Assembly (NCBI GenBank): GCA_003151475.1
Contig: PLXQ01000018.1
Coordinates: forward strand, 1-64,000
Source of the DNA: Acidimicrobiaceae bacterium
GTDB taxonomy: Bacteria; Actinomycetota; Acidimicrobiia; Acidimicrobiales; UBA8190
Direction of reading: 5' to 3'
DNA length: 64,000 nucleotides
Shown here: positions 1 through 64,000 of the stretch, one piece after another
Layout of the letters: each line of letters starts with the position of its first letter
How positions within the stretch are numbered: position 1 is the first letter of the stretch
The notes under the pieces: model-generated
What the model was told of the DNA's origin: nothing
Databases searched by the model: none
What the model saw: only the letters and a program-made list of their open reading frames with translations
Position numbers and translations under genes: made by a program

Positions 1-483
1 TCTCGTCACGACCGCCGGCACTGCGCGGCCTCTCGTCACGACCGCCGGCACCATCGCGCGCCGGCGCGGCGTCGCGACCCGGACCGCGGCCGGCGGAGGG
101 TCGGGCGGGGCCGGAGCGGCCCGCGCCGCGCTCGCCGGTGCCGCGCCGTGGGCGTCGCTCGTCACCGTCGTCGCGTTGCCGGCGACTTCCGGGCACCAGC
201 GTCACCGACACCCCCTCGACCTTGTCCCGGCCGGAGCCGACGACCTCGATCCGTTCCGGGCCCCCGCCGTTCGTCTCTTCGACCCGTGGTGCCTGCACCG
301 ACACCACGGTGATCCCCTCGAGCTCGAAATCAGCCTCGGCCCGCAGGACATCGCCCACCTTGGCCACCGACGGAACCAGCTCGCCGTCGAGCGAGCCCCG
401 TGGGTGCTTGGCCCCAGGGGCGCGCCACGTCCACGATCCGTCATCACGACGGCTGGTCAGCTCAATATCGATTCGACGAGACA
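1..483 (-). CDS. Hypothetical protein, 5'-partial in window (Arg-rich low-complexity C-terminal tail)
   Basis: Manual reverse-strand translation from ATG at 483..481 gives MSRRIDIELTSRRDDGSWTWRAPGAKHPRGSLDGELVPSVAKVGDVLRAEADFELEGITVVSVQAPRVEE..., continuing open to the window edge. The tail contains a duplicated PAVVTRGRA unit encoded by the 29-bp direct repeat at 1..60. Divergent from the htrA-like gene; not in the supplied ORF track as a clean ORF. Confidence 0.35.
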
Positions 484-709
484 TCCGAGCGTCCACGCTA
501 CCGCCGACAGTGGCAGTTTGAGAACAATACGAAGGACAGACCTTCTATCTGGCTGCTCCGGGCACGTCCGTAGGCCTGTGGAACTCCGACGAATATGGCT
601 CCCTGCGCGCCACACCCGCCGGTGGCCTCTCTATTGTGGCAATTGCCCGCGCAAACAGGCCGAATTGGGCACGGCCGTCCATTTCGTCCCGACGACAGGA
701 GCACCCACG

Positions 710-2260
710 GTGGAAGACGAGCCCCAGGAGCCTGCGAGCGGCGAGCCCGGGACCCCATCGCCTCCTCCCTCACTCGGTGGCCACGCACCGGCCAGCCCCG
801 CCTCACCGACTCCGGCCACGCCACGCGTCGGCTCCCCACCACCTGCGGCCACGCCTCCGGGCACCACACCGCTCGAGCCGCCCCCGCCTCCGGTGATCCC
901 TCCGGCCGGGTCCGGCTCGACGCCATTGCCCCCATCCGGTCCTGGCTGGAGGCCGCCCACGCCACCGCCGCCCGCCGGGGCGCCGGGCTCTCCCTGGCCG
1001 CCGCCGTCCATGCCCCGGACCCCTCCGCCCTACGGGGCGCCGCCCCTGGTCGGCGTGCCCGCCCCGGCCTGGCCACCACCGCCGGAACCGGCGCCCGGGC
1101 CGGCATCTGGCTCCGGCGCCCCCCGCTGGCTCGTCATCGCGTTGGTGGCCGCCCTCATCGGGGGAGCCGCCGGAGCCGGTATCGCCGAGGCCCTGGGTAC
1201 CGGCACCACCGGCAACCCGACGGTCAAGGTGGGGTCGGCCGCCCCCGGTCCGGCCCTGGCCGGGAACGCCTCCATCCCGACAATTGTGAAGAGCATCCTC
1301 CCCGAGGTGGTCTCCATCGACGCCAAGGGCCCCGGTTCGCCCGGTACCGGAGGCCTCTTCGGCTCCGGTACCGGCGGCACCGTCGAGAATCAGGGGACGG
1401 GGATGATCATCTCGACCGACGGCGAGGTGATCACCAACAACCACGTGATCTCGGGCGCCACCGCCATCACCGTCACCCTCTACGGCCAGACGAAGTCGCT
1501 CACCACCAAATTGGTGGGCGCCGACCCGAGCAGCGACGTGGCGCTGCTCAAGATCGATTCCCCGCCGTCGAATCTCCAGCCCATCACCTTCGGCGACACC
1601 CGCCAGCTCCAGGTGGGCGACGCCGTCATCGCCGTCGGCAACGCCCTCGGACTCTCGGCCGACACCCCGACGGTCACCTCGGGCATTGTCTCGGCCACCG
1701 GTCGGACCGTCCAGGCGGGCGACGCCGGCGCCAGCACAGAGACCCTCACCAACCTCATCCAGACCGACGCGGCCATCAACTCGGGCAACTCCGGCGGGGC
1801 GCTCGTGGACTCCGACGGTCAGGTCATCGCCATGAACACCGCCGTGGCCGCCTCCTCGAACGGCAACGCCCCGGCGCAGAACATCGGCTTCGCCATTCCC
1901 GCCACCACCATCGAGGGACTCCTTCCCGAGCTCCGCCAGGGAGGCACCTCGAGTGGCTCCAAGGCCTTCATCGGCGTGGAGGTGGAGGACGAGACGGCCC
2001 AGCTCCAGCAGGCCTACGGCTTCGTCCCCTCTTCGGGCGCCGTCGTCATCTCCGTCCAGTCCGGTTCCCCGGCCGCCACCGCCGGCATCGCGGCGCGCGA
2101 CGTCATCGTCGGATTCAACGGCAAGACGGTGGCGTCGGCCCAGAACCTCACCACCGACGTCCGGGCCCTCCCCGCCGGTACCAAGGCCTCGGTCACCTTG
2201 TGGCGGGGCAAGACCAAGAAGACCTTCTCCGTCACCCTGGCCCAAGCCCCGGCGGGCTGA
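710..2260 (+). CDS. htrA: Trypsin-like serine protease HtrA/DegP family with C-terminal PDZ domain; Pro-rich N-terminal region plus one TM segment
   Basis: ORF 176..2260 carries the S1C triad context (ITNNHVI; DVALLKID; GNSGGALV) and a PDZ-like C-terminus. A TM stretch WLVIALVAALIGGAAGAGIA follows a Pro-rich low-complexity region. Start set at GTG 710, preceded by AGGAG at 697..701; upstream 515..548 is AT-richer and likely promoter. Confidence 0.85.
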   Translation: MEDEPQEPASGEPGTPSPPPSLGGHAPASPASPTPATPRVGSPPPAATPPGTTPLEPPPPPVIPPAGSGSTPLPPSGPGWRPPTPPPPAGAPGSPWPPPSMPRTPPPYGAPPLVGVPAPAWPPPPEPAPGPASGSGAPRWLVIALVAALIGGAAGAGIAEALGTGTTGNPTVKVGSAAPGPALAGNASIPTIVKSILPEVVSIDAKGPGSPGTGGLFGSGTGGTVENQGTGMIISTDGEVITNNHVISGATAITVTLYGQTKSLTTKLVGADPSSDVALLKIDSPPSNLQPITFGDTRQLQVGDAVIAVGNALGLSADTPTVTSGIVSATGRTVQAGDAGASTETLTNLIQTDAAINSGNSGGALVDSDGQVIAMNTAVAASSNGNAPAQNIGFAIPATTIEGLLPELRQGGTSSGSKAFIGVEVEDETAQLQQAYGFVPSSGAVVISVQSGSPAATAGIAARDVIVGFNGKTVASAQNLTTDVRALPAGTKASVTLWRGKTKKTFSVTLAQAPAG

Positions 2261-2299
2261 CCCAGCAGCACCGGCACGGGCACGGGCGTCGGCCGGGGA

Positions 2300-2788
2300 C
2301 TACCGCCCGGTGGCGCCGTCGATCAGCTCGCGCACGATGTCGGCATGGCCGGCGTGGCGCGCCGTCTCCTCGGTCACGTGCACGAGCGCCCACCGAAGGG
2401 TCAGTCCCTGCCTGCCGCGCGCCAGTGGTTGCTCGGCATCACCGCAATCCCGGGCGATCTCGTCGGTCCGCTCCGCCGCCCGGCGGTAGCGGCGCAGCAC
2501 GGCGTCGATGCTGTCGTCGGCGCCCACGGAGAAGGCGTCGCCGTCGAGCGGGACGTCGAGCCCGGCGAACCGCCTCTGCATCCAGTAGCTCTCGACCTCG
2601 CTCAGATGTTTCACCAGACCGAGCAGGCTGGTGCCCGACACCACCACGGCCCGGCCCGCCTGCTCCTCGCTCAGCCCGTCGAGTTTCCGTCCCACGCAGT
2701 CGCGCAGATACCCGAGGAAAGAGAGCAGCGTCTCGATCTCCCCATCGATGACGACCGGGGCATTGTGCGCGTCTTCGTGCTCGGGCAC
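2300..2788 (-). CDS. DinB_2/DUF664 superfamily protein (mycothiol S-transferase-like)
   Basis: C-terminal motif LRWALVHVTEETARHAGHADIVRELIDG is typical of DinB_2/DUF664 proteins. Start trimmed to GTG at 2788..2786, 3 nt after the stop of the upstream PIG-L deacetylase (TAA 2793..2791). Confidence 0.7.
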   Translation of the reverse strand: MPEHEDAHNAPVVIDGEIETLLSFLGYLRDCVGRKLDGLSEEQAGRAVVVSGTSLLGLVKHLSEVESYWMQRRFAGLDVPLDGDAFSVGADDSIDAVLRRYRRAAERTDEIARDCGDAEQPLARGRQGLTLRWALVHVTEETARHAGHADIVRELIDGATGR

Positions 2789-2790
2789 CT

Positions 2791-3582
2791 TTACGTCCCG
2801 GCGAGCAGGGAATCCTCGAACGGCCGCGTCACTTGAGCGCCCACCCGTATGTACCACTCCGTGCCCCACACGGCGGCGAAGGCCTCGGGGGGCATGGACA
2901 AAAAGAACGACGTCTCGGAGATCTGGCTCCCGTGGGCCTCCATGGCCCGGCGTTTCTGGCCGAGGAAGTCGCTCACGTCCACGGCGGTGGTGATCCGTTC
3001 CTCGGCCACCCCCAACGTGTCGACCGACGGTCGCTCGCCCTCGCCACCGAGCACAGCGGCGTTGTCGGGCGAGGCCATCAGCGCCAACAGGTAGTCGCGG
3101 TTGACCGTGGCCATGAAGACCCGGGGCACCTCGGCCAGGACACCGGCGCGCAGTCCCACCCGGTGGACCTGGATGTGGTCGGGATGGCCGTAGTTCCCGT
3201 TCTCGTCGTAGGCGGTGAGGACGTCGGCCCCTTCCTCGCGCAAGATGGCGGCCAGTCGCTCGGCCGCCTCCTCCACGTCGGCCTGCCAGAAGCAGTCGGG
3301 GTCGTTGTTGGTGTCCTCTCCTTCCATCCCCGAATCCCCGTAGCCCAGGTGCTCGTGGCGGGCCACACCGAGCGCGGCGCAGGCGGCGTCGAGCTCGGTG
3401 GCCCGCCGATCGGCCAGGGACTCGCCGGCCGAGAGATAGCCGTCGGGCACCTCACCGAGCTCGCCCCGGGTGGCCGTGATGAGCACGACCCGGTGCCCGG
3501 CCGCCGCCATCTGCGCCATCGTCCCGGCCGTGGCGATGGCCTCGTCGTCGGGATGAGCGTGGAAGAACACGGCAGTGACCAT
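2791..3582 (-). CDS. PIG-L/LmbE family deacetylase (Mca/MshB-like, mycothiol conjugate amidase family)
   Basis: Motifs FHAHPDDE and NGNYGHPDH are typical of LmbE-like zinc deacetylases. Start trimmed to the Met giving MVTAVFFHAHPDDE (ATG at 3582); the upstream part of ORF 2791..3669 has no support. Confidence 0.8.
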   Translation of the reverse strand: MVTAVFFHAHPDDEAIATAGTMAQMAAAGHRVVLITATRGELGEVPDGYLSAGESLADRRATELDAACAALGVARHEHLGYGDSGMEGEDTNNDPDCFWQADVEEAAERLAAILREEGADVLTAYDENGNYGHPDHIQVHRVGLRAGVLAEVPRVFMATVNRDYLLALMASPDNAAVLGGEGERPSVDTLGVAEERITTAVDVSDFLGQKRRAMEAHGSQISETSFFLSMPPEAFAAVWGTEWYIRVGAQVTRPFEDSLLAGT

Positions 3583-3652
3583 GGACGCGGAGACTAATGG
3601 GCCAGGATGGGGCAGGACGACGACGACGGGCGTCCCCCGACGAGGAGGAACA

Positions 3653-4369
3653 ATGGCGACGACGGTCACGGTGGCGACGGCTGACGGCGAGATGGACCTC
3701 TACGACGCCGAGCCCCAGTCGGTGCCCCGGGGGGCGGTCATCGTCGTGCAGGAGGCGTTCGGCGTGAACGACCACATCGAGGACGTCACCCGCCGCTTCG
3801 CCGGCCAGGGCTACCGGGCTGTCGCCCCCCATCTCTTTCACCGCAGCGGCGACGAAGAACTGGCCTACGACAACTTCGAGAAAATCATGCCCCACATGCA
3901 GGCCCTGACCGAGGTCGGGCTCCTGGCCGACCTCGACGCCACTGTGGGCTACCTGTCGGCCGCCGGCTTCGCCGCTCCTCGGGTGGGCGTGGTCGGTTTC
4001 TGCATGGGGGGATCCGTCACCTTCTTGGCTGCTGTCCGCCGTGCCTTCGGAGCAGCCGTCACCTTCTACGGCGGGGGAGTGGCCGAGGGTCGTTTCGGCA
4101 TGCCCCCACTCCTGGAGATGGCGCCCGCGCTCCAGACCCCGTGGCTCGGGCTCTTCGGCGACCAGGACCCGAGCATCCCCGTCGACCAGGTGGAGGCTCT
4201 CCGTCAAGCGGCAGCCACCGCACCGGTGCCGACCGAGATCGTCCGCTATGCCGACGCCGGCCACGGATTTCACTCCGACCCCCGTCCCGACGCCTACAAC
4301 GAGCCGGCGGCCGAAGACGCGTGGGGCCGCACCCTCGACTGGTTCGAGCGCTACCTCGCCGCCGACTGA
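3653..4369 (+). CDS. Dienelactone hydrolase family protein
   Basis: Alpha/beta-hydrolase with Cys nucleophile motif VVGFCMGG and the DLH-like C-terminal pattern YADAGHGF. ATG 3653 is preceded by GAGGAGGAA. Confidence 0.8.
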   Translation: MATTVTVATADGEMDLYDAEPQSVPRGAVIVVQEAFGVNDHIEDVTRRFAGQGYRAVAPHLFHRSGDEELAYDNFEKIMPHMQALTEVGLLADLDATVGYLSAAGFAAPRVGVVGFCMGGSVTFLAAVRRAFGAAVTFYGGGVAEGRFGMPPLLEMAPALQTPWLGLFGDQDPSIPVDQVEALRQAAATAPVPTEIVRYADAGHGFHSDPRPDAYNEPAAEDAWGRTLDWFERYLAAD

Positions 4370-4415
4370 GGCGGCGTCCTCGACGCCGCGCTGGGTGGGG
4401 CGCGCCGGTGCCGGG

Positions 4416-5186
4416 TCAGACGCGCTGGGGGCCGCTCACGGCCACCGGGGCATGGGTCGACTGCACGACGCCGCCGGCGCGCTCGGCGGTGACGGCGAAG
4501 GCTCTGATCAATTTCCGATCGCCCACCGTCAGCGCCACCGCCGTCGGGTGGTTGCCGAGGAGCCCGAGAGACACCGTCTGGCCCTTCTCCTCGCCCCACA
4601 GCTGGTAGGTCTCGTCGGCCGACAGCCCCGGCAGCCCGTGATTGATCACGTAGGCCGATCCCGACGGCAGTTCCACGAGGTCGGCCACCGTGGCCGTCGA
4701 CGGCCCCGTGCTCCTCAACGTCACCAGATGCGCCTGCGGATTCTGCCGGGCCGCCGCCGCCTGCTGCACGGGATCGTTCACCTTGTTGTCGAGATGGCCG
4801 ACCTGCACGGCCAGCAGAGCGATCACGGCGGCGGCGACGGCGGTGATGGCGCCGGCGGCCGACCACCGCATCCGTCGCTGTCGTTCGGAGATCCGCCGCG
4901 GCAGCGCCCCGGCCAGAGCGGCGTCGAGAACCACGGCGGTCGGTGGAGGCTCACCGGCAGGATCGAGCCGCGCCGCGATCTGGTCCCAGAGCTCGACCGA
5001 GGCGTCGCTGCCGGCGTTGGCCAGCATCGCCGCCACCTCCCGGTGCTGCGCCAGCTCCGCCGTGCAGCGCGGACCGTCGCTCAGGTGCGTTTCGATCTCC
5101 ACCGCTTCGTCGGCGTCCACGGCGTCGAGGGCGTAGGCACCCAACAGCCCGGCGACCTCGTCGTGGCTCATCGGGTCGTGGCTCAT
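4416..5186 (-). CDS. Anti-sigma factor (RskA/anti-sigma-K-like)
   Basis: N-terminus MSHDEVAGLLGAYALDAVDADEAVEIETHL is the conserved anti-sigma-K-type N-terminal domain, followed by a central TM segment. ATG 5186 overlaps the sigma-factor stop in an ATGA arrangement. Confidence 0.75.
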   Translation of the reverse strand: MSHDPMSHDEVAGLLGAYALDAVDADEAVEIETHLSDGPRCTAELAQHREVAAMLANAGSDASVELWDQIAARLDPAGEPPPTAVVLDAALAGALPRRISERQRRMRWSAAGAITAVAAAVIALLAVQVGHLDNKVNDPVQQAAAARQNPQAHLVTLRSTGPSTATVADLVELPSGSAYVINHGLPGLSADETYQLWGEEKGQTVSLGLLGNHPTAVALTVGDRKLIRAFAVTAERAGGVVQSTHAPVAVSGPQRV

Positions 5187-5761
5187 TGGTCGGTCCATGC
5201 CGTCTCCACGCCGTGCTGGACCATGAAGGCGCGTAGCCGTCCTAGTCCACTTCTGATCCTGCTCTTCACCGTTCCCTCGGGCTCTCCCAGCAGAGACGCC
5301 ACCTCCCGGTAGGTGTGACCGCCGAAGTACGCCATCTCGATCGCCGTCCGCTCGTCGGCGGGCAAGGTGCCCACCGCTTCTTTCACCCGGTCGGCCACGG
5401 CCAGGTCCCAGGCGTGATGCTCGATGTCATATCCGGCGGCCGCCGTCTGTACCGTCTTTTCCTCACGCACCCGCCGGGCCGATTCGGAGCGCAGGACATC
5501 GACGGCCCGGCTGTGGGCCTTGGTCATGAGGAATGTCCGCAGCGCACCGCGCCCGGGATCGAAGCGATCGGGATCACGCCACAGCTCGACGAAGACTTCC
5601 TGGGTGACCTCGTCGGCCAGGGTGGCCGAGCGCAGGACCCTGCGGGCCAGGGTGTGGACCGATCCGCCGTGGCGCCGGTAGGCCTCGGCCAACGCCGGCT
5701 CGTGACAGCGGGCGATGCCGACGACGATGCCAGCGTCGGCGGCTGTCTGGTAGTCGACCAT
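5183..5761 (-). CDS. ECF (sigma-70 family) RNA polymerase sigma factor, SigK-like
   Basis: Region 2 (EVTQEVFVELWRDPDRFDP) and region 4 (AYFGGHTYREVASLLGEPEGTVKSRIRSGL) HTH motifs. Immediately upstream of, and translationally coupled to, the anti-sigma gene. Confidence 0.85.
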   Translation of the reverse strand: MVDYQTAADAGIVVGIARCHEPALAEAYRRHGGSVHTLARRVLRSATLADEVTQEVFVELWRDPDRFDPGRGALRTFLMTKAHSRAVDVLRSESARRVREEKTVQTAAAGYDIEHHAWDLAVADRVKEAVGTLPADERTAIEMAYFGGHTYREVASLLGEPEGTVKSRIRSGLGRLRAFMVQHGVETAWTDQ

Positions 5762-6016
5762 CGCAACAGGGTCTTCGGTGCCGCTCGGGACTTTGGATGA
5801 CGGGGTCTCAGCTCAGCGAGGCCCCGGCCACCCAATGGGGCCCGGCCGCCCACGGTAGTGGGGGAGGGGGGTGCCGGAGTCATCCAGGAACGTCGGCGGC
5901 GACGAAGAGCGATCGACCGCCTGCCCGGCCTCGACGGCCTCCATCTGGTGGAGAGTTCCGTGGCCGAGCTGGCCGCATAGACGCATAACCGACGAACAAA
6001 GAGAAGGGTGGTTCTC

Positions 6017-6199
6017 ATGCTGGCCGAGATCTTCGGTATGGACGGCATCATCGTGCTGCTTGTGGTGGTGGCGGTGCTCTTCGGCGGAAGCCAGATCCCC
6101 AAGTTGGCCCATTCACTCGGGTCGGCCCGCAAGGAGTTCAAGAAGGGTCTGGACGAGGAAGGCCTCACCGACAAGGCGGAGCCCACCACCAAGATCTGA
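6017..6199 (+). CDS. tatA: Twin-arginine translocase subunit TatA/E
   Basis: 60-aa protein with an N-terminal TM helix then an amphipathic helix (IIVLLVVVAVLFGGSQIPKLAHSLGSARKEFKKG), the TatA signature. Start ambiguous between GTG 6008, ATG 6017 and ATG 6038. Confidence 0.8.
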   Translation: MLAEIFGMDGIIVLLVVVAVLFGGSQIPKLAHSLGSARKEFKKGLDEEGLTDKAEPTTKI

Positions 6200-6749
6200 G
6201 CGCGTCAGAGAAAAGCAGTCTCATGAGATTTGGGTCACTCAGGGTGGCGCCTCGGTACGTCTGGGTCTAACGTCGGGCCCCTGGCCGCTGGGCCCGAGTG
6301 TCCGCAGTGCGGTCGAGAACTACTGACTTCCAAGATGTACCCGACCGGGCTCGCCGCGGACGGGACCTCTCATCCAGCCAAGACCTGCAGGATAGAGGGG
6401 CTCTGGTTCGGGAAGGACCCTGACGGGTCCTGGTCGGTTTCTCTCACTCCTCATAGCCGAGACTGATCCGGTCCGTGCCCTCCAAAAGGATCATTGCGGC
6501 GGCGACCCGCTTCAAGGATGCCTGGGAATCGGCCTTGGGCCACAACAAGTCCGGATTCTCCCTGAGCGACCTCGACATCGTCGAGATGCACGAAGCGGCT
6601 CTGGGTTTGATCGAAGCCACGGGAACGACCGATCTGCAGGCGGCGCTCGACGCCGTTCACGACTACGAGGCCTAGTCCGTCAGATATCCCTTTTGACCAG
6701 GGGCTATGTCCCATCTGGACTCGACACAACCCCGTGACAGCCTCGGACC

Positions 6750-6953
6750 GTGGACGAACCGACTGATCGGGAACCGCCGGCCAGAATTCAATTCCGACTG
6801 GCGGAAGCACTTGACCTCCTCGCCGCCCTGGAAGAGGCCCGAGATGCCCTCATCGCAACCGACCACCTGGCCGAGGTTGCGCAGCTGGAGCTTCAAATCC
6901 AGCTTCTCAGCCGTAGACACGGGTTCGACGAACCGGGAGGCGACGATGGCTGA
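6750..6953 (+). CDS. Hypothetical small protein (67 aa) overlapping the downstream HTH gene by 8 nt
   Basis: ORF in a lower-GC segment; predicted helical, acidic (LAEALDLLAALEEARDALIATDHLAEVAQLELQIQLL). No recognised family; supported only by ORF integrity and coupling to the next gene. Confidence 0.25.
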   Translation: MDEPTDREPPARIQFRLAEALDLLAALEEARDALIATDHLAEVAQLELQIQLLSRRHGFDEPGGDDG

Positions 6954-7116
6954 AGATCAGCCACTCCGGGCGGCTCAGGCAGCTCGGGAGTTGGGAATTC
7001 CTACGAAAGAGCTCCTCCGGCTCGTACACGAGCGAAAGATCCGTTACGTCATGGTGGACGGGATTGCTCACATTCCGATTGATGCCGTGGAGGATTACCG
7101 TTCCAAGGCCTCGTGA
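6946..7116 (+). CDS. Excisionase-family helix-turn-helix DNA-binding protein (56 aa)
   Basis: Internal start of ORF 6706..7116. MAEDQPLRAAQAARELGIPTKELLRLVHERKIRYVMVDGIAHIPIDAVEDY matches the excisionase/MerR-like HTH_17 pattern. ATG 6946 is preceded by GGAGG. Confidence 0.5.
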   Translation: MAEDQPLRAAQAARELGIPTKELLRLVHERKIRYVMVDGIAHIPIDAVEDYRSKAS

Positions 7117-7334
7117 GTCCCGTCGGGTCGTTCGTTAGCTATTCCGGCCCTCGGCCAGGGGTCGAGAGGCATTCGCCATGAAGCGTCCGCACGCAGTCGT
7201 ACTTGTCGTCCTCTCCCCCAACCGCCGATAATGTATCTTATGTCAAGTTACCCAAGAGACACAGGGCGCTGTCCATCAGGTGGCTCGAGATGGGCCCTAC
7301 CCCGGTCTGGCTGGCCCGCTGCGAGGCCGAGGGG

Positions 7335-8081
7335 TCAGCCCGACGGTGTTGTGGGGGCGGCGGCCATGGGCAGCGACGCAAAGGTCACGGTGCTCGTCGG
7401 TACCGGAATCTGCAGCGCCTTGCCCCAGTTGCTGAACGTCCCGACGTCGGTTTCCTTCACGCCGCGCGAGGTCTGCTCGGCCGAGAAGACGATTGGCACC
7501 GTCGGGCTCGACGTCGAAACGTACAGGGTCGACGAGCCCGTCGCCCCCTTGGCCGCCCCCGGGAGCCCGCCCTTCACCCCAATGACCGCCTGTCCGGCCT
7601 TGGTCGTCGACGCCGTAAGGACCAGGTGGCCGCCGGGCTTGATCTGGGTCAGCGTGCTGGCGATGGTCACGGCCTTGGTCACCGACGCGTACGGGGCGTC
7701 GGTGGTGGCGATGGAGATCCACTTACCGGCGTAGGTCGCGGCGTTGGCAGCGGAGAGCCCGATCTGGCCCTCGAGGCCCCCGGCGTTTCCCTCGATGAAG
7801 GCCTTTCCCCCGATCACCTCGGCCTGGATGGTGACGGCACCCACGCTGATGATCTCCCGGCCGTCGCTGCCCGAGGCATCACCGGTGATGGTCTCCGTCT
7901 TTCCCGACTGCTTCCCGAGCAGCTTGAAGTGGACCGATCCGGCCGTCTTGGCCGCGGCCAGAGAGGCGGTCAGGATCTGCTTCGGGCTCTGGCCGGCCAG
8001 GGCGTTGGTCGACCCTCCCCCGCCGCAGGCGGCAGCAACGAGGGCCAGTGGTCCGAGAACGAGGAGGGCGGTGCGCTTCAT
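7335..8081 (-). CDS. Putative secreted lipoprotein (LppX/LprAFG-like size and composition)
   Basis: Signal peptide with lipobox MKRTALLVLGPLALVAAAC-GGGGS (L-A-A-C), followed by a Gly/Ala/Thr-rich mature domain. Confidence 0.6.
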   Translation of the reverse strand: MKRTALLVLGPLALVAAACGGGGSTNALAGQSPKQILTASLAAAKTAGSVHFKLLGKQSGKTETITGDASGSDGREIISVGAVTIQAEVIGGKAFIEGNAGGLEGQIGLSAANAATYAGKWISIATTDAPYASVTKAVTIASTLTQIKPGGHLVLTASTTKAGQAVIGVKGGLPGAAKGATGSSTLYVSTSSPTVPIVFSAEQTSRGVKETDVGTFSNWGKALQIPVPTSTVTFASLPMAAAPTTPSG

Positions 8082-8110
8082 TCGGCCACGCTACCGGTCA
8101 TACCTGAGCG

Positions 8111-8497
8111 TCAAATGGCGCGGGGCTCCATCGTCGGTGTCTTTTTTGTTTCGTCCGAGACCGGCTCGAAGTCGATGATGAGCTCGGCGCCGAGGGCCCG
8201 GGCGATCCGGTCGAGACTGATGACCGTGGGCGACACCTGGCCCTTTTCGAGCCGGGCGATGGACGGCTGAGAGGTCTTGGCCCGTCGGGCCAGCTCCGCC
8301 TGGCTCACCCCGCTGCGCAGCCGGGCGGCCCGTACGGCGCTTCCCACCATGATGGCCGTCCGGGCCCGCTCGTAGCGGGCGAAGGCGTCCTCTCCCCTGC
8401 TGGGTCCGGGTCGGGGCGGAACGACCGGTGACTCCCCCGGCCGGGTTCTCCGGGTCGTTTGCCCACCAGGGGGCGCGGGATTGGTCGAGCGAGCCAT
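8111..8497 (-). CDS. XRE-family helix-turn-helix transcriptional regulator
   Basis: HTH_3 motif GVSQAELARRAKTSQPSIARLEKGQVSPTVISLDRIARALG. Second ATG (8497) chosen because the first ATG (8518) sits inside an AT-rich promoter-like stretch. Confidence 0.7.
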   Translation of the reverse strand: MARSTNPAPPGGQTTRRTRPGESPVVPPRPGPSRGEDAFARYERARTAIMVGSAVRAARLRSGVSQAELARRAKTSQPSIARLEKGQVSPTVISLDRIARALGAELIIDFEPVSDETKKTPTMEPRAI

Positions 8498-8523
8498 ATC
8501 AAAGATGGAATATACCATTTATG

Positions 8524-8566
8524 GTCTGAGGATCTGAGGATCTGAGGATCTGAGGATCTGAGGATG
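8524..8566. repeat. Tandem 8-bp repeat (gatctgag / tgaggatc) x5 in the divergent intergenic region
   Basis: Read directly: atggtc tgaggatc tgaggatc tgaggatc tgaggatc tgaggatg. It sits between the XRE regulator (minus) and the Kelch-Ig protein gene (plus). Confidence 0.9.
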
Positions 8567-8780
8567 CTCGGGTCGCCCTCCGGGGTAATCCGAGATATCC
8601 AGCCACCGAGAGGCATCTCGTCACTTATGACAATAGTGATGGGGTGGCCACGCTGCGTAAAATAATCCCTGATGCGCGCCTTGCCACGTGCGACGGGGTT
8701 GTCCAGGTTGGAGTCCCTTCACCGAGCAGGAGCAGGCGAGGGGCTGGCCTGAGGAATCCGGGTCCGTCCCGGGGGGAGAT

Positions 8781-11219
8781 ATGCGGAGACGCAGGCGGGG
8801 GACGGCACCGGACGGAGCCAGGGAAGACAACCTTGCCTGGGATCGGGCAGCGGTAAAGCCCCGAACGCTCGGTACCACTCTCCGCAGGCCGCTGTCCGTA
8901 ACGGTCGTCGTCTGGACGATATTGGCGGGTCTTGCGGGGCTGGGACCGTCGGGTACCACCACGGCCTCGGCGCTCTCGTTGACCCCGAATTGGCTGGAAC
9001 TGTCCCCGTCGACAAGCCCGCCAGGGCGGACTTCGGCGTCCATGGCCTATGACCCGGCGACCGGAGACACGGTGCTGTTCGGTGGGGCCGAGATCACGAG
9101 TGGCCCCGCCATCATGCTGTCCGACACCTGGACCTGGGATGGTTCGACCTGGACCGAGCAGTTTCCGTCCGCCAGCCCCCCTGCTCTGTACGGAGCCTCC
9201 CTCGCCTACGACGATGCCACGAACGACCTGGTCCTCTTTGGCGGTCTTTCCGACACCGGCGACATGTCCGAAACCTGGACTTGGAACGGAATCACATGGA
9301 CACAGCAGGTGTCGACTACCACTCCGCCCGTCCCGGTGCCGACGGCGCGTCACTCCGCCGCCATGGCCTACGACCACGTGGCAGGCCAACTGGTTCTGTT
9401 CGGAGGCCTGGATGGCCGGACGATTCTGAACGATACCTGGACATGGAACGGGACCACCTGGACACAGCAGCACCCCGCCACGAAGCCGACGGCACGTTAC
9501 GCCGCCTCCATGGCCTACGACCCAGCGATGGGAAACGCAGTGCTGTTCGGTGGCTATAGCGGCGGACAGACCGGCCTGTCAGACACGTGGACATGGAATG
9601 GAACAACCTGGTCACTGCAGAACCCGGCGATCATCCCCCCCGCTCGCTACGGAGCCTCGATGGCCTACGACCCCCTCCAAAGCGAAATCGTTCTTTTTGG
9701 CGGCTACGACAACGGTGCCAGCGACCTGTCGGATATGTGGACCTGGGATGGCACCAAGTGGGTACCGCGGTCGCCGACCACGAAACCCCCGGCTCGACGT
9801 TTTGCCGCCATGGACTACGACGCGGCGACGGCGAACCTGGTGCTTTTCGGGGGTGATCCGGGCGGTAGCGGCACTCCCGGTTCGCTGGACGACACCTGGA
9901 TTTGGGGATCCGGTGGCGCGTTCACTGATTCGGTCGCCCTCCCGAGCGTCATCCTCGGCGCTACCGACACCGCCACGGCCGCGGTGACCGGAGACGCCGG
10001 AGCTGCGGTCCCGACGGGCACCGTCAGGTTCTATGCCTGCGGCCCGACACCCACTCCGACGTCGTGTGAATCTCAAGCCAACCCTTTGGGCGCTCCGGTC
10101 AGCTTGAGTCCGATATCGAGCGATACCGCCGCAGCCATGTCGTCGGCTTTGAACCCGACGTCTACCGGCTATTGGTGCGTTGCCGCTGACTATTCGGGCG
10201 ACGCCAACTATGCCTTCGGTTCGGATACCACGACCGACGCGTGCTTCTTCGTAGAGCCACCGGTAGTCACCACACCTGCTGTGTCGACGGTCAGCCTCGG
10301 AAGTACCGACAACGACAATGCCACTGTGTTCGGAACGACGGCCGACGGTGCTCCGACGGGCACGGTCTCCTTCTACGATTGCGGTCCGACCGTCGTTCCG
10401 ACCTCCTGTACATCACAGACCAGCCCGGTCGGCGCACCGATCAGCCTGACGCCGGGACCAGGCGACACATCCACGGCGACGTCGCCCGGCTTTACCCCCA
10501 ACGCGCTCGGATATTGGTGCTTTGCCGGCGTGTATTCGGGTGACAGCAACTACGCGCCAGCATCCGACGCAACGACCGAAGAATGCATTCTCGTGACGGC
10601 CGTCTTTTCTTCTGTGTCCACCCTTTCCTCGATCAGTCTTGGGACCTCAGATACGGACGTGGCGACAGCGACCGGCAATGTCGGGTCAGCGACTCCTACG
10701 GGCACCGTCAGTTTCTACGAATGCGGGCCGAGTGCGACCCCTCTACCGTGTACATCAACGGTCAGCTCGATCGGCAGCCCGGTCACTCTGATACAGGGGC
10801 CAGCCAACACCGCCAAAGCGACGTCGCCCGCCTTTACCCCCAACGCAGTGGGCATCTGGTGCTTCGCTGCTGATTATTCTGGCGATGGCAACTACCCGCA
10901 AGGCTCTGACACCACCACCGACCAGTGTTTCAACGTGATTGACACTCTGCCGGCCTTTACGAGCGCCGGCTCGGCATCAGCCACTGCCAAACAGCCCTTC
11001 ACGTTCACCATCACAACGACCGGGTCGCCGACCGTGACAATCGTGAATTCTGGCGCCCGGAAGAAGTGGTTGGTGTTCGCCGACAATCACAACGGAACGG
11101 CCACGATAGATTCCAAAGCCGCGCGCACGGGCAAGCATGTGTTCACCTTCACGGCCACCAACGGTGCCGGTTCGGTCAACCAGACCTTCGTCCTTACGGT
11201 CCGTAAGGCAGGGGGATAG
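8781..11219 (+). CDS. Secreted Kelch-repeat protein with three tandem Ig-like repeats and a C-terminal He_PIG-like domain
   Basis: ATG 8781 preceded by GGGGGGAG; signal/TM LSVTVVVWTILAGLAGLG..ASA. Six Kelch blades (repeated DTWTWDG/NG..W, LFGG motifs). Three ~114-aa repeats each carry TGTVxFYxCGP...YWCFA..YSGDxNY. The C-terminal FTFTITTTGSPTVTIV...NGTATI...FTFTATNGAGSVNQTFVLTV resembles the putative Ig (He_PIG) domain. Confidence 0.8.
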   Translation: MRRRRRGTAPDGAREDNLAWDRAAVKPRTLGTTLRRPLSVTVVVWTILAGLAGLGPSGTTTASALSLTPNWLELSPSTSPPGRTSASMAYDPATGDTVLFGGAEITSGPAIMLSDTWTWDGSTWTEQFPSASPPALYGASLAYDDATNDLVLFGGLSDTGDMSETWTWNGITWTQQVSTTTPPVPVPTARHSAAMAYDHVAGQLVLFGGLDGRTILNDTWTWNGTTWTQQHPATKPTARYAASMAYDPAMGNAVLFGGYSGGQTGLSDTWTWNGTTWSLQNPAIIPPARYGASMAYDPLQSEIVLFGGYDNGASDLSDMWTWDGTKWVPRSPTTKPPARRFAAMDYDAATANLVLFGGDPGGSGTPGSLDDTWIWGSGGAFTDSVALPSVILGATDTATAAVTGDAGAAVPTGTVRFYACGPTPTPTSCESQANPLGAPVSLSPISSDTAAAMSSALNPTSTGYWCVAADYSGDANYAFGSDTTTDACFFVEPPVVTTPAVSTVSLGSTDNDNATVFGTTADGAPTGTVSFYDCGPTVVPTSCTSQTSPVGAPISLTPGPGDTSTATSPGFTPNALGYWCFAGVYSGDSNYAPASDATTEECILVTAVFSSVSTLSSISLGTSDTDVATATGNVGSATPTGTVSFYECGPSATPLPCTSTVSSIGSPVTLIQGPANTAKATSPAFTPNAVGIWCFAADYSGDGNYPQGSDTTTDQCFNVIDTLPAFTSAGSASATAKQPFTFTITTTGSPTVTIVNSGARKKWLVFADNHNGTATIDSKAARTGKHVFTFTATNGAGSVNQTFVLTVRKAGG
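9940..10965 (+). repeat. Three tandem ~342-bp coding repeats (Ig-like domain repeats) inside the Kelch protein gene
   Basis: Repeated protein blocks ...TGTVRFYACGP..., ...TGTVSFYDCGP..., ...TGTVSFYECGP..., each ending in YSGDxNY...SDxTTDxC. The nucleotide similarity is visible, e.g. recurring ctattggtgc / tattcgggcgac segments. Confidence 0.7.
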
Positions 11220-11384
11220 CTCGTCCCCGGTCGACATGATTGAGGCGAACGAGAGGTGCCACCGATCCGAGAGGCGTGGGCGCTGGTGGACGGCAATCCC
11301 TGAGGGGCCGGACGGCCTACGATCTCTGGTCGTAGACTTGCTTGCGGCCGCCGAACGAGAACGTTCGTGGCCAAGGAGGCGACC

Positions 11385-12164
11385 ATGTCGATCACTGCGG
11401 AGGACCGGACCAAGCAGCTGCCGATGCCCCCGACCTTTGCCACCTTCGAGGAGGAGCGGCGGCACCGCAAGGAACGCCTTGCTGCCGGCTTCCGGCTCTT
11501 CTCGAAGTTCGGTTTCGACGAAGGTGTGGCCGGCCACATCACCGCCCGTGACCCCGAGGACCCCGAGCTCTTCTGGGTGAACCCCTTCGCCGTCCACTTC
11601 GGCCATATCTCGGTCTCAGACCTCCTCTGCGTCAATGCCCAAGGCGAGGTGGTCGAAGGCAATCGCCCCGTGAACGTCGCCGCCTTCGCCATTCACTCCC
11701 AGGTCCACGCGGCCCGGCCCGACGTGACGGCGGCCGCCCACTCACACTCCGTCTACGGCAAGTCGTGGTCCGCTTTGGGCCGGACCCTCGATCCCATCAC
11801 GCAAGACGTCTGCGCCTTCTACGAGGACCATGACCTGTTCGACGACTACACCGGGGTAGTGGTCAACACCGAGGAGGGAAAGCGCATCGGCGCCGCCCTC
11901 GGTACGAACAAGGCCGTCATCTTGCGCAACCACGGACTGCTCACCGTGGGCGAGACGGTGGATGAGGCCGTGTGGTGGTTCATCACCATGGAGCGTTCCT
12001 GCCAGGCCCAGCTCTTGGCCGAGGCGGCCGGGACGCCGGTGCTCATCGACAAGGAGGTGGCGGCGCTCACCCACAGCCAGGTGGGGAACCACTACAGCGG
12101 CTGGCTCAGCTTCCAACCCCTCTACAACCGCGTCGTGCGGGAGCAACCCGACCTTCTCGACTGA
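11385..12164 (+). CDS. Class II aldolase/adducin family protein
   Basis: Metal-binding HxH context (AAAHSHSVYGKSW) and overall class II aldolase layout. ATG 11385 is preceded by AAGGAGG. Confidence 0.85.
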   Translation: MSITAEDRTKQLPMPPTFATFEEERRHRKERLAAGFRLFSKFGFDEGVAGHITARDPEDPELFWVNPFAVHFGHISVSDLLCVNAQGEVVEGNRPVNVAAFAIHSQVHAARPDVTAAAHSHSVYGKSWSALGRTLDPITQDVCAFYEDHDLFDDYTGVVVNTEEGKRIGAALGTNKAVILRNHGLLTVGETVDEAVWWFITMERSCQAQLLAEAAGTPVLIDKEVAALTHSQVGNHYSGWLSFQPLYNRVVREQPDLLD

Positions 12165-12212
12165 TCCTTTGCAGGCGCTTGGCGTCCGCACCCATCCTGA
12201 GAGGACATCACC

Positions 12213-13388
12213 GTGGACCGGCCGCTTACCTTCGGCGCCTTCATCGCCCCCTTCCATCCCGTCGGGCAGAACCCGACGCTGGCCATCGAGCGCGACCTCG
12301 AGCTCGTCGTCCGCATGGACCAGTTGGGCTTCCACGAGGCCTGGATCGGCGAGCACCACTCGGCCGGCTACGAGATCATCGCCTCTCCCGAGGTGGCCAT
12401 CGCCGTTCTCTCCCAGCGCACGAACAACATCCGCCTGGGGACCGGGGTGAGCTCACTGCCGTACCATCAGCCGCTCATCTTGGCCGACCGCATGGTGCTG
12501 CTCGACCACATCACCCGGGGCCGGATCATGTTCGGTGTCGGACCCGGGGCCTTGCCGTCCGACGCCTTCATGATGGGCATCGACCCCGCCGACCAGCGCG
12601 CCCGCATGGAGGAGTCCCTCGAAGCCATCCTGGCGCTGCTCGACGGCTCCGAGCTGGTGACCCGGAAGTCCGACTGGTTCACCTTGAAAGACGCCCGGCT
12701 GCAACTGCGGCCCTATACCCACCCCCGTTTCGAGGTGGCCGTGGCGGCTCAGGTGTCACCGGCCGGTCCGAGAGCGGCGGGCCGCTTCGGCCTGTCGCTT
12801 CTCTCCATCGGCGCTACCACCGCCGGGGGCTTCGACATCCTCGGCTCGCACTGGCTGACCATGGAGGAGCGGGCGGCCGAGTTCGGTACCACCGTGGATC
12901 GCGCCAAATGGCGGCTGGTGGGTCCCATGCACATCGCCGAGACCGAGGCCCAGGCGCGCAAGGACGTCGCCTTCGGGCTGGCCCAGTGGGTCGACTATTT
13001 CGAACGCGTGGCCGCTCTTCCCCTGGCGCCGGCCACCCTCGACCCCGACAAGCTGGTCGATGCCCTCATGGAGACGGGTTTCGCCGTCGTCGGTACCCCG
13101 GAGATGGCCGTGGCCCAGATCAAGCGCCTGGTCGAGCAGTCGGGCGGCTTCGGCACCTTCCTCCTCATGGCCCACGAATGGGCCGACCGGGAGGCGACGC
13201 TTCATTCCTACGAGCTCTTCGCCCGCGAAGTGATGCCCCACTTCCAGGGCACCCTGCCTTCGCTCGTCGGATCGCGCGACTGGGCGGCGGAGAACCGGCC
13301 CGAGTTCATCGGTGCCGTCGGTGGCGCCATCATGCAGGCCATCACAGACCACGCCGCGGAGCGCGAGGCCAAACAAAAGACGACCTGA
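12213..13388 (+). CDS. LLM-class flavin-dependent oxidoreductase (luciferase-like monooxygenase)
   Basis: TIM-barrel LLM motifs (GFHEAWIGEHH, GRIMFGVGPGA). GTG start preceded by GAGAGGA. Confidence 0.85.
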   Translation: MDRPLTFGAFIAPFHPVGQNPTLAIERDLELVVRMDQLGFHEAWIGEHHSAGYEIIASPEVAIAVLSQRTNNIRLGTGVSSLPYHQPLILADRMVLLDHITRGRIMFGVGPGALPSDAFMMGIDPADQRARMEESLEAILALLDGSELVTRKSDWFTLKDARLQLRPYTHPRFEVAVAAQVSPAGPRAAGRFGLSLLSIGATTAGGFDILGSHWLTMEERAAEFGTTVDRAKWRLVGPMHIAETEAQARKDVAFGLAQWVDYFERVAALPLAPATLDPDKLVDALMETGFAVVGTPEMAVAQIKRLVEQSGGFGTFLLMAHEWADREATLHSYELFAREVMPHFQGTLPSLVGSRDWAAENRPEFIGAVGGAIMQAITDHAAEREAKQKTT

Positions 13389-13407
13389 CGGTGGATTGCG
13401 GGCGCTG

Positions 13408-14967
13408 TCAGCTGCCGACGTCGCGCCGGGCGTCGAAAGTGGGAACGAGGGTCCGTGCCGCGCGGGCTTCGTCCACGCGGCGCACGGGAGTGGCGTGTGG
13501 CGCCTCGGCGGCGTACTGGGCTCCACCGGGCTCCACCGCCTCGGCGGCGATCTTCTCGAGGGCGGTGGCCAGAGCTTCGAGGGTCTGCAGGCTTTCCGTC
13601 TCGGTCGGCTCGAGCATCAGGGCCTCGTCCACGATCAGCGGGAAGTAGACGGTCGGCGAGTGAAACCCCTCTTCGAGCAGCCGCTTGGCCACATCAAGCG
13701 CTCTCACCCCGGTCGACTTCTTGAGCGAGGAGGCCGACAGCACACATTCGTGCATGCAGGGCCGGTCGTAGGGGACGTCGTAGGTCCCCGACAGCCGGGT
13801 CCGCAGCCAGTTGGCGTTCAGCACCGCCAGTTGCGCCACCTGCTTCAGCCCGTCGCCCCCGTGGACGAGCAGATAGGTGAGAGCCCGAGCCAGCACCAAA
13901 GCGTTTCCGTGCCACGAATGGACACGTCCGATCGACTCCGGCGTCGTGCTCCAGCCGTAGCGGTCCCCGGCTCCGTCGGCCAGACGCGTGGGCCGCGGCC
14001 CCGGCAAGTATGGCACCAGGCGTTGCGACACGGCCACCGGTCCGGCTCCCGGACCACCCCCGCCGTGCGGGGTGGCAAACGTCTTGTGCAAGTTCAGGTG
14101 CACGATGTCGAAACCCATGTCTCCGGGGCGTACCACGCCGACGATGGCGTTCAGATTGGCGCCGTCGTAATAGAGAAGGCCACCCACCTCGTGCACGGCG
14201 GCGGCGATGGCCACGATGTCCTCTTCGAACAACCCGAGTGTGTTGGGGTTGGTCAGCATGATCCCGGCCACGTCCTCGTCGAGCACGGCCCGCAGGGCGT
14301 CAAGATCGACACAGCCCCGGGCGTCGCTCGGGACGGTGACCACCTCATAGCCACCGAGGGTCACCGACGCCGGGTTGGTGCCGTGGGCCGAATCGGGGAT
14401 CACGACTTTGTGTCGCGTCTGGCCGTGCGCATCGTGCCAGGCCCGCATCAGCAGCAGCCCTGTCAGCTCCCCTGCGGCACCTGCCGCCGGTTGCAAGGTG
14501 GCCGCCGCCATTCCCGTGATCTCGCACAGCTGTTGCTCGAGCTCGACCAGCAGCTGCAGCCATCCCTGGGTGCAAGACGCCGGCGCGCCGGGGTGCACGT
14601 CCGCCAGTCCCGGCAAGACGGCCACGGCGTCACAGATCTTGGGGTTGTACTTCATGGTGCACGACCCGAGCGGATAAGCGCCGAGGTCGACCGAGAACTG
14701 CCGGTGGCTCAGACGGGTGAAGTGGCCCACCAGGTCGCGCTCGGACACCTCGGCCAGCCCCGGCGGTGCGGGGCGGCGGTGCTCGGCGGGGACGAGGTCC
14801 TCGAGGGAGACCTCGGGAACTCCCGTCGTCCGTAGTTGCCACGAGCGGCGGCCGGGCTGCGAGAGCTCGAACAGCGTGGGCTCCGCGTCACGCCCCATGA
14901 GCGGCGCGCTCAACGCCCGTCCGCCGGCGGCCGGCTCCGGCATCACATCGGTGACCACATCGGTCAT
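13408..14967 (-). CDS. gcvPB: Glycine dehydrogenase (decarboxylating) subunit 2, GcvPB (PLP-binding)
   Basis: PLP-lysine context HLNLHKTFATPHGGGGPG. Start at ATG 14967 forms an ATGA overlap with the gcvPA stop. The 107-aa upstream extension in ORF 13408..15288 is the alternate frame of gcvPA and was rejected. Confidence 0.9.
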   Translation of the reverse strand: MTDVVTDVMPEPAAGGRALSAPLMGRDAEPTLFELSQPGRRSWQLRTTGVPEVSLEDLVPAEHRRPAPPGLAEVSERDLVGHFTRLSHRQFSVDLGAYPLGSCTMKYNPKICDAVAVLPGLADVHPGAPASCTQGWLQLLVELEQQLCEITGMAAATLQPAAGAAGELTGLLLMRAWHDAHGQTRHKVVIPDSAHGTNPASVTLGGYEVVTVPSDARGCVDLDALRAVLDEDVAGIMLTNPNTLGLFEEDIVAIAAAVHEVGGLLYYDGANLNAIVGVVRPGDMGFDIVHLNLHKTFATPHGGGGPGAGPVAVSQRLVPYLPGPRPTRLADGAGDRYGWSTTPESIGRVHSWHGNALVLARALTYLLVHGGDGLKQVAQLAVLNANWLRTRLSGTYDVPYDRPCMHECVLSASSLKKSTGVRALDVAKRLLEEGFHSPTVYFPLIVDEALMLEPTETESLQTLEALATALEKIAAEAVEPGGAQYAAEAPHATPVRRVDEARAARTLVPTFDARRDVGS

Positions 14968-16316
14968 CAGCGCACCGCCTTGGCCATGGCGTCGACGAAG
15001 GCGTCGATCTCGGTTCGGGTCCGTCTCTCGGTCACGGCTACGAGCAACCCGTCGTCCGCACCCGAGCTGTAGCTCCCGTCGAGGGCGATCCCGGCCAGGA
15101 ATCCTTCGTCCACCAGCCGCTCGATGACCACGGGGGCCGGCAACGGCAGGCGGACGGCGAATTCCCGCAGCACGGCGGCGTCGGCCAACGCTTCGATGCC
15201 GGGAATGCCCAGCAGCTTCTCCCGGCAGTAGCGCGTGCCGCGGGCGGAACGCAGCGCCACCTCGGCGATGCCCGTCGTCCCCAACCACCCCAGTTGGATG
15301 GCGGCCGTCACCGCCATCAGCGTCTGGTTGGTGCAGACGTTGGACGTCGCCTTGTGGCGCCTGATGTCCTGCTCACGGGCGCGCAGGGTGGTCACATAGG
15401 CCCGGCGTCCCTCGGCGTCCACCGTCTCGCCCACCAGCCGGCCCGGCAGCCGCCGGACCTGGGAGAGGCCACAGGCGAAGAGCCCCAGATAGGGCCCGCC
15501 GAAGCCGAGGGGCATGCCGAGCGCCTGGCCCTCCCCCACCACCACGTCGGCGCCCCAGTCGCTCGGCGGTCGCAGGACGCCGGCGGCGATGGGATCGAAC
15601 GCCACCACCAACATGGCCCCCGTCCGGTCACAGACGGCGCGCGCCGCCGCCAGGTCCTCCAGACAGCCGAGGTAGTTGGGGTAGGCCACGAGCACCACGC
15701 CGGGGGCTTCCCCATCGGCGTCGGCGCCCTCCCACTGGGTGGTGCCGTTGGTCAGAGCGACATCGACCAGGCGGTGACCGGTCCCGGCGCTGAAGGTGGC
15801 GAGCACCTGGCGCCACGTCGGGTTGAGCCCGCGCGAGACCCACACCGTCTGTCGTCCCGTGGCCGCCACCGCCAGGTTCACGGCCTCGACGGTGGCGGCG
15901 GCCCCGTCGTAGAGCGAGGCGTTGGCCACCTCCATCCCCGTGAGCCGGGCCACCAGGGTCTGGAACTCGAAGACGGCCTGCAGCACGCCCTGGGCCACCT
16001 CGGGTTGATACGGCGTGTACGAGGTCACGAACTCCGAGCGCGAGGCGAGGGCCCGGGTCACCGGCGGCACCTCGTGGTCGTAGGCGCCGCCGCCGGCGAA
16101 GCAGACGAGATCGCGCCCGGCAGGACGGTTCGCTCGGGACAGGTCGTCGATGTAGGCGAAGGCGTCGGGCTCGGGCATTCCCTCAGGCAGGTCCAGACCG
16201 CCGGCCATGCGCAGTGCAGCGGGGACGACGGCAAAGAGGTCGTCGAGCGACGACAGCCCGAGGAACTCGAGCATGGCGGCCACCTCGGCCTCGGTGTGCG
16301 GGGCGTACCCGGACAT
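14967..16316 (-). CDS. gcvPA: Glycine dehydrogenase (decarboxylating) subunit 1, GcvPA
   Basis: Conserved GcvPA N-terminal region (YTPYQPEVAQGVLQAVFEFQT). ATGA overlap with the gcvT stop at 16316. Confidence 0.9.
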   Translation of the reverse strand: MSGYAPHTEAEVAAMLEFLGLSSLDDLFAVVPAALRMAGGLDLPEGMPEPDAFAYIDDLSRANRPAGRDLVCFAGGGAYDHEVPPVTRALASRSEFVTSYTPYQPEVAQGVLQAVFEFQTLVARLTGMEVANASLYDGAAATVEAVNLAVAATGRQTVWVSRGLNPTWRQVLATFSAGTGHRLVDVALTNGTTQWEGADADGEAPGVVLVAYPNYLGCLEDLAAARAVCDRTGAMLVVAFDPIAAGVLRPPSDWGADVVVGEGQALGMPLGFGGPYLGLFACGLSQVRRLPGRLVGETVDAEGRRAYVTTLRAREQDIRRHKATSNVCTNQTLMAVTAAIQLGWLGTTGIAEVALRSARGTRYCREKLLGIPGIEALADAAVLREFAVRLPLPAPVVIERLVDEGFLAGIALDGSYSSGADDGLLVAVTERRTRTEIDAFVDAMAKAVR

Positions 16317-17470
16317 CAGCGCCCTCCCGCGCCCTGGCCGGCACTGTGTCCGGCGCGTACGAACGGCATCTTGGTGACCCGGGCGGGAAGCTCGCGCCCG
16401 CGCACCTCGAGGATCACGCTGTCATCGTCGGCCACCGAGGCGGCCGTGTCGACGAGAGCCATGGCGATCCCGCGCTCGAGCACGGGAGAGAAGTTCCCAC
16501 TGGTCACGGTGCCCACGCGCCTGGCGCCGAAGAGGACGCCGTCGTCGTGACGCGGCGGCTGGCGGCCATCGGTGATGAGGCCCCGCAGTCGTCGCCGCGG
16601 GCCGTCGGCCCGTTCGCGCTCGAGCGGAGCCCGGCCCCGGAAGTCCCCTTTGTCCCAGCCCACCACCCAGCCGAGGCCGGCCTGGAGCGGTGTGATACCG
16701 GGACCGAGGTCCTGGCCGTGCAGGGGCAACCCCGCTTCGAGCCGCAGCGTGTCGCGCGCCCCGAGCCCGGCGGGGACAACCCCCGTGTCGAGCACCGCCG
16801 TCCAGAACGCCGGCGCTACCGAAACGGGCACGGCGCACTCGACACCGTCCTCTCCGGTGTAGCCGGTGCCTGCGGCCGTGCACAGCTCGCCGTTCCAGGT
16901 GAACGTCGTCACGGCGAAGCGGGGCACGGCCGCTGCTTCGGGGGCCACCGAGGCCAGGCGCCGGCGGGCGTCTGGTCCCTGGACGGCGATCACGGCCCGC
17001 TGCGGTGTGGTGTCGCGGCCGCCGATGGCCTGGCGCACCCGCTCGGTGTTCGAGGCGTTGGGCATGACGTCGAAGACGCCGTCGGCGATCCACCACACGA
17101 TGATGTCGTCGGTCACCGAGGCATCATCGGCGTCGAGGAGATGGGTGTACTGGGCCCGCCCGGGAGCGACCTTGCGCAGGTCGTTGCTGAACTCCCGCTG
17201 GAGCAGATCGAAGGCGTCGGTCCCCTCCAGCCGCACGGTCCCCAGGTGGCTCACGTCGAAGGCCACGGCGTCGTGGCGACACGCCCGGTGCTCGGCCAAC
17301 GTCCCCGTCTCATAGGCGAGGGGCATCAGCCAGCCCCCGAACTCCACCAGCTTGGCCCCGAGGGCGCGGTGGCACTCCTCCAGGGGCGAGTGGCGCAGGG
17401 CGCCCTCGTCCGGGGTCGTCTCGGGGGCGGGCGCGCTGGCGGGGGACGGCGTGGACGTGGGGGGCGTCAC
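16316..17470 (-). CDS. gcvT: Glycine cleavage system T protein (aminomethyltransferase)
   Basis: GcvT fold motifs (FGGWLMPLAY, DVSHLG) and a folate-binding C-terminal domain. GTG start at 17470 with GGGAGG only 1 nt upstream, so the true start may differ by a few codons. Confidence 0.85.
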   Translation of the reverse strand: MTPPTSTPSPASAPAPETTPDEGALRHSPLEECHRALGAKLVEFGGWLMPLAYETGTLAEHRACRHDAVAFDVSHLGTVRLEGTDAFDLLQREFSNDLRKVAPGRAQYTHLLDADDASVTDDIIVWWIADGVFDVMPNASNTERVRQAIGGRDTTPQRAVIAVQGPDARRRLASVAPEAAAVPRFAVTTFTWNGELCTAAGTGYTGEDGVECAVPVSVAPAFWTAVLDTGVVPAGLGARDTLRLEAGLPLHGQDLGPGITPLQAGLGWVVGWDKGDFRGRAPLERERADGPRRRLRGLITDGRQPPRHDDGVLFGARRVGTVTSGNFSPVLERGIAMALVDTAASVADDDSVILEVRGRELPARVTKMPFVRAGHSAGQGAGGR

Positions 17471-17480
17471 TCCTCCCAGC

Positions 17481-17813
17481 CTATGCGGCGGGCGACGAGG
17501 GTCGAGAGAACCCGTACTTGCCCAGAAGGGCCAGATAGTCCCGCTGGTAGAGCAGCTTCACCTCGACCTCGGGGTGAAGCTCACGCAGCCGCCGGACCTT
17601 GGCGTTCTTCCGGGTCACCAGCTTCTGCGACAGGGTGGTCAGCTCGATGAAACAGCCGTGGTCGGGGAGGTAGAAGTCGGGGCGGAAGGCGGCGGCCGGC
17701 GTGTTGTCCTCGTTCCATTCGAGGACGAACTCCACGGGCTCGTACTCCCACCGCACGCCGTAGAAATCGAGCAGCTCGGCAAAATGAAGCTCTGACTCAT
17801 GCGCGAACGGCAT
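17481..17813 (-). CDS. Conserved hypothetical protein (111 aa), possible PD-(D/E)XK nuclease-like fold
   Basis: ORF 17481..17843 trimmed to MPFAHESEL. The motif FRPDFYLPDHGCFIELTT...K...EVEVK is reminiscent of Vsr/DUF559-type endonuclease cores; the family assignment is tentative. Confidence 0.45.
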   Translation of the reverse strand: MPFAHESELHFAELLDFYGVRWEYEPVEFVLEWNEDNTPAAAFRPDFYLPDHGCFIELTTLSQKLVTRKNAKVRRLRELHPEVEVKLLYQRDYLALLGKYGFSRPSSPAA

Positions 17814-17850
17814 CGTCAGCAGGATCCCCTCCCCCGTCGCCACCCCACGG

Positions 17851-18396
17851 TCAACCGCCCGCCGCCTCCCCCGCAGCCGGCGTCATACCGACCATGGGAG
17901 CGACCTGCGCTTCGCGTTCGATACGCAAGATGTCTGCATTCAATTCCTCGACAACGCCCGACAGGGGGACGATGTTCAGAACCCCCTGTCCGCCCTTCAA
18001 CAGATCGACGACTTCGCCGTCGCTGTGAGCCAGGACTGAGTTGGTACCCACGAGAACAAGATTGGTGGCGGCGAGATCGCCCCCGAGTCCTTGGCGCATG
18101 CATTCCACAGCGCGCCGCGCCCTCTGCAACGAGATGCCGGCGTCGAGCAGTTGCTTGATGACTTTGAGCTCGAGCACGTCGTGGTAGGAGTAGCGGCGCT
18201 GTGTTCCGCTGCCGCGCGCGTCGGCGATCGACGGGCGCAGAAGACCGGTGCGGGCCCAGTAGTCGAGTTGCCGGTATGTGATGCCGACGAGAGTGCAGAC
18301 CTGAGGTCCGCGAAATCCGTCGCTGGTCTGATCCGCCGCGCTCGGTACACAACTCGATCCAGCAACAGTCACGGTGTCCGGGAATCGATCGACCAT
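17851..18396 (-). CDS. MerR-family transcriptional regulator
   Basis: N-terminal MerR HTH (LVGITYRQLDYWARTGLLRPS...RRYSYHDVLELKVIKQLLDAGISL). Start trimmed to MVDRFPDTV. First gene of the co-oriented string ending in gcvPB. Confidence 0.7.
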   Translation of the reverse strand: MVDRFPDTVTVAGSSCVPSAADQTSDGFRGPQVCTLVGITYRQLDYWARTGLLRPSIADARGSGTQRRYSYHDVLELKVIKQLLDAGISLQRARRAVECMRQGLGGDLAATNLVLVGTNSVLAHSDGEVVDLLKGGQGVLNIVPLSGVVEELNADILRIEREAQVAPMVGMTPAAGEAAGG

Positions 18397-18797
18397 CTGG
18401 CTCCTCCTCCACCTCAGGTGCAGCTTCATCGTACTCGGCACCGGCTCACAACGCGGTAGTTACGGACCTGTCACCCGAGAAATTTCCGGGCGCCCGGACA
18501 GCTCGGGGGGACACCCCTGGAGGACCCCGCTCCGCGACGCCGAACGGCCGAAATTCGCAGTGTGGCCGGGGAGAAATGCTCCAATGGCCGACGCCGCGGC
18601 GGACCGACAAACAGCTTCGTGACCGGCCCGTGAATCGGTGCCCAGCGCTGGCCCTGACGTGCACCCTGACCTGCGGATCGTCTCCGAGTCAGGGCGCCTT
18701 TCAGCTAGCGCACTCCACCAACTCTCACCCTGAAGTAGAGGGTCACTAGTCGGGGAAGGGGACCCGGGAGAGGAGCGAGAGTGCCAGGATCGACACC

Positions 18798-19445
18798 ATG
18801 AGCACCGAGAAGAGAAGTTCCGCCGCCAGCGACGCTCCCCGGGTCGCCCTGCACCGGCGGGTCATCGAGTTCGACGCCTATGACGAGGGGGACGCTGTGT
18901 CCATCACCGGTCGACTCCGTGACGAACGTCCGTGGGCGAGGGGGACAGACAAGGTCGAGCACGTCCACGACATGGATCTGTCGCTGACGATACGCAAGGA
19001 CGACCTGACCATCACCGAAGCCACCGCCACCATGACCCTTTTTCCGCACACCGAATGTCCAAGCATCACCGACGCCTTCGGCGACCTCGTCGGACTGAGT
19101 GTGAGTCGCGGGTACACGCGCGCCGTGCAGGACCGGTTCGGCGGCGTACGCGGATGCACGCATCTCGAGCAACTGGCGCGCACCGTGGGTCCCGTGGTGA
19201 TCCAGGCCGTCACCTCGGCCCGGGCCCGCGACCGCGACTGGCAGAACCTCGACGTGGCCCCGTCGGATCGCCCCACTCTCTTTCCGCGCAACACCTGTCA
19301 TATCTGGGCCGACGGAGGAGTAGCCGAACAGAAGCTCGAAGCGGGATGGCGACCCGGTGAGCGGTCCGGTTATCCGGCGCCGCCTGTTCAAGTATTTCTC
19401 CGCCGGTCGACGTCCGGCTCGGGCTCGTCAGTCGACGCGCCGTAA
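18798..19445 (+). CDS. DUF2889-like protein
   Basis: Size and the CTHLEQL motif region resemble the DUF2889 family; assignment is from memory of the family pattern only. Confidence 0.5.
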   Translation: MSTEKRSSAASDAPRVALHRRVIEFDAYDEGDAVSITGRLRDERPWARGTDKVEHVHDMDLSLTIRKDDLTITEATATMTLFPHTECPSITDAFGDLVGLSVSRGYTRAVQDRFGGVRGCTHLEQLARTVGPVVIQAVTSARARDRDWQNLDVAPSDRPTLFPRNTCHIWADGGVAEQKLEAGWRPGERSGYPAPPVQVFLRRSTSGSGSSVDAP

Positions 19446-19970
19446 CTCCGCCCGGTAGCGCCGGCCGTTCTTGATGTACTCGCCGGCCGCCAGGCGAATG
19501 CCGTGGACGTGGGAGCGATCGGGCTTAATGACGACCGGGACACCGACAGCGAGCGCTCCGGGCGGGACCTGCACGCGATTGGGGACGACTCCCCCGGCCC
19601 CCACCGTGGCGCCGGTACCGACAACGGCGTGATGGAGGACGACCGAACCCGACCCCACCAAGCATCCGTCCTCCAAAATGCATCCCTCGAGATGGACCAG
19701 ATGACCCACCACGCATCCGTCGCCGATGACGGTGGGGAAGCCGGGGCCGGCATGGATGACGGTGCCGTCCTGAATGGAGGTGCGCGCCCCCACCGTGATG
19801 CGGCCGTAGTCACCGCGCAGCACCGCCCCGGGCCACACGGTGGCATCGGGTCCGAGGGTGACGTCGCCGATGATCACGGCGTCGGGGTGCACGAAGGCCT
19901 CGGGGTCGATGCTCGGGACCTGGTCACCGAGTGTGTAGATGGGCACGACCGATGACGCTACCGCCATCAC
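19428..19970 (-). CDS. Gamma-carbonic anhydrase family protein (left-handed beta-helix hexapeptide repeat; PaaY/YrdA-like)
   Basis: VHPDAVIIGDVTLGPDATVWPGAVLRGDYGRITVGARTSIQDGTVIH hexapeptide repeats. Convergent with the previous gene, overlapping by 18 nt. Confidence 0.85.
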   Translation of the reverse strand: MMAVASSVVPIYTLGDQVPSIDPEAFVHPDAVIIGDVTLGPDATVWPGAVLRGDYGRITVGARTSIQDGTVIHAGPGFPTVIGDGCVVGHLVHLEGCILEDGCLVGSGSVVLHHAVVGTGATVGAGGVVPNRVQVPPGALAVGVPVVIKPDRSHVHGIRLAAGEYIKNGRRYRAELRRVD

Positions 19971-20079
19971 CGATCACCTCCACCACGGCCGAGGGGTCGG
20001 GATCCGGGCCCGGGGCCACGGCTGCGCAGTGTGGACGGTGGATGTGGCACCGTGGCGGGCGGTAAGCGATACTCCGTCG

Positions 20080-20304
20080 ATGGACCTCGTAGTGGCCGTG
20101 ACCGTCGCGCAGAAGCGCCATATGCAGGAGATCGGGCTCGCCATCGCCGCCGTCGGTGGACTGGCCGTCGTTCTGTCTGGCGTATTCGGACTGCGATCGA
20201 TGAGCCGGGTAGCCGAGCGATCGACGATGGTCGTCGCCGGCGTCCTCATCGCCGCCGGATTCGTCGTCCAACTGTTGGCGTTGCACAGCGGCGGTAAGTA
20301 CTGA
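20080..20304 (+). CDS. Hypothetical small membrane protein (74 aa, two predicted TM helices)
   Basis: Internal Met of ORF 19939..20304 (MDLVVAVTVAQKRHMQEIGLAIAAVGGLAVVLSG...VVAGVLIAAGFVVQLLAL). No homology evidence. Confidence 0.3.
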   Translation: MDLVVAVTVAQKRHMQEIGLAIAAVGGLAVVLSGVFGLRSMSRVAERSTMVVAGVLIAAGFVVQLLALHSGGKY

Positions 20305-20644
20305 CTGGCGCCTAGGTCCCCCGAGAGACCACGTGATCGCCATGGCGGACCGATCGATGGGGGCGGTCGTCGATACCTGAACGCCTGAGACGCAGAACGT
20401 GGCCCATTATCTTCTCCGTGGGCTCCTTGTGCCTGAGCAACTCGCACTTCTTTGGCTTGGGCCGCCCCGGGGAGCGGCCGACAGTCCCGGTCGCGGCGGT
20501 GCCAGCACCTACGCGCAAGGGTCCATCGAAGAAGAAGAGCCGCAAGGGGGCGCGTACCAAGCAGAATGGCCGCCGCCGCTGAGGCCCGTCCGCTGATTTC
20601 TGTAGGTTGTCCGGATATTTGATGCAGGATCGAGGGGAAGCGCC

Positions 20645-21439
20645 ATGGCTCGCGTACTGATCACAGGGTGTTCGAGCGGCTTCGGCCGGGCGAGCGCCAC
20701 GGAGTTGAAGAAGAGGGGGTTCGAGGTGGTGGCCACGGCGCGCCGGCCGGAGACGCTCGAGAATCTCGATGTCAACGCCCGCCTCGCCCTTGACGTGACC
20801 GACGACGCCTCGGTGGCGGCCGCCGTGGCCGCAGCCGGCACCATCGACGTTCTCGTGAACAACGCCGGTGTGGGCGTGAACGGACCGGTGGAGCTCGTCC
20901 CCATGGCCGAGGTGCGCCGGCTGTTCGAGACCAACTTCTTCGGAGCGCTGCGGATGATGCAGGCCGTGCTACCCCAGATGCGCGCTCGCGGGGCCGGGAC
21001 GATCGTGAACGTCTCGTCGGTGTCGGGCAAGGTGGCCGCCCCGCTGTCCGGGTTCTACGCCGGGTCGAAATTCGCCCTGGAGGCCGTCTCCGAAGCCATG
21101 TATTACGAGATGGGCCATTTCGGCATTCGCACGGTGATCATCGAGCCGGGTTACTTCCAGACCAACATCTCAGAGTCGGGAGTTGGCTATGGCGTCGAGG
21201 GTCCTCCCTACGACGAGCTGTCGGAGGCCACGACACAGATGATGGCCAGTCTGGGGCGAGGGGCGGCTCCGGGACCGGAGGTGGTGGCCCTGGCCATCGC
21301 CGATGCCATCGAGTCCCCCGATGCCCCCTTGCGCATCCCGGTGGGGACCGACGCCGAGATGGTCCTCGGGGCGCGGGCGTCGATGGACGACGCCACCTTC
21401 GAGGCGACGATGCGTCAGGTGCTCAATCTGGACTGGTGA
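20645..21439 (+). CDS. SDR-family NAD(P)-dependent oxidoreductase
   Basis: TGCSSGFGRA (TGxxxGxG) cofactor motif and YAGSKFA (YxxxK) catalytic motif. Confidence 0.9.
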   Translation: MARVLITGCSSGFGRASATELKKRGFEVVATARRPETLENLDVNARLALDVTDDASVAAAVAAAGTIDVLVNNAGVGVNGPVELVPMAEVRRLFETNFFGALRMMQAVLPQMRARGAGTIVNVSSVSGKVAAPLSGFYAGSKFALEAVSEAMYYEMGHFGIRTVIIEPGYFQTNISESGVGYGVEGPPYDELSEATTQMMASLGRGAAPGPEVVALAIADAIESPDAPLRIPVGTDAEMVLGARASMDDATFEATMRQVLNLDW

Positions 21440-21493
21440 TCCCCGGCGCAGTCCCGTCATGGCGAACGGGCTCTGCAGGTCCAGAGGGTCGTC

Positions 21494-22387
21494 TCAGTGA
21501 CGAGGGTGCGAGGTGGACCGGTCGGCGGTGATGGTGCGCCTCCGGCGCGAGGTGACTGTGGCCAACGACCCCAGTACGAGCGCCAGGATCCCGATCAGCA
21601 CCAGAGGGCCGACGTTGAGGCCGGTGAAGGCGAGCTTAGGACTGCTCACCTTGACCACGGCGGGCGTGCTCTTGTGCGGTGCAGTCGAGGTCCCCGGCCC
21701 GGATGTCCCAGGACTGGTGGGCGACCCGCTCCCCGACCCGAGTCCTCCCGGAGGGCCCGATCCCCCGCTCAATGAACCGGCGGGGGCCTGGGCCACGACA
21801 TAAAAGGCGCCGACACCGGCCCCGCCGGCGGGGACGGTGACCGGCTCTGACGCGGTATTGCCACTCGTTTCCACGGTGGCTGCCCCGCCGCAAGCCACCA
21901 GCTCGAAGCCAGAGGGAGGCGTGGCCGTCGTGGTGTAGCTACCGGACGGCACCTGTGTCGGAGCCAGAGGGTTGGCTTGGGACGCGACGGTTTGCGGTCC
22001 GGTGGCTGCCAGGGTTCCGCCCGTTTGCTCGGTCGTCGTCTGGGCCCCCGCCGCACTGCACAAGAAGATGTCACCGGCGATGCTCTGGTGGACGGGGCCA
22101 CAACCGGGGACGGTGGCGCGTGCGCCGGAATAGTAGAAGCGCACTCCTCCCACGGGTAAGACAGAGACATCGGCCTGGAAGGCACAGTCAGAGGTAGCAG
22201 GCACGGCCACGGTCAGCATCCCCGAGGTGGCATTGGCCGAGCCCTCGAGCGTTCCGTGGGACCAGAGCCGGAGCGTCCAGGTGGACGTGCTCGGCGAGGG
22301 GATGGTGAAGGTGGTCTGGGTGGCGTTGATGGTCGGGGGCTTCGGAAGCGAGGCGAACGCCGGTGCGGAGAGCGCCAGCACGGCCAC
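21494..22387 (-). CDS. Cell-wall-anchored surface protein with C-terminal LAxTG sorting signal (class E sortase type)
   Basis: C-terminus KLAFTGLNVGPLVLIGILALVLGSLATVTSRRRR is motif-LAFTG plus hydrophobic span plus basic tail. Thr/Gly/Ser-rich stalk. GTG start leaves only a short signal (VAVLALSAPAFA); the upstream in-frame sequence HRNGRAALRLAGCASAA looks like a signal n-region but lacks a canonical start, so the true start is uncertain. Confidence 0.65.
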   Translation of the reverse strand: MAVLALSAPAFASLPKPPTINATQTTFTIPSPSTSTWTLRLWSHGTLEGSANATSGMLTVAVPATSDCAFQADVSVLPVGGVRFYYSGARATVPGCGPVHQSIAGDIFLCSAAGAQTTTEQTGGTLAATGPQTVASQANPLAPTQVPSGSYTTTATPPSGFELVACGGAATVETSGNTASEPVTVPAGGAGVGAFYVVAQAPAGSLSGGSGPPGGLGSGSGSPTSPGTSGPGTSTAPHKSTPAVVKVSSPKLAFTGLNVGPLVLIGILALVLGSLATVTSRRRRTITADRSTSHPRH

Positions 22388-22572
22388 AGCCGCGCTTGCG
22401 CATCCAGCCAGCCTCAGCGCCGCGCGCCCGTTCCTGTGTTGTCCGGTTGTTGTCGTAATACGACCGACGGTAGCGAGAATTGCCCTCCAAGTGGGGGATA
22501 TCTCTCTCGCCCCCTAGGCACGCGGGGCCCCGGATCGCCCCCGGGAGGGCCCGGCCCGAGGGGCGGTTCTCC

Positions 22573-23970
22573 CTATCCGAGCTCCTTCGGTTCGCTCGGC
22601 TTGGGGTCCTTCTGGCCGTTGCTCGTGACCTGTGCCGTGGCCTCGACGGCCGGCAGCTTGGCGGCGTCGATGGACTTCCGCAGGGCCTCGTAGATGGACA
22701 GACCTTGGCTGACCACGCCCGCCGCCACCTGGTTCACCCCTTCGGTGCCGTTCAGGATGGTGAGGTTCGATCCGGCGATCCCCTTGGCCGCCTCCGCCAC
22801 CAGGGTGGGCAGGGCGTCGATGAGCTTGTTGGCGGCGATCAAGGCCTGGTTGCCGTCGGCCAGTGAAGCGGCCCGGACGTTGATGGCCTCGGCTTCGGCC
22901 GCCGCCACCGTGCGCTGGGCGTAGGCGTCACCGTCGGCTTCGTGCTTCTTGGCCGTGGCGTCGGCGGCGGCCCGGGTCTTTTCGGCGTCGGCCGAGGCCT
23001 CGGCGATCATGCGCTGGCGGTTGGCTTCGGCCTCGGTGTTGAACTTGACCGTGTCGCGGTTGGCTTCGGCCAGGGTCCGCAGGCGGAAAGCTTCGGCTTC
23101 TGTCTCGGCCTTCACCTTGTCCCTGTTTCCGTCGGCCAGGGTCCGCGTCTTGTAGGCCTCGGCGTCCGCTGGGCGGCGGACGTCTGACTCGAGGCGTTTG
23201 TCGGTGAGCTGGGCGGCGCGCTCGGCGAGATGGGTCTGCTGCTCGATGACCTGCTGGGAGGCCTCGGCTTCGGCCAGGGGACCGGCCTGAGCCGCCTTGG
23301 CCTTGGCCTGCTCGGTTTCGGCCGTGAAGCCGGACTGCTTGATGGCGGTGTCGCGGACGTACTCGGCCTTGAGCGCGGCGGCCTCCTGCTCGCGCTGGGT
23401 GGCCTCCTGGTCCGCCTTGGCGGCGGCGATACGGGCCTGGCTGGCCACGGCGGCGGCGTGGGGGGCGGCGATGTTGTTGATGTAGCCGGTGGAGTCCTCG
23501 ATCTCTTGGATCTGGAGAGAGTCGACCACGATGCCCAGCTTCTCCATCTCGCCGTGGCTGCCGTCTTTCACCTCCGAGGCCAGACGGTCTCGCTCGCGGA
23601 TGATCTCCTCGACGGTGAGGCTGCCGATGATGGAGCGGAGGTGGCCGGCGAAGATGCGGCCCACCAACTCCTCCATCTGATCTTGCTCGGCCAGGAAGCG
23701 ACGCGCCGCGTTGGCGATGGAGACGGTGTCGTCACCGACCTTGAAGGCAGCGATGGCGCGGATGTGGAGGCGGATGCCCTGGGTCGTGATGCAGTCCTCG
23801 GCGATCTCGGACTCCTGGAGTGAGAGCGAGAGGAAGCGCGCCTTCTGCTTGATGGGAAGCACGAAACAGCCGTGACCGGTGACGATCCGGAATTGGGTGT
23901 CCTCAGCCTTGCGTCTCGATCCGGAGATGAGAAGTGCCTCGTTCGGTGCCGGAACATGCCAGAAGAACAT
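22573..23970 (-). CDS. Flotillin-family SPFH/band-7 domain protein (YqiK/FloA-like)
   Basis: N-terminal membrane hairpin, SPFH domain, then a long Ala/Glu-rich coiled coil (EAEAFRLRTLAEANRD... repeats), typical of bacterial flotillins. Confidence 0.9.
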   Translation of the reverse strand: MFFWHVPAPNEALLISGSRRKAEDTQFRIVTGHGCFVLPIKQKARFLSLSLQESEIAEDCITTQGIRLHIRAIAAFKVGDDTVSIANAARRFLAEQDQMEELVGRIFAGHLRSIIGSLTVEEIIRERDRLASEVKDGSHGEMEKLGIVVDSLQIQEIEDSTGYINNIAAPHAAAVASQARIAAAKADQEATQREQEAAALKAEYVRDTAIKQSGFTAETEQAKAKAAQAGPLAEAEASQQVIEQQTHLAERAAQLTDKRLESDVRRPADAEAYKTRTLADGNRDKVKAETEAEAFRLRTLAEANRDTVKFNTEAEANRQRMIAEASADAEKTRAAADATAKKHEADGDAYAQRTVAAAEAEAINVRAASLADGNQALIAANKLIDALPTLVAEAAKGIAGSNLTILNGTEGVNQVAAGVVSQGLSIYEALRKSIDAAKLPAVEATAQVTSNGQKDPKPSEPKELG

Positions 23971-24001
23971 CGAGGAATCCCCTCTTAGAGCCGTGGACCG
24001 G

Positions 24002-24247
24002 TCATGCCAGCGCCGTGACGGACACGGTCCGCCCGGTTAGGCACTCGACGACCACGACACGCGCATACTTGGCGATGGTTTCGTCCGAAAAGGCCGTATA
24101 GGCCTCGGTGCCGCCCCGGACAGGAAGGACGACCTCACCGGGACGGGTGGGGGCGATGGGAACGGTGACCTGGCCGACCGTGCCGATCAGGTCCTGGTTC
24201 AGTTCTTCCGCCACGCTCGTCCCTTCCGAATCCCTCGCTGCTTCCAA
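24002..24247 (-). CDS. NfeD-like C-terminal OB-fold domain protein (flotillin partner)
   Basis: 81-aa ORF immediately upstream of, and co-oriented with, the flotillin gene. GTVGQVTVPIAPTRPGEVVLPVRGGTEAYTAFSDETIAKYARVVVVE matches the NfeD/DUF107 beta-barrel pattern; the NfeD-flotillin operon pairing is well established. Confidence 0.6.
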   Translation of the reverse strand: MEAARDSEGTSVAEELNQDLIGTVGQVTVPIAPTRPGEVVLPVRGGTEAYTAFSDETIAKYARVVVVECLTGRTVSVTALA

Positions 24248-24380
24248 ATGTACTGCGGTCCGGAGAATTAATGTCCCGAGCAGGGAAATGTCGGCCGTGA
24301 TGTACCGAATCCTGCGCCGTGGGCGTCCCCCCGCCGGGGCGAGCTGACGGGCGCCGATCGAGTTGTCGACGCTCGAGGGG

Positions 24381-27158
24381 TCAGGCAGGATCGACGGTCA
24401 GGGTGAAGGCCTGGGTCACGATCTTCTTGGTGGTGCCCTTTGCGAATCTGGCCTCGATGGTGAGGGGGTAGGTACCGGCCTTCCTGGGCACGCCCGACAG
24501 GGTGGCCGTGCCGTCGCCGTTGTCCACGAAGCGGTGGTGCCGCGGCAGATCGCCCTTCTTGGTGATGGACAGGGCTCCGGTGGTCGTGATTGTGAAGGAG
24601 AAGCGTGTTCCAACGACGGCGGTGGCACCGTCAGCGCTCGTGATGGAGTCAGGAGCGGGTCCGACGGTAAAGCTCTGCCCGACCTGTGAAGCGGGGTCAT
24701 AGATCCCGCCGCCGGCCTGGTTGGCATTGATGACACAGGTCCCGGCGCCGATGAAGGTCACCGTCGACCCGGCCAGCGAACAGATCGAGACAGCCGAAGC
24801 ATCGATGCTCAGGCTGACGGGCAGACCCGATGAGGCGACGGCCGACGCCACGTACGGGGGCCCACCGACCGTGGCCGAGCTGGGAGCCGTCGAGCTGAAG
24901 GTGATGGTCTGCGCCGTGAGCACGGCGTCGACGGCACCGATATCGCACGGAGTGGGCCGGGCCACACCCCGTTGATCGGGGTTGGCACAGACCTCGGCGC
25001 TGGGGACAGAACCGATGGCCGGGCTTCCGGGCTCGAGAGCGATGGTCTCGGTGGGGCCGCCGTTGTTCTCGAGCCCTCTCGGGTCGAGACCGGCGGGAGA
25101 GTCGGGGAAATCGAGCAGGGCTTGGAGCTCGCAGGAGCCGTCGTCGACCAGATTCTCGCCGTGGTCGGAAATCGTCCCCGAGCAGTCTGTGCCGGAGACG
25201 GCGTTGGCCACGATGGTGGCCTGGAGGTTCAGCGTCCCGGCGATGTTCGTGATGTCCCCCCCGGTATTGCCGGACAGAGTGCTCGTGACCACCGTTGTGG
25301 TCGAGGAGCCGTCGTTCTCGAAACCCCCGCCGGCCGAGGCGGCGTTGCCGGCCAAAGTGCTCCCGCCGATGAGCATGGCGCCGCCGAAGGACTCGATCCC
25401 TCCGCCCCGGTTGGCGGCGCTGTTTCCCGACAGTGTGCTGCGGATCACCCAGAGGGTTCCGCCGCTAGCAATAGCGCCGCCATAGACGGTGGCGGTGTTG
25501 TCGGACAGGGTGCTGTTCTCGATCACCACGGTGCCCGGACTGGAGCCGTTCACGGCGCCGACGCTGAAGAGGGCGCCGCCCTGGTCGACGGCACTGTTGT
25601 CGGCGAGCACGCTGTCGGTCACCGTGGTGGTGGCGCCTGTCAGTGTGGCGATGGCGCCTCCCCCACCGTCGTTGGCCGCATTGTCCGTCATCGTGGTGTC
25701 GGTGACCGTCAAAGTGCCGGCGTTGGCGACTGCGCCTCCCGACGTCGTCGCCGTATTGCCCGACAGGGCGCTGGTGGTGATGGTGAGCGTGCCGTTGTTG
25801 AGCACGCCTCCGCCTTCATCGGCACTGCCATCCTCGATGGTGAGCCCCGATATCGAAGAGGTGACCCCCGATGCCACTACGAAGTCCTCGACGGCACCGC
25901 CACCGCTCACGGCCATGGCATCGGCTCCCGGACCGTCGATGGTCACGTTGGCAGTGATGTCGATGGGACTGAGCAGAGCGATCGTCGTACAGGGCGGGTC
26001 GAGAGCGAAGGCGATACCAACGGTGGAGACAGCGTTCGCCACCGCCTGGCGAAGCGAACCCGACCCGGAGTCGTTGCAGTTCGTCACCGTTTTCGTGGCC
26101 GTCTGGTACGCGCCGATGTCACAAGGAAGCGGGCGCTGGACGCCACGCTGGTCGGACGAGGAGCAGAGTTGCGGACTGTTGTCCGCCCCGATGGCCGCAC
26201 TTCCGGGTTCCAAGGCGATGGTCTGGGTCGGTCCTCCGTTGTTCTGGAGGCCGGACGGGTCGAGTCCGGAGGACGTGTGGGAGAGGTCGGTGTTGCTCGA
26301 AAAGGAGCACGTTCCGTCATCGTCAAGATTGTCGCCGTGGCTGGTGACACCCCCGGCACAGTCATGGCCCGTGGAGCTTTGAGCCATGACGGTACCGAAG
26401 AGGATGACATTGGCCGGCGAACTGTCGTTGTAGATGCCCCCCCCACTGCCGGTGCTGCTAGGTCCGCTGGCGACGTTTCCGGAGAAAGTGCTGTCGACGA
26501 CGCTCATGAAACCCGTACCGCCGTTGTAGATGCCGCCACCGAAGTCGGCGCTGTTGCCGGCGAAGGTGCTGGTGTCGATGGCCAGCTTTCCGTTGTTCGT
26601 GATTCCGGCGCCGGCACCGAGGGAGCTGTTGTTCGACAGATTGCTGTCGAACACACTTGTGGTGGCACCGTTCACTATGGCCCCGGAATTGTTGGTGGAA
26701 AGGGTACTGGCCGTGATCGTAAGGGTGCCGCTGTTGACAATGGCAGCGGCGTTATTGGCGTCTTCGATGGTGAGACCCGAGATGCCGACGGTGTCTCCGG
26801 TACCGATCTGAAAAATACCGGTGGCGTTGTGACCGCTCACCGCCAGGACGTTCGCACCCGGCCCCGTGATGGTGAGGTCGGTGGCAATAGTGATAGGTCC
26901 ACTCGTCAGCGTGATGGTCGAGCAGGACAGCGAAGAGTCAAAGGCAATGATGAAGCCGGACTCAGCACTGGCCACCGCGGCGCGGAGCGACCCGGAACCG
27001 GAATCCGCGCAGCTGGTGACTATCTCCGTTCCCGCCGCCGATACGGGCGCGGGGAGAGCGACAACGGAGAGGGCGGTGAAGGTGAGGATGCAAGCGGCGG
27101 CGGGGAACCGAAGCCACGACCTTGGATTGCGCTTCCGGACGTCGGCGCAAGTGCTCAT
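24381..27158 (-). CDS. Large secreted protein with two tandem CSLREA/parallel beta-helix/choice-of-anchor-Q modules, a Big-like domain and a C-terminal He_PIG-like domain
   Basis: Start trimmed to MSTCADVRKRNPRSWLRF..ALPAPVSA (signal peptide). Each module opens CADSGSGSLRAAVASA / CNDSGSGSLRQAVANA (CSLREA-type), runs through beta-helix GGGI/NN repeats and ends LQNNGGPTQTIALEPGSAAIGA...DQRGVQRPLPCDIGAYQ / LENNGGPTETIALEPGSPAIGS...DQRGVARPTPCDIGAVD (CoA-Q signature). The C-terminal FSFTITTTGALSI...DNGDGTATLSG..AGTYPLTIEA...QAFTLTV parallels the C-terminus of the Kelch protein at 8781..11219. Confidence 0.8.
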   Translation of the reverse strand: MSTCADVRKRNPRSWLRFPAAACILTFTALSVVALPAPVSAAGTEIVTSCADSGSGSLRAAVASAESGFIIAFDSSLSCSTITLTSGPITIATDLTITGPGANVLAVSGHNATGIFQIGTGDTVGISGLTIEDANNAAAIVNSGTLTITASTLSTNNSGAIVNGATTSVFDSNLSNNSSLGAGAGITNNGKLAIDTSTFAGNSADFGGGIYNGGTGFMSVVDSTFSGNVASGPSSTGSGGGIYNDSSPANVILFGTVMAQSSTGHDCAGGVTSHGDNLDDDGTCSFSSNTDLSHTSSGLDPSGLQNNGGPTQTIALEPGSAAIGADNSPQLCSSSDQRGVQRPLPCDIGAYQTATKTVTNCNDSGSGSLRQAVANAVSTVGIAFALDPPCTTIALLSPIDITANVTIDGPGADAMAVSGGGAVEDFVVASGVTSSISGLTIEDGSADEGGGVLNNGTLTITTSALSGNTATTSGGAVANAGTLTVTDTTMTDNAANDGGGGAIATLTGATTTVTDSVLADNSAVDQGGALFSVGAVNGSSPGTVVIENSTLSDNTATVYGGAIASGGTLWVIRSTLSGNSAANRGGGIESFGGAMLIGGSTLAGNAASAGGGFENDGSSTTTVVTSTLSGNTGGDITNIAGTLNLQATIVANAVSGTDCSGTISDHGENLVDDGSCELQALLDFPDSPAGLDPRGLENNGGPTETIALEPGSPAIGSVPSAEVCANPDQRGVARPTPCDIGAVDAVLTAQTITFSSTAPSSATVGGPPYVASAVASSGLPVSLSIDASAVSICSLAGSTVTFIGAGTCVINANQAGGGIYDPASQVGQSFTVGPAPDSITSADGATAVVGTRFSFTITTTGALSITKKGDLPRHHRFVDNGDGTATLSGVPRKAGTYPLTIEARFAKGTTKKIVTQAFTLTVDPA

Positions 27159-27228
27159 GGCCGTCCCCCCGGAATTCAGCAGTTTTCTCAATGGTAAGGG
27201 TTCACGGTGTTCCAGGACATCGTCGTAA

Positions 27229-28074
27229 TTGAGGAGGATGGGCGCCGCCCGCCAACCCCCTCCCTCCACCCACCCAATGTGGGCCCAATCGGGCGTCGAA
27301 CTCGATACCGATGGACGGCATAGCCTCGCGCCCGTGTCGGTACGTCGACGGGGATCATGGGCTTCCTTAGGGGCTGCTGGTGCTTACCGCGACCCCTGGT
27401 CGGTCTCCAGTGCACCAAACGCGTTGTCAGGAGTCTCAAGGATCGCTGCCCGTGTCAGCACGCCGACGTCGACGATCACGACGGAGCGGGCGGTCGCAGA
27501 GCCCGGTCCGTCAGGCTCGATCCGGATTCCGGTGGGACCGGTCACGACGGCCGCGCCCACTTTGGACTGCACGACCGGCGAACTGGTTTTGACCGTTCAC
27601 CCGGACCGGGCGAGCTACAACTGGGGTGACACGATGATCGTCACGCTGCACCTGGCGCTCACGTCCGGCCCGGCTTGTCGAATACCCGCCGACGCGTGCA
27701 CGCCTCAGGTGGTCGTCCATTTCTACGACCCCACCTTCGCCAACGGCACCGGCCTCCTCGGCCCCTTTACGGTGCCTTGTTCCTCGGACCCGCTTCTGGT
27801 CGCGTCCGGGTCGGGAGCCGCCGTCGGAGTGCCGGCACGGTTTGGCTCCAGCTCAGGGAACACCGACTGTCAGGACTCCCACGATGGCGTCGAACAGTGG
27901 GACGGACATCTCGGGTGGCAACTGGGCCCAGGCCACATTCTGAGCGCCGATCCGTTTTACGTCCGGGTCGTCACCCCCGCCCGGGCCTCGTCCACAACCA
28001 CCACCACATCGACGACCCCGCCAGCCACCACCACGTCGACGTCAACCCCACCAACGACGACATCGACGACTTAG
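27229..28074 (+). CDS. Hypothetical protein with Cys-containing domain and C-terminal Ser/Thr/Pro-rich linker ending at the stop (possibly truncated)
   Basis: ORF as given; no convincing signal peptide or start in frame. Ends ...ASSTTTTTSTTPPATTTSTSTPPTTTSTT*, a linker with no domain after it. Lies just before the outermost island boundary repeat (28371..28412). Confidence 0.3.
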   Translation: MRRMGAARQPPPSTHPMWAQSGVELDTDGRHSLAPVSVRRRGSWASLGAAGAYRDPWSVSSAPNALSGVSRIAARVSTPTSTITTERAVAEPGPSGSIRIPVGPVTTAAPTLDCTTGELVLTVHPDRASYNWGDTMIVTLHLALTSGPACRIPADACTPQVVVHFYDPTFANGTGLLGPFTVPCSSDPLLVASGSGAAVGVPARFGSSSGNTDCQDSHDGVEQWDGHLGWQLGPGHILSADPFYVRVVTPARASSTTTTTSTTPPATTTSTSTPPTTTSTT

Positions 28075-28370
28075 ACGCTCCCGAGGCACCTCCTTTCCTG
28101 AGAGAACGTCGCGATCCAGGAGAGACGGATGGGCGCCCCGTCCATGGAGCGCCCATCCGCCACGGCACAGGGTGCACGCAAGGAGACGTCGTTTAGGCGC
28201 CTCCAAGGTTCCTGACCGCCTCGTCGATGTACCCGCCGCCGACTTTGCGAAACACCGCCGCCGGGCGGGCTCACGCTCTGCGACGCTCGGGTTGCGACCG
28301 ACTGTCACCGCTCCGGGGAACTTACGAGTCGAGGGCCAGCCAGGCCAAGGATCTGACCGGCTAATTCGGA

Positions 28371-28412
28371 GTCGGGCTGGCGGGATTCGAACCGCGACCT
28401 CTTGACCCCCAG
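28371..28412 (-). repeat. Degenerate partial copy of the tRNA-Pro 3' half (outer att-like boundary)
   Basis: gtcgggctggcgggattcgaa-ccgcgacctcttgacccccag compared with the tRNA 3' segment tggtcgggctggcgggatttgaacccgcgacctcttgacccccag: one substitution and one deletion. Followed by gtatc, which is shared with copy 2. Confidence 0.7.
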
Positions 28413-29041
28413 GTATCGGCCAGCGAACGTTGTGCAATGGACCCGATGACCAGGTGGTCTTTGAGCGAACGCGGTGAAAGTTATGCGCGAGTGGAATCAC
28501 CGACGCGCCTGGGGCAACCCGATGAGAGCAATGCGGTTTTCTCGGGAGTCGGAGAGTCGAGCTACACGATGGCTTCGGGTGGCCACGGCGCCCGATGGGG
28601 ACCCCCACGGCGAGTGCCACGGCTGCTGGGCCCAGAACCCGCCGCGAATGGCCTCGCCGACGTTACCGTCTTGCCCACGTGCTCTTCACAGGCCGACCCG
28701 CCGAGGCTGGCACGGTTAATGAGACGCCAGCGCAAAATGGAGGGGGATGTCCCGTCGTTCGATTGCGAGATGTGACTGAGTCAACGCAAGGGCCTGGTAG
28801 ATGCTCCTGTTCTCATCAGCCGTCGTCAGTGCTCGTCGAATGGCAACCACTAAGGCACACCATCGGGACCTGACTCGGCGTACCATTTTCGTCCGACGGT
28901 GACACCTACGACGGAAGTGACGCCGCCCGGCTGCCGAGCCGCCAACCACCCCTCAACGTTCTCACGACGCTATGCCAGCCACCCGAGCTCGGGCATCGTC
29001 CTCGCCCTCCTCCCGACGGGAGGCGTTATGCTCGGCGGCGC

Positions 29042-29863
29042 ATGATTGATGACGATCTACCGCTCGGAGTCCGTGCTCGGTATCGACTAGCGCGAATGTT
29101 TGAGAACCGGGTGGCGGCTCATCTGCCAGACCGCCATCTCCGGATTCCTGGCCCCGACGGCAAGATCTATTTGAATCTTCGGGAGTCAGGAATGACTGTC
29201 AACCGTGCCTTTCGAGTCTATGAATATTGGATGATGTCCTTTGTGCGCTCGTTGCTCGAACCCGGGATGACGGCGATTGACGTCGGAGCGAATCAGGGCG
29301 ATTACACATTGCGGTTCGCCCACCTGGTAAAAGATGGCGGAAGGGTCCTTGCGTTCGAACCCGATCCCGAGAACTGCCACTGGTTACAAAAGAGCATTGA
29401 GGCCAACGACTACAGATGGGTTGAGGTCCACCAGATCGCTCTCTCAGAGCGAGAAGGATCCGCTACCTTCTATCCTGGCGGCAAGTCGGGGTGGGGATCG
29501 CTCAAACCTGGTAGCCGTAATGCAAAGAAGCGTCCGCCATTCGACGTCAGGACACGTCGGTTGGATGATGTGTTGTCTGATCTTGCGATCGGCAATGTCG
29601 ATCTCATCAAGGTGGATGTCGAGGGGAGCGAACTGGGTGTTCTCAAGGGGTGCCAGAGCCTTCTCTCCGATAGCAAGAACGTCACTCTGGTCTTGGATGT
29701 CGACGCTGAAACCGAAGATGATGAGCGCCAGGAAATCTACGAATTCCTGAATTCCACCTGTGGCCTGCAGGTTTGGAAGCTAGGCAAGACGATCGAGTCA
29801 TCGCGAAATCTGGAGGCCGCTGGCGCCGTCGTGGCTAGCAAGCGACCCAACATGTCACGCTGA
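29042..29863 (+). CDS. FkbM-family methyltransferase
   Basis: SAM-binding motif TAIDVGANQGDYTLRFA...GRVLAFEPDPEN and the C-terminal FkbM-domain pattern. Local GC is about 53% against about 70% for the flanks. Confidence 0.8.
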   Translation: MIDDDLPLGVRARYRLARMFENRVAAHLPDRHLRIPGPDGKIYLNLRESGMTVNRAFRVYEYWMMSFVRSLLEPGMTAIDVGANQGDYTLRFAHLVKDGGRVLAFEPDPENCHWLQKSIEANDYRWVEVHQIALSEREGSATFYPGGKSGWGSLKPGSRNAKKRPPFDVRTRRLDDVLSDLAIGNVDLIKVDVEGSELGVLKGCQSLLSDSKNVTLVLDVDAETEDDERQEIYEFLNSTCGLQVWKLGKTIESSRNLEAAGAVVASKRPNMSR

Positions 29864-29879
29864 ACGCTGCCAACTTCAG

Positions 29880-29925
29880 TGGTCGGGCTGGCGGGATTTG
29901 AACCCGCGACCTCTTGACCCCCAGG
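29880..29925 (-). repeat. Exact 46-bp copy of the tRNA-Pro 3' half (inner att-like repeat)
   Basis: tggtcgggctggcgggatttgaacccgcgacctcttgacccccag is identical to 30742..30786; it diverges after ccag (gtatc here, tcaag in the tRNA). Confidence 0.85.
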
Positions 29926-30081
29926 TATCTCGCGGTTAGCGGTGTGCGTCGGAGCCTTCTGGCCTGGGTCGGGACGTGCGAAACCCGTGAAGTTAAGCGC
30001 GGGTCGAACTGCGTCCTTGCGGCGGGACCCCTGAGTGACGGACCGGCACGTCCAGCGCAGCCCGTTGTCCATAATGGTTCG

Positions 30082-30579
30082 GTGGAACCAGACAGGACCG
30101 AAAAGACTCTCTGGGAGGCATCACGGTGGTCCTTCTTTGCGACCGTTTGGCCTGCCGCCCTGTTCGTGGTGGGTGCCGCTGCGGTCGTGGCCGGGCTGAC
30201 GGGTCTGTTGCGGTTGTGGGGGGAACCGCCGGGGTGGAACTACGCCATTCTCCTGGCCTGGGGTGTTGCGGCCATGGTCCTGGAGTATTGGCAGTTCAAC
30301 TTCATGGCGACACGCGTCGTTTCAGACCACGACGGGTCCTTCACGTTCATAGCGCGCAGGCGAACCTCACGTGTCGAACCCGGCGACGTCACCGGTGTTG
30401 AAGGGTGGTCGTCCTTTTCAGACTTCCTTCAAATTCTCCCACTCCGGGTGCGCACGGTTCGTGGTTCGATCTGGTTGGTTCGACAGGTAGGTGACCTCGG
30501 CCAACTACTCCAGGCATTGAAGGACAGCAACGTCAGTATGAATTTCCGCCCTCAGAGTCTCGAGTGGACCGCCCGATAG
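30082..30579 (+). CDS. Hypothetical membrane protein (two TM helices plus soluble C-terminal domain) inside the tRNA-proximal islet
   Basis: ORF 29914..30579 trimmed to GTG 30082 ahead of the first TM (WSFFATVWPAALFVVGAAAVVAGLTGLL; WNYAILLAWGVAAMVLEYW). No family recognised. Confidence 0.35.
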   Translation: MEPDRTEKTLWEASRWSFFATVWPAALFVVGAAAVVAGLTGLLRLWGEPPGWNYAILLAWGVAAMVLEYWQFNFMATRVVSDHDGSFTFIARRRTSRVEPGDVTGVEGWSSFSDFLQILPLRVRTVRGSIWLVRQVGDLGQLLQALKDSNVSMNFRPQSLEWTAR

Positions 30580-30741
30580 GACGGCTTGAATTCTGGCAAC
30601 GCGGTCGTGGGCGTTGAGTCATCTTCCGGTCGTGCCGATCCGTCTGACGGGAGTTGTCGGTCGTCGTGTCATGCCGAGTTAGGCGCACTTGTGCGCTGCT
30701 CCCCAGGGCGACGCGTCGAGTTTTCGACGTTTCCCCCGGAT

Positions 30742-30818
30742 GGTCGGGCTGGCGGGATTTGAACCCGCGACCTCTTGACCCCCAGTCAAGCACGCTAACC
30801 AAGCTGCGCCACAGCCCG
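30742..30818 (-). tRNA. tRNA-Pro (anticodon GGG)
   Basis: Reverse complement reads CGGGCTG-TG-GCGCAGCTTGGTTAGCGTG-CTTGA-CTGGGGG-TCAAG-AGGTC-GCGGGTTCAAATCCCGC-CAGCCCG-A-CCA. This gives a 7-bp acceptor stem, a GTTCAAATC T-loop, a 7-nt anticodon loop with GGG at positions 34-36, and an encoded CCA. Confidence 0.9.
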
Positions 30819-30875
30819 AATGTTGCAGTCCGGCAGTCTACCCACACCCACACGAGCGGTCCGGCGGCGACCCGA

Positions 30876-31073
30876 TCAGGCGTGATGGATGAGCCAGCCG
30901 ATCCCCTGGTAGGTCCGCCATCCGAGATAGATGACGGTGGCGCCGAGCAGGAACTTGAAGTGCCACGGCACCGGACGGCGCTCCTCCAGGGGCTCGCCGC
31001 ACGACGGACAGCCCCCGTCGTCGCTGATTTCGTCGTCCTCGACCATCTGATGACATGACTCACACCAGGCCAT
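30876..31073 (-). CDS. Small zinc-ribbon membrane protein (65 aa)
   Basis: Internal Met of ORF 30876..31481: MAWCESCHQMVEDDEISDDGGCPSCGEPLEE (CxxC...CxxC) followed by a TM segment FKFLLGATVIYLGW. Located 9 nt downstream of der. Confidence 0.5.
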   Translation of the reverse strand: MAWCESCHQMVEDDEISDDGGCPSCGEPLEERRPVPWHFKFLLGATVIYLGWRTYQGIGWLIHHA

Positions 31074-31081
31074 GAGCGACG

Positions 31082-32560
31082 TCAGCCCCGCAGCCGCACC
31101 CGGATCTTGATGGGTGTCGGTCCGAGCCCGAACTCCTCGCGCAGTTTGCGCTCCACGTAACGGAGGTAGGTGGCATTCAGCCGACGGGTGGCGAAGAGGG
31201 TGAACGTCGGCGGATCGATGGCCCCCTGCACGGCGTAACGGATCCGCGATCCGGGCGGAGGATGGGCCACCTGGATCGACCGCATGGCCCGGTTCAGCTC
31301 GCCGGTGGGGATCCGCCGGTGGTAGGCCTCGACGGCTTTGCGCAGCGCGGGCAGGATCCGGTGCACACCCATGCCCGTCCGGGCACTCACCTTCACCACC
31401 GGTGACTCGCCCAGGAAGGCGAGCCGGTCGTCCACGTCGGCCAGGATCATGGGACGATCCTCGGTCGCCACCAACTCCCACTTGTTCATGATCACCACCA
31501 CCGGACTGCCCGAGGCGCCGATCCGTTCGGCCAGACGCTGGTCCTGATGGGTGACGCCTTCGGTGGCGTCGATGACCAGAAGCACGACGTCGGCCAGGTC
31601 GAGAGCGGCCAGGGCCCGGACCATGGCGAAGTACTCGGTGCCGTCTTCGGTCCTCGACTTCCGTCGCATGCCGGCGGTGTCGACAAAGCGGATGGGACCG
31701 TCGGGGGTATCGAGCACGGTGTCGATGGCGTCACGGGTCGTTCCCGGCAGGTCGTGGACGATCGAGCGCTCCTCGCCGAGCAGCCGGTTGAAGAGCGTGG
31801 ACTTCCCTACGTTCGGCCGTCCCACCAGCGCCACCCGGGGGCAGTCGATGCCGTCGTCGACCTCGCCCAGAAGCGGTTCGTCACCGTCGTCGTCGCTGGC
31901 GGAGCGACGTCGCGTGGCCGCGCCGTCATGAGCAGCCCCCGCAACGGCATCTCCCACCGCCAACTCCGAGCCGTCGACGGTCTTGAACCGCTCCACGATC
32001 TCGTCGAGCAGGTCGCCGGTTCCTCGTCCGTGGAGCGCACTCACCATCCAGGGGTCGCCGAAGCCGAGCGAGACGAACTCCCAGGCGTCGGTCTCGCGTC
32101 GTTCGTTGTCGACCTTGTTGGCGATCAGCATCACGTCGCCCACCCGCCGCCGCAGCAGCCGGGCGATGTCCTCGTCCTCGGTGGTGATCCCCACGGTCAC
32201 GTCCACTACCTGGATCACGATGTCGGCACTGGCCACCGCCCGCTCGGCTTGCTCGGCCACCTTGGTATCGAGCTCGTCGCCGCCGCCCAACCAGCCACCG
32301 GTGTCCACCACCACGAAGGGGTGTCCATTCCACTCGGCGTCGAGCTCGAGCCGGTCCCGGGTCACCCCCGGTCGTTCTTCGACCACGGCCGCCCGTCGCC
32401 CCACGATCCGGTTCACGAGCGTCGACTTCCCCACGTTCGGTCGTCCGGCCACCACCACCACCGGCAACCGGGCCGTGGCGCCGGCGGCGGGCGCGCCGTG
32501 ACGCCCGGTCCGCACGGTCCGCACGGGGGCATTGTCCTCGACCGGCGTGAGGGGCGTCAT
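31082..32560 (-). CDS. der: Ribosome-associated GTPase Der (EngA), tandem GTPase domains
   Basis: Two G1 motifs (GRPNVGKSTLVNR; GRPNVGKSTLFNR) with the associated G3/G4 motifs and a KH-like C-terminus. Confidence 0.95.
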   Translation of the reverse strand: MTPLTPVEDNAPVRTVRTGRHGAPAAGATARLPVVVVAGRPNVGKSTLVNRIVGRRAAVVEERPGVTRDRLELDAEWNGHPFVVVDTGGWLGGGDELDTKVAEQAERAVASADIVIQVVDVTVGITTEDEDIARLLRRRVGDVMLIANKVDNERRETDAWEFVSLGFGDPWMVSALHGRGTGDLLDEIVERFKTVDGSELAVGDAVAGAAHDGAATRRRSASDDDGDEPLLGEVDDGIDCPRVALVGRPNVGKSTLFNRLLGEERSIVHDLPGTTRDAIDTVLDTPDGPIRFVDTAGMRRKSRTEDGTEYFAMVRALAALDLADVVLLVIDATEGVTHQDQRLAERIGASGSPVVVIMNKWELVATEDRPMILADVDDRLAFLGESPVVKVSARTGMGVHRILPALRKAVEAYHRRIPTGELNRAMRSIQVAHPPPGSRIRYAVQGAIDPPTFTLFATRRLNATYLRYVERKLREEFGLGPTPIKIRVRLRG

Positions 32561-33993
32561 CGGCTTTGTCCCAGGGCCACGGGCACCGGCGCCGCTTGCG
32601 TCACGCCGGCCAGAGGGGCGTCGAGGGCGCGGCGCAGAGAGAGGCCGTCGGCGGCCACGATCTCGACCGGCCGGGGCAGCTCGTCCACCGTCATCCCGTC
32701 GAGGAACCGTCCCTCGGACAGACAGACGTCGGGTAAAAGGTAACGGTGCCCCACCGGCTCGTGGGCCAGGGCCCGGGACACGTCCACTCCCGTCAGCAGA
32801 CCGGTCACGGCGATGTTCCCGCCGAAGAAGGCGTTGTGCACAGCCAACAACCGGATCGACGCCTGTGTCGAGCCCACCGCGGTGGCGCCGTACTCGGCCA
32901 GCAACGGCCCGAGCACCATGGCGCCGTACTCGCCCGTGATCACGGCCACCGGCGCCTCGGCGCTCTGTCGCGATCCGTCGTTCCCGGCACCGCGGCGCGG
33001 GGCCCGGTAACCGGCGGCAGGGGCGCCGTCGACCCAGGCGAAGAAACCCGGCTTCACACCGAAGGCGGCACTGTCGTCACCCCCGAAAGCGGCGGCGAAG
33101 GCCCGGGCCATCCCGATCCCGTTCTCGTGCTGGGGGAAACCGTCGTAGCGCGCAGTGTCGGGAAACGGCCGTCCGCCGATCAGGTAGTACTCGTCGGCCA
33201 CGTAGAACAGCCGCCGACCGAGCACACCGAGAGCCAGTTCCTGCCACTGCTCCACCGTGTCGATCACGCCGGCCGCCTCGGCCATCGTGTGTGCCCTCAT
33301 GGCCGTCTCCGTGGTGTAGTCGCTCACCCCTAAGGGCACGCAGGCCACGGTGGCCAGTTCCGGGTACTCGTCCAACACCCCGGCCAGTGTCGTCTCGAGC
33401 GCCTCGCCGTCGTTCACCCCGGGACAGACGACGATCTGTCCGTGCACCTCGATCCCGCCGTCGAGAAGTGCCCGCAGCCAGCGCAGGCTGGTGGCCCCCC
33501 GCGGGTTGCGCAGCATCTTCGACCGCAACACCGGATCGGTGCTGTGGATGGAGACGAACAACGGTGACAGCCCCTCGGAGAGCACCCTCTCCAGATCGAG
33601 CTCGGTGAACCGGGTCAAGGTGGTGAAGTTCCCGTAGAGAAACGACAGCCGGTAGTCGTCGTCCTTCAGGTAGAGGCTCCGGCGCATCCCTTTGGGCAGT
33701 TGGTAGATGAAGCAGAACTCGCAGTGGTTGTCGCACGTCCGCACCCGGTCGAACAGAGCCGACGACACCTCGAGCCCGAGGGCCTCCCCGGCGTCCTTGC
33801 CCACCGTCACCGACAGCTCTTGGTGGCCGCGCCGTATCTCGAGCTCAGGATCGGCCTCGTCGACCAGTAGGCGGTACTCGATCACGTCTTTGGGCACGCG
33901 ACCGTCGATGGCCAGCAGCTCATCGCCGACCTGGAGGCCGGCCCGCTGCGCGGGTGACGCGGCCGCCACCGAGACCACCCGGGGCGCCGACAT
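32557..33993 (-). CDS. PDZ plus DUF512 (radical-SAM-like) domain protein
   Basis: N-terminal PDZ (AQRAGLQVGDELLAIDGRVP), a CDNHCEFCF cysteine motif and the DUF512 C-terminal region. 4-nt overlap with der. Confidence 0.75.
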   Translation of the reverse strand: MSAPRVVSVAAASPAQRAGLQVGDELLAIDGRVPKDVIEYRLLVDEADPELEIRRGHQELSVTVGKDAGEALGLEVSSALFDRVRTCDNHCEFCFIYQLPKGMRRSLYLKDDDYRLSFLYGNFTTLTRFTELDLERVLSEGLSPLFVSIHSTDPVLRSKMLRNPRGATSLRWLRALLDGGIEVHGQIVVCPGVNDGEALETTLAGVLDEYPELATVACVPLGVSDYTTETAMRAHTMAEAAGVIDTVEQWQELALGVLGRRLFYVADEYYLIGGRPFPDTARYDGFPQHENGIGMARAFAAAFGGDDSAAFGVKPGFFAWVDGAPAAGYRAPRRGAGNDGSRQSAEAPVAVITGEYGAMVLGPLLAEYGATAVGSTQASIRLLAVHNAFFGGNIAVTGLLTGVDVSRALAHEPVGHRYLLPDVCLSEGRFLDGMTVDELPRPVEIVAADGLSLRRALDAPLAGVTQAAPVPVALGQSR

Positions 33994-34044
33994 ACCCCCA
34001 GGCTACCGGGCCTGGACCGACGTCCCGGCCGGTAACCTTCGGTT

Positions 34045-35202
34045 GTGGCTGTCCAACGCGTCCTCCTCGCCTCCCCGAGGGGCTTCTGTGCCGGGGTGGA
34101 GAAGGCCATCAAGGCCCTGGCGTGGATGGTCCGGGTCTTCGAGCCGCCCGTCTACTGCTACCACGAGATCGTCCACAACCGTCACGTTGTCGAGCAGTTC
34201 CGCGCCCAGGGGGTCATCTTCGTCGACGACGTGGACGAGGTACCGGCCGGGGCGCCGCTCATGCTCTCGGCCCACGGATCGGCCCCCGAGGTGGTGGCCG
34301 ACGCCCGCCGCCACGACCGCATCGTCGTCGACGCCGTCTGCCCCCTCGTCACCAAGGTCCACCACGAACTCAAGGTCCGCGCCCGCAAGGGCTACACCGT
34401 CCTCTACGTCGGCCACGAGGGCCACGAGGAGGCGGTGGGCACCATGGCCGTCGCCCCTGCCTCGGTCCGCCTGGTCCAATCCGAGCAGGAGGTGGACGAC
34501 GCCCGGGTCGATCCCTCCTCCCCCGTGGCGCTTCTGGCCCAGACCACCCTGAGCCATGACGAGTGGTCGGGCATCATGGCTCGGGCCAAAGAGCGCTTCC
34601 CCGACCTCTGGATGCCGGGCCGTTCCGATCTCTGCTTCGCCACCACCAACCGTCAGGCGGCGCTGAAGGCCATCGCCGGGCGCGCCGATGTCGTCGTCGT
34701 CATCGGCTCGTTCAACTCGTCGAACACCCGGGCCCTCGAGAAAGTGGCCCGGGCCATGGGCTGTCCGCGGGTGCTCCGCATCAACTCGGCCGACGAACTG
34801 CCCGACGACCTCACGGGCACGGTGGCCGTCACCGCCGGCGCGTCCGCCCCCGACGAACTGGTCGAGGCCGTCGTCAAGCGCCTGGCCCCCATCGACGGCA
34901 TGGAGGAGATTCGCGTCACCGACGAGGACGAGTACTTCCCCCCTCCCCCCGAGATGCGCGACCTCCTTGTGGCCCTGGGCGGGGCCCTGGCCCTCGGTCT
35001 CGGCGCGCCGGCCCCGGGGTCAGGACCGGTACCCCGCGCCACTGACCCCACCGGTGACGCTGGCTCTGCCGATAACGCAGGCTCTGCCGATAACGCAGGC
35101 ACTGTCGATGACACGGTGAGCGATCCGGCCGACGACCTCGGGACGCTCTCCCGGGACCGTCACGTCTCGGCCGCCGACGTCCTCGCCCGTCTGGCGGGGT
35201 GA
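34045..35202 (+). CDS. ispH: 4-hydroxy-3-methylbut-2-enyl diphosphate reductase IspH/LytB, with an approximately 65-aa acidic low-complexity C-terminal extension
   Basis: Conserved IspH N-terminus MAVQRVLLASPRGFCAGVEKAI, Cys ligands and the HGSAPEV motif. The tail contains the tandem DAGSADNAGSADNAG. Confidence 0.95.
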   Translation: MAVQRVLLASPRGFCAGVEKAIKALAWMVRVFEPPVYCYHEIVHNRHVVEQFRAQGVIFVDDVDEVPAGAPLMLSAHGSAPEVVADARRHDRIVVDAVCPLVTKVHHELKVRARKGYTVLYVGHEGHEEAVGTMAVAPASVRLVQSEQEVDDARVDPSSPVALLAQTTLSHDEWSGIMARAKERFPDLWMPGRSDLCFATTNRQAALKAIAGRADVVVVIGSFNSSNTRALEKVARAMGCPRVLRINSADELPDDLTGTVAVTAGASAPDELVEAVVKRLAPIDGMEEIRVTDEDEYFPPPPEMRDLLVALGGALALGLGAPAPGSGPVPRATDPTGDAGSADNAGSADNAGTVDDTVSDPADDLGTLSRDRHVSAADVLARLAG

Positions 35203-36734
35203 GCACTGCCCCGGGACCCTCCCCGGTTACTCCCGCCGGCCCGTCGCCCGGTCTCCAGATCAGCAGCACCGCCGGCCGCTGGGTGGTGGCCGTCACCGTC
35301 CTCGGTTCGGCCATCGCCGCCATCGACTCCACCGTGGTGGGAATCGCCCTGCCCGCCATCGGACGCGACTTCTCCCTCTCGGTCTCGAGCCTGCAGTGGG
35401 TGGTGAGCGCCTATCTCCTGGCCCTCGCCGGCCTGCTTCTCGTCGGTGGCGCGCTCGGTGACCGCTTCGGCCGGCGCCGTATCTTCATCATCGGGGTGGT
35501 CTGCTTCGCCGTCACCTCCCTCGTCTGTGCCGTCGCCCCCAATGCCGCCGTCCTGATCGGCGGCCGCGCCCTGCAGGGGGTCGGCGCCGCGCTTCTCACA
35601 CCGGGATCGCTGGCCATCTTGCGGGCCTCGTTCGCCCCCGACGACCAGGGCCGGGCCGTGGGGGCCTGGTCGGGCCTGGGCGGGGTGGCCACGGCCATTG
35701 GTCCGTTCCTCGGAGGATTTCTCATCAGCGCCGTCTCCTGGCGCTTCATCTTCGTCATCAACCTCCCCATCGCCGTCCTCGTCGTCGTCATGGCCGCCCG
35801 CCATGTGCCGGAGACGACAGACCCCGAGGCCTCGGGACGTGTCGACATCCCCGGTGCCGTCCTCGTATCGGGCGGTCTCGTCGGCCTCACCGCCGGCATC
35901 ATCGAGGCGCCGAGCCACGGCTGGGGATCGGCCCCGGTGCTGGGGGCGCTCGTGGGGGGTGTCTGTTTCATCGCCGCCTTCCTGCTCCTCGAGGGTCGGA
36001 CCCGCCATCCCCTTCTGCCGCTCTCCATTTTCCGCTCCGCACAGTTCAGCGCCACCAACGTCGTCACCTTTCTCGTCTACGCCGCGCTCGGCGGGGCGCT
36101 GTTCCTGCTCCCCATCGAACTGGAGCAGGTCTCGCTCTACTCCCCCCTCGAAGCCGGAACATCGTTTTTGCCCCTCACGGCGATGATGCTGGCCTTCTCG
36201 GCGCGTTCGGGGGCGCTCGCCACCCGCATCGGTCCCCGGCTGCAGATGACCGTCGGTCCCCTCCTCGTCGGCGCCGGCATGGTCCTGTTCCGCCTGGTGG
36301 GAGCGGAGGGCAACTACCTGACCGAAGTCCTGCCCGGCATTGTCGTCCTGGGCGCCGGACTGGCTCTCACGGTGGCGCCGCTCACCACCACGGCCATGAG
36401 CTCGGTGGGGCCCGACCACGCCGGCATCGCCTCGGCCGTCAACAACGACGTGGCCCGCGCCGGCAGCCTGGTGGCCGTGGCCGTCCTCCCCGTGGTGGCC
36501 GGGATCACCGGGGCCAGCTACCTGCACCCCCTGGTCTTCTCGGCCGGCTTCCGCACGGCGGTCACCGTGGCCGGGCTGGTGTCGGCCGTCGGCGGACTGC
36601 TCTCGGGCGCCCTGATCAGAAATCCCCCTCCCGCCCCCGCCTCGGAGCCGAGGGCGCCGGGCACGGCCGCCACCTACTGTGCCCTCGAGGCCCCACCCCT
36701 GGCGGCGGCGTCGTCCGGCACGACGCGGGCCTGA
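35199..36734 (+). CDS. MFS transporter, DHA2 (EmrB/QacA) drug:H+ antiporter family, 14 TM
   Basis: Motif GRDFSLSVSSLQWVVSAYLLALAGLLLVGGALGDRFGRRR (MFS motifs A/C). GTGA 4-nt overlap with ispH. Confidence 0.9.
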   Translation: MSTAPGPSPVTPAGPSPGLQISSTAGRWVVAVTVLGSAIAAIDSTVVGIALPAIGRDFSLSVSSLQWVVSAYLLALAGLLLVGGALGDRFGRRRIFIIGVVCFAVTSLVCAVAPNAAVLIGGRALQGVGAALLTPGSLAILRASFAPDDQGRAVGAWSGLGGVATAIGPFLGGFLISAVSWRFIFVINLPIAVLVVVMAARHVPETTDPEASGRVDIPGAVLVSGGLVGLTAGIIEAPSHGWGSAPVLGALVGGVCFIAAFLLLEGRTRHPLLPLSIFRSAQFSATNVVTFLVYAALGGALFLLPIELEQVSLYSPLEAGTSFLPLTAMMLAFSARSGALATRIGPRLQMTVGPLLVGAGMVLFRLVGAEGNYLTEVLPGIVVLGAGLALTVAPLTTTAMSSVGPDHAGIASAVNNDVARAGSLVAVAVLPVVAGITGASYLHPLVFSAGFRTAVTVAGLVSAVGGLLSGALIRNPPPAPASEPRAPGTAATYCALEAPPLAAASSGTTRA

Positions 36735-36743
36735 GGCGCGAGA

Positions 36744-37322
36744 ATGGGCGTCATGAGCACCAAGATCTCCTCCACCATCACTTTTCGTTCCATGGACGAG
36801 TCGACGGCCGAGCAGTGGGCCGTTATCGGCGCCGAGACCTTCGAGCACCAGGGCCGGGTCGCCGACCAGGTCCTGGCCATGCTGGAAGGACTCGGGACCA
36901 TCACCGACGGCTTCGCCGTCGACCAGTTGATGCATTCGCTCCAGACGGCCACCCGGGCCGAGGAGTCCGGTGCCGACCCCGAGATGGTGGTGGCCTCTCT
37001 GTGCCACGACATCGGGAAGTACGTGTCGGTGCCCAACCATCCGCGCATCGCGGCCGAGATCCTGCGGCCCTACGTACGCGACGAGGTGGTCCAGGTCATC
37101 TTGGCCCACCAGGATTTCCAGGGCCGGCACTACTATCACCACTTCGGTGGCGACCCCGACGCGCGCGACAAGTACAGCGCCGAGCCCTGGTTCTCCCTGG
37201 CGGCCACGTTCGCCGACGAGTTCGACCAGAACAGCTTCGACCCGGACTACCCGACGTTGCCGCTGTCGCACTTCGAGCCGCTCGTGCGCGAGGTCTTCGC
37301 CAAGCCCCGCAACATCATCTGA
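36744..37322 (+). CDS. HD-domain metal-dependent phosphohydrolase/oxygenase-family protein
   Basis: HD motif LCHDIGKYV with additional His/Asp ligands (ILAHQDFQGRHYYHHFGGD). Confidence 0.8.
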   Translation: MGVMSTKISSTITFRSMDESTAEQWAVIGAETFEHQGRVADQVLAMLEGLGTITDGFAVDQLMHSLQTATRAEESGADPEMVVASLCHDIGKYVSVPNHPRIAAEILRPYVRDEVVQVILAHQDFQGRHYYHHFGGDPDARDKYSAEPWFSLAATFADEFDQNSFDPDYPTLPLSHFEPLVREVFAKPRNII

Positions 37323-38143
37323 TGGACGTCGCGGTCCTGGCGCCCTTGACGCGCGCCCATGCACGGGAAAAGAGACGCCACGACGATGTCCGGAATCTCG
37401 TCATGGAGCTGGCCCGCAGTGACTTCCGGCGCCGCCACCCCGACGCCACCTTCGGCCCCATCGTCGTCCTCATCGCCTCGTATCTGGAAGCGGACAACAT
37501 CGGGGCGGTCCTGAAGGGTGTTCCCCCCGAAGTGGACGGCCACGCGGTGACCACCTTGGTGGTGGTGGACGGTGGTGACGACGGCACCGAGGACATCGTG
37601 GCCGAGCACGGGGCCTACTGCTGTGTGCTTCCGGTCAACATGGGCCAGGGTGTGGCGCTGAAGCTGGGCTACGAGCTGGCCGACGCCTACGGGGCCGAGT
37701 ACGTGGTCACCCTGGACGCCGACGGCCAGAACGACCCAGCCGAGATAGCCGATCTGCTGGCCCCGGTGCTGGCTGATGAGGCGGACTTCGTCATCGCCAG
37801 CCGCCGGCTCGGCAGTGACCACACCGAAGACGGAGTACGGCGGGCCGGCGTGGTCTTCTTCTCCTTCGTCATCAACGCCTTGGCCGGCCAGCACCTGACT
37901 GACACCTCGAACGGCTTCCGGGCCCTCAAGATCGACGTCCTGCGCGACGTCACCCTCGAGCAGGACCAGTACCAGACGTCGGAGCTCATCATCAGCGCCG
38001 CGGCGCGCGGATGGCGGCTGGGTGAACGCCCCACACTGTGGCACCCCCGGGCATCGGGCGAGTCGAAGAAGGGTTCCAACATCTTCTTTGCTCTGCAGTA
38101 CGCCCGCGTCGTTCTGCGGACCTGGTTGCGCGAGCGGCGCTGA
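37322..38143 (+). CDS. GT2-family glycosyltransferase (polyprenol-phosphate sugar synthase-like, DPM1/CsbB/ArnC type)
   Basis: Internal start of ORF 36815..38143 at ATG 37322 (TGATG overlap with the HD gene). DXD region VTLDADGQND plus conserved GT-A core motifs. Confidence 0.85.
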   Translation: MDVAVLAPLTRAHAREKRRHDDVRNLVMELARSDFRRRHPDATFGPIVVLIASYLEADNIGAVLKGVPPEVDGHAVTTLVVVDGGDDGTEDIVAEHGAYCCVLPVNMGQGVALKLGYELADAYGAEYVVTLDADGQNDPAEIADLLAPVLADEADFVIASRRLGSDHTEDGVRRAGVVFFSFVINALAGQHLTDTSNGFRALKIDVLRDVTLEQDQYQTSELIISAAARGWRLGERPTLWHPRASGESKKGSNIFFALQYARVVLRTWLRERR

Positions 38144-38157
38144 CCCCGCCGTCCCCG

Positions 38158-41001
38158 GTGGACGTTGGCCGGCGAAGACAGGCAGTACGGCGCGCCCCGG
38201 CGCCGCCCGCAGTGAGGCGCGCCCTGGCGCGGCCAGCGGCGCCACTGGCCGCCGTCTTCGCCGCCATCTCGGCCGCCATCTTCGGGCTCCCGGCTGCCTT
38301 CGGCGCCACCTGGCTGGTGGGCGACAACCTCATCCAGAATTTCCCTCTCCGGCTGCTCGTGGGGACCGATCTGCGCCACGGACATCTGCCGTTGTGGGAC
38401 CCCTATCTGTGGAGCGGCTCTCCCCTGCTGGCCGGCTTCAACGCCGGGGCCGCCTATCCCACCACCGTCCTCTTCGCCTTCTTACCCGGGGCTCTCGCCT
38501 GGGTGCTCAACGAGATGGCGGTGGAGGTGGTGGCCGCGCTCGGGGTGGTGGCGCTGCTGCGGGTGCTCGGGCGTTCCTGGCTGGCGTCGGGGCTGGCCGC
38601 CGGGGCCTTCGCCTTCGGCGGCTTCATGACGGCCCAGAGCGTGCACCTCGATCTGGTCCAGGCGGCGGCCTGGCTCCCGTGGGCCTTCGTGGCCCTCGAC
38701 CGCCTGGCCCATCGACCCGACGGCCGGCCGGCCGCCCCGTGGGTTGCTCTTCTCGGCGCCTCGCTCGGTCTCATGATGCTGTCGGGAGCGGTCGAGCCCA
38801 TCTTCGACGGCGGTATCGTCCTCGTCCTTTACGGCGTCTGGCTGGCGGTGCGCACTCCGGGCCGGCGGCGCCTGCACATCGCTATCGGGTCGGCGGCGGG
38901 CGTGGTCGTCGGCGTCGCGGTGGCGGGCGCCCAGCTCATACCGGGAGCGGCCTTCCAGGCCCAGTCGCAGCGGGCCATGCACAGCTTCACGTACTTCTCC
39001 TCCGGTTCCATGAACAAGTCGCTTACCATCCTCGGCCTCGATCCCCTGGTGCTCGGCGGCGCCCACGCCTTTCCCCTGGGCTTCCTCGGCACCTTCAACC
39101 TGCCCGAGATCTCGAGCTACATCGGCATCCTCCCCGTCATGGGCCTCGTCGGCCTCCTGGCCGCCCGTCACCGCCGCGCCCCCGAGGCCGGTCAGTGGTG
39201 GATCTGGTACGGAGTGCTGATCGTGGGTCTCTTCCTGGCCTGGGGCGGATTCACACCGGTGGCCCACCTGATCTACGACATCCCGCTCTTCAACCGCCAA
39301 CGCCTCCTGAACCGCAACCTCCTCGAGGTGGACCTGGCTCTGGCCGTCATCTTCGCCACCTGGGTGGATCAGATGTTCAGACCGGCCCTCGGGGGGGCCC
39401 CGCACCTCGACACGGCGCCCGTGGGCGGGGCCACAGAGCGCCGGTGGACGTCGGACGTCGTCCTTCCTCTCATCCCGGTGGTGGCCGTCATCGGCCTGCA
39501 GATCACGTTGATCGCGGGCGGGCCCTGGTTCCCGCATCTGCTGCATGTGCCCGTCGCCGTGACGCGCTCGGGGCTGTGGCCTCTCATCGGTTTCCTCACC
39601 ATCCCCAGTGCCATCGCCGTCGGAGCCGGCGTCCTCGTCCTGCGGCGGTTCGCCCTCGGCCGCCGGCTCCCCGCGCTCCTGGTGGCGCTGGTGGTCATTG
39701 ACCTGGCCGTGTTCAACCTGGGCATCCAGTCCATCCCCGACCGCTCCGACGCCGTCTCCAGCGCCAGTCCCACCGCTGCTCGCCTGGCCGCGCTCGTGGC
39801 CGCCCAGGGCCAGGGCGCGGCCGGAGGCCGGCACCGGATCGGGATGTTCGACCCCGACCGCTTCCATCCCGTCGAGGCCAACCGGCTGGGCCAACCGGAC
39901 CTCACCATCTTGCGGTCCCTCGACAGCGTGCAGGGCTACGGCGCCGTCGTCGACGAGCACTACGACGCCGAGACGGGAACGCACCTGCAGCTGAACCTCA
40001 CCCCCGCCGCTCTCTCGGGCGACACCTTCGCCCGACTCGACCTCGGTCTGCTCGTGAGCGTGCCCGAGTACTTCATCCATCTGGTGAGCCGGCCACCGAA
40101 CTACGGCGGGAGCGTCCTGAACGGAGCGCCGCTGCTTCCTCCCGTCGGCCCCGATCCGTCGGCGCCCCCCGACCGGGCGCCTGCCGCTCCCACTCCCCCC
40201 GGTGACTACGTCTTCGTGTCGCCGCCGGCACCGACGGCCATGCTCAGCGCCGGCGATCCCCGGACCCAGTACTTCGGCACCGTCCTGTCGGTGACCGCCG
40301 TCACCGTGCCGCTGGCCTCGACCGCTGACACCGGCGACCTGCGGGTCGGCCTGCTCTCGCCCGACGGGGGCCGGACGACGTGGTTGGGCCCGGCCGTTTC
40401 CCTAGCCGGCAAGAGCGAGATCACGGTGGACAGCGCTCCGCAGGCGGCTAGCGGCATCATCCTGCTCTCGACGGCGGCGACGGCGGCGGTGGGTGACGCC
40501 GTGGTGCGCACCGCCGGCCAGGGGACCTACCGGGTCGACGGCTCGCTGCGCGACATCGTGACGGCGCCTCGGTGGCGCTACCTCGGCAACGACGGTGCCT
40601 TCAGCGTCTTCGCCCAACCCTCGGCGCGCGGCCGGGCCTGGGTGACCGGTGACCCGTCGGCCACGGCCCGGGTGGTGTCGGATTCACCGTGGGGCGACGA
40701 GATCATCCGGGTGTCGACGCACCACCAGGGCACCCTCGTCCGCTCCGAGCAGTTCGCCTCGGGCTGGGAGGCCACGATCACGGGGACCACGCCCGGCGCA
40801 GGGTCGTCTCGCAGTGCCGTGGTAAGGCGCAGCGACCTGATCCAGGCGGTGACCGTTCCCGCCGGGGTCCACCTGGTGCACTTCACCTACCGCCCGGCGC
40901 GGGCCTTTGAAGGCCTGGCCGTGAGCGCCGTGGGGGTGATCGTGGTGGGTGTGCTCGGTTTCTGGCCCCTCATCCGCAGGAGGCGGCGCCGGCCGGCTTA
41001 G
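38158..41001 (+). CDS. Large polytopic membrane protein, YfhO-like GT-C-fold glycosyltransferase family
   Basis: Multiple TM helices with the loop motif [25 protein letters not shown] resembling the YfhO family, plus a long C-terminal extracytoplasmic domain. Start set at GTG 38158, just after the GT2 stop; alternatives exist. Confidence 0.65.
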
Positions 41002-42046
41002 CGCTGTTCCTGGCCAGGTCGGCCACGAGCTCATACGAACGCAGCCGATCGTCGTAGCCGTGGATCATGGCCGTGATCATCAGCTCGTCGGCCTGCGTCT
41101 CGTGCACGAGCGTCGCCAACCCGGCGCGGACCGTCTCGGGGCCGCCCACGATCTGACCGCTGGTGCGACCGTCGATGATCAGTTGCTCGGACGGCGAATA
41201 CTCGTGGCCGGCCGCTTCTTCGGGCGTGGGAAGGCGCCCCGGTCGTCCTGAGCGGAGGCGCACGAAGGCCAGGCGCGACGGACCGGCCAACCACTGCGCC
41301 TGCTCGTCGGTCTCGGCGCAGATGACCGACACGGCCACCATGGCGTGCGGCGCCGCCAACGTGGCCGACGGACGGAAGTGCGAGCGGTACAGAGCGAGGG
41401 CGGGCAGGGTGTTGGCGGCGCTGAAGTGGTGGGCGAAGGAGAAGGGCAGGCCGAGCATCCCGGCCAGCTGAGCGCTGAAGCCGCTGGAGCCGAGCAACCA
41501 GATCTCGGGCTCGTCGCCGTAGCCGGGGACGGCCGTGATGGCCCGGAAGGGATGCTTCTCGGGGAAGCCCCCGGCGAAGAAGGCCATCAGCTCACCGAGT
41601 TGTTGGGGAAAGTCGTCGGCGCTCAGTGCGTCGGCCGAACGGCGCAGCGCCAGCGCCGTGATCTGATCGGTGCCCGGGGCGCGTCCGATGCCGAGGTCGA
41701 TACGTCCGCGGTGCAGCGCCTCCAACGTGCCGAACTGCTCGGCCACCACCAGCGGCGCCTGGTTGGGAAGCATGATCCCGCCCGAGCCCACCCGGATGGA
41801 GCTGGTGGCCGAGGCGATGTGTCCCATCAGCACCGCCGTGGCCGAGCTGGCGATGCCGGGCATGTTGTGATGCTCGGCCACCCAGAAGCGCCGGTAGCCG
41901 AGGCCCTCGACCGCTACCGCCAGGGCGATGGACTGCTCCAGGGCACGGCCCACATCGGAACCGTCGGCCACCACGGCCAGGTCGAGCACCGACAGAGGCA
42001 CCGCCGGTGGCGTCGCATCGTCGCTCTCCAGCATGAGTGCATCCAT
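40970..42046 (-). CDS. LLM-class flavin-dependent oxidoreductase
   Basis: Luciferase-like motifs ([24 protein letters not shown]). Convergent with the previous gene, overlapping by 32 nt. Confidence 0.85.
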
Positions 42047-42108
42047 CTCTCGGCCAAACCGGCGCCGGGGTCCCGTTATTCCGGGCCCGGTCCTGTGTGC
42101 CTTGCGCC

Positions 42109-43917
42109 CTAGGGGGCGGTGGGCCCATCGCCCGGCGCTGCGGTGTCACTCTCGCCCTGCCACGATCGCCACAGGGCGGCGTAGGCGCCCGAGGCGGCGA
42201 GCAGGTCATCGTGACTGCCGAACTCGGTGATCCGGCCCTCCTCCACGACGGCGATGACATCGGCGTCGTTGGCCGTGTGCAAGCGGTGGGAGACGGCGAT
42301 GACGGTCCGGCCCTCGAGCAGTCGGGCCAGTGACCGCTCCAGATGGCGGGCCGCTCCGGGATTGAGAAGCGAGGTCGCTTCGTCGAGCACCAGGGTGTGG
42401 GGGTCGGCCAGGACCAGGCGGGCGATGGCGATCTGCTGGGCCATGCCCGGGGCCAGGATCGATCCGGCCGAACCGACGCGGGTACCGAGTCCTTCGGGCA
42501 ACGCCCGTACGGCGGCGCCGGCATCGACGGCGTCGAGCGCGCCGTAGAGCTCCTCGTCACTGGCGTCGGGGTCCACCAGCCGCAGGTTGTCGCGGATCGA
42601 GGCGGCGAAGAGGTGGTGCTCCTGGGTGACGAGAGCGACATGGCGGCGCAAGCGGGCCGGCGGCATCAGGTGGGCGTCGACGCCGCCGACGGTGGCCCGG
42701 CCCGAGCGCGGGGCAAAGACGCCGGTGAGGAGAAGCGCCAGGGTGCTCTTGCCCGCCCCGCTCGGGCCCACCACCGCCACCCGGGCGCCGGGGGTGGTCT
42801 CCAGGTCGACGCCGCGCAGGACGTCGTGGTCGGCGCTGTAGGCGTAGTGCAGGTCCCGGGCCACCACCTGCTCGCCCACCGGTTCGTCGGTCGTGGTCGG
42901 CGCCGGTTCGACCTCGTGGACGCCGACGACCCGCGATAAAGAGGCCGAGGCCACCTGCACTTCGTCCATCCACGCCAGCAGCGTGTCGACGGGGTTGATC
43001 AACTGCTGCGCGTACAGGGCGGCGGCGGTGACCGCCCCCACCGAGAGGTGGCCGTCGATGTGCAGAAGCCCTCCGAGCAGGATGGTTCCGACGAGGGGGA
43101 TGACGTAGCTGATCTCGCTGGCGCCGAAGAAGACGGTCCTCAGTCCGAGGGTCTTTCGTTCCCAGCCGATCCAGGACCTGATGTCACGGTCGGTCTGCGT
43201 GATCCGTTTCGATCCGAGCCGGAAGGCCTCGATCGTGCGTCCCGCCGCCACGCTCTCTTGGATATCGCCGTTCACCCGGGCGTAGGCCGCCATCTCCCCC
43301 TGATAGGCACCGCGGGCCCGGCGCAGATACCACCGGGTACCGGCGGCCACGATGGGAATGCTCGGCACAAGCGCCAGGCCGAGCACGGGGGCGGTCCACA
43401 GCAGAGCGGCCACGGCCAGCACGGCCGTGACACTGGCCACCAACAGCTGCGGGAGCCCCGTGCGCACGGTGTAGGAGAGGTCGTCCACGTCGGTCGACGC
43501 CCTGGTCAGCAGGTCGCCCGAACCGGCCCGCTCGACGACGCCCAAGGGCAGGTCGAGGACCCGTTTGACCAGTTGCTCGCGCAGGCGGGCCAGGATGCTC
43601 TCACCGAGAACGGCGCCCAGCCCGCGGCTGGCCCCGGTGAGCACGGTCTGGAGCACCAGGGCGCCGGCGAAGATGACGATGGCCTCCTCGATGCGGGCGT
43701 TGCCGCCTTTTGCCGTCGTGTTGTTGATCACGCCCTCGAGGACCTTCGGGCCGACCAGCCCGGCGGCACTGGCCACCGCTTGCAGCGCCAGCACGACGGC
43801 GATGGGCCGACGCTGCTCATGGAGCAGCCGCCGCACGTGGCGCCAGCTGGCCCGGCCCGATGCCACGGGCAAGATGGTCGACTCGGCGCCGGACACGGTG
43901 GTCGGCGGCGTGCTCAT
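42109..43917 (-). CDS. ABC transporter ATP-binding/permease protein (exporter half, CydC/D-like)
   Basis: True start is ATG 43917 (MSTPPTTV...), an ATGA overlap with the upstream partner. The 262-aa Arg-rich N-terminal extension in ORF 42109..44703 is a frame artefact. Six-TM domain plus NBD ([14 protein letters not shown]-like, Walker B DEATS). Confidence 0.9.
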
Positions 43918-45635
43918 CGGTCGCCCCGCGTGACGAGCCGGCGGTAGCGGGGCTCGGAGTCGAGCAGCTGCCGGTGGCTGCCCACGGCGCGGACACGGCC
44001 GTCGAGGAAGGCCACGACGTCGGCCTGCTCCAAGAGAAAGGGGCTCGTCGACAGCACCACCGTGGTCCGGCCTTGGCGCACCCGGCGCAGCCGGCCGGCG
44101 ATGTCGGCTTCGGTGTGGGCGTCCACGGCGCTCGTGGGTTCGTCCAGGACGAGCACCTCGGGGTCGGCCCGCAAGGCGGCGGCGAGGACGATCCGCTGTC
44201 GCTGGCCACCGGAAAGCGAGCGCCCGCGTTCGGGGAGCTCCGTCTCGAGCCCGTCGGCCAGGTCGGCGACGATGGCGCCGGCGACGGCGGCGTCGAGGGC
44301 TTCGGTCACGGTGGGCCGGTGGGCGCCGGCGTGGGGACGGAACTCGGGCATGTCGACGGCGTCGGCCACCGAGCCCGAGAGCAGCTGTGGCTCTCGGTCG
44401 ACCACCAGCACCCGGCCCCGCACCACGTCGAGGGGTAGGGCGGCGAGCGCCGTGCCGGCCAAGGCCACGCCGTCTCCGGGGGTGTCGACGTAGCGACCGA
44501 GGCGGGCGCCCAGCATGCTCGCCTCCTCGGGGTCGGTGGCGGCCACCACGGTCAGCAGGCCGGGCTCGACCACCAACCCCGTGACGGTGTCGGTCAGCGC
44601 CCCCACCGGAGGCTCCGTCACGGCCGCCACCGGGCGCGGCAGGTCCGGTGTCCGGCGCAGGACGGTCAGGACCCTTCCGGCCGCCACCGTGGCCGCCGAC
44701 CATCGGGTGGCCGCTTCGATCAGGGTCTGGACGGGCAGGGTCAAGAAGGCGGCGTAGGCGTAGAAGGCGACCAACCGGCCGGGCGAGATGGTGTGGGTGA
44801 GCACCAGATGGGCGCCGATGTAGGTGACGACGACGAGGATGGCCCCGGGCACGAAAACCTGGAGCGCATCGAGCAGGGACTGGGTGAGAGCGGTGCGGAC
44901 GGTGGCGGCGCGTACCTGCTGTGAGGCAGCTGCGTAGCGATGGCCGAAGACCTCCTCACCGCCGAGACCGCGCAGGACGCGCAGGCCGACCACGGTGTCG
45001 GCCGCCACCGACGACGCTGCGGCCCGGGCCGAGCGCTCGGCTTTCTGCCGGCGCTCGAGTGGTCGCATGATGGGCAGGATCAGAGAGACGGCGACCGGCG
45101 CCCCGATCACGAGGACGAGACCGAGGCGGACCGACGAAGAGAACAGCAGGACGGCCACCACCAGATACGACACCACGGCGCCGGTGGCGCGGGCACTCAC
45201 GTCGAGCAGGTGGCCGATCCGCTGCACGTCGGTGGTCCCGATGCTCGCCACCTCACCGGCGTCCACATGACGGGTCAGGTCGCCGCCCAGATCGCTTGCC
45301 TGACGCGCCACCAGCTGTTGCACCCGGACGGCGGCGGTGAGGAAGTTGGTGACGGCCCGGCGGTGACGGAGCACCCCGGCCACGGCCTGGACGGCACCGA
45401 GGCCGAGCACGACGGCGGACCAGGCCCACAATTGGCCCCGGTCACGGCGGCTCACGGCATCGATGGCGGCGCCGAGCGCGGCGGGGATCAGACTCTGGGC
45501 CCCCATCCAGACGGCGCCGAAGAACCCGCCGCCGATGACGGTGCCGAGCTGACGCCGCGCCAGCCAGAAGAGGAAGTGCACGGGCGAGCGGGTGTCGGGC
45601 TCACCGAGATCGGCCAGGGGGAGTCGAGTAAGCAA
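43914..45635 (-). CDS. ABC transporter ATP-binding/permease protein (exporter half, CydD/C-like)
   Basis: TMD plus NBD with LSGGQRQRIVLAAAL and VLVLDEPTSAVD. TTG start at 45635 (alternative GTG at 45581). Confidence 0.9.
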   Translation of the reverse strand: MLTRLPLADLGEPDTRSPVHFLFWLARRQLGTVIGGGFFGAVWMGAQSLIPAALGAAIDAVSRRDRGQLWAWSAVVLGLGAVQAVAGVLRHRRAVTNFLTAAVRVQQLVARQASDLGGDLTRHVDAGEVASIGTTDVQRIGHLLDVSARATGAVVSYLVVAVLLFSSSVRLGLVLVIGAPVAVSLILPIMRPLERRQKAERSARAAASSVAADTVVGLRVLRGLGGEEVFGHRYAAASQQVRAATVRTALTQSLLDALQVFVPGAILVVVTYIGAHLVLTHTISPGRLVAFYAYAAFLTLPVQTLIEAATRWSAATVAAGRVLTVLRRTPDLPRPVAAVTEPPVGALTDTVTGLVVEPGLLTVVAATDPEEASMLGARLGRYVDTPGDGVALAGTALAALPLDVVRGRVLVVDREPQLLSGSVADAVDMPEFRPHAGAHRPTVTEALDAAVAGAIVADLADGLETELPERGRSLSGGQRQRIVLAAALRADPEVLVLDEPTSAVDAHTEADIAGRLRRVRQGRTTVVLSTSPFLLEQADVVAFLDGRVRAVGSHRQLLDSEPRYRRLVTRGDR

Positions 45636-45757
45636 AGCCGATCAGACTACGACCAGACGGAGCTGTCGCGCCGCGAGGCGCCGCCGCGCACCACGCCGAC
45701 GGCGGGACGACCTGGACGTCCGAGAGGGTTCCGGCCACACCGGCGCCGTTCCCCCTG

Positions 45758-45973
45758 ATGAGCCTGTCGTGCCCGACGGCGTCGGACTGCTGGGCAACGG
45801 TGGCCGCCGGCGTGGAGGCCAGCACCGACGGGGGGCACAGCTGGGCCGCCGAGCCCCTCCCGCCGGCGCTCGTGAACACCGAGGGCATCACCTGCGTCGC
45901 CCCCTCCTCGTGCTGGGCCCTGGCCGAGACGGCGACGGCCGTCGTGATCCTGGCTCGTCGCCCGCCGTCGTGA
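45758..45973 (+). pseudogene. Fragment resembling a BNR/Asp-box repeat protein (Ycf48/sialidase-like)
   Basis: 71-aa ORF with an SxDxGxxW Asp-box (ASTDGGHSWAAE) and spaced Cys/Trp, but no start context, sitting in a 354-bp gap. Confidence 0.25.
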
Positions 45974-45989
45974 CGCCGTCGTCGCCCGC

Positions 45990-46709
45990 TCAGCGGCGCG
46001 GCGCCTGGTCGTCGACCCGTTTCTGGGCCTCGTCGTAGAGGGTCTGCAGCTCTTCGCGCAGGTGCTCGGTGAGGGCATGGACCTGGGTGCGCGGGACGCG
46101 CCCGCGCGCCGAGCGCGCCGGCGCCGGCAGCGGTTGGCCCACCACCAGATGGATCTTCACGGGACGGACCATCTTCGATCCCTTGGGCATGGCCGCCGCC
46201 GAGCCGCCGATGCCGATGGGCACGATGGGTGCCCCCGTGCGCGCCGCTAAGAAAGCGGCTCCTTCGTGCAGCTCCTGGACGACGGGGCCCTCGCGCCGGG
46301 TGCCTTCGGGGAAGAGGATGAGGGCGTCGCCGCGCTCGAGCACGTCCTGGGCCCGGTCGAGAGCGAGCCGGTCGGCCCCCTGGCGGTGCACGGGGAATGC
46401 GCCGATCGATTCGAGGAACGTCCCGAAGCGCGGCCTCTTCCACAAACTGTCCTTGGCCATGTAGAAGAGCTTGCGCCTGGTCACCTCCGAGACCACCAGG
46501 AAGTCGATATTGCTCCGGTGCACCGGGGCCAGGATCACCGGCCCGCTGTCGGGGACGACCGAGGCTCCGTCGACGGTGACATGGAAGTAGGCGCGGTTCA
46601 CCCCGTGGCACAGAGCACGCAGGCCCCGGTAGGCGACCGGCGGCAGGCTGAGGTTGAAATGACGTGCCGTCGCCGTGGCGTCGGGATCAGTGATGGGCTT
46701 CACAGGCAT
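45990..46709 (-). CDS. plsC: 1-acyl-sn-glycerol-3-phosphate acyltransferase
   Basis: HxxxxD motif (PVHRSNIDF) and FPEGTR motif. Confidence 0.9.
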   Translation of the reverse strand: MPVKPITDPDATATARHFNLSLPPVAYRGLRALCHGVNRAYFHVTVDGASVVPDSGPVILAPVHRSNIDFLVVSEVTRRKLFYMAKDSLWKRPRFGTFLESIGAFPVHRQGADRLALDRAQDVLERGDALILFPEGTRREGPVVQELHEGAAFLAARTGAPIVPIGIGGSAAAMPKGSKMVRPVKIHLVVGQPLPAPARSARGRVPRTQVHALTEHLREELQTLYDEAQKRVDDQAPRR

Positions 46710-47344
46710 GCCAGGACCTCCCGGAGAACAACATCGGCGGACTTGCCCGTCGAGTCGATGACCACAGCATCGTCGGCCACATCTTCGGGCATCACCAGCG
46801 GCGAGACCGCACGCGACGAGTCGAGACGGTCACGGCGCTCGAGATCGGTCTCGACCTCGGCCACGCTACGGCCGTCGCCGCGTTCGGTGGCCCGGCGCCG
46901 GGCCCGCTCCCCCGTCCCGGCCGTCAGATAGACCTTCAGGTCGGCGCCGGGCAGCACCACGGTGCCGATGTCGCGGCCCTCGACCACGCCGGCGCCGCGC
47001 TCGGCCACCCATTGCCGCTGGCGGGCCACCAGGGTGTCGCGCACCTCGGGGTTGGCGGCCACGGCCGAGACGGCCCGGTCGACGGCCGCCGTCCGGATGC
47101 CGCCGGTCACGTCCTTCCCGTCGACCGTCACCCGGTCGCCGACCTCGATGCGCAGGCAACGGGCCATCTCCCCCACGGCCGCCGTGTCCCGGACATCGAT
47201 GCCGTGGTCGAGGGCGTTCCAGGCCACGGCGCGGTACATGGCTCCGGTGTCGAGACGCTCGAGCCCGAGGTGCTCGGCCACGGCCTGGGCCAGGGTGGAC
47301 TTCCCGGCGCCGGCCGGCCCGTCGATGGCCACCACCTTGGTCAC
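46700..47344 (-). CDS. cmk: Cytidylate kinase
   Basis: P-loop IDGPAGAGKST and cytidylate kinase core motifs. Confidence 0.95.
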   Translation of the reverse strand: MTKVVAIDGPAGAGKSTLAQAVAEHLGLERLDTGAMYRAVAWNALDHGIDVRDTAAVGEMARCLRIEVGDRVTVDGKDVTGGIRTAAVDRAVSAVAANPEVRDTLVARQRQWVAERGAGVVEGRDIGTVVLPGADLKVYLTAGTGERARRRATERGDGRSVAEVETDLERRDRLDSSRAVSPLVMPEDVADDAVVIDSTGKSADVVLREVLACL

Positions 47345-48681
47345 GAGCCGCTCCCCGCGCCGTCACCGGCCAGGTGGGCGAGATGGTCGGCGAAGGCCCG
47401 GTAGCTGGTGACGACGGACTCGAAGCCCGAGATCCGTGACGGCCCCGCGGTGTCGGCCGTGGTGTCGGCCACGGCGGCGGCGATGGCGCCGGCCATGGCC
47501 ATCCGGTGGTCCCCGCCGGCGTCGAAGTTCCCCGGCGACAGAGACGGTGATCCGTGCACCACCAGATCGTCGCCCTCGGTATCGGCCGATCCGCCGAAGG
47601 CCCGCACCAGAGCGACCACGGCCGAAAGGCGGTCCGACTCCTTCACCCGCAGCTCGCCCACGCCCGAGAAGACGCTCGTGCCCTTGGCGCAGGCGGCGGC
47701 CACGGCCAGCACAGGCACCTCGTCGAGGCCGGTGATCTCGGACGCGTCCACGGCGGCGGCCCGAAGCGGCCCGAAGCGGGCCCGCAGGGTGGCGGTGGCG
47801 GCCAGGGAACGGGCGCCGGTCTCGGGCTGCTCTTCGATGTCGGCTCCCATACGCCGGAGAACATCGAGATAACCCCGCCGTCCCGGACCCACGTAGACGC
47901 TCGGCACCGTGATATCGCTGCCCGCCACGACGCAGCCGGCCACCATCCAGAAAGCGGCCTGGGACGGGTCACCGGGGATGTCGATCTCGAAGGGCCGCAG
48001 GGCACTGGCCCGCAGTCGCACTACGTGGGTGCCATCGTCGCCGTCCTCGACGGTCATGTCGGCCCCGCAGAGCGCCAACATCTCCTCGGTGTGGAGCCGG
48101 GTGGCCACCCGCTCGCGCACGACCGTCTCCCCCTCGGCGCGCAGCGCGGCCAGCAAGACGCACGATTTCACCTGGGCGCTGGCCATGGGCGGGCTGTAGT
48201 CGATCCCGTGAAGTGCCCCGCCGTGGATGGTGAGAGGCGGCAGCACCCTCGCCCCGGTCCCGTGCACCTCCGCCCCCATCAGCCGCAACGGGATGGCCAC
48301 CCGGTCCATCGGCCGCGTCGACAGGGAGGCGTCGCCCCCCATCACCACGGTGAAGTCCCAGCCGGCCACGAGCCCGGCCAGCAGCCGGATGGTGGTGCCG
48401 GAATTGCCGACGTCCAGCGGACCCGACGGCGCCTTCATCCGGTCGGGCCCCCCGGTGATCCGCTCCCCGTTCATCTCGGCGCCGAGGGCGGCGATGGCGG
48501 CCGCCGTCCGCTGCACGTCGTCGCCGTCGGACAGCCCCCGCACGACCGATGTCCCGTCGGCCACGGCGGCCAGCAGAAGCGCCCGGTGCGAGATCGACTT
48601 GTCACCGGGGACGGTGACCGTGCCCGTGAGGGGCCGACCCCCGGCCACGAGGAGGACGGACTCCGGTGGCTTCTCTGTCAT
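47341..48681 (-). CDS. aroA: 3-phosphoshikimate 1-carboxyvinyltransferase (EPSP synthase)
   Basis: LDVGNSGTTIRLL and other EPSP synthase motifs. Start placed at the last of four repeat-encoded Mets (MTEKPPESV, ATG 48681); Mets at 48699, 48717 and 48735 are alternatives. Confidence 0.9.
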   Translation of the reverse strand: MTEKPPESVLLVAGGRPLTGTVTVPGDKSISHRALLLAAVADGTSVVRGLSDGDDVQRTAAAIAALGAEMNGERITGGPDRMKAPSGPLDVGNSGTTIRLLAGLVAGWDFTVVMGGDASLSTRPMDRVAIPLRLMGAEVHGTGARVLPPLTIHGGALHGIDYSPPMASAQVKSCVLLAALRAEGETVVRERVATRLHTEEMLALCGADMTVEDGDDGTHVVRLRASALRPFEIDIPGDPSQAAFWMVAGCVVAGSDITVPSVYVGPGRRGYLDVLRRMGADIEEQPETGARSLAATATLRARFGPLRAAAVDASEITGLDEVPVLAVAAACAKGTSVFSGVGELRVKESDRLSAVVALVRAFGGSADTEGDDLVVHGSPSLSPGNFDAGGDHRMAMAGAIAAAVADTTADTAGPSRISGFESVVTSYRAFADHLAHLAGDGAGSGS

Positions 48682-48749
48682 TGGAGGTTGCGGGGTCATT
48701 GGAGGTTGCGGGGTCATTGGAGGTTGCGGGGTCATTGGAGGTTGCGGGC
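48678..48749. repeat. Tandem 18-bp repeat x4 (tcattggaggttgcgggg) at the tyrA 3' end / aroA 5' end
   Basis: Read directly at 48678..48749. On the coding (minus) strand each unit is ATGACCCCGCAACCTCCA, encoding MTPQPP in the aroA frame. Confidence 0.9.
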
Positions 48750-49817
48750 CGTGGCCCGGTAGGCGCGTCCGTGCAGCGCCTCGACCAGCCGCTCGGAACC
48801 GTCGGCGTCGACCACCAGCACGAGCACGCCCCGGTCGCCCTCGGCGCTGTGGGCGATCTCCAGGTCGGCGATGTTGACGCCCAGATCCCCGGCCAGGGTG
48901 GTGATCTCCGACAGCACCCCGGGACGGTCGGGCACGGGCACCCGGATCTCGCTCAGCCGCTCGGGCCGCACGGCGCGCGAGGGCAGCGACCGACGGGCCG
49001 TGGCCGCGTGCTCGAGCACGTCGAGCAAGCCGGCTCGGTCCCCGTTGGCCACCCGGTCGCGCATGGCCGAGAGATCGGCCAGCAAGATGTCGAAGGCCTC
49101 GACGATGGCCGGCGCGTTGTCGGCGCACACGTCGGGCCAGATCCCGGGCTGCCCCGCGGCGATCCGGGTCATGTCCCGGAAGCCACCGGCGGCCAGCCGC
49201 AGCAGTGCGGCGTGCTTCTCGGCCTTGCGGTCGGCCAGGTTCATCAGCGTGGCGGCGGTCAGGTGGGGAACGTGCGACACCACGGCCACGAGCGCATCGT
49301 GTTGCTCGGGCGAGAGCGCCACCACTTCGGCTCCGAGGGAGACGACCACGGCCTGCAACCGGGCATAGGAGCCGGGATCGGTGATGGCCGTCGGCGTGAG
49401 CACCCAGGTGGCGCCGACGAAGAGCTCCCCGTCGGCGCCGTCCAGCCCCACCTGCTCGGAGCCGGCCATGGGGTGGCCGCCCACGAAACGCGGATCGCCG
49501 ACCGACGCCACCACCGGACCCTTCACCCCGGCCACGTCGGTGACGACGGCATCGCCGCGCAGACCGACCTGGCCCAGTACAGCCGCCACCTCCTTGGCCA
49601 CGGCGTCGACGGGGGTGGCCACGAAGGTCACCTGGGCGGCGGGATCGAACCCGACGGCGTCGATGGCCCCGGCGGCCAGCGCTTGGGCGGCCCGGTCCGG
49701 ATCGGCGTCGTGGCCCGTCACGTGCCAGCCCCGGGCCCGCAGCGCCAGACCGATGGAACCCCCGATCAGCCCCGTGCCGATGACGGCGGCGCGATCGGCT
49801 GTGCTCGGGGAGGCCAT
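48732..49817 (-). CDS. tyrA: Prephenate dehydrogenase with C-terminal ACT domain
   Basis: Rossmann motif VIGTGLIGGSIGLAL and the prephenate dehydrogenase core. Confidence 0.9.
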   Translation of the reverse strand: MASPSTADRAAVIGTGLIGGSIGLALRARGWHVTGHDADPDRAAQALAAGAIDAVGFDPAAQVTFVATPVDAVAKEVAAVLGQVGLRGDAVVTDVAGVKGPVVASVGDPRFVGGHPMAGSEQVGLDGADGELFVGATWVLTPTAITDPGSYARLQAVVVSLGAEVVALSPEQHDALVAVVSHVPHLTAATLMNLADRKAEKHAALLRLAAGGFRDMTRIAAGQPGIWPDVCADNAPAIVEAFDILLADLSAMRDRVANGDRAGLLDVLEHAATARRSLPSRAVRPERLSEIRVPVPDRPGVLSEITTLAGDLGVNIADLEIAHSAEGDRGVLVLVVDADGSERLVEALHGRAYRATARNLQ

Positions 49818-49829
49818 GGCCCCCGCATG

Positions 49830-50651
49830 CTACCGACCGCCGCCCCGGCCCTTACCGGGCTTCGCCCTCTTACCAGGGCCGTCGCGCCGGCCGGCGGCCG
49901 ACGCCAGGTCCCTCACTTCGGTGAGGGTAAGCGGCCGCCACTCTCCGGGCCCGAGCCCCCGTTCGGTCAGCGGCCCGATCCGCGTCCGCACCAACCGCCG
50001 CACGGGGTGGCCCACGGCTTCGGTCATCCGCCGGATCTGCCGGTTGCGGCCTTCGTGGATCACGATCCGCAGCACTCCGGGCGAGAGCACCCCCACGGTG
50101 GCGGGGGCGGTCATCCCGTCGTCGAGCTCGATTCCCTGCCGCAAGCTCCGCAGGGCGCCGGCCGACGGCACCCCCTCCACCTCGGCCAGGTACTCCTTCT
50201 CCACCCCGAACGACGGATGGGTGAGCCGCTGGGCCAGGTCGCCGTCGTTGGTCAGGATCAGAAGCCCCTCGCTGTCGGCGTCGAGCCGCCCCACGGGAAA
50301 CACCCGCGGTTCACCAGGGACGAGGGCCATCACCGTGGGCCGGCCGTGGGGATCGTCGGCCGTGGTCAGCACCCCCGCCGGCTTGTTCAGCACGTAGTGC
50401 ACGAGCCCCGGTAGGAGGGGCAGAAGCACCCCGTCGAGCTCCACTCGGTCGACAGCCGGATCGACCCGTTGGCCCAAGATGGCCTTCTCGCCGTTCACCC
50501 GCACCCGGCCGTCGGCGATCAGCTCTTCGCAGGCCCGCCGGCTCCCGAGGCCCACCCGGGCCAACACCTTCTGCAGTCGTTGCGCCCCCGCTTCGGGGAG
50601 CTCTGCCTCGGGGGGCTCCGGCTCAGACCGTGGACCTTTCGCCTCAGGCAT
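49830..50651 (-). CDS. rluB: Pseudouridine synthase, RsuA/RluB family
   Basis: S4 domain plus catalytic motif GRLDADSEGLLILTNDG. Confidence 0.9.
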   Translation of the reverse strand: MPEAKGPRSEPEPPEAELPEAGAQRLQKVLARVGLGSRRACEELIADGRVRVNGEKAILGQRVDPAVDRVELDGVLLPLLPGLVHYVLNKPAGVLTTADDPHGRPTVMALVPGEPRVFPVGRLDADSEGLLILTNDGDLAQRLTHPSFGVEKEYLAEVEGVPSAGALRSLRQGIELDDGMTAPATVGVLSPGVLRIVIHEGRNRQIRRMTEAVGHPVRRLVRTRIGPLTERGLGPGEWRPLTLTEVRDLASAAGRRDGPGKRAKPGKGRGGGR

Positions 50652-51225
50652 CGGCGCCCGGACGCAGGCGCTCCTCGAGTTCCTCCATGGCGTCGGGCCC
50701 GGGCAGCAGATCCTCCACCGGCGGGAGCTGGTCGAGCGACGCCAGCCCGAGCTTCTCTAAGAACGCCGGCGTGGTGCCGTAGAGAGCGGGCTGGCCCGGT
50801 CCCTGGGCGTGACCCACCGCCGCGATGTAGCCCCGCTGCTCGAGCAGCCGCACCACCCCGTCGACGTTCACCCCCCGCAGCGCGGCGATCTGGCCCCGCG
50901 ACACCGGTTGCCGGTAGGCGATGATGGCCAGGGATTCGAGGGCGGCCGACGACAGCCGCGACGACACCCCTTCCAGGGCAAACCGTTCGACGAAGGGCGC
51001 CATCTCGGGATGGGTCTGGTAGCGGTAGCCGCCGGCGATGTGGGCCAGGACGAAACCCCGGCCCTCGGCTTCGTAGCCCGCCGCCAACTCGGCGCAGGCC
51101 GCTTCCACCCGTTCGACGGGGAGCTCGAGCAACTCGGCCAGCAGCGTGGCCGGCACCGGTTCGACGGCCGAGAGCACCACGGCCTCGATGGCCCGGTGCT
51201 CCTCAGGAAGTGCCATCTCGCCCAT
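50644..51225 (-). CDS. scpB: Segregation and condensation protein B
   Basis: ScpB winged-helix repeats (IEAVVLSAVEPVPATLLAELL; IIAYRQPVSRGQIAALRGV). Start trimmed to MGEMALPEE. Confidence 0.9.
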   Translation of the reverse strand: MGEMALPEEHRAIEAVVLSAVEPVPATLLAELLELPVERVEAACAELAAGYEAEGRGFVLAHIAGGYRYQTHPEMAPFVERFALEGVSSRLSSAALESLAIIAYRQPVSRGQIAALRGVNVDGVVRLLEQRGYIAAVGHAQGPGQPALYGTTPAFLEKLGLASLDQLPPVEDLLPGPDAMEELEERLRPGADA

Positions 51226-51242
51226 ACTCCGGTCGCCCGAAC

Positions 51243-52118
51243 TCAGCCGTCGTACTCCTCGGCCCCGTCGCCGACGGTGACCGTTGACAGCGCGTGGGCG
51301 GGGGCGGGGGCGGTCCAGGTGACGGCCAGGTCGCCGAAGATCTCGCCCTGGTCGAGCGAGATCCATCCCCGCTTGCACAGCTCGAGCAGGGCCAGGAAGC
51401 GCACGATGACCTGCATCCGCGTGCTGCAGTGGGCCGTGAGCGTCCGGAAGCTGACGGTGCCCGCCCCGGGCAGGCGCCCTTCGAGCTCGTTGACCGCTTC
51501 GGACACGGTCACCGCTTCGACGGTCACGTGCGAGAGGTCGAGGATCAGCTCCGGCCGCGGGGCCGATCCGATCAGGAAGGCGGCGGCCAGCTTGTCGGGG
51601 GTGATGCCGGCCAGCAGGTCGGGGGCCATGTCCCGGAACGGCTCGTCCAGGCCGGCGGCGCGCGGCAACGACTTCGCCGCGTATTCGATGAGCACGGCGA
51701 AGGCGTCGGAAGCCGCGGCGTAGGCCTGCAGCTCGAGCAGTCGGGCGAGCAGCCGGTCGCGCTCCTCGAAGCCCGACAACTCCTCGTCGTCATCCACCTC
51801 GTCGGGACCGGGCAGCAGCTTCCGGCTCTTCAGCTCCACCAAGATGGCGGCGATCACCAGGAACTCAGTGGTCACCTGCAGGTCGAGCGTCTCCATAGTG
51901 GCCAGCTCGGCCAGGAAGGCGTCGACGATATCGGCCAGCGGGATCTCGTAGATGTCGAGCTTGTGCTCGGAGATCAATTGCAGCAGCACGTCACAAGGCC
52001 CCTCGAAAACAGGCGTGGAGACGAGCGCGACCACGTGGCCGACGTTACCGTTTTCTCCACCCACCGCCGTGCATGGCCGCTGAGCAGGGGGCTGGTCTCC
52101 CGTACCATGTCGCCCCAT
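51243..52118 (-). CDS. scpA: Segregation and condensation protein A
   Basis: ScpA motif FEGPCDVLLQLISEHKLDIYEIPLADI; upstream of scpB. Confidence 0.85.
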   Translation of the reverse strand: MGRHGTGDQPPAQRPCTAVGGENGNVGHVVALVSTPVFEGPCDVLLQLISEHKLDIYEIPLADIVDAFLAELATMETLDLQVTTEFLVIAAILVELKSRKLLPGPDEVDDDEELSGFEERDRLLARLLELQAYAAASDAFAVLIEYAAKSLPRAAGLDEPFRDMAPDLLAGITPDKLAAAFLIGSAPRPELILDLSHVTVEAVTVSEAVNELEGRLPGAGTVSFRTLTAHCSTRMQVIVRFLALLELCKRGWISLDQGEIFGDLAVTWTAPAPAHALSTVTVGDGAEEYDG

Positions 52119-53100
52119 GGCCAGAATCCTGTCAGGCGTCCAACCGAGCGGCGAGGTCCACCTCGGGAATTACCTGGGGGCGCTGCGCCAGTGGGTGGCT
52201 TTCCAGCATGACAACGACGCCTTCTTCTGCGTCGTCGACCTCCACGCGCTGGCCCAGGAGCACGACACGGCGCTGTTGGCCAGCCGCACCCTGGAAGCGG
52301 CCACCCAACTCCTGGCCGCCGGTCTCGACCCCTCGGCCTGCACCATCTTCGCCCAGTCCCATGTCCCGGAACACCCCCGCCTGGCCTGGCTCCTCGAATG
52401 CACGGCCACCGTCGGCGAGCTCCGCCGGATGACGCAGTTCAAGGACAAGGGGGGCGAGTCCGAGTCCGTGCGTGTCGGTCTCTTCACCTACCCCGTGCTC
52501 CAGGCGGCCGACATCTTGCTCTACGACGCCGAGCTGGTACCCGTGGGAGATGACCAGCGCCAGCATCTCGAGCTCACCCGGGACCTGGCCGTGCGTTTCA
52601 ACCACCACCACGGCGACACCTTCGTCGTCCCCCAGGCGGCCGTCCCCACCTTCGCGGCGCGCGTCATGGACCTCCAGGAACCGACCCGCAAAATGTCGAA
52701 GTCGGTCAGCTCGCCGCTCGGCACCGTCCTCGTCCTCGACCGTCCCCAGGAGATCGACCGCAAGATCCGCAAAGCGGTGACCGACACCGAGACCTCGGTG
52801 CGCTACGACCCGGAGAAGAAGCCCGGCGTCTCCAACCTTCTCGAGCTCCTGGCCGCCTCCACCGGGGGCGACCCCGCCGTCCTGGCCGACGACTACACCA
52901 GCTACGGACCGCTCAAGGCCGACGTGGCCGAGGCCGTGATCGCGCTGCTCCAACCGGTCCAGGAGCGCTACCAGGAGCTGAAGGCCCAGCCCGACTACGT
53001 CGCGAAGGTCCTGGCCGACGGAGCCGCCAAGGCCCACACCGTGGCGGCGGTCACCCTCGACCGGGCCATGCGGGCCATGGGCCTTCTCCCGCCCCGATAG
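52117..53100 (+). CDS. trpS: Tryptophan--tRNA ligase
   Basis: Class I motifs (GVQPSGEVHLGNYLG; KMSKS). Divergent from scpA with back-to-back start codons. Confidence 0.95.
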   Translation: MARILSGVQPSGEVHLGNYLGALRQWVAFQHDNDAFFCVVDLHALAQEHDTALLASRTLEAATQLLAAGLDPSACTIFAQSHVPEHPRLAWLLECTATVGELRRMTQFKDKGGESESVRVGLFTYPVLQAADILLYDAELVPVGDDQRQHLELTRDLAVRFNHHHGDTFVVPQAAVPTFAARVMDLQEPTRKMSKSVSSPLGTVLVLDRPQEIDRKIRKAVTDTETSVRYDPEKKPGVSNLLELLAASTGGDPAVLADDYTSYGPLKADVAEAVIALLQPVQERYQELKAQPDYVAKVLADGAAKAHTVAAVTLDRAMRAMGLLPPR

Positions 53101-53128
53101 ACGCTCCCCTTTACAGGCCCAGGACCTT

Positions 53129-53887
53129 TTACAGGCCCAGCACCCGGGCCCACTCGTTGGCCACCCAGTTGAAGAAGGTGTAGAGAGCGTTGCGGTCGAA
53201 CACCACGAGCAGAAGCGGGAGAAACATCGTGTACGGCCTGATCCGGTAGTACCCGGGCAACAGACGAGCGGGCAGCAACCGTTCGACGACGGCCGATCCG
53301 TCGAGCGGCGGCAACGGGATCAGATTGAACGCGGCCAGGAGCACATTCACGTAACCGGCGATGAAGAGGAACTGCGCCCACAGGGGCTCGGGGGCGAATC
53401 CCGCCTGGATCTGCTGCGAGACGCTGAATTTCCACGCCAGGCCCAAGATCACGGCCAGCACGACGTTCACGGCGGGACCGACCAGGGCCACGGCCACGTT
53501 CTCGTTGCGCGGGTGACGAAGGCGCGACACGTTCACCGGCACCGGTTTGGCCCACCCGATCACTCCCGCCCCCGACAGCGCCAACAGCGCGGGCAGGATG
53601 ATCGTGCCGAACGGGTCGATGTGCGGGAGGGGGTTCAGGGTGAGCCGCCCGGCCCGCTTGGCCGTATCGTCGCCGAAAACCAGCGCCAACGCCCCGTGGG
53701 AGATCTCGTGGAGGATGACCGACGGGATCAAGGCGCAGAAGAGCAGGACCTCTTCGGTATGGATGGTGTGGGCCCGGGCGAGCACCACCACCAGGGCGAT
53801 GCCGGCTATGGCCCAGGCCAGGGTCCGGGGGTTGATGTTCGGGCCGCGCCGCGGACCCTGCGGGGCGGGGCCCCAGGGGTTGCTCAC
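53129..53887 (-). CDS. Site-2 protease family (M50) membrane metalloprotease
   Basis: HEISH zinc motif inside TM helices plus a second LDG motif region. Confidence 0.85.
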   Translation of the reverse strand: MSNPWGPAPQGPRRGPNINPRTLAWAIAGIALVVVLARAHTIHTEEVLLFCALIPSVILHEISHGALALVFGDDTAKRAGRLTLNPLPHIDPFGTIILPALLALSGAGVIGWAKPVPVNVSRLRHPRNENVAVALVGPAVNVVLAVILGLAWKFSVSQQIQAGFAPEPLWAQFLFIAGYVNVLLAAFNLIPLPPLDGSAVVERLLPARLLPGYYRIRPYTMFLPLLLVVFDRNALYTFFNWVANEWARVLGL

Positions 53888-53892
53888 TTACG

Positions 53893-54232
53893 TCAGTGTT
53901 TCGCGACGCAGTCGATGCAGTACCTCGCCGCCGGCTTCGCTTCGAGGCGCAGGGGGTCGATGGGCCGTCCGCAGTCTTCGCAGTCACCGTATTTCCCACC
54001 CGACAACTTGCCGAGGGCCCGCTCCACCCCCGAGAGGGTCTCGCGCAGCTGCCCGGCCAGAGCCTCCACCTCGCCCCGTTCGGCCGTCACCTGGCTCGAG
54101 TCGGCGAAATTGGAGTCGTAGGTCAGGCTGTCACCGCCGATGCCGAGCTCCTCGAGCTTGGCCCGGAGGTCCCGCTGCTCCTCCTCGAGTAGGGCGCGGT
54201 AATCCACCGTCGACGAGTCATTGGGCACGGAA
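53893..54232 (-). CDS. DksA/TraR-family C4 zinc-finger protein
   Basis: C-terminal CEDCGRPIDPLRLEAKPAARYCIDC four-Cys finger and coiled-coil N-terminus. Start set at GTG 54232, just after the xerD stop; the longer ORF 53893..54618 overlaps xerD in another frame. Confidence 0.65.
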
Positions 54233-54250
54233 ATGAGGATACTGCCTGGA

Positions 54251-55186
54251 CTAACGCCGGGAGCGCGGGTGGGCCTGCTCATAGGCCTGGCGCAGGTGGC
54301 TGAGAGACACCCGGGTGTAGATCTGGGTGGTGGCGATGGAGACATGGCCGAGCAGCTCCTGGACGACCCGGATATCGGCCCCGTGGGCCAGCATGTGGGT
54401 AGCGCAGGAGTGGCGCAGGACGTGGGGGTGGACCTTGTCCTCGAGGCCGGCGGCCCGGGCCCGCTTCTTGAGCACGCCCCAGATCCCCTGCCGGGTGAGC
54501 CGCCCGCCCCGGGTATTGAGGAACACGGCCTCGGCGTCGCCCCGCCGGGCCCAGCGACGGGGCTCGAACCGGGGCCGCCCGCCGGGAGCGAGCCACTGCT
54601 CCAGCGCCGCCGTGGCACAGCGCCCCAGGGGGACGAGCCGTTCCTTCGAGCCCTTCCCGAGCACCCGCACGAGGCCGGTGTCTGACCCGAGGTCGCCGAG
54701 CGACAGACCGGCCAGCTCCGACACCCGCATGCCGGTGCCGTAGAGGACCTCGAGCATGGCCCGGTCGCGTTTGTCCGCCGCTTCGTCGCCCGAGGCGGCG
54801 TCGAGCAGCCGCTCGGTCTCCTCCTCCGACAGCGCCTTCGGCAGCCGGCGGGTCAGGCCCGCCGGCCGGACCTCGGTGGTCGGATCGGTCTGCGCCCAGC
54901 GCTCCTCCAGCCGGAAGCGGTGCAGACCGCGCACGGCGGCCTGGGCGCGCGCCACCGAGGCGGGCCCGAGCCCCGACGCCCTTTGGGCGGCCACGTAGTC
55001 CTCGACGATGGCCGGATCGGCGTCGTCCACACTGCGCCCGCGCCCGGCCAGGTAGCTCTCGTAGACGACCAGGTCGCGCCGGTACGACACCAGGGTGTTG
55101 CGGGCCCGCCCCTGTTCGACGGCCAACCACGTCAGGTACTCCTCGGCGCTGGGGCTCAACTCGGCGCTCATGATGGCCCTCGACAT
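54251..55186 (-). CDS. xerD: Site-specific tyrosine recombinase XerD
   Basis: Catalytic R..HxxR..Y context (RHSCATHMLAHGADIRVVQELLGHVSIATTQIYT). The pyrG-nudix-xerD synteny is typical of actinobacteria. Confidence 0.9.
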   Translation of the reverse strand: MSRAIMSAELSPSAEEYLTWLAVEQGRARNTLVSYRRDLVVYESYLAGRGRSVDDADPAIVEDYVAAQRASGLGPASVARAQAAVRGLHRFRLEERWAQTDPTTEVRPAGLTRRLPKALSEEETERLLDAASGDEAADKRDRAMLEVLYGTGMRVSELAGLSLGDLGSDTGLVRVLGKGSKERLVPLGRCATAALEQWLAPGGRPRFEPRRWARRGDAEAVFLNTRGGRLTRQGIWGVLKKRARAAGLEDKVHPHVLRHSCATHMLAHGADIRVVQELLGHVSIATTQIYTRVSLSHLRQAYEQAHPRSRR

Positions 55187-55197
55187 GGCGAGCGACG

Positions 55198-55866
55198 TCA
55201 GCCGGCGGTGTCGTCCGGCGCGGTGTTGCCCGGCGCGGTGTCGTCCGGCGCGGTGTCGTCCGGCGTGTCGGCCACGGCATCGCGGGCCAGGGCATCGCGG
55301 GCCAGGGCATCGCGGGCCAGGAGGAGACCGAGGATGGTCTGGGCGTCGATCAGGTCTCCCGCGGCCACCAGCGCGTCGGTGTCGGCAAGGGGAACGCTGA
55401 CCACCTCCATGTGCTGCTCCTCGACGCCGTCACGGTCGTGCTGTCCGGGCTCGAGGGCGGTGGCCAGGTAGAGAAAGGTCTCCTCGTCGCAGAAGCCGGG
55501 GCTGTTGAACATGGTCCCGAGGAGCTCGAGCCGGCCGGCGTGGACGCCCACCTCTTCGAGCAGCTCGCGGCGCGCCGTCTCCTCGGGCGGCTCACCGTCG
55601 ACGTCGCGGGTGCCGGCGGGGATCTCAAGCAGCTCCCGATCGACGGCGCCGCGGTACTGGCGCACGAGCAGGACGTCACCGGTACCGGTGACAGCCACGA
55701 CGGCCACCGCTCCGGGATGGCGGACGATGTCGCGGATGAACTCGGTGCCGTCGGGGGCGGAGAAGGTCGCCTCGACCACCGAGATGCGCCAGCCGGTGAA
55801 CTTCACGGTCTCGCCCACAGGGCGGAATCCCGCGGACGGGCCCGTGGGGGACGGTCCCTCGGCCAC
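55198..55866 (-). CDS. NUDIX hydrolase (ADP-ribose pyrophosphatase-like) with repetitive C-terminal tail
   Basis: Nudix box ARRELLEEVGV. Start set at GTG 55866, 15 nt after the pyrG stop; the upstream extension of ORF 55198..56394 is the alternate frame of pyrG. The tail ARDALARDALARDAVADTPDDTAPDDTAPGNTAPDDTAG is encoded by 15-bp tandem repeats. Confidence 0.8.
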   Translation of the reverse strand: MAEGPSPTGPSAGFRPVGETVKFTGWRISVVEATFSAPDGTEFIRDIVRHPGAVAVVAVTGTGDVLLVRQYRGAVDRELLEIPAGTRDVDGEPPEETARRELLEEVGVHAGRLELLGTMFNSPGFCDEETFLYLATALEPGQHDRDGVEEQHMEVVSVPLADTDALVAAGDLIDAQTILGLLLARDALARDALARDAVADTPDDTAPDDTAPGNTAPDDTAG

Positions 55867-55880
55867 GGCGATCAGCTGCG

Positions 55881-57569
<1,689 letters not shown>

Positions 57570-57667
57570 TTAGACGACGGGTGGTCGGCGGCGGGGGAAC
57601 ATCGTCACCGCCCTTGCATCATCATCGGGCCGTCGGCTTCGTCGGCGCCCTCGACGCCGTGGCCCTC

Positions 57668-59320
57668 TCAGCGTCGTTTGCGGCCGCCGGTAGTGGAGGC
57701 CCCGGTGGTGGAGGCCTCGGTCAGGAGCTCCTCGGCGTGCCTGCGGGCCGTGGCCGAGTCGGGCTGGCCGGAGAGCATCCGGGCCAGCTCCACCACCCGG
57801 GCTTCGGGTTCGAGGGAGTCGGTGATAGCCACCGTGCGCTCGCCGGTGACCTCTTTGTGGACGGCCACCTGGTGACCGGCGGAGGCGGCCACCTGCGCCA
57901 GATGGGTGACGACCAGGACCTGATGGCGCGAGGCCACCTCGGCCAGCGCCTGGCCCACGGCCAGGGCCGCCTCCCCGCCAATGCCGGCGTCCACCTCGTC
58001 GAAGACGATGGTGGGGGGCGCGTCGGTCAGCACCAGGCGCAGTGCCAGCATGGCCCGGGCGAGCTCTCCCCCCGACGCCACCTTGGCCAGCGGGAGCACG
58101 GCCTCCCCCGGGTTGGCGCCCAGGAGGAACGCCACATCCTCCCCGGGGTCGCGCTCGCCCACCGTCACCTCGAGGCGGGCCCGGGGCATGGCCAGCTTCT
58201 GCAGCCGCGCCTCGACGGCCCGGGCCAGCTTCGGCGCTCCCCTCCGGCGCGCCGCGCCCACCTCGGCTTCGACGGCGGCGAGGCGGACCTCGGCGCTGTC
58301 GAGCTCGGCCTGGAGCACCGAGGCGCGTTCCTCGACGGACTCGAGCGTTGTCACCCGTAGGCGGATCTCCTCGGCGTAGGCGAGGACGCCGGTGATCTCC
58401 TCGGCGTATTTCCTCGACAGCTCGTGCAAGAGATTGCGGCGGGTGCGGATGTCGGCCAGGCGCTCGGGGTCGTCCTCCCAGGTTTCGACGACCAGGCGGA
58501 GATCGGAGGCCACGTCGGCGGCGTCGGCTTGGAGCGCACTCAGCCGGGCCGCCAACTCGGCCAGGGGGGCCCGGCCGGCCAGGGCACCGTGGGCCAGACC
58601 GATCTGATCGAGCGCGCCGGTGGGGCCGCGCCCGGTGGACGTCGCACTGCCGCTCGCGTCTTCGGCATCGAGCGCGGCCAGGGCGGCAGCGGCGGCCTGG
58701 CGGTGGGCCGAGGCCTCGGCCAGGCGCTCCTCCTCCCGAGCGAGCGCCGCGTCCTCGTCCGGATCGGAGAGGCCGGCGCTGTCGATCTCGGAGAGCTGAT
58801 GGCGTAACAGGTCGATCTCGCGGGCCCGGGCCCGCTCGTCGCCGCCCAGGGCGTCGAGCTCGGCGGCGAGCGTACGGCAGGCCGCACGGGCGGCGATGAG
58901 GGGGTCGAGATCGATGGCGGCGAAGGCGTCGAGCGACCGGCGCTGGACGGCCGGATCGAGAAGCGACTGATGGGCGTGCTGGCCGTGGAGGTCGACCAGG
59001 CGCGCCCCGGCTTCGGCCAGCGCCGACACCGGGGCCATACGGCCGTCGATCCAGGCCCGTGACCGCCCTTTCACGGCGATGGCCCGGGCCAGGATCACCT
59101 CTTCGTCGTCGACGATGAAACGGCCCTCGACAAGGGCCTGATCGGCCCCGGGTCGCACGAGGACAGGATCGGCCCGCCCCCCGACCAGGAGCTCCAAGGC
59201 CTCTACCAGAAGGGTCTTGCCGGCACCGGTCTCACCGGTGAGCGCCGTCATGCCCGGCTCGAGATCGAGGGTGACGGATTCGATGACGCCCAGGTCCTTC
59301 ACCCGGAGTTCGACGAGCAT
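57668..59320 (-). CDS. recN: DNA repair protein RecN
   Basis: Walker A GETGAGKT and the SMC-like coiled coil. Confidence 0.95.
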   Translation of the reverse strand: MLVELRVKDLGVIESVTLDLEPGMTALTGETGAGKTLLVEALELLVGGRADPVLVRPGADQALVEGRFIVDDEEVILARAIAVKGRSRAWIDGRMAPVSALAEAGARLVDLHGQHAHQSLLDPAVQRRSLDAFAAIDLDPLIAARAACRTLAAELDALGGDERARAREIDLLRHQLSEIDSAGLSDPDEDAALAREEERLAEASAHRQAAAAALAALDAEDASGSATSTGRGPTGALDQIGLAHGALAGRAPLAELAARLSALQADAADVASDLRLVVETWEDDPERLADIRTRRNLLHELSRKYAEEITGVLAYAEEIRLRVTTLESVEERASVLQAELDSAEVRLAAVEAEVGAARRRGAPKLARAVEARLQKLAMPRARLEVTVGERDPGEDVAFLLGANPGEAVLPLAKVASGGELARAMLALRLVLTDAPPTIVFDEVDAGIGGEAALAVGQALAEVASRHQVLVVTHLAQVAASAGHQVAVHKEVTGERTVAITDSLEPEARVVELARMLSGQPDSATARRHAEELLTEASTTGASTTGGRKRR

Positions 59321-59340
59321 GGCCGACGTCGCCGGGCCGA

Positions 59341-60180
59341 TCAGCGGTCGGCCAGGTGGAACCTGGACCGCAAGATGGAGTGGAAGTCGCGGTCGCCCAG
59401 AGAGACGAGGCGCGCGTTCACCGGGCCCTCACGGCACTCGACGGCGTCGCCCGGTTGCAACTCGGTGACGCTGACGCCGTCGACCACGAGAATGCCCGGC
59501 CGCGGCGCGGCCACCTCCAGCCGGACCCACTGACGGGGCTCGAGCACGATGGTGCGGTCGAAGAGCATGTGGGCGGAGATGGGCGTCACCACGATGGCGC
59601 GGAGCAACGGGCTCAGGATCGGTCCCCGGGCCGACAGGTTGTAGGCCGTCGATCCCGTGGGGGTGCACACGAGAAGACCGTCGGCCAGGTAGGTGACGAA
59701 GGGGCGTCCGGCGATCGACGTGCTCACCCGGACGGTGTGGCCCGGCACCGTCTTCTCCACCACGGCCTCGTTCAGCACCATGAAGGGCGAGCCGGCCCCG
59801 GGCGACTGTGACCCGGCCCGGATGACCTCGATCTCGAGGGTCATACGTTCCTCGATTTCGTAGTCGCCGGCCACGAAACGCTCGAGCGCCTGTTCTAGCG
59901 CGGCGGGCTCCACTTCGGTGAGGTAACCGAGCTGGCCCAGGTTCACGCCGAGGATGGGGATGCCGTGTCCGGCGGCCATGGCCACGGTCCGGAGCATGGT
60001 GCCGTCACCGCCGAGGGAGACGGCGAGATCGACGTCGCCGTCGAGCGACCCCGGACTGCGGGCGGGATCGACCAGGCGCGTCACGGTGTGGCCGTTGGCC
60101 GTCAACCAGGCACCGGCACGCGCCGCGAGCTCCGACGCCACCTGGCGTTCGGGGTGGACCACGAAGGCGACCGAGACCAT
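59341..60180 (-). CDS. nadK: NAD+ kinase
   Basis: GGDGTML motif and NAD kinase core. Confidence 0.95.
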   Translation of the reverse strand: MVSVAFVVHPERQVASELAARAGAWLTANGHTVTRLVDPARSPGSLDGDVDLAVSLGGDGTMLRTVAMAAGHGIPILGVNLGQLGYLTEVEPAALEQALERFVAGDYEIEERMTLEIEVIRAGSQSPGAGSPFMVLNEAVVEKTVPGHTVRVSTSIAGRPFVTYLADGLLVCTPTGSTAYNLSARGPILSPLLRAIVVTPISAHMLFDRTIVLEPRQWVRLEVAAPRPGILVVDGVSVTELQPGDAVECREGPVNARLVSLGDRDFHSILRSRFHLADR

Positions 60181-60186
60181 CGGGGC

Positions 60187-61077
60187 CTACCGGTCCCCGG
60201 GGCCGGCGAACGGGCGAGCGTCGGGCGAATCCGGACCATCAGGAGGCTCGGCGGCGTCAGGGGAGGCGGCGACCGCGGCGTCGAGGACGGCGGCGATGTC
60301 GACGACGGGCGGAGCCGTGTCCCCGGCGGGGATCCCGGCCCACAGGAGGTACTCCGCGTTGCCGGCCGGACCGAGGACGGGTGAGGCCATGGCGCCCATG
60401 ATGGTCGCTCCGGCGTTCGTGAGGGCGGAGGCGACCTTCTCGAGCGCCGCCCGTCGGAGATCGGGCCGGCGGATGACACCACGGCCCCGGCTGACCTCGA
60501 TGTGGCCCACTTCGAACTGGGGCTTCACCAGAAGGAGTAGATCGGCGCCGGGGGCGGCCAGCTCACCGACCAGAAGAGGGACGACCACGGCGAGGGAGAT
60601 GAACGACAGATCGGCCACGATCAGATCGAAGCGCTCCCCCGCTTCATCGCTCGCCAGGCTGCGGATGTTCGTTCTCTCGCGGACTGTGACGCGCCGATCA
60701 GCGCGGATGCGGGGATGGAGTTGGCCGTAGCCGACGTCGACGGCCATGACCGAGGCGGCACCGCGGACGAGGAGGCAGTCGGTGAAGCCACCCGTCGAGG
60801 CGCCGGCATCGAGAGCACGGCGGCCGGCCACGGTGACGGGAAAACGCTCGAGGGCGGCATCGAGCTTGTCGCCGCCGCGCGACACGAAGCGACGGATCTT
60901 CAGGTCGACGACGATGGCATCGCTCTCGGCCACGAGGCGCGCCGGCTTGTCGGCCACCGCCCCACCGACGAGGACAGCGCCCCGGGAGACGACGTCATGG
61001 GCATGGGCCCGGGATGGCACGAGACCCCGCCGGACCAGCTCGAGATCGAGTCGGCGGCGGACGCTACGTCGAGTCAG
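60187..61077 (-). CDS. tlyA: TlyA-family rRNA (cytidine-2'-O)-methyltransferase
   Basis: S4 domain (LDLELVRRGL), FtsJ-like motif DAGASTGGFTDCLL and LVKPQFEVG. The N-terminus aligns to TlyA starting near RRRLDLELV; the only in-frame start there is CTG 61077 (CTGA overlap with the upstream stop), so the start is uncertain. The extension to 61497 in the ORF track is rejected. Confidence 0.8.
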   Translation of the reverse strand: MTRRSVRRRLDLELVRRGLVPSRAHAHDVVSRGAVLVGGAVADKPARLVAESDAIVVDLKIRRFVSRGGDKLDAALERFPVTVAGRRALDAGASTGGFTDCLLVRGAASVMAVDVGYGQLHPRIRADRRVTVRERTNIRSLASDEAGERFDLIVADLSFISLAVVVPLLVGELAAPGADLLLLVKPQFEVGHIEVSRGRGVIRRPDLRRAALEKVASALTNAGATIMGAMASPVLGPAGNAEYLLWAGIPAGDTAPPVVDIAAVLDAAVAASPDAAEPPDGPDSPDARPFAGPGDR

Positions 61078-61631
61078 GGGCGCGCCTTGCCGGTGGAAGA
61101 GGCGGCCGTCTTCTTCGCCGCCTTGGCCGTGGCCTTCTTGGCTGGAGCCTTGCGGGCGGCGGCTTTCTTGGCCGTGGTGGCCTTCGCCCCCGCCCGGGTG
61201 GTCGCGGTCTTCTTGGCCGCGGCCCTCTTGGCCGGCGACTTCTTGGTCGGAACCTTGCGCGGCGGGGCCTTCTTGGCCGTTGTGCCGCGGGGCGCCGTGC
61301 GGCCACGACCGGGTCCGCGATGGGTGGCCTTGCGGGCCGCCGTCTCGGCCCGGTCGAGGACCTCGGCCACCCGATGGGCCAGATCGTCCATGCTCGTGAT
61401 GCCCATGTCGGCCAGTTGGGTCTTCACTTCGCCGCGCACCGTCGTGAGCAGAGTGTCGGAGCGATCCCGGCTCGTCTTCACGAGATCCTCCACCCATTCC
61501 TGCGCCCGGGTGGTCTCGACCTCACCGGTCTGGATCAGCTCGTGCACGAGCTCTTCGGCCCGGGCGCGGGTGATCTGGGTCAGAGCCAATCCGGCTTCGA
61601 GATAGCGCTTGAGACTGTCATTGGCGGTCAT
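61074..61631 (-). CDS. Phasin-like protein with Lys/Ala/Pro-rich histone-H1-like C-terminal tail
   Basis: Helical N-terminal region (SLKRYLEAGLALTQITRARAEELVHELIQTGEVETTRAQEWVEDLVK) and a C-terminal KKAPPRKVPTKKSPAKRAAAKKATTTRAGAKATTAKKAAARKAPAKKATAKAAKK tail. ATG 61631 chosen; TTG 61667 is possible. Confidence 0.55.
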   Translation of the reverse strand: MTANDSLKRYLEAGLALTQITRARAEELVHELIQTGEVETTRAQEWVEDLVKTSRDRSDTLLTTVRGEVKTQLADMGITSMDDLAHRVAEVLDRAETAARKATHRGPGRGRTAPRGTTAKKAPPRKVPTKKSPAKRAAAKKTATTRAGAKATTAKKAAARKAPAKKATAKAAKKTAASSTGKARP

Positions 61632-61691
61632 GGGAGCCACGCTACGACCCGTGATGGCAGCCAGCAAGAGCGGGCGAGGGGCCGTGGGTGC

Positions 61692-62459
61692 TTATGACGA
61701 CAGGTGCCGATCGGTGACAGCGGCGAGGTCGGCGGCGTCGATCTGCGGCGCCACGGTCAACTCTTTTTCATCGGCTCCGGTCACTCCCGAGCGCACGAGG
61801 GCGAAGGGAACAGCCAGTCGTCGGGCGAGGAGTCCGTCGGTGGAGGGCCGGTCCCCCACCACCAGACTGGCGTCGGGGGCCCGGTGGCCGAGGAGGGCCA
61901 CGATGGGCTCGTGGGGCTTGCCGGCCACTACGGGTTCGCTCTGCGCGGCGGTGGCCACGGCCGCCAGCAACGCCCCGGCGCCGGGGAGCAGTCCCGTGGG
62001 CGTCGGATAGGTGGCGTCCTCATTCGTGCCCACCAGACGCGCTCCCCCGTGGACGGCGGCGGCGGCCGTGGCCAGCATGGCGAAGTCGAAGTCCCGGGTG
62101 AGGCCGACGACGACGGCATCGGCCGGGCCGCGCTCCACGACCGTCACCCCCCGGTCCGCCAGGGCCTCGTGGACGCCGGCGCCGGCGCAGACCACGGCCG
62201 TGGTGCCGGGGGCGAGCAACGACGCCGCCGCCTGGGCCGATGTGACGAGGTCGGAGGGCCCGGCTGGTATGCCGACGGCGGCCAACTGCGCCACGAGCTC
62301 GGCCAGGGTGGGCAGTGCGTTGTTGGTGGCGAAGAGCACCCCGATGCCGGCGGCGCGCAGTCGGGCGATGGCGTCAGCGGATCCGGGGATGGCCTGCTGG
62401 GCCAGCCAGATGACGCCGTCGAGATCGATCACCCAGGTGCCGCCGCCATGATCCGTCAT
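61692..62459 (-). CDS. HAD-IIA family hydrolase
   Basis: DxD motif VIDLDGVIW and the HAD-IIA (NagD-like) layout. Confidence 0.85.
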   Translation of the reverse strand: MTDHGGGTWVIDLDGVIWLAQQAIPGSADAIARLRAAGIGVLFATNNALPTLAELVAQLAAVGIPAGPSDLVTSAQAAASLLAPGTTAVVCAGAGVHEALADRGVTVVERGPADAVVVGLTRDFDFAMLATAAAAVHGGARLVGTNEDATYPTPTGLLPGAGALLAAVATAAQSEPVVAGKPHEPIVALLGHRAPDASLVVGDRPSTDGLLARRLAVPFALVRSGVTGADEKELTVAPQIDAADLAAVTDRHLSS

Positions 62460-62521
62460 GCGGCCATGTTGGCAGAGGTGTCACGAAGGTTGGCAGAGCA
62501 GTCACGACGTCGGCCGAGGAG

Positions 62522-63589
62522 TCACGAACCGAAGCTCAGTTGTTCGGGCGGCGTCGTCGCAGACGGTTGCGGGGACGGAGCCGGGATGTCACGAGGCCCG
62601 AGCGCCGGGTGCCACTGCCGCGTCGGTGGGGCCTGGGGTCGGAGGCGGACCACGGTGCGTTGCACGGGGGCAACGATCTCCGCTTGCTCGGCCTTCGGCA
62701 GATACGCACCGCGGTAGCGCCGGGTGAGGGCCGCGGCCAACGTTGGATCCTTGCCTCGCAGATCGGCCAGGAAGTGTTCCTTTACGCCTGGTCGCAGGTG
62801 CAGCGTCACCGGGGTGACCGAGACCGCTCCCGCTTCGAGACAGGCGGCCGTGACCTCCTCGAGCTGTTCGGCGGAATCCGACAGCCCGGGGATGATCGGG
62901 GCGATGAGGACACCGGTGGGGATGCCCGACTCGTTCAGTCGCCGTACGGCCTCCACGCGTTGGCGGGGGTGGGGCGTGCCCGGCTCCGTGGCCTTCCACA
63001 CCCGCGCGTCGAGTGTGCCGATCGAGAAATTGCAGCGCACTTCGGCGCGGCCGGCAGCCGCCACCAAGCGGTCGAGATCGCGCAGGATCAGGGTCGACTT
63101 GGTCAGGATGGAGAACGGATTTCCCACTTCGGCCAGGGCGTCGATGATGCCCCGGGTCAGGTGGTACTTGCCTTCGGCGCGCTGGTAGGGATCGGTATTG
63201 GTCCCCATGGCGATGACGTCACCGTTCCAGCGCGCGGAGCGCAGCTCGGCCCGCACGCGTTCGACGGCGTTGATCTTGACCACCAGGGTGCGTTCGAAGT
63301 CCTCCCCGATGCCGAGTCCCAGATACTCATGGGTGGGCCGGGCGAAACAGTAGGTACAGGCGTGGCTGCAACCCCGGTAGGCGTTGATGGTGTGGCGGAA
63401 CGGAACGCGCGACGCCTCGGGCACGGTGGAGATGATCTGCTTGGCCCGGACGTGGAGGAACTCGAGGCCCCGGTAGGCGCCGATCCCGACGTGTCGGTGG
63501 ATGAGTTCCTCCTCGGCGAACAGCGCGGCCTGGCCCCCGTCGTCGTCGGCCAACCGCCACCGGAAGTCCTTGGATCCGGGCACCGTCAC
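62522..63589 (-). CDS. Radical SAM protein, spore-photoproduct-lyase-like DNA repair family (Rv2578c-like)
   Basis: CSHACTYC (CxxxCxxC) cluster and family-typical flanks (VPFRHTINAYRGCSHACTYCFARPTHEY; MGTNTDPYQRAEGKY). Start trimmed to GTG 63589 (or 63583), immediately downstream of the SOS box; the upstream part of ORF 62522..63745 crosses an AT-rich promoter region. Confidence 0.85.
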   Translation of the reverse strand: MTVPGSKDFRWRLADDDGGQAALFAEEELIHRHVGIGAYRGLEFLHVRAKQIISTVPEASRVPFRHTINAYRGCSHACTYCFARPTHEYLGLGIGEDFERTLVVKINAVERVRAELRSARWNGDVIAMGTNTDPYQRAEGKYHLTRGIIDALAEVGNPFSILTKSTLILRDLDRLVAAAGRAEVRCNFSIGTLDARVWKATEPGTPHPRQRVEAVRRLNESGIPTGVLIAPIIPGLSDSAEQLEEVTAACLEAGAVSVTPVTLHLRPGVKEHFLADLRGKDPTLAAALTRRYRGAYLPKAEQAEIVAPVQRTVVRLRPQAPPTRQWHPALGPRDIPAPSPQPSATTPPEQLSFGS

Positions 63590-63595
63590 ATGATA

Positions 63596-63611
63596 GCGAA
63601 CATCTGTTCGA
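63596..63611. promoter_or_regulatory. LexA operator (actinobacterial Cheo/SOS box) gCGAAC-ATCT-GTTCGA
   Basis: Matches TCGAAC-N4-GTTCGA at 11 of 12 positions. It lies 7 nt upstream of the radical SAM start inside a roughly 50-bp AT-rich stretch (63611..63660) with -10-like hexamers on the minus strand (TAAATGATATAGAT). Confidence 0.6.
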
Positions 63612-63680
63612 TACTGTATCTGATCTATATCATTTATGATCGATATCTGAAGTGGTATCGCATCTCGAGCTCGAAAGCGA

Positions 63681-64000
63681 TCACGACGGAACCGAAGCAG
63701 AGCGACAGGCTCCCGGCGCCAGGGAGAACGTGACCCGAGCGGCACCGGGATCGTTCTGGAGAAGCAGGTGCGAGGCCCCGGCGGCCGACGTGATTGTCGC
63801 CCCTGTGGCCGTGGCGCAGTAGCCGTCGGGGTACCGGGCCGGTGCCGTCATCACGACCGTCGGAGCGGCAATGGCCGGGTCGACCTCGTAGCCAAGGGTG
63901 AAGGTCCTCGTAGCCGGGTCGAAGGCCGTCTCCGTCGGATCACCGGCGATCGCCTCGGCGTAGGGGGTGGCCAGGGCGGCCATCTGGGGCAGAAGCCGGG
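63681..64000 (-). CDS. Hypothetical protein, 3'-terminal fragment (gene continues beyond window end)
   Basis: Open minus-strand frame ending at 63681 (...CATATGATITSAAGASHLLLQNDPGAARVTFSLAPGACRSASVPS*); no homology recognised. Confidence 0.3.
   Translation of the reverse strand, partial: RLLPQMAALATPYAEAIAGDPTETAFDPATRTFTLGYEVDPAIAAPTVVMTAPARYPDGYCATATGATITSAAGASHLLLQNDPGAARVTFSLAPGACRSASVPS

Follow-up and report, generated by a model that had tools for sequence, protein, structure and literature searches.

In host-adapted pathogens, repeats of variable copy number near promoters are well known to generate heritable variation in expression. To our knowledge, there is hardly any record of them from free-living Actinomycetota of soil or peat. 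In Haemophilus influenzae, the divergent fimbrial promoters of hifA and hifB carry TA repeats between their -35 and -10 elements. The mycobacterial VNTR/MIRU loci are intergenic repeats that mark lineages and yet are polymorphic between strains, some of them being reported to affect the expression of flanking genes. In Neisseria meningitidis, a TAAA tract lies upstream of the core promoter of nadA (PMC2791445). The hmw1A and hmw2A promoters of H. influenzae contain 7-bp units, and the octanucleotide GCATCATC is repeated 12-15 times in biogroup aegyptius (PMC3309571, PMC8262952).

The locus described here is a natural allelic series of 1, 2 and 5 octamer units beside the predicted promoter of a deeply conserved regulator, in an uncultured actinobacterium from peat. 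A sequence-only reading had interpreted it as a phase-variation device acting on a neighbouring surface-protein gene. That interpretation is partly supported: the repeat and its variation among strains hold, and the proposed mechanism mostly does not. As it stands, the locus is an ordinary repeat polymorphism. It is chiefly useful for marking strains of this Acidimicrobiales population and as a pointer to an unusually conserved XRE element and a portable Kelch block.

The octamer array and its alleles

The array and the two divergent genes around it are as follows:

8525..8565, no strand assigned: octanucleotide tandem array TCTGAGGA x5.1 (TCCTCAGA on the XRE strand), from Tandem Repeats Finder (TRF)
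8111..8497, minus strand: XRE-family (Cro/CI HTH_3) regulator gene, 128 aa, from Pfam and orthologues
8781..11219, plus strand: gene for a Kelch beta-propeller and Ig-like (Big_3_5) protein, 812 aa, from domain matches and orthologues

With a period of 8, 5.1 copies and 100% matches, the array occupies positions -68 to -28 relative to the XRE ATG. No other perfect array with a period of 4-12 and four or more copies exists in the window, the whole 64-kb stretch of DNA that was analysed. Any perfect array of this kind (minimum length 16 nt) was present in 2 of 40 simulated windows, and the estimated expectation of a perfect 41-nt run is ~1e-14 per window. The array therefore exceeds chance expectation. 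The five-copy octamer noticed earlier is a real perfect array, although the gatctgag register in which it was described gives four perfect units and one mismatched unit (ggtctgag). Its distances to the flanking genes were correctly read, 27 nt to the XRE ATG (8497) and 216 nt to the Kelch ATG (8781), as were its four GATC sites (8531, 8539, 8547 and 8555). The latter are a by-product of the unit junction GA/TC, and the window shows no avoidance of GATC (405 observed vs 362 expected). Methylation-dependent phase variation of the pap/agn43 type involves GATC sites within the binding sites of a competing regulator, together with a Dam methylase, and would be conjectural here. The ATG that follows the array (8563) opens a small ORF, which was dropped because indels in one of the lineages described below (lineage A) break its frame.

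Across three distinguishable lineages of one uncultured Acidimicrobiales species, 97-99% identical to one another, the unit number is 1, 2 and 5. Lineage A (L001, L035 and L063, from three ENA samples) has a single unit in three assemblies. Clone B, comprising L034 and L057-L062 (ENA, JGI, the NCBI MAGs GCA_003167615.1 and GCA_003135715.1, and Logan), has two units in at least seven identical assemblies; the index report for it counts 24 contigs from 30 collection blocks. The window allele has five units and was found once only. A comparison of copy number among strains had been set beforehand as a test of the sequence-only reading, and its outcome was positive. Among the other fetched loci, the unit occurs in tandem in none except the allelic L034 and the later clone B contigs, which carry the same allele.

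Only 24 substitutions and 2 indels separate the window from clone B over 3.16 kb. One of these two indels is the 24-nt array difference, which marks the array as a local hot spot of mutation. Among themselves, the clone B contigs show 100% identity, so that the array is stable at the level of consensus assemblies, which cannot reveal minority length variants, and this stability concerns the 2-unit allele. Copy number is thus polymorphic between lineages and stable within them (three samples of A, at least seven assemblies of B), as expected of a VNTR. Since it is fixed within lineages, high-frequency switching is not demonstrated, and the pattern is that of a slowly evolving repeat polymorphism. 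Retrieval of the window strain through P0247, the 812-aa Kelch protein and the 248-aa XRE-adjacent protein yielded at most short contigs ending inside the XRE gene, and a metagenome scan with the flanking pattern returned other species only, plus one duplicate of L001. Two multi-contig sets of XRE homologues that were checked for upstream instability (P0035 and P0059) were each clonal and identical.

We consider that the array is probably a lineage-specific VNTR, a repeat changing slowly through slippage in junction DNA that is free of constraint.

The conserved block upstream of the XRE gene

Two features between the regulator gene and the array bear on its possible effect:

8495..8528, minus strand: conserved XRE upstream block, -31 to +3, from position counts in 28 species-level loci and their alignment
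8509..8517, minus strand: extended -10-like element TGGTATATT (TGnTATAnT), from conservation in 28 loci

The assignment of the regulator to the XRE family was confirmed by an HTH_3 domain (PF01381, E 3.3e-12, residues 55-104), and the matches in NCBIfam and the PDB were only generic, the closest solved structures being HTH proteins. The gene is widely conserved in Acidimicrobiales, and its ATG at 8497 is invariant across orthologues. The ATG at 8518, upstream and in frame, was discarded as a start site: most orthologues have an in-frame TAG or no start codon there.

From its upstream edge, the block reads (T/C)AGACCA, an invariant G at -19 (28/28 loci), TATA at -17 to -14 (27-28 of 28), T at -12 (26/28), and then CATCTTTGATATG. 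It holds two CCAT...TG.TAT half-repeats, 16 nt apart. Its upstream edge is formed by the last 3-4 nt, (C)AGA, of the final repeat unit, and relatives have AGACCA or AGATCA at this position. The block is likely to be a core promoter plus operator, the promoter and transcription start being predicted from conservation. No conserved -35 was found upstream of XRE among 28 species; conservation stops at -31, where the array begins. A sigma-70 and terminator consensus scan of 8050..8900, which requires a -35 and is blind to extended -10 promoters, gave no match. On this pattern of conservation, the XRE promoter appears to be of the extended -10 type without a conserved -35.

This arrangement does not agree with the earlier proposal that slippage changes -35/-10 spacing. 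Because the array lies at -68 to -28, where conservation ends, upstream of the conserved extended -10 (-20 to -12), it is not in a -35/-10 spacer. Beyond two, every added unit leaves the promoter-adjacent sequence unchanged and only moves the distal DNA 8 bp further away.

In two other species, tandem duplications of independent origin stop at the same XRE promoter border. In L002, a 19-nt unit repeated 2.9 times copies the CCAGACCAT part of the XRE block, and in L033, a 35-nt unit repeated 2.1 times copies the whole upstream half-repeat. Three arrays with a TRF score >=80 fall within ~2.8-4.2 kb of XRE-upstream sequence, against an overall rate of 0.035 per kb, an enrichment that shrinks against an intergenic-only background and in which the window itself was chosen for its array.

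A tentative alternative, clearly less probable than a VNTR in unconstrained DNA, is that the tract tunes XRE in graded fashion, by changing how far an upstream site lies from the core block or on which helical face, or by altering upstream DNA contacts, and would have been retained since different XRE levels suit different niches. The array abuts the XRE block and fills the nominal -35 and upstream region, the duplications in L002 and L033 arose independently and stop at the same border, and arrays are enriched upstream of XRE. The mechanism also has a known precedent in the meningococcal nadA TAAA tract (PMC2791445), and likewise in the 7-bp repeats of Haemophilus hmw. Set against this, the upstream partner site is hypothetical, family conservation is absent upstream of -31, and the enrichment carries the reservations given above.

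The duplications in L002 and L033 hint that more than neutral change is at work, either selection or a site-specific mechanism. It is a rather speculative idea that the upstream border of the XRE block is a recurrent tandem-duplication site in Acidimicrobiales (three species, with units of 8, 19 and 35 nt) at which repeat number is possibly selected. If it were selected, free-living uncultured peat actinobacteria would use repeat number beside a promoter as a heritable setting for the amount of a conserved transcription factor, and a contingency-type mechanism would operate outside host-adapted pathogens. As an alternative to selection, a protein that binds the XRE block tightly may cause replication to slip beside it.

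The Kelch gene and the junction DNA

On the other side of the array, three further features are distinguished:

8566..8614, no strand assigned: non-conserved junction DNA, from the array to the Kelch block, from an alignment of four alleles and an indel list
8615..8666, plus strand: portable block 5' of the Kelch gene, ATCTCGTCAYTTATGACAATAGTGAT...CCACKCTGCGTAMAMTAAT, from alignment with L055 and L056
11328..12164, plus strand: class II aldolase gene (ATG at 11386) with conserved upstream GGTCGTAGACTT, from Pfam PF00596 and relatives

The Kelch beta-propeller and Big_3_5 Ig-like domains of the 812-aa protein were confirmed. Its N-terminus is Arg-rich, with a hydrophobic anchor or signal segment, and the start ATGCGGAGACGCAGG is conserved among orthologues. 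The upstream block is kept, without an XRE neighbour or a repeat, in two orthologues from unrelated contexts, L055 (75% aa) and L056 (68% aa). It contains an inverted repeat at 8621..8639, a -10-like TAAAAT at 8658..8663, and a palindrome GTCACTTATGAC (8620..8631) that is perfect as GTCATTTATGAC in orthologues.

The inverted repeat, TCACT-N9-AGTGA, had been seen earlier and does exist, at 8621..8639 rather than at 8624..8642. Its suggested role as the XRE operator found no support, since it belongs to the portable Kelch block and is unlike the conserved XRE-proximal element. The palindrome TCATNNWTGA, a candidate operator shared by XRE and Kelch, had no match at either site in the window, and the conserved 14-mer next to the XRE ATG occurs once in the window; nothing therefore ties the Kelch block to the XRE element. 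An Rfam scan of 8300..9000 gave sub-threshold chance matches only.

In most relatives, the XRE and aldolase genes stand side by side in divergent orientation, indicating that the Kelch module is a lineage-specific insertion between the two. In the window, the aldolase gene lies on the far side of Kelch, together with its conserved upstream motif. The end of the array is separated from the Kelch block by a 49-bp gap. This junction DNA has no counterpart in L055 and L056, and it carries indels between strains, namely a net 3-nt length difference at ~8568-8580 and a 2-nt CA indel at 8604, the latter of the slippage type. As a lineage-specific insertion that brings an upstream block of its own, kept elsewhere without repeat or XRE, the Kelch gene is weakly linked to the array.

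These observations bear on the proposal of a contingency locus, in which octamer slippage alters promoter or operator spacing and switches the Kelch-Ig surface protein (and XRE) on and off at high frequency. The locus has a short-unit perfect tandem tract in a promoter/intergenic region, as phase-variable promoter loci do; it lies between divergent genes, its 8-bp period is not divisible by 3, and close strains differ in copy number. The Kelch protein is probably secreted or anchored, its Ig-like region varies most between strains, and Haemophilus has octanucleotide promoter repeats upstream of adhesin genes (PMC3309571). We nevertheless judge this proposal improbable. The array is outside the -35/-10 of the XRE promoter, for which no conserved -35 exists, and it stops short of a self-contained, portable Kelch block that orthologues retain without the repeat or the XRE neighbour. 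Moreover, at least seven clone B assemblies share the same two units, the tract reaches five units at most, and single-copy alleles, which are unable to slip, exist. The sequence comparison of strains and relatives gave no evidence that the array switches the neighbouring surface-protein gene.

Proposed mechanism and comparison with known systems

Under the preferred explanation of a lineage-specific VNTR, slipped-strand replication would multiply the 8-nt unit, which is single in the simplest allele. The array would sit between the XRE core promoter/operator block on one side and the inserted Kelch-gene module on the other, beginning 10 bp upstream of the predicted -10 hexamer. Because the promoter would be of the extended -10 type and the array would start at this distance, extra units should leave the core promoter spacing unchanged. 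They would put repeat sequence in place of the nominal -35 and upstream region, and each would displace the distal DNA, including the putative Kelch promoter block, by 8 bp (~0.76 helical turn). Unit number most likely has no consequence, or changes XRE transcription modestly and by degrees; the array is most likely not an on/off switch for the Kelch protein. Several points count against this explanation, the duplications in L002 and L033 among them. It draws on three distinguishable lineages only, with the 5-unit allele found once; minority lengths escape consensus assemblies, so that this allele may switch rapidly; and going from one unit to five lengthens the tract by 32 bp, or nearly three helical turns, a step that would preserve face-of-helix relations and so could be non-random.

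Two further explanations can be weighed against the VNTR. The unit junctions create CAGATCC, which resembles the AGAYCA edge of the XRE block, and the array might thereby multiply weak extra sites for a block-binding protein. Relatives have AGACCA or AGATCA at that position and the L002 and L033 duplications copy the AGAYCA element, but the unit includes only 3-4 nt of the conserved element, the likeness of AGATCC to AGAYCA is short and was noticed post hoc, and the binder is putative, so that we give this idea very little credence. An assembly or sequencing artefact is the least credible explanation of all: although the 5-unit allele is seen in the window only and contigs with the window's own proteins yielded no flanking DNA, the 41-nt tract is well within read length, the 2-unit allele occurs on the same flanking haplotype in many independent assemblies from different assemblers, and the units are perfect and in register.

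Among the described systems, hmw1A and hmw2A share with this locus heptamer or octamer units upstream of a large surface protein gene and a copy number that varies among strains. The hmw tracts lie within the promoter or leader of the adhesin gene, have at least 12 units and give graded expression experimentally (PMC3309571, PMC8262952). The array described here, in contrast, is short and lies outside the conserved upstream block of Kelch. Similar to nadA, it is a simple repeat upstream of a predicted core promoter, where the spacing of distal elements would change and a repressor-type regulator is nearby. In nadA, however, the operators flanking the tract and an IHF site have been mapped, the tracts are longer and switching has been measured (PMC2791445). 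The present array differs in having an 8-nt unit, five units at most and the regulator itself as the adjacent gene, and any distal site or switching is hypothetical here. With hifA/hifB, the locus shares a divergent gene pair with a repeat in the common intergenic region, but the hif repeat sets -35/-10 spacing, whereas the present array, tested for a spacer position, was found outside it. Like the mycobacterial MIRU, it is an actinobacterial intergenic repeat that is stable within lineages and polymorphic between strains; MIRU units, however, measure 40-100 bp and often form dispersed families, whereas the array is built from a unique 8-bp unit at one locus.

An octamer array between two divergent genes

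The five-unit octamer repeat described in the sequence-only reading was confirmed by Tandem Repeats Finder, and domain matches uphold the identities given there to the two divergent genes flanking it, an XRE regulator and a Kelch-Ig gene:

8111..8497, minus strand: XRE gene, 128 aa, Cro/CI-type HTH (PF01381, E 3e-12)
8525..8565: octamer array, period 8, 5.1 copies, 100% matches
8615..8666: Kelch upstream block, roughly 50 nt (2050..2105 and about 2840..2900 in L055 and L056, two loci with Kelch orthologues)
8781 (ATG) to 11219, plus strand: Kelch gene, Kelch beta-propeller then Ig-like Big_3_5 domains

The window reads tatggTCTGAGGA(x5)Tgctc at 8520..8570. This is the sole perfect array with a period of 4-12 and at least four copies in the 64-kb window; second-order Markov simulation gave any such array in 2 of 40 windows, under a criterion that admits arrays as short as 16 nt. 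A chance origin of the 41-nt perfect run is effectively impossible. The four GATC sites also noted earlier are present (8531, 8539, 8547 and 8555) because the unit junction itself spells GATC, and GATC frequency in the window is ordinary (405 observed vs 362 expected).

In NCBIfam and the PDB the XRE protein matches only generic relatives; its scan of species-representative genomes yielded 25 loci at 69-88% identity, every one in a metagenome-assembled genome of Acidimicrobiaceae or Acidimicrobiales. The N-terminus of the Kelch protein is rich in Arg, and the protein contains a hydrophobic segment. A separate perfect array, 18 nt x4.0 (CCCGCAACCTCCAATGAC; 48677..48748, minus strand), duplicates the ATGA stop/start overlap between a gene ending ...ARNLQ* and the downstream EPSP synthase gene. 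Since its unit equals six codons, aroA could start at any of four in-frame ATGs, and its N-terminus could carry up to three MTPQPP repeats, depending on start choice.

Array length among strains

Orthologous intergenic regions of other strains were obtained by exact-protein look-up of the XRE and Kelch clusters, with same-species contigs found in ENA, JGI, NCBI (GCA_003167615.1, GCA_003135715.1) and Logan assemblies. The copy-number comparison that had been proposed proved positive, with one, two and five units across three distinguishable lineages, the only ones found, and the five-unit allele, that of the window, seen once. Lineage A (L001, L035, L063; three ENA samples), 97.3% identical to the window with gaps excluded, carries a single unit beside a distinct flank, TGCACGGGTCGCCGCGCCCTCC; in clone B (L034, L057-L062) there are two units, and the flank is of the window type. 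Over 3.16 kb, 24 substitutions separate the window from clone B, and the only two indels are the 24 nt of the array and one T. Array length is unlike in every pair of distinguishable lineages, which, given the scarcity of other indels, marks the tract as a local mutational hot spot. Clone B contigs are mutually 100% identical over up to 5.2 kb, and the array is invariant at consensus level within this much-sampled clone (the index gives 24 contigs, read from 30 collection blocks); rapid switching of the two-unit allele is unlikely.

Two further differences fall within the Kelch gene. The last 34 nt of contig L034 (1..34) wholly diverge from the window inside the coding region, which may mean that the contig end is chimeric or that the Kelch repeats have been rearranged internally. 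Lineage A differs from the window by substitutions that cluster at 10000..11000 (codons about 540-720, the Ig-like domain region), reaching 25 per 250 nt vs 2-4 elsewhere; the whole gene has 32 codons with non-synonymous and 49 synonymous differences. This cluster could be a recombination tract or reflect relaxed or diversifying selection.

Probable control regions on either side

With the invariant XRE ATG (8497; negative positions are counted from it) as anchor, we counted bases per position in 28 species-level loci. The DNA shows strong conservation between -31 and +3 (window 8495..8528), far above that of the XRE protein's N-terminus, although conservation at -12..+3, used to find the sites, is partly by construction, whereas -31..-13 was not so used; upstream of -31 none was found among these loci. 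The block comprises (T)AGACCA at -31..-25, G at -19 (28/28), TATA at -17..-14, T at -12 and CATCTTTGATATG at -10..+3. Its TGnTATAnT is an extended -10 motif, and we infer from the conservation that this is the promoter; no -35 is conserved among the 28 loci. The block probably doubles as an operator, since it holds two CCAT..TG.TAT half-repeats 16 nt apart. One clade (L008, L009, L036, L046) has a separate TTGCAA-N17-TATTGT promoter upstream of it.

Elsewhere, GATCATAAATGATATA (63626..63641, minus strand), in an AT-rich intergenic region (63590..63680), near-copies the XRE promoter segment GACCATAAATGGTATA (8511..8526); about 0.04 such matches are expected by chance, for a pattern defined post hoc. 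It adjoins a LexA-box-like CGAACATCTGTTCG (63597..63610), upstream of a putative radical-SAM gene judged from sequence motifs. The two sites may have a promoter type or regulator in common.

The array occupies -68..-28. Only its final AGA enters the XRE block, as the first three bases, and the remainder falls in the unconstrained zone; it is therefore not within a -35/-10 spacer, and the suggestion that it alters such spacing finds no support. Units beyond two leave promoter-adjacent sequence unchanged, each shifting distal DNA by 8 bp.

The gene divergent from XRE in most relatives encodes a class II aldolase (MSITVEEL...). In the window, this aldolase gene (PF00596, ATG 11386) is found on the far side of Kelch together with the conserved GGTCGTAGACTT upstream of it, so the Kelch module is a lineage-specific insertion between the two promoters. 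Its orthologues in L055 (75% identity) and L056 (68%) occupy unrelated neighbourhoods lacking the XRE gene, and keep the start codon context and a nearly invariant counterpart of 8615..8666 that includes a TACAAT/TAAAAT -10-like hexamer and, in the orthologues, the perfect palindrome GTCATTTATGAC; no Rfam family matched the block. Its retention in unrelated contexts argues that the block is a portable control region belonging to the Kelch gene. The TCACT-N9-AGTGA inverted repeat reported earlier exists inside this block; it spans 8621..8639, a shift of 3 nt to the left from the position first given. Its proposed role as XRE operator is not borne out, as nothing ties the block to the XRE protein and the XRE-proximal 14-mer was found nowhere else in the window. 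Array and block are separated by 49 bp of junction DNA (8566..8614), which shows other small indels between strains and is absent from both sets of relatives.

Interpretation and known systems

We favour, with moderate confidence, a variable-number tandem repeat of lineage-marking stability: slippage would generate octamer copy-number variation within unconstrained junction DNA, with nil or a modest graded effect on XRE promoter output. The main rival, a tuner like nadA or hmw, is possible at a distinctly lower probability. In its favour, independent tandem duplications in two other species stop at the upstream edge of the XRE block, where the octamer array also ends: 19 nt x2.9 in L002 (3923..3977; CCAGACCAT, part of the upstream half-repeat) and 35 nt x2.1 in L033 (1226..1297; the whole half-repeat). 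Arrays scoring 80 or more in Tandem Repeats Finder occur at 0.035 per kb over 285 kb of fetched loci, and three lie in the roughly 2.8-4.2 kb directly upstream of XRE promoters, a count that includes the window, itself selected for its array. The Poisson estimate, about 5e-4 vs all sequence, rises to about 0.03-0.08 vs a worst-case intergenic-only background, so that the enrichment is suggestive, not established. Phase variation of the Kelch surface protein, as originally proposed, is unlikely.

The tract is one more instance of an established kind of polymorphism, and the organism that carries it is unusual. In meningococcal nadA, repeats upstream of the core promoter act via the spacing of distal elements (PMC2791445), and heptamer and octamer promoter repeats lie upstream of the Haemophilus hmw adhesin genes (PMC3309571, PMC8262952). 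The window tract likewise consists of short tandem units close to a putative promoter and varies between strains; it differs from spacer-type switches in its position.

Follow-up and report, generated by a model that had tools for sequence, protein, structure and literature searches.

We found that two secreted proteins encoded in the window, a 64-kb stretch (64,000 nucleotides) of DNA from a member of the Acidimicrobiales, each end in a single He_PIG-type domain that is specialised as a strongly basic terminal unit. The proteins are otherwise unrelated, one combining a Kelch propeller with Ig-like repeats (Kelch-Ig) and the other being a choice-of-anchor Q (CoA-Q) protein, and the homology of their terminal Ig-like domains, which had been claimed in a preliminary description of this DNA, was upheld by both pairwise and profile comparison. 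The position and charge of the tail, together with analogy to other terminal modules, suggest a role in non-covalent, charge-based retention at the envelope, a reading that we consider possible, if somewhat short of probable. The features of the Kelch-Ig protein are as follows.

8781..11219, plus strand: Kelch-Ig secreted protein, 812 aa plus stop (open reading frame and translation)
8781..8972, plus strand: N-terminal signal region with an Arg-rich n-region, a hydrophobic core LSVTVVVWTILAGLAGLG and a putative cleavage site between ASA and LS (read from the sequence)
8991..9932, plus strand: Kelch beta-propeller passenger (Pfam PF24681, PF13415 and PF24981 matches, residues ~99-374)
9936..10937, plus strand: three Cys-containing Big_3_5-like Ig repeats, ending ...CFFV, ...CILV and ...CFNV (Pfam Big_3_5, two stretches)
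10941..11216, plus strand: Kelch-type basic terminal He_PIG-like Ig domain, residues 721-812

A Pfam scan matched this protein to Kelch families (E 6.5e-32) and to Big_3_5, and its orthologues (P0241-P0264) showed 53-96% identity. The signal peptide is probably cleaved between ASA and LS; the main hydrophobic stretch (KD>1.6) was located at residues 37-38, inside the signal region, and one further short internal hydrophobic window was seen at residue ~602. Some gene callers place the start 87 codons downstream, which gives a protein of 725 aa that has lost its signal peptide. Big_3_5-like repeats were also found upstream of the tail at other loci (L007-L010, L019 and L082), and the Kelch-type tail was kept in 18 Kelch-Ig orthologues at 0-10 aa from the C-terminus. 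The second protein lies on the opposite strand.

24381..27158, minus strand: two-module CSLREA/beta-helix/CoA-Q secreted protein, 925 aa plus stop (open reading frame and translation)
27036..27158, minus strand: signal peptide with a putative cleavage site between ALPAPVSA and AG (read from the sequence)
26103..27011, minus strand: module 1, with a CSLREA-like motif (residue 50), a beta-helix and a CoA-Q domain ending DQRGVQRPLPCDIGAYQ
24927..26078, minus strand: module 2, with a CSLREA-like motif (residue 361), a beta-helix and a second CoA-Q domain ending DQRGVARPTPCDIGAVD
24660..24914, minus strand: Cys-containing Ig-like spacer, TITFSS…C…C.INANQAGG…QSFTVG (read from the sequence)
24384..24659, minus strand: CoA-Q-type basic terminal He_PIG-like Ig domain, residues 834-925, with a Lys-rich F-G hairpin, FAKGTTKK

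The assignment of this protein as a tandem CSLREA/beta-helix/CoA-Q protein was borne out by a match to NCBIfam NF041518 in two stretches (99.3 bits, E 1e-28, curated cut-off 25 bits) and by the two CSLREA-like motifs. Its main hydrophobic stretch (residues 16-24) falls in the signal peptide, which is probably cleaved between ALPAPVSA and AG, and one further short internal hydrophobic window was found at residue ~792. The Cys-containing spacer gave no Pfam match; at locus L007 a spacer domain of this type is present in two copies upstream of the stalk. A protein 99% identical across 925 aa (P0121) was present on 12 metagenome contigs, where its neighbours were housekeeping genes and where no sortase-like gene was found, and exact database look-up returned no identical record for either window protein. 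Of the 120 CoA-Q homologues listed, 33 carried the CoA-Q-type tail at ≥85 bits, 0-15 aa from the C-terminus. At this position homologues from other lineages have three SLH repeats, a dockerin, hydrophobic/basic tails or short tags, with SLH repeats filling the C-terminal slot in P0209 and P0220.

The absence of a classical sorting signal from the CoA-Q protein, noted in the preliminary description, was confirmed, as neither an LPXTG/LAXTG motif nor a C-terminal hydrophobic window was detected. The motif (L[PA]xTG) was absent from both window proteins, neither tail contained a hydrophobic stretch that could form a TM segment, and both proteins end in the last Ig strand. Furthermore, SLH, LysM, SH3b/GW, CWB1/2, WxL and SLAP gave no Pfam match in the full proteins or the tails, the window tails being searched to E≤10. 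Weak sub-threshold matches to TIGR03769 were seen in 9 of 42 tails (best E 4e-5, far below the cut-off) and are not counted as evidence.

When the last ~90 aa of the two proteins were aligned, they were 37% identical over 90 columns (E 1e-11), and tblastn across the whole 64-kb window returned the two tail copies and no others (E 3e-8). Profile-profile comparison of each tail's own relatives, for which failure to align would have spoken against the earlier proposal, gave 99.8% probability over 88 columns (E 1.5e-28). Chance similarity or low complexity as the source of the match was ruled out by these E-values. The domain measured ~88-92 aa, longer than the ~70 aa first reported, and both proteins do stop right after it, 2-5 residues past the last strand (...TLTVDPA and ...LTVRKAGG). 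Two other ORFs of the window were considered and rejected: that at 176..2260, whose apparent '…GKTKKTFSVTL…' ending might suggest a third tail, encodes an HtrA-like protease and finishes in its PDZ part, and that at 38038..41001, with a hydrophobic and RRRRRR end, encodes an unrelated polytopic membrane protein.

The two ends had been described as the same domain, which holds for the He_PIG family but not below it. Judged by sequence, the window tails are members of two separate tail subfamilies and are not each other's nearest relatives. Leave-one-out subfamily HMMs scored 120.2 bits on the CoA-Q-type tail and 134.8 bits on the Kelch-type tail, while cross-subfamily HMMs reached 75 and 52 bits on the window tails, below the 88.4 and 73.8 bits obtained with an internal-repeat HMM; similarly, best identity to internal He_PIG repeats was 54% and 47%, compared to 37% between the tails. 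Of 42 tails, 29 matched PF05345 at E≤0.01 (best E 1.2e-12), and most short tail relatives carry a precomputed PF05345 assignment; the window copies fell just under the gathering score of 24 (21.9 bits for the CoA-Q-type tail and 17.4 bits for the Kelch-type tail). AF2 models of the CoA-Q-type tail (pLDDT 90.5, seven-strand sandwich) and the Kelch-type tail (pLDDT 89.9, Ig-like strand pattern) indicate that the tail is a He_PIG-type Ig-like beta-sandwich of ~90 aa with seven to eight strands. Its Foldseek neighbours (E~1e-3), all Ig modules of cadherin-like or He_PIG-like type, were SraP (4m02), GH107 fucoidanase (6dns/6dms), BF1418 (4nzj) and alpha-dystroglycan.

Genome matches to the tail HMM at ≥95 bits were without exception single-copy and 0-9 aa from the stop codon (11/11). 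Together, the Acidimicrobiales genomes and the window held at least six types of tail-bearing passenger: a CoA-Q beta-helix, a YvrE/streptogramin-lyase-like propeller, the Kelch protein of the window, a Cys-rich domain followed by a Thr linker and a Big_3_5 stalk, four Big_3_5 repeats, and a repeat protein. The idea of a shared terminal module survives in the sense that the tail recurs at the extreme C-terminus of unrelated secreted proteins, but the window pair is not specially related. The broader He_PIG family is indeed mostly internal, in tandem arrays, whereas both tail subfamilies are single and extreme C-terminal. The family comprised 13,922 representatives at E≤1e-3, the best 150 all with 6-40 repeats, and the tail-built HMM also found such arrays at 50-85 bits per repeat. 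Because the representative search was saturated by giant tandem arrays, it yielded the family size and an independent charge test but did not list tail-type proteins. Querying with the domain by itself returned only proteins of ≤163 aa, mostly tandem-array fragments, and so says little on architecture.

The tails differ from the internal repeats in charge, which is inverted to strongly basic, a feature absent from the preliminary description. Tails had a mean net charge of +5.8 and a pI of 9.9 (+5.3 in CoA-Q homologues), compared to -2.6 for internal He_PIG repeats (n=560), and the passengers were at about -7 per 90 aa (pI 4.05). The CoA-Q-type and Kelch-type window tails carried +5 (pI 10.1) and +7 (pI 11.2), respectively, and apart from the Kelch-Ig signal region the tail was the sole clearly positive 90-aa segment in both proteins. 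About 20% of control C-termini without the tail domain were also at +5 or above. Lys/Arg gains common to both subfamilies mapped to columns 39 and 42 in the C-C' loop and to columns 60-63 in the E-F loop, and profile column 36 was 71% Asp/Glu in internal repeats versus 64% Lys/Arg in CoA-Q-type tails. These position-specific gains were conserved over 44 and 18 sequences in the two subfamilies; from Ig topology only, the basic residues would be expected to cluster on one face of the tail. In He_PIG arrays ending right after the last repeat, that repeat was at +2.9 and the others averaged -0.1 to -2.4, whereas in arrays with further sequence downstream, some of it LA[DN]TG plus a TM segment and RRRR, the last repeat was at -1.8. 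An independent set of 150 representatives showed the same trend more weakly (+1.4 versus -2.7, Mann-Whitney p = 2e-7), and comparison of the last with the third-last repeat within the arrays of this set gave a weaker charge effect (Wilcoxon p = 0.02).

We propose that Sec would export both proteins with loss of their signal peptides, and that the basic tail would then bind non-covalently, and largely by charge, to an anionic constituent of the monoderm envelope, wall glycopolymers or membrane lipids being the candidate partners. The very acidic passenger (pI about 4) could thereby be held at the cell surface. In Acidimicrobiales the tail would take the C-terminal 'anchor' slot filled elsewhere by SLH repeats, LAXTG signals or other tags, and the two window tails, coming from separate subfamilies, may have reached the same solution in parallel. 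The wider proposal, that basic terminal He_PIG domains are an unrecognised class of non-covalent charge-based anchors, serve as the usual display of secreted proteins in Acidimicrobiia, evolved at least twice from acidic He_PIG repeats and replace sortase/LAXTG or SLH, seems to us rather doubtful. A terminal He_PIG module was not found in the literature on He_PIG, choice-of-anchor proteins or Acidimicrobiia sortase. Partner recognition, also suggested for the domain previously, gained no backing: neither a partner nor a sorting enzyme was found, and no neighbour proved conserved when the flanking ORFs of 13 tail-bearing loci were compared all against all. The only families to recur in the flanks, antisense ORFs and, at 4 loci, a luciferase-like monooxygenase, were taken as coincidence.

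Many secreted proteins carry an Ig-like domain at the C-terminus that plays no part in anchoring. The tail may likewise be a mere structural Ig-like cap, produced by shuffling of He_PIG repeats and devoid of anchoring or recognition function, with a basic charge that offsets the acidic passenger or reflects an exposed inter-repeat contact face. This would suit a very large family that consists mostly of tandem arrays and is abundant in the lineage, and it would fit the observation that each window tail lies nearer to internal repeats than the two tails lie to each other, the failure to find a partner gene at the 13 loci and the generic nature of the Ig modules returned as fold matches (E~1e-3). 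However, Lys/Arg was gained at specific, conserved positions in two independent subfamilies, the last repeat is basic only where nothing follows it, and the tail has been retained on at least six unrelated passenger types. A purely structural role is unlikely in our estimation.

The same basic charge could serve a distal module that binds an external anionic ligand (acidic polysaccharide, extracellular DNA, mineral or other cells), in the manner of an adhesin tip or a carbohydrate-binding module and with no part in retention on the producer's envelope. Among the nearest solved relatives are Ig domains accessory to glycoside hydrolases (6dns/6dms and 4nzj) and the adhesin module of SraP (4m02), and the beta-helix and propeller passengers resemble polysaccharide-active or polysaccharide-binding proteins. 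Yet if the signal peptide is removed, the protein would have no other hold on the cell and such a module would sit on a freely diffusing protein, the passengers are too diverse for a single substrate, and the slot, being equivalent to that of LAXTG signals and SLH repeats, suggests the producer's own envelope. We consider an external ligand improbable. That a dedicated machine for sorting, secretion or processing recognises the tail as a folded signal, and perhaps later removes it or links it covalently, is very improbable: a ~90-aa terminal Ig-like domain on varied cargo does resemble the logic of the T9SS C-terminal domain, and CoA-Q proteins are defined by alternative sorting signals, but the T9SS sorting model TIGR04183 touched 1 of 42 tails (E 0.05) and no window tail, no neighbour was conserved across the 13 loci, the flanks were housekeeping genes, and Actinomycetota are generally monoderm, so that a Sec signal peptide should suffice for export.

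Acidimicrobiia, which abound in soil, peat and water, are mostly uncultured, and to our knowledge their surface biology is largely uncharted. If envelope retention is true, one lone He_PIG-like domain at the very C-terminus, carrying a net charge of about +5, would provide a simple rule for predicting the surface proteome of the lineage, would account for choice-of-anchor proteins of Acidimicrobiia that have no classical signal, and would add an Ig fold to the Gram-positive wall-binding modules. If it is false, the tails would represent ordinary domain shuffling with an unusual charge signature.

Among known systems, the T9SS C-terminal domain (TIGR04183, Por_Secre_tail) is likewise an Ig-like sandwich (~80-100 aa) that sits at the very end of varied secreted cargo. 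T9SS belongs to Bacteroidota-type diderms, whereas the lineage here is Actinomycetota, and the tails showed neither a significant match to its model nor associated machinery. Compared to CoA-Q proteins with classical signals, the window protein is a true CoA-Q protein and its homologues share the varied C-termini of the family, but the protein itself ends in a folded, basic Ig domain of 90 aa instead of the classical short motif, TM segment and basic cluster. The likeness to Gram-positive wall-binding modules (SLH, GW/SH3b of InlB, WxL, CWB2 and SLAP) would lie only in the proposed sortase-free terminal retention, as the tails have no sequence relation to these modules and a different fold, the Ig sandwich. 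Non-covalent wall-binding modules of this kind (SLH, GW/SH3b, WxL, CWB2 and SLAP) have been catalogued (PMC5817068), and the wall-binding domain table of that catalogue does not list He_PIG, its single Ig-like mention being pilins. Closest are the He_PIG repeats themselves (PF05345), which share family and fold with the tails, that is, the dystroglycan-type cadherin-like Ig. These repeats are typically acidic and internal and come in arrays of 4-40 copies, whereas the tails are single, extreme C-terminal and basic, and the CoA-Q-type tail differs further from ordinary He_PIG by an insertion of four residues, rich in Lys, in the F-G hairpin. The He_PIG family is known; what is new is its terminal, basic, single-copy form on secreted proteins of this lineage.

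The two tail-bearing proteins lie in a window of high GC content (0.61–0.74), and the nearest named relatives of both come from Acidimicrobiales metagenome-assembled genomes.

8781..11219, + strand: Kelch-Ig protein, 812 aa; N-terminal signal region, Kelch beta-propeller, three Cys-containing Big_3_5-like Ig repeats, last domain of ~90 aa
24381..27158, − strand: CoA-Q (choice-of-anchor Q) protein, 925 aa; signal peptide, two modules in succession (each a CSLREA-like motif, beta-helix and CoA-Q domain), Cys-containing Ig-like spacer, last domain of ~90 aa

The CoA-Q protein matched NF041518 over two stretches (99.3 bits). The start of the Kelch-Ig protein (8781..9041) varies by gene caller, with 725 aa in most database copies and 812 aa in one; the longer call looks right for a secreted protein because the shorter one drops the signal region. 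We found no L[PA]xTG motif in either full protein and no hydrophobic window in either C-terminal tail, with short internal ones the only others outside the signal region, bearing out the preliminary description of the CoA-Q protein as devoid of a classical sorting signal.

Divergent from the CoA-Q gene lies a gene (27229..28074, +) for a ~280-aa Cys-containing protein that had no Pfam match, closes with a tract of Thr, Ser and Pro only (…SSTTTTTSTTPPATTTSTSTPPTTTSTT*) and is kept beside the CoA-Q gene on 6/6 related contigs. The region ~28000..30820 has the lowest GC of the window (0.61), includes an ORF for an FkbM-type methyltransferase (29042..29863; Methyltransf_21 in related contigs) and adjoins tRNA-Pro(GGG) at 30741..30818, where it may be a small inserted island. 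A 741-aa ORF antisense through the CoA-Q gene (24972..27197, +) is Arg/Gly/Asp-rich and was set aside as an apparent high-GC artefact rather than a gene; other long antisense ORFs were likewise noted. Two further ORFs are unrelated to the tails: 176..2260 (+) encodes an HtrA-like protease whose N-terminal region is Pro-rich and whose end is a PDZ domain, and 38038..41001 (+) encodes a large polytopic membrane protein with a hydrophobic helix plus RRRRRR at its end.

Aligned pairwise, the two tails are 37% identical across 90 columns (E 1e-11), and tblastn recovered these two as the only tail copies in the window (E 3e-8). When each tail was represented by a profile of its own relatives, the two profiles aligned over 88 columns (99.8% probability, E 1.5e-28), demonstrating the proposed homology for a domain that measures ~90 aa and not the ~70 aa first given. 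Both tails were modelled with high confidence as Ig-like sandwiches of identical strand order (pLDDT 90.5 and 89.9). He_PIG (PF05345) was the top Pfam match of the CoA-Q tail (21.9 bits) and ranked third for the Kelch-Ig tail (17.4 bits) after weak Big_13 and Cadherin_5 matches, both scores being slightly below the gathering score of 24. Furthermore, it was matched by 29 of the 42 relatives in the tail alignment (best E 1.2e-12), and PF05345 is the assignment of most short relatives in the database. The closest solved structures, all of modest significance, were cadherin-like/He_PIG-like Ig modules of SraP, GH107 fucoidanases, BF1418 and alpha-dystroglycan. No NCBIfam model covering the tail was found; TIGR03769 (P_ac_wall_RPT) gave weak sub-threshold matches over the F-G hairpin in 9/42 tails (best E 4e-5, well below cut-off).

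Among the 120 listed CoA-Q homologues, 33 carried the CoA-Q-subtype tail (called at ≥85 bits) 0–15 residues from the C-terminus, most at 0–3. When one genome per species was scanned without regard to position, the 11 hits at ≥95 bits all came from Acidimicrobiales or Acidimicrobiaceae genomes, each as a single copy 0–9 residues from the stop codon; hits at 50–85 bits were tandem arrays from many phyla. The Kelch-type tail ends 18/18 Kelch-Ig orthologues (53–96% identity). A tail profile search returned 13,922 cluster representatives at E≤1e-3, 1,781 of them at E≤1e-30, and the best 150 were tandem arrays throughout (6–40 repeats); at family level the domain is therefore mostly internal, a result that the preliminary description had named as telling against its proposal. 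The parts ahead of the CoA-Q-type tail, or passengers, were diverse across the scanned loci: CoA-Q beta-helices (L040, L057), a YvrE/streptogramin-lyase-like propeller (L011), a Cys-rich domain combined with a Thr linker and a pair of Big_3_5-like repeats (L008–L010, L019), multi-Ig proteins (L007, L082) and a repeat protein (L018). The Big_3_5 stalk plus tail of the window Kelch-Ig protein recurs in several of them.

The tails were basic, with a mean charge of +5.8 (pI 9.9; +5.3 in CoA-Q homologues, +5 and +7 in the window), and internal He_PIG repeats averaged −2.6 (pI 4.8, n=560). The window passengers were very acidic (−54 and −41, pI 4.05), and the tail was the sole clearly positive 90-aa segment in both proteins, except for the Kelch-Ig N-terminal signal region. 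Homologues lacking the tail domain served as a control: the mean charge over their last 90 aa was −0.7 (sd 7.5), with 20% at ≥+5. Lys/Arg gains were position-specific, both subfamilies sharing those in the C-C′ loop (profile columns 39, 42) and E-F loop (columns 60–63). At column 36, 71% of internal repeats have Asp/Glu and 64% of CoA-Q-type tails have Lys/Arg. A Lys-rich F-G hairpin (columns 76, 78, 80) is added in the CoA-Q type, and basic residues at columns 17, 65, 67 and 92–93 in the Kelch type.

The preliminary description had the same domain ending both proteins, which held for the family and not for the subfamily, since each tail is nearer ordinary internal repeats than the other tail. 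Best identity to an internal repeat was 54% for the CoA-Q tail and 47% for the Kelch-Ig tail, against 37% between the two. The CoA-Q tail scored 88 bits with the internal-repeat HMM, 52 with the other subfamily's and 120 with its own (leave-one-out); the Kelch-Ig tail scored 74, 75 and 135 bits, respectively. A third type, basic by residue count, is a canonical He_PIG with a 'TKTKTKPHTQNTAT' hairpin that ends several arrays and P0124, the closest two-module CoA-Q homologue, whose terminal He_PIG was assigned by Pfam match. Because these separate types are each basic, a basic terminal He_PIG is a repeated evolutionary outcome: what the tails have in common is a recurrent feature, not a single inherited cassette. 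Canonical C-termini follow the pattern 'GG.PPY.W…LP.GL.L…G.LSG.P' with a last hairpin rich in Lys (for example, DTKTKTKPHTQNTAT), and they are strongly basic by residue count; they occur in homologues P0124, P0127, P0256 and P0258 and at loci L015, L023, L044 and L068 (other CoA-Q and Big_3_5 proteins, and some arrays).

The analysis shows the homology and the fold, the terminal position, the diversity of the passengers, the inverted charge and the lack of a classical signal, and this sequence pattern is robust; the function we infer. Once the protein has been exported by Sec and its signal peptide cleaved, non-covalent, largely electrostatic binding of the basic tail to an anionic component of the envelope would keep the acidic passenger there, a reading we put forward tentatively. 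Going by standard Ig topology, the loops C-C′ and E-F would lie at the C-terminal tip of the domain, which the next repeat would cover in an array and which would be exposed in a terminal domain. That the tail is an end-cap domain with no retention role seems unlikely to us. Equally doubtful is that the basic tail serves as a binding module for external anionic ligands. The CoA-Q gene is flanked by housekeeping genes (glycine cleavage, LytB, Der GTPase, Band_7) and no gene family recurred beside tail-bearing genes across 13 loci, so the surroundings favour no reading. A folded tag for a dedicated machine is very improbable. The He_PIG and CoA-Q families are already known; a He_PIG module in terminal position did not turn up in literature searches. 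The sequence pattern makes envelope retention by a basic tail a clear testable hypothesis, but an Ig domain at the terminus is by itself unsurprising.

The basic end was complementary to known anchors. In He_PIG arrays that stop directly after the last repeat, this repeat had a charge of +2.9 (about −2 further in), whereas it was −1.8 in arrays with further sequence behind. In Jatrophihabitans, Frankiales and Pseudonocardiales loci that sequence was LA[DN]TG + TM + RRRR. The contrast recurred, more weakly, in the independent 150 representatives (+1.4 versus −2.7, Mann–Whitney p = 2e-7; last versus third-last repeat within arrays, Wilcoxon p = 0.02). LA[DN]TG + TM + RRRR is a sortase-E-type signal, seen at L012, L017, L026, L029 and L055, compared with basic-last-repeat ends at L013, L020, L025, L030, L037, L058 and L073; Acidimicrobiia arrays stop directly after the basic last repeat. 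A review's catalogue of Gram-positive non-covalent wall-binding modules lists LysM, WxL, SH3b/GW, CWB1/2, SLH and others, He_PIG not among them, and mentions Ig-like domains once, on pilins (PMC5817068). CoA-Q homologues of other lineages differ in their C-terminal slot, some having hydrophobic/basic tails or an ultra-short [FY]LP[LIM][IV]x[RKQ] end. This hydrophobic end (for example, LYLPLIMR, IYLPLVMR, LFLPLILR) was found in at least 11 of the 120 listed homologues (P0130, P0157, P0158, P0166, P0181, P0183, P0186, P0197, P0219, P0226, P0231), directly behind the CoA-Q 'CDIGAYE' motif or another domain and with no TM segment after it, and looks like a distinct mini sorting tag. In others the same slot is filled by three SLH repeats (P0209, P0220) or a dockerin (P0201).

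Follow-up and report, generated by a model that had tools for sequence, protein, structure and literature searches.

Integrase-less islets stacked at a tRNA-Pro(GGG) gene of an uncultured Acidimicrobiales bacterium, and the conserved arm that they share

How did single-gene insertions, without an integrase of their own, come to be stacked in one proline tRNA gene of a peat-soil actinobacterium? Stacked insertions into tRNA genes are the textbook origin of genomic islands, and the islet structure itself is therefore unsurprising. The question raised by this locus is whether the islets are the remains of elements that once moved by themselves or members of a family that relies on the integrases of others. 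The whole stretch of DNA that was analysed, 64 kb in length, is referred to as the window.

The tRNA-Pro gene, its displaced copies and the two islets

The sole tRNA gene found by ARAGORN in the window is a tRNA-Pro(GGG) gene, which is intact (Rfam RF00005, 65 bits). It is followed by two displaced copies of its 3' half, both in direct orientation and on the same strand as the gene itself, and these copies delimit two islets. The features of the array are as follows.

30741..30818, minus strand: intact tRNA-Pro(GGG) gene with encoded CCA, the attachment site, with an attL role in the array (ARAGORN, Rfam)
30741..30785, minus strand: core copy 1, 45 nt from anticodon-loop C32 to the CCA, within the functional gene
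29925..30740, no strand: islet B, 816 bp with 61.8% GC, between core copies 1 and 2 and closest to the tRNA gene
30082..30579, plus strand: cargo of islet B, a 165-aa ORF with a GTG start and two hydrophobic helices
29925..30005, minus strand: arm B, the ~80-nt element-side arm, which ends in GATAC and abuts core copy 2
29880..29924, minus strand: core copy 2, identical to the gene over 45 bp, serving islet B as an attR-like and islet A as an attL-like site
28413..29879, no strand: islet A, 1467 bp, 59.0% GC, bounded by core copies 2 and 3
29042..29863, plus strand: cargo of islet A, an FkbM-family SAM-dependent methyltransferase of 273 aa, 55.4% GC
28413..28490, minus strand: arm A, the second member of the ~80-nt arm family
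28371..28412, minus strand: core copy 3, degenerate, the outermost attR-like site
28300..28370, minus strand: flank beyond core copy 3, with CCGGTCAG (28353-28360) and GCGGTGACAG (28302-28311)

Core copy 2 is identical to the tRNA segment 30741-30785 at 45/45 positions, and a match of this kind was obtained in none of 100 dinucleotide-preserving shuffles. The bases that border the repeat differ on both sides (30786 t versus 29925 g, and 30740 a versus 29879 g), so that the repeat is 45 bp long and not 46 bp as given in the first-pass annotation, which was right as to its exactness. Core copy 3, described there as mutated, matches in 41/43 aligned columns, the T-loop having one substitution and the T-stem having lost 1 nt, and terminates in GACTCC rather than GACCA, without the CCA. 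When the 64 kb were scanned with a core profile, these three copies and none other scored above noise, and the repeats do not belong to a dispersed family. Beyond copy 3, the 8.4 kb that extend to the next syntenic gene (19428-19970) contained no additional, more degenerate att copies.

The enclosed DNA is of low GC content, 55.4-61.8% against 68.9% for the window, which is roughly what had been noticed at first reading. The FkbM gene and the 165-aa membrane ORF are the only supported genes in the two islets. The identity of the methyltransferase was confirmed by its FkbM domain (PF05050, E 2e-22). Only 16 bp separate the stop codon of this gene from core copy 2, so that a complete two-armed attP cannot be reconstructed for islet A. 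The nearest non-identical FkbM homologues share 53-55% identity, and one of these (P0009) is located in a glycosyl/sulfotransferase cluster. Three FkbM homologues (L132-L134) considered as further members of the islet family were rejected, as they lie outside arm-type islets.

The ORF of islet B has the same length, 165 aa, in public annotations of identical contigs; its two helices were judged by inspection of the sequence, and it has no Pfam match. Its family is rare, with 25 clusters of similar length at E ≤ 1e-3 among 1.84 billion representatives, so the earlier description as an orphan membrane protein holds for the membrane ORF but not for a strict orphan. As had been stated from the sequence, neither islet encodes an integrase or excisionase: there was no match to these families among the ORFs of either islet in Pfam, and tblastn with three integrase types found nothing in either. 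The sole tyrosine recombinase of the window is XerD-like (54251-55186), adjoins NUDIX and pyrG genes and is 23 kb away.

Of 75 distinct flanks, 23 have after the core a motif of the type seen beyond copy 3, against a background of 2.4%, and the motifs beyond copy 3 are similar to the sequence with which the P' arm begins in phage-like elements that carry an integrase (L113, L117, L120 and L082). This resemblance suggests that the flank may be the stub of a deleted element.

The tRNA-Pro site in relatives

The array was compared with the loci of 80 relatives and with 24 metagenome contigs. In most of the 80 loci the tRNA-Pro gene lies downstream of der, and in the Acidimicrobiales this position is a hotspot for tyrosine-integrase insertion. 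In the window and in all relatives examined the displaced 3' copies begin exactly at C32, the first base of the anticodon loop, while 5'-half copies found in relatives end just past the same 7-nt loop; the crossover is therefore located within this loop. The anticodon loop (sublocation 'A') is used by 2083 of the 3919 islands in the Islander collection (PMC4383910).

Integrase-bearing elements at the tRNA-Pro site use the same attB and the same 45-bp repeat. One is a pSAM2-like element of 7.1 kb, with an integrase and RepSA (PF20199, E 5e-89), at the same site in L019; another is a phage-like element of 10.7 kb (L113/L114), with an integrase, HTH_17, AAA_25 and a terminase. Partial integrases adjoin the tRNA gene in three loci (L001, L060 and L026), and decaying elements are seen at the site: the integrase of L060 is frameshifted, and L019 has received an ISL3 insertion. 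In uncultured soil and peat Acidimicrobiales, elements of at least four kinds share the tRNA-Pro gene beside der as their landing site, namely a pSAM2-like AICE, phage-like elements, elements by which the 5' half of the tRNA is duplicated, and tiny integrase-less islets marked by an arm.

Islets of the latter kind share arrays with integrase-bearing elements, and either of the two may come first. L082 has an arm-type copy and, after it, a P0122-type integrase; L113 has the phage-like element between the tRNA gene and an islet that in L090 adjoins this gene directly; and L103 has a copy behind which comes a P' arm containing TTGTCAAC repeats.

No relative has the same genes 3' of the tRNA gene, as judged by ORF-level tblastn, and the same three copies with conserved intervening genes were not found in any of the relatives. 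Contigs in which der is 98-99% identical diverge immediately after the tRNA gene (L130 and L131). One contig (L128) is without islet B, which may be due to the assembly having passed through the 45-bp repeat, possibly from one strain to another. Among the contigs with an identical FkbM protein, 16 were examined, and all comparable arrangements match the window. In a sister MAG (L123), copy 2 seemed to have lost 55 nt, a loss that would favour decay, but this proved to be an 'NN' scaffold gap.

The arm family

Both islets terminate in a conserved arm of ~80 nt that ends in GATAC and is joined to the tRNA copy. The GTATC that follows copies 2 and 3 (29925-29929 and 28413-28417), and whose presence in both had been noted at the outset, is real and constitutes the tip of this arm, which is found in the two islets and in ~20 others. 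By this arm, at least 20 islets can be recognised as a previously unnoticed family, the members of which differ entirely in their cargo, including FkbM, the two-helix ORF, pentapeptide proteins, DUF4331, GNAT+AHSA1, TIR+NB-ARC and a TIG-domain protein.

The 20 non-redundant arms have a mean identity of 61%, with 29/83 columns at least 90% conserved, and arms A and B are 59% identical to each other. A profile built without the window sequences recovered arm B with an E value of 2.6e-12 and arm A with one of 2.1e-11. The conservation of GATAC in the metagenome set is by construction, as the search pattern required GATAC plus the core and the 24 contigs were thus chosen by their arm-core junction. 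The full arm was found only beside cores. Similarity between islets at the DNA level is limited to the arm, with none detectable in the adjoining DNA, and at their tRNA-proximal ends the members of the family show no conservation; a weak tblastn match of the region upstream of orfB to L002 was, at the DNA level, the arm alone. The arm shows no covariation, compensatory pairs being confined to the inherited T-stem, and it therefore resembles a site for protein binding more than an RNA.

Nine islets of the family are bounded at both ends. They measure 0.8-3.5 kb, and none of the nine (0/9) carries an integrase or even a fragment of one, whereas other elements at the tRNA-Pro site keep such fragments. 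Two further members (L092 and L093) lie on contigs that stop before the tRNA-proximal boundary, where a distal integrase is possible. Integrase queries against all loci gave no match inside arm-type islets. In searches by exact pattern, in which many of the contigs were short, a parent combining the arm with an integrase was not found in the 80 genome loci, in the 24 metagenome contigs or in IMG/VR; one IMG/VR scan gave no matches and the other six chance matches. The P arms of integrase-bearing L019, L060 and L113 bear no resemblance to the islet arm, and the integrases of the P0122 family occur in phage-like elements at tRNA-Pro(GGG) or tRNA-Pro(TGG) with unrelated P arms.

Origin of the stacked islets

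The first-pass annotation had proposed two successive site-specific integrations by related elements, and the C32 junctions, the integrase-bearing neighbours, the lack of shared synteny and the common arm all support this. It had also taken the islets for degraded remnants, which is not shown, as a non-autonomous family resembling CIMEs fits at least equally well, given the nine bounded islets and the failure to find an integrase-bearing parent. The reading that we favour, with a little more than even confidence, is the tandem accretion of CIME-like, non-autonomous islets using an integrase in trans.

According to this model, the host, an Acidimicrobiales genome of the Stordalen-Mire type, would have built its tandem array of two integrase-less islets from incoming circles, each with an attP in which the 80-nt arm (...GATAC) would lead into a tRNA copy reaching from C32 to the 3' end. 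A tyrosine recombinase would exchange strands within the 7-nt anticodon loop (CTGGGGG), restoring the tRNA gene and displacing the earlier 3' half outward. Islet A, with the FkbM methyltransferase, would have entered first and islet B, with the membrane ORF, second; we infer that islet B is the younger of the two because it lies nearest the tRNA gene. The recombinase would be supplied in trans by a co-resident element with the same attB, and the candidate helpers in relatives are the pSAM2-like AICE and the phage-like elements with an Arm-DNA-bind_4 integrase. As no such integrase is present in the 64-kb window, the islets would now be stranded passengers. We infer, rather than observe, both the dependence of the islets on a trans-acting integrase and any mobility that they might have at the present day. 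The signs of mobilization are circumstantial, namely the shared arrays with integrase-bearing elements in L082, L113 and L103 and the strain-level differences at the site. Against the use of an integrase in trans are the unlike P arms of the integrase-bearing elements found, among which there was no integrase able to act on the arm, the unconserved tRNA-proximal ends of the islets, the single arrangement of all comparable contigs with the identical FkbM protein and the degenerate state of core copy 3.

Plain decay, in which two autonomous elements integrated in turn and were each deleted down to a cargo gene and the distal att arm, is the main alternative, although we consider it improbable on balance. 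The islets would then be dead, without any mobility, and the arm would be conserved through one widespread type of parent. The lack of an integrase or excisionase in either islet is what decay predicts, as are the substitution and deletion in copy 3, the absence of any P'-side sequence from islet A and the unconserved left ends of the family, and elements caught in decay are present at the site in relatives (the L060 frameshift and the L019 ISL3 insertion). Decay followed by accretion is moreover the accepted origin of CIMEs (PMC5704250), and AICE remnants have been documented (PMC2440964). Decay does not readily account for the lack of an arm-plus-integrase parent in the 80 loci, the 24 metagenome contigs (which were selected by their arm-core junction) and IMG/VR, nor for the nine bounded members without integrase fragments at a site where other elements retain them, nor for an arm so much better conserved than the islet DNA that adjoins it.

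The copies might also have arisen without site-specific recombination, by local duplication or gene conversion, or as tRNA-Pro pseudogenes that have lost their 5' halves. Duplication could in principle produce direct repeats of one orientation, and copy 2 is identical to the gene, but each copy starts at C32, here and in dozens of other genomes, and what stands in place of its 5' half is a conserved arm that has no relation to the tRNA or to the tRNA promoter. Between the copies lies DNA that is unrelated, lower in GC and variable among genomes, and identical junctions are made by integrase-bearing elements; this explanation is close to refuted. Hardly more probable is that arm and core form a functional unit, either a small RNA whose 3' domain is tRNA-like or a regulator of the neighbouring cargo gene. 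The conservation of ~130 nt would fit such a unit, as would the TTGACC hexamer of the core, which is seen in the sequence to face the cargo genes in the window, and copy 2 has a weak tmRNA-like Rfam match in its T-arm (17 bits against a threshold of 47 bits). The lack of covariation in the arm argues against it, however, as do the varying orientation of the cargo relative to the arm among family members, the absence of promoter-like or terminator-like sites from 28000-31100 and the absence of any Rfam family at threshold.

Among known systems, the islets of the favoured trans-integrase reading most readily invite comparison with the CIMEs of the ICESt1/ICESt3 family of Streptococcus thermophilus (reviewed in PMC5704250). 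Like these, they have att sites at both ends, here a core copy at each, and no genes for integration or transfer, they are arrayed with other elements, one behind another, at the 3' end of a single target gene, and CIMEs too are thought to use the integrase of a related element arriving at the same site. The islets differ in being far smaller (usually with one gene) and in having a single conserved arm, and their host is an uncultured Acidimicrobiales bacterium; moreover, CIMEs have been traced by sequence to parent ICEs, whereas no parent was found for the islets. AICEs of the pSAM2 type are likewise inserted by a tyrosine integrase into the 3' part of a tRNA gene of an actinobacterium, the target of the pSAM2 integration system being itself a tRNA-Pro gene, and their tandem insertion leaves an att copy of ~44 bp between elements; the integrase- and RepSA-bearing element of L019 occupies exactly the same tRNA site. 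The islets, in contrast, have no integrase, RepSA/RepAM or transfer gene, and their arm is unlike that of L019. A homologue of the L019 RepSA was not found in the window, with no match at E below 1.

The tRNA islands recognised by Islander also show an intact tDNA with displaced direct 3' fragments at the island ends and crossover in the anticodon loop, and 125 arrays of at least two islands have been recorded (PMC4383910). The regenerated tRNA, the direct fragment at the far end and the canonical crossover are all present here, but an integrase for each island is absent, and Islander would filter these islets out. Island finders that require an integrase overlook the arm-marked family. In the tycheposon arrays of Prochlorococcus, successive integrations at one tRNA gene similarly leave partial copies, newer elements pushing the older deeper into the island, and the cargo is ecological rather than concerned with mobility, with degenerate remnants alongside (bioRxiv 10.1101/2020.12.28.424599). 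Tycheposons differ in having their own recombinase and replication modules, absent from the islets, and in belonging to an unrelated phylum.

If borrowed integrases do move the islets, they would provide a cheap route for the exchange of single genes in a poorly known phylum, and the arm profile would be a simple way to locate them. A more speculative possibility, which we regard as rather unlikely, is that the arm and core (~130 nt) are the only cis requirement of cassette-like single-gene islets without movement genes of their own, captured and stacked at tRNA-Pro(GGG) by unrelated resident integrases, phage-like or AICE. Were this so, the islets would form a tRNA-based counterpart of integron cassettes or of satellites, giving rise to variable gene arrays in soil Acidimicrobiia. 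They differ from integrons in that there is no IntI or attI, the window's one tyrosine recombinase being the distant XerD-like protein, in that the arm has no conserved structure of the attC hairpin type, and in that the orientation of the cargo is not uniform. The cargo of the islet family includes defence-like proteins (TIR+NB-ARC) as well as surface or secreted proteins.

Displaced 3′ halves of a tRNA-Pro(GGG) gene

The sole tRNA gene of the 64-kb window is a tRNA-Pro(GGG) with an Rfam score of 65 bits. The core consists of the gene's final 45 nt: it opens with C32, where the anticodon loop CTGGGGG begins, and closes with the encoded CCA. This segment is repeated exactly downstream as copy 2; no such match occurred in 100 dinucleotide-preserving shuffles. 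The first-pass annotation had reported an exact repeat of 46 bp; the exact copy stands, while its length is 45 bp since the flanking bases differ on both sides. Copy 3 agrees with the tRNA 3′ segment at 41 of 43 aligned columns: the T-loop carries one substitution, the T-stem lacks 1 nt, and the end reads GACTCC, compared with GACCA in the gene. A core profile scan of the whole 64 kb found exactly these three copies and no others.

Features of the tRNA-Pro(GGG) region in the window
30741–30818, minus strand: tRNA-Pro(GGG), including core copy 1
29925–30740: islet B, between copies 1 and 2
30082–30579: 165-aa ORF of islet B, with two hydrophobic helices
29925–30005: arm of islet B
29880–29924: core copy 2, an exact repeat of the last 45 nt of the tRNA gene
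28413–29879: islet A, between copies 2 and 3
29042–29863: FkbM-family methyltransferase gene of islet A (PF05050, E 2e-22)
28413–28490: arm of islet A
28371–28412: core copy 3

The GC content is 68.9% for the window, 61.8% for islet B, 59.0% for islet A and 55.4% for the FkbM gene. The 165-aa membrane protein has no Pfam match and had been called an orphan; it is instead rare: among 1.84 billion representative proteins, 25 are distantly related to it and similar in length. Neither islet carries an integrase or excisionase, as had been noted from the sequence. The only tyrosine recombinase encoded in the window is a XerD-like protein of 311 aa (54251–55186, minus strand), beside a NUDIX hydrolase and CTP synthase (pyrG); it was rejected as a helper of the islets, being a housekeeping recombinase. 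Gene calls on identical public contigs place a 111-aa ORF (29737–30072, minus strand) and a 192-aa ORF (28042–28620, minus strand) across core copies 2 and 3 and the arms; neither has a family match and both are probably spurious translations of att sites.

The tRNA gene neighbours der/EngA (31082–32560), which is followed by a small conserved ORF. A Der scan, limited to one genome per species, gave 80 loci, all from Acidimicrobiales or Acidimicrobiaceae MAGs, with the closest relatives at 82–85% identity; in most of them tRNA-Pro(GGG) lies downstream of der. On the upstream side of the tRNA, gene order is shared without a break with the closest relatives, whereas downstream the window has no gene in common with any relative, and the next syntenic gene, for a hexapeptide transferase (19428–19970), is 10.8 kb away. 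This gene directly follows der in 21 more distant relatives and lies 6.7 kb past the tRNA in the relative L021. The tRNA is therefore the start of a variable region.

Further into this region are a 962-aa ORF (24381–27269, minus strand), which has an internal duplication of ~930 bp, many Gly/Asn/Thr-rich repeats and no Pfam match, and a 281-aa ORF (27229–28074, plus strand), in which three terminal 27-nt tandem repeats (27995–28075) encode a Thr/Pro-rich tail. No relative has a counterpart of either near der. AT skew is strongly negative (down to −0.48) at 22600–23600, coinciding with an SPFH/Band-7 gene (22573–23970), and at 35200–35800 and 38200–39000, in otherwise ordinary high-GC DNA.

A conserved arm adjoining the cores

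The 'extra gtatc' of the first-pass annotation proved to be the tip of an arm of ~80 nt, which in the tRNA sense precedes copies 2 and 3. Among the relatives, L002 has the arm ahead of its first displaced copy and L036 ahead of its copy. Searching metagenomes for GATAC directly abutting the core's initial 17 nt gave 24 contigs, about 20 of which have the arm. The 20 non-redundant members average 61% identity in pairwise comparison; conservation reaches 90% or more in 29 of 83 columns, grouped in the blocks GAGCYGCKCTTAACTT, TTTCGCTC, ACCWGGTC, GCACAACGC and GATAC, the last being conserved by construction, as the search pattern prescribed its five bases. Both arms of the window are matched (E 2.6e-12 and 2.1e-11) by a profile from which they had been withheld, and the full arm was found only adjoining cores. 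The window's two arms are 59% identical, and islets A and B are thus different family members, not duplicates.

Similarity between islets ends at the arm. The cargo is unrelated and comprises FkbM, the membrane ORF, pentapeptide proteins, pentapeptide plus Big_7, DUF4331, GNAT plus AHSA1, TIR plus NB-ARC, a TIG-domain protein and an unknown secreted protein, with an IS21-like insertion also present in the L093 islet. Nine islets are bounded at both ends (0.8–3.5 kb), and none of these contains an integrase or integrase fragment. The tRNA-proximal ends of the islets are not conserved, with one exception: in contig L085 the flank that follows the displaced copy matches the islet's left end.

Integrase-bearing elements at the same site

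L002 (with two exact copies, like the window), L019, L036, L037 and L060 have extra 3′-half copies downstream of the tRNA, and L012 has an inverted one, the intact tRNA being absent from its locus. In every case the displaced 3′ copies start at C32. The element in L019 is AICE-like: genes for an ISL3 transposase, for a tyrosine integrase and for a RepSA of the pSAM2 type (PF20199, E 5e-89) lie within 7.1 kb. The integrase of L060 is frameshifted, and in the closest relative, L001, an integrase C-terminus directly follows the tRNA at the contig end. A phage-like element of 10.7 kb, which occupies the interval between tRNA-Pro(GGG) and a 45-nt copy in L113/L114, encodes a different type of integrase, P0122 (380 aa; Arm-DNA-bind_4 and Phage_integrase domains), together with HTH_17, AAA_25 and terminase genes.

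Other relatives have copies of the 5′ half (nt 1–40), which terminate precisely after the anticodon loop and are found either next to an integrase or upstream of the intact gene.

Examples of 5′-half copies
L031, 14825–14864: tRNA at 16985–17060
L044, 6495–6534: tRNA at 11449–11524; the copy has a promoter-like flank of its own
L049, 14770–14809: integrase at 15511–16647, minus strand

The same duplication is present in L016, L030, L051 and L056. These 5′-half duplicators are a second element class at tRNA-Pro(GGG), with an uncommon polarity, as just 159 of 3919 islands in Islander have a 5′ fragment. The only overlap between the 3′ and 5′ copies is the 7-nt anticodon loop, which places strand exchange there; an anticodon-centred sublocation is recorded for 2083 of the 3919 Islander islands (PMC4383910).

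The ~379-aa integrases P0126, P0132 and P0139 (contigs L117–L121) have the domain make-up of P0122 and are 71–74% identical to an integrase fragment in L082. They adjoin tRNA-Pro(TGG), not GGG, with a 34-nt displaced copy 10.3 kb away in L121, which suggests that one integrase family is spread across two proline isoacceptors.

Arrays mix arm-type islets with integrase-bearing elements in either order. In L082 a P0122-type integrase comes after an arm-type copy. In L090 an islet directly abuts the tRNA; DNA identical to the left end of this islet is present in L113, separated from the tRNA by the phage-like element. The P′ arms of the P0122 family, compared in the L113, L117, L120, L082 and L103 flanks, open with (G)CAG(G/T)TCAG a few bases past the tRNA end, followed by TTGTCAAC repeats that are probably arm-type integrase sites; in L103 these repeats come after the copy, as in the L113 P′ arm. 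[quoted passage not shown] Past copy 3 of the window are CCGGTCAG (28353–28360) and one GCGGTGACAG (28302–28311), with no integrase; these short motifs may be what remains of an integrase-bearing element after its deletion.

Origin of the islets

Two site-specific tyrosine-recombinase integrations at the anticodon loop are very well supported, and the earlier reading of successive integrations into the tRNA gene holds with refinements. A crossover in the loop would have the incoming element supply a new tRNA 3′ half and displace the old one, so that islet A would have arrived before islet B and the degenerate, CCA-less copy 3 would be the oldest 3′ half. The structure matches the tandem accretion at tRNA genes known for AICEs, CIMEs (PMC5704250), Islander arrays (PMC4383910) and the tycheposon arrays of Prochlorococcus islands (bioRxiv 10.1101/2020.12.28.424599); in the AICEs, a 44-bp att site is common to AICESav3728 and AICESav3708, and tRNA-Pro is the target of the pSAM2 system (PMC2440964). 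The islets lack the integrase that Islander-type islands require and every AICE module, and they differ from integron cassettes in having no IntI, no folding attC and mixed cargo orientation. They fit the structural definition of a CIME, here as read from sequence. To these systems our analysis makes the modest addition of an arm-defined family and a multi-element hotspot.

On balance we favour a non-autonomous, CIME-like family that would depend on the integrase of another element at the same attB, and in which arm plus core would be the sole conserved part. Set against this are the lack of a known cognate integrase, the conservation of one arm only, the absence of any P′ side in islet A and the near-uniform arrangement across population contigs. 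Simple decay of autonomous elements, as proposed in the first-pass annotation, is the main rival and a real, if lesser, possibility. However, a parent with both arm and integrase was found in none of the 80 genome loci, 24 contigs or IMG/VR, nor, among four further integrases looked up, in the DNA of the three that could be scanned for the arm; integrase fragments are kept by none of the nine bounded members, although other elements at the site keep them, and the arm blocks are conserved beside DNA that shares nothing.

A functional RNA or regulatory module formed by arm and core is very unlikely: neither covariation in the arm alignment, apart from the inherited T-stem, nor a fitting Rfam family was found, so the arm looks like a putative protein-binding att arm rather than RNA. 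Duplication without site-specific recombination is likewise very unlikely.

Right after the tRNA, differences appear among contigs of the window's own or sister populations, in which der is 98–99% identical. In L130 (966–1147) and L131 (922–1097) the DNA past the tRNA is unlike anything in the window. L128 (1479–1965) joins the tRNA straight to islet A without islet B, and is given little weight because an assembly path through the 45-bp repeat is possible. Contigs L109, L111 and L112 stop inside copy 2. In L123 (GCA_003169915.1, PNAD01000075.1) an 'NN' scaffold gap at 4716–4740 in core copy 2 has lost ~40 nt, and in the public annotation this gap produces a false 498-aa ORF fusing the FkbM gene with the downstream membrane ORF.

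Follow-up and report, generated by a model that had tools for sequence, protein, structure and literature searches.

Does the palindrome that lies just upstream of a radical SAM gene in this genome serve as a LexA operator, and if so, how might it control that gene? The sequence in question, gCGAACatctGTTCGA (GCGAACATCTGTTCGA, plus strand), occupies positions 63596..63611 of the window, by which we mean the whole 64,000-nucleotide stretch of DNA that was analysed, and it reads TCGAACAGATGTTCGC in the orientation of the gene. Its match to the consensus TCGAAC-N4-GTTCGA is 11 of 12, and the Cheo-box core CGAAC-N4-GTTCG is matched in full (10 of 10). The first-pass annotation had reported this sequence, its coordinates and the 11-of-12 match, all of which proved correct when the letters were read again. 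That annotation had also placed the box across the start of the gene. The box is indeed close upstream of the gene, but it does not overlap the coding sequence and instead sits in a 91-nt intergenic spacer between two genes that are co-directional on the minus strand. On the comparative evidence, we consider it very probable that 63596..63611 is the LexA operator of an Rv2578c/PA0069-family radical SAM gene in an uncultured Acidimicrobiales bacterium. The main features of the locus are as follows.

63596..63611, no strand: putative LexA operator (SOS or Cheo box), a 16-bp palindrome conserved at 127 of 149 loci and scoring 25.4 bits with a matrix for the lineage
62522..63583, minus strand: radical SAM gene of the Rv2578c/PA0069 (COG1533, 'SplB') family, 353 aa from the predicted start
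63681..64000, minus strand: 3′ end of a GH5 glycoside hydrolase gene, with its TGA stop at 63681..63683; the 593-aa product carries PF00150 Cellulase and PF18564

Within the 64-kb window, 63596..63611 is the sole site with no more than one mismatch to TCGAAC-N4-GTTCGA. The chance baseline was set by 100 dinucleotide-preserving shuffles of the window, which give an expectation of 0.15 such sites per window, with 15 of the 100 shuffles producing one. By itself, without conservation, the match count in the window is only suggestive, and statistics this weak would leave room for the view that an AT-rich spacer produced this palindrome by chance and that it has no regulatory role. Four further sites carry two mismatches (19324, 38063, 38792 and 59882); none of them exceeds 9.6 bits with the matrix for the lineage, and they were set aside as candidate LexA boxes.

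Comparison with orthologous loci is far more informative on this point. The loci came from a one-genome-per-species scan (80 loci with 56–75% protein identity, mostly Acidimicrobiales and Acidimicrobiaceae MAGs), a metagenome scan (80 more) and four close relatives, and removal of duplicates left 149 unique loci that span 56–99% protein identity and derive mostly from Acidimicrobiales MAGs. The CGAAC-N4-GTTCG core is present just upstream of the gene with no more than one mismatch in 127 of these 149 loci (92 perfect, 35 with one mismatch). The columns that flank the box carry near-zero information across the wider family, where flanking GC content is 0.64–0.71, and the box is thus conserved at orthologues while its flanks diverge, as is expected of an operator. 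Conservation so far above chance shows the site to be functional, as judged by comparison of the loci. A chance match would also have to recur at the same place relative to the −10 hexamer and the start codon in these 127 loci although the flanks have wholly diverged. Moreover, perfect-core sites are nearly absent elsewhere. In 1.83 Mb there are 110 of them, among which 92 lie at the radical SAM promoter, 14 lie upstream of dnaE2 or imuA′-imuB, and just 4 elsewhere are unexplained. The probability that we assign to a chance match is negligible.

The loci without a proximal box follow a pattern of their own. Most of them have a boxed dnaE2 immediately ahead of the radical SAM gene, as examined in L025, L029, L035, L037, L038, L040, L043, L077 and L084 and, by box position, in L132 and L135–L138, loci that are labelled Mycobacteriales or Actinomycetota. 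The upstream gene of about 1,100 aa in these linked loci is error-prone DNA polymerase DnaE2 (NF004225, roughly 1,500 bits; 1,525 cited), and a perfect TCGAAC-N4-GTTCGA precedes it. Three loci carry a second box, upstream of imuA′ (NF058630, 177 bits) and an imuB-like gene. The 14 perfect-core sites at dnaE2 or imuA′-imuB come from loci of this linked kind. The dnaE2 and imuA′-imuB genes constitute the classic LexA-controlled mutagenesis cassette. Because the unboxed loci put the radical SAM gene directly behind boxed dnaE2, this gene is either boxed itself or attached to a LexA-controlled mutagenesis cassette.

Acidimicrobiia, a deep-branching class of Actinomycetota with hardly any cultured members, abound in soils, peat and waters. 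A full-text search, judged by titles and abstracts, found no paper describing the SOS system of this class. The window and the radical SAM loci gave no lexA or recA gene when searched by tblastn with E. coli RecA, M. tuberculosis LexA and B. subtilis LexA as queries, and one match over 21 residues was spurious. A direct search with M. tuberculosis LexA returned mycobacterial proteins only, and the LexA proteins of Acidimicrobiia were reached by way of 50%-identity representatives and cluster names, namely P0401 (HSF85506.1, 'LexA [Acidimicrobiia bacterium]') and then its relatives. The lexA locus in Acidimicrobiia has the order nrdR, lysM, divergent lexA, then dapF, miaA, miaB, rny and recA. 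Six independent Acidimicrobiia genomes show the same layout: between lysM and lexA there are three boxes in tandem, at positions of about −125, −94 and −70 relative to the start of lexA, with TCGAACATATGTTTGG as the third in every case, and upstream of recA there is one perfect-core box followed by cTAGnnT. At the level of the class, as represented by these six genomes, the motif is therefore found at the promoters of lexA and recA, consistent with autoregulation. The first-pass annotation had named a clearly different consensus at verified lexA and recA sites as the observation that would count against its reading; at class level, these sites carry the same consensus as the window box.

A matrix built from 23 lexA and recA sites gives the window box 25.4 bits, compared with 16.8–26.8 bits for the training sites themselves and 9.6 bits for the next site in the window, although the training sites were chosen by similarity to the consensus and their independent information resides in location rather than in sequence. 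Together, these sites show that Acidimicrobiia, as far as promoter comparison can tell, use the canonical Gram-positive LexA motif. They likewise show lexA (with three operators), recA and the SplB-like radical SAM gene to be conserved members of the predicted regulon. The LexA assignment of the site depends on motif identity and gene associations, and a genuine operator that belongs to some other regulator with a similar inverted repeat would offer the same motif. Such a regulator would, however, need to share its motif with three sites at lexA and one at recA in Acidimicrobiia and with imuA′-imuB and dnaE2 in related MAGs, a combination that is the signature of a LexA regulon, and the motif is bound by LexA experimentally in mycobacteria and Streptomyces (PMC3381160, PMC9380542). 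We therefore regard a regulator other than LexA as highly improbable.

With LexA as the preferred occupant of the box, the architecture of the promoter suggests how repression could operate. Four elements between the operator and the coding region, or immediately upstream of the operator, are relevant.

63590..63595, minus strand: −10 hexamer TATCAT, of the actinobacterial TAnnnT type, directly adjoining the operator; TAnnnT is conserved in boxed loci
63581..63583, minus strand: GTG that is the probable true start codon and transcription start, 6 nt past TATCAT and aligned with the starts of relatives
63587..63589, minus strand: GTG 63589, the start according to gene callers and the earlier annotation (355-aa call), which touches the −10 hexamer
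63612..63617, minus strand: expected −35 position for a 16-nt spacer, ACAGTA, a poor match

In gene orientation, this part of the window reads TCGAACAGATGTTCGC TATCAT GTGACG GTG CCC GGA TCC. A TAnnnT hexamer begins 0–1 nt past the box in 114 of the 127 boxed loci, against a background of 0.0006 per position, and an in-frame ATG or GTG follows 5–9 nt past this hexamer (mode 6–7) in 116 of 126 loci. The box thus adjoins a conserved TAnnnT and ends 12 nt before a conserved start, which places it, as expected of an operator, in or overlapping the predicted promoter. In L087, L088, L089, L094 and L095, the start codon falls at the position of GTG 63583, and the proteins open with M/V-R/P-G-S-x-x-F-R-W-R. 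Because GTG 63589 touches the −10 hexamer, and because GTG 63583 sits 6 nt past it and aligns with the starts of relatives, the true start is probably GTG 63583 rather than 63589, yielding a 353-aa protein, and GTG 63589 probably lies upstream of the transcription start. The start had been claimed to be a GTG, and GTG it remains, although the probable one is two codons further downstream. The distance of 7 nt that had been given between box and start is likewise true for GTG 63589, but becomes 12 nt when measured from 63583.

In actinobacteria, a TAnnnT −10 element with a start codon a few bases on and no Shine-Dalgarno sequence is the arrangement of a leaderless mRNA. The window follows this arrangement, in that GTG 63583 lies 6 nt after TATCAT, lacks a Shine-Dalgarno sequence and coincides with the predicted transcription start. 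The mRNA is most likely leaderless, beginning at GTG 63583. Relative to this start, the operator covers −13..−28 and fills the spacer between the −10 and −35 positions. At the −35 position, close relatives carry TTGATA, TTGGTA or TTGCTA, and among the 127 boxed loci only 24 have TTGnnn directly before the box. The recA sites of Acidimicrobiia share with the radical SAM promoter the same layout of a box followed by TAGnnT. A scan with the sigma-70 consensus found no promoter, but such a scan is uninformative for actinobacterial promoters, and inspection by eye revealed no promoter motif of the PafBC/RecA-NDp type. We infer the position of the promoter, its strength and the exact transcription start from this pattern of conservation.

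Promoter occlusion is the natural mechanism for a box that takes up the spacer of the promoter and adjoins its −10 hexamer. Specifically, TATCAT begins with the very next base past the box, and the mRNA would start, leaderless, at GTG 63583. A LexA dimer bound at −13..−28 would then block access of RNA polymerase to the −10 hexamer and the spacer, and the gene would be off. On DNA damage, LexA would cleave itself under stimulation by RecA, and the promoter would become accessible. The proposal that LexA occludes the promoter, which had been advanced from the position of the box, is supported by this arrangement, as read from conservation. For the window locus itself, LexA binding, induction by damage and the role of the enzyme are what we infer from sequence.

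The product of the controlled gene is a radical SAM protein by several measures. Its translation carries CSHACTYC, which corresponds to the CX3CX2C iron-sulfur cluster motif, and it scores 62.4 bits with Pfam PF04055 Radical_SAM, above the cut-off of 29.5. The best family is NCBIfam NF038135 ('Rv2578c family'), with 367.9 bits over 301 of 317 profile positions, short of the equivalog cut-off of 430, and the second best is NF033668 ('PA0069 family'), with 235 bits. The description of the protein as Rv2578c-like is thus apt in so far as NF038135 is its best match, but at 368 bits the protein falls under the equivalog threshold. The further label 'SPL-like' was overstated. The models for spore photoproduct lyase are not reached (TIGR04070, 27 bits against 400; PF20903 SPL, 24.7 against 27), and the similarity to PF20903 is local, confined to 64 residues (170–233), so that the label appears to fit only as a distant resemblance. 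An identical protein (P0001) is encoded on Stordalen Mire metagenome contigs and on PLCV01000060.1 of GCA_003135715.1, and the named closest homologues are all labelled Acidimicrobiales.

Related genes in other bacteria are known LexA targets. In M. tuberculosis, Rv2578c/Rv2579 corresponds to LexA ChIP-seq peak 20, has an SOS box with one mismatch and undergoes RecA-dependent induction (PMC3381160), which bears out the earlier statement that the mycobacterial orthologue is inducible by DNA damage; the SOS box is credited to Davis et al. 2002, as cited in that same paper. Rv2578c and the window gene share an orthologous family (NF038135 as best match) and the consensus TCGAAC-N4-GTTCGA with one mismatch in both. 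In contrast, the two belong to Actinomycetes and Acidimicrobiia, respectively, and the upstream gene is divergent in M. tuberculosis but co-directional in the window. With 368 bits against the 430 required, the window protein need not be an exact functional equivalent of Rv2578c. In S. venezuelae, LexA gives a ChIP peak at the radical SAM gene vnz_31145, which mitomycin C induces 20-fold and which is said to resemble enzymes acting in the repair of UV cross-links between thymines (PMC9380542). The vnz_31145 site, TCGACCGTTCGCTC at −61, is far more degenerate than the perfect core in the window, and the two genes are likened by description.

More broadly, splB (COG1533) is LexA-regulated in Actinobacteria, Alpha-, Beta- and Gammaproteobacteria, Verrucomicrobia and Bacteroidetes, and COG1533 has been proposed as a core SOS gene (PMC4951493, PMC3323433, PMC8565304). 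The window resembles these systems in that the same gene family is under LexA control (predicted, for the window), and some related MAGs link the gene to dnaE2. The LexA motifs of the other phyla, however, are TGTTC-N4-GAACA, CTGT-N8-ACAG, GTTC-N7-GTTC and CTAA-N5-TTAG, whereas the window carries the Gram-positive GAAC-N4-GTTC. SplB of B. subtilis shares with the window protein a radical SAM fold, the CX3CX2C motif and weak local similarity (SPL, 24.7 bits), but the window protein is not an SplB member, given its 27 bits against 400 for TIGR04070 and a Pfam SPL score under the gathering score of 27. LexA control of the COG1533 family is already published for several phyla, and the window is a further, well-supported example that strengthens the proposal of COG1533 as a core SOS gene. 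It also supplies a defined operator and promoter, together with a corrected start codon for MAG annotations of the radical SAM gene. No new kind of system is revealed, and the only remaining oddity is a set of clade-specific, AT-rich repeats upstream of the operator.

These repeats reside in an island of low GC content. A drop to about 35% GC had been claimed for 63600..63660, in good agreement with the value of 0.333 measured over 63600..63659. No other 60-nt stretch of the 64 kb has a GC content as low as that reached in the island (63570..63691), where the minimum is 0.32, and the next lowest islands reach only 0.40–0.43. Because upstream GC content is 0.64–0.71 in relatives at 56–75% identity, the island is peculiar to the close clade. 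For the spacer, an RNA element and a terminator that would serve the upstream gene were also considered, and both were ruled out by folding of 63584..63690, which is no more stable than its shuffles (z = −0.35). An Rfam scan of 62400..64000 gave only a sub-threshold snoRNA match, taken as chance. Four short elements in or next to the island can be distinguished.

63621..63632, minus strand: 12-mer TGATATAGATCA at −38..−49, with inverted arms TGAT/ATCA around ATAG; a clade-specific conserved element
63637..63647, minus strand: second 11-mer copy, GATATCGATCA, at −54..−64, 16 nt upstream of the first
63653..63659, minus strand: GATACCA element, which recurs in L093 and L094 and as AATACCA in L095 and TATACCA in L097; a weak resemblance, seen by eye
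63610..63620, no strand: palindrome GATACtGTATC, present in the window and absent from L087–L090 and L093–L097

The 11-mer core of the 12-mer is GATATAGATCA (63621..63631), and with no more than one mismatch it has two copies in the island and no other in the 64-kb window. In 2.28 Mb of fetched DNA, the 11-mer occurs at the close-clade radical SAM promoter and otherwise as six scattered single matches. The element is present, partly with matching changes in its arms, in L001–L006, L089, L091 and L093; it is degenerate in L088, L090, L094, L095 and L097, and absent from L087. The copy in L089 is TGGTATAGACCA, in which both arms have changed together (TGGT..ACCA versus TGAT..ATCA). Keeping to the 16-nt register, the left half-operator, AGTATCGAACA, forms a third unit.

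Two palindromes in the island had been put forward as possible sites for a second factor. Neither is what is conserved there. One of them, written as TGATC...GATCGA, is better read as two copies of the 11-mer direct repeat. The other, GATACtGTATC, is present in the letters and was not listed by the repeat search at the settings used; it was rejected as a functional element on account of its absence from close relatives, and the proposal of a second-factor site does not hold for it.

Two explanations of the repeats deserve consideration, both of them additional to LexA control rather than opposed to it. By the first, a second DNA-binding protein (an activator or a nucleoid-associated protein) has its operators within 63612..63660, which would place the promoter under dual control in this sub-clade. 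The confinement of the 11-mer cores to the island within the window, and very nearly to the close-clade promoter within the 2.28 Mb, is consistent with such a role, as is the comparison of the window with L089, in which the 11-mers are better conserved than the spacers and the arms change together. In addition, activators typically bind near −43 and −59, and the −35 element in the window is a poor one. The repeats may be second-factor operators, or they may form an UP-like element that offsets the poor −35. However, the element is found in only about eight closely related sequences, several of them degenerate; L087 lacks it, as do all relatives at 56–75% identity, whose upstream regions are not AT-rich. 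No known motif was recognized in it, no candidate regulator gene lies nearby, and the independent sequences are too few for a significance test. We hold binding by a second factor to be possible but doubtful.

By the second explanation, the island repeats are neutral relics of the tandem duplication of a 16-nt segment comprising the −35 region and the left half-operator. The repeat period of 16 nt equals the length of the box, and the left half-site AGTATCGAACA is identical to the two upstream copies at 7–8 of 11 positions; in L089, TGGTATCGAACA and TGGTATAGACCA agree at 10 of 12. The changes fall on positions that LexA recognition requires, as they would in decaying copies. Nevertheless, Tandem Repeats Finder called nothing in the island at score 30, and the 11-mers seem better conserved between species than the spacers are, unlike the outcome of neutral decay. 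Duplication is a plausible origin for the repeats, albeit not one that we would presume.

If the promoter is freed from LexA, transcription might extend beyond the radical SAM gene. Downstream of this gene lie genes for a HAD hydrolase, an HC2-like basic protein, an FtsJ/TlyA-type methyltransferase, NAD kinase, RecN, CTP synthase, a NUDIX protein and XerD. Read-through as far as recN is conceivable because an intrinsic-terminator scan found no terminator-like site between 57500 and 63700, and no hairpin was found in the spacer between the radical SAM gene and the next gene. The composite picture, in which the promoter of this sub-clade has a second layer of control, with 12-mers TGATATAGATCA at about −43 and −59 bound by a regulator or nucleoid protein alongside LexA, and also reads through into HAD-HC2-tlyA-nadK-recN, seems unlikely to us. 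Were it true, read-through from the de-repressed promoter would bring recN under indirect SOS control.

In some MAGs labelled Mycobacteriales or Actinomycetota, dnaE2 lies directly upstream of the radical SAM gene, and perfect TCGAAC-N4-GTTCGA boxes precede both dnaE2 and imuA'-imuB. In these genomes the SplB-like gene is physically joined to an SOS mutagenesis cassette.

Fetched loci of relatives with dnaE2 linkage (positions in each locus)
L025: 2600 and 6559
L029: 3320 and 6641
L037: 3850 and 6559
Further linked loci: L035, L038, L040, L043, L077, L084, L132, L135-L138

The lexA loci of Acidimicrobiia (L171-L183) share the gene order nrdR, lysM, divergent lexA, dapF, miaA, miaB, rny and recA. 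Three tandem SOS boxes occupy the lysM-lexA spacer, and recA carries one upstream box that abuts a TAGnnT hexamer (for example, boxes at 9873, 9905, 9929 and 16714 of L171). The divergent LysM gene is reminiscent of the Rv2719c-lexA arrangement of M. tuberculosis. A near-perfect box, CCGAACTGCCGyTCGA, also falls within the recA coding region (L171 16531, L175 14952, L176 14583 and L180 14633). Read on the coding strand as TCGAGCGGCAGTTCGG, it specifies I-E-R-Q-F-G, a conserved peptide of the RecA N terminus. Rather than serving as an operator, this internal box probably results from coding constraint.

Additional boxes occur in other relatives. A conserved extra SOS box lies roughly 60 nt upstream of a Uma2-family gene (PF05685, putative restriction endonuclease) in two MAGs of the Acidimicrobiales/Microthrixaceae (L071 1309 and L079 291), and this gene is a possible lineage-specific LexA target. 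In another relative a perfect-core box, GCGAACACACGTTCGA (L023 7114), precedes the radical SAM gene by 3.1 kb; the stretch around it showed no ORF that both reached 100 aa and had high third-position GC, and no target gene was found downstream of this box.

For the leaderless radical SAM gene, called starts in MAG annotations are unreliable, because the gene callers picked GTG 63589 (minus strand) in the window, which abuts the -10 hexamer, and the annotated start in one relative (L090 1127) is an ATG within the LexA box. GTG 63583 (63581..63589 region, minus strand) is the likely start according to the conserved architecture.

AT-rich repeats with a 16-nt period lie upstream of the operator, whose left half is overlapped by their third unit. 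These repeats occur at the radical SAM promoter in about eight close relatives and are almost absent elsewhere in the 2.28 Mb of fetched sequence. Three further low-GC islands in the window are far milder than that at 63570..63691.

AT-rich and downstream features of the window
63621..63647: clade-specific AT-rich repeats TGATATAGATCA and GATATCGATCA
63653..63659: clade-specific AT-rich repeat GATACCA
8476..8569, 27171..27233 and 29161..29250: short low-GC islands, minimum GC 0.40-0.43
62468..62506, minus strand: 18-nt direct repeat CGTGACtgCTCTGCCAAC / CGTGACacCTCTGCCAAC, 21 nt start-to-start
61074..61667, minus strand: lysine/alanine-rich protein of 197 aa, weak HC2 histone-H1-like match

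A 62-nt spacer separates the radical SAM stop codon from the HAD hydrolase ATG and contains the 18-nt direct repeat; a third occurrence of CGTGAC overlaps that stop codon. This spacer folds worse than its shuffles (z +1.87), and thus lacks a terminator hairpin. The 197-aa protein scores 29.9 bits against HC2 and so misses the cut-off of 40; its gene is flanked by those for the HAD hydrolase and a TlyA-type methyltransferase and is kept in close relatives.
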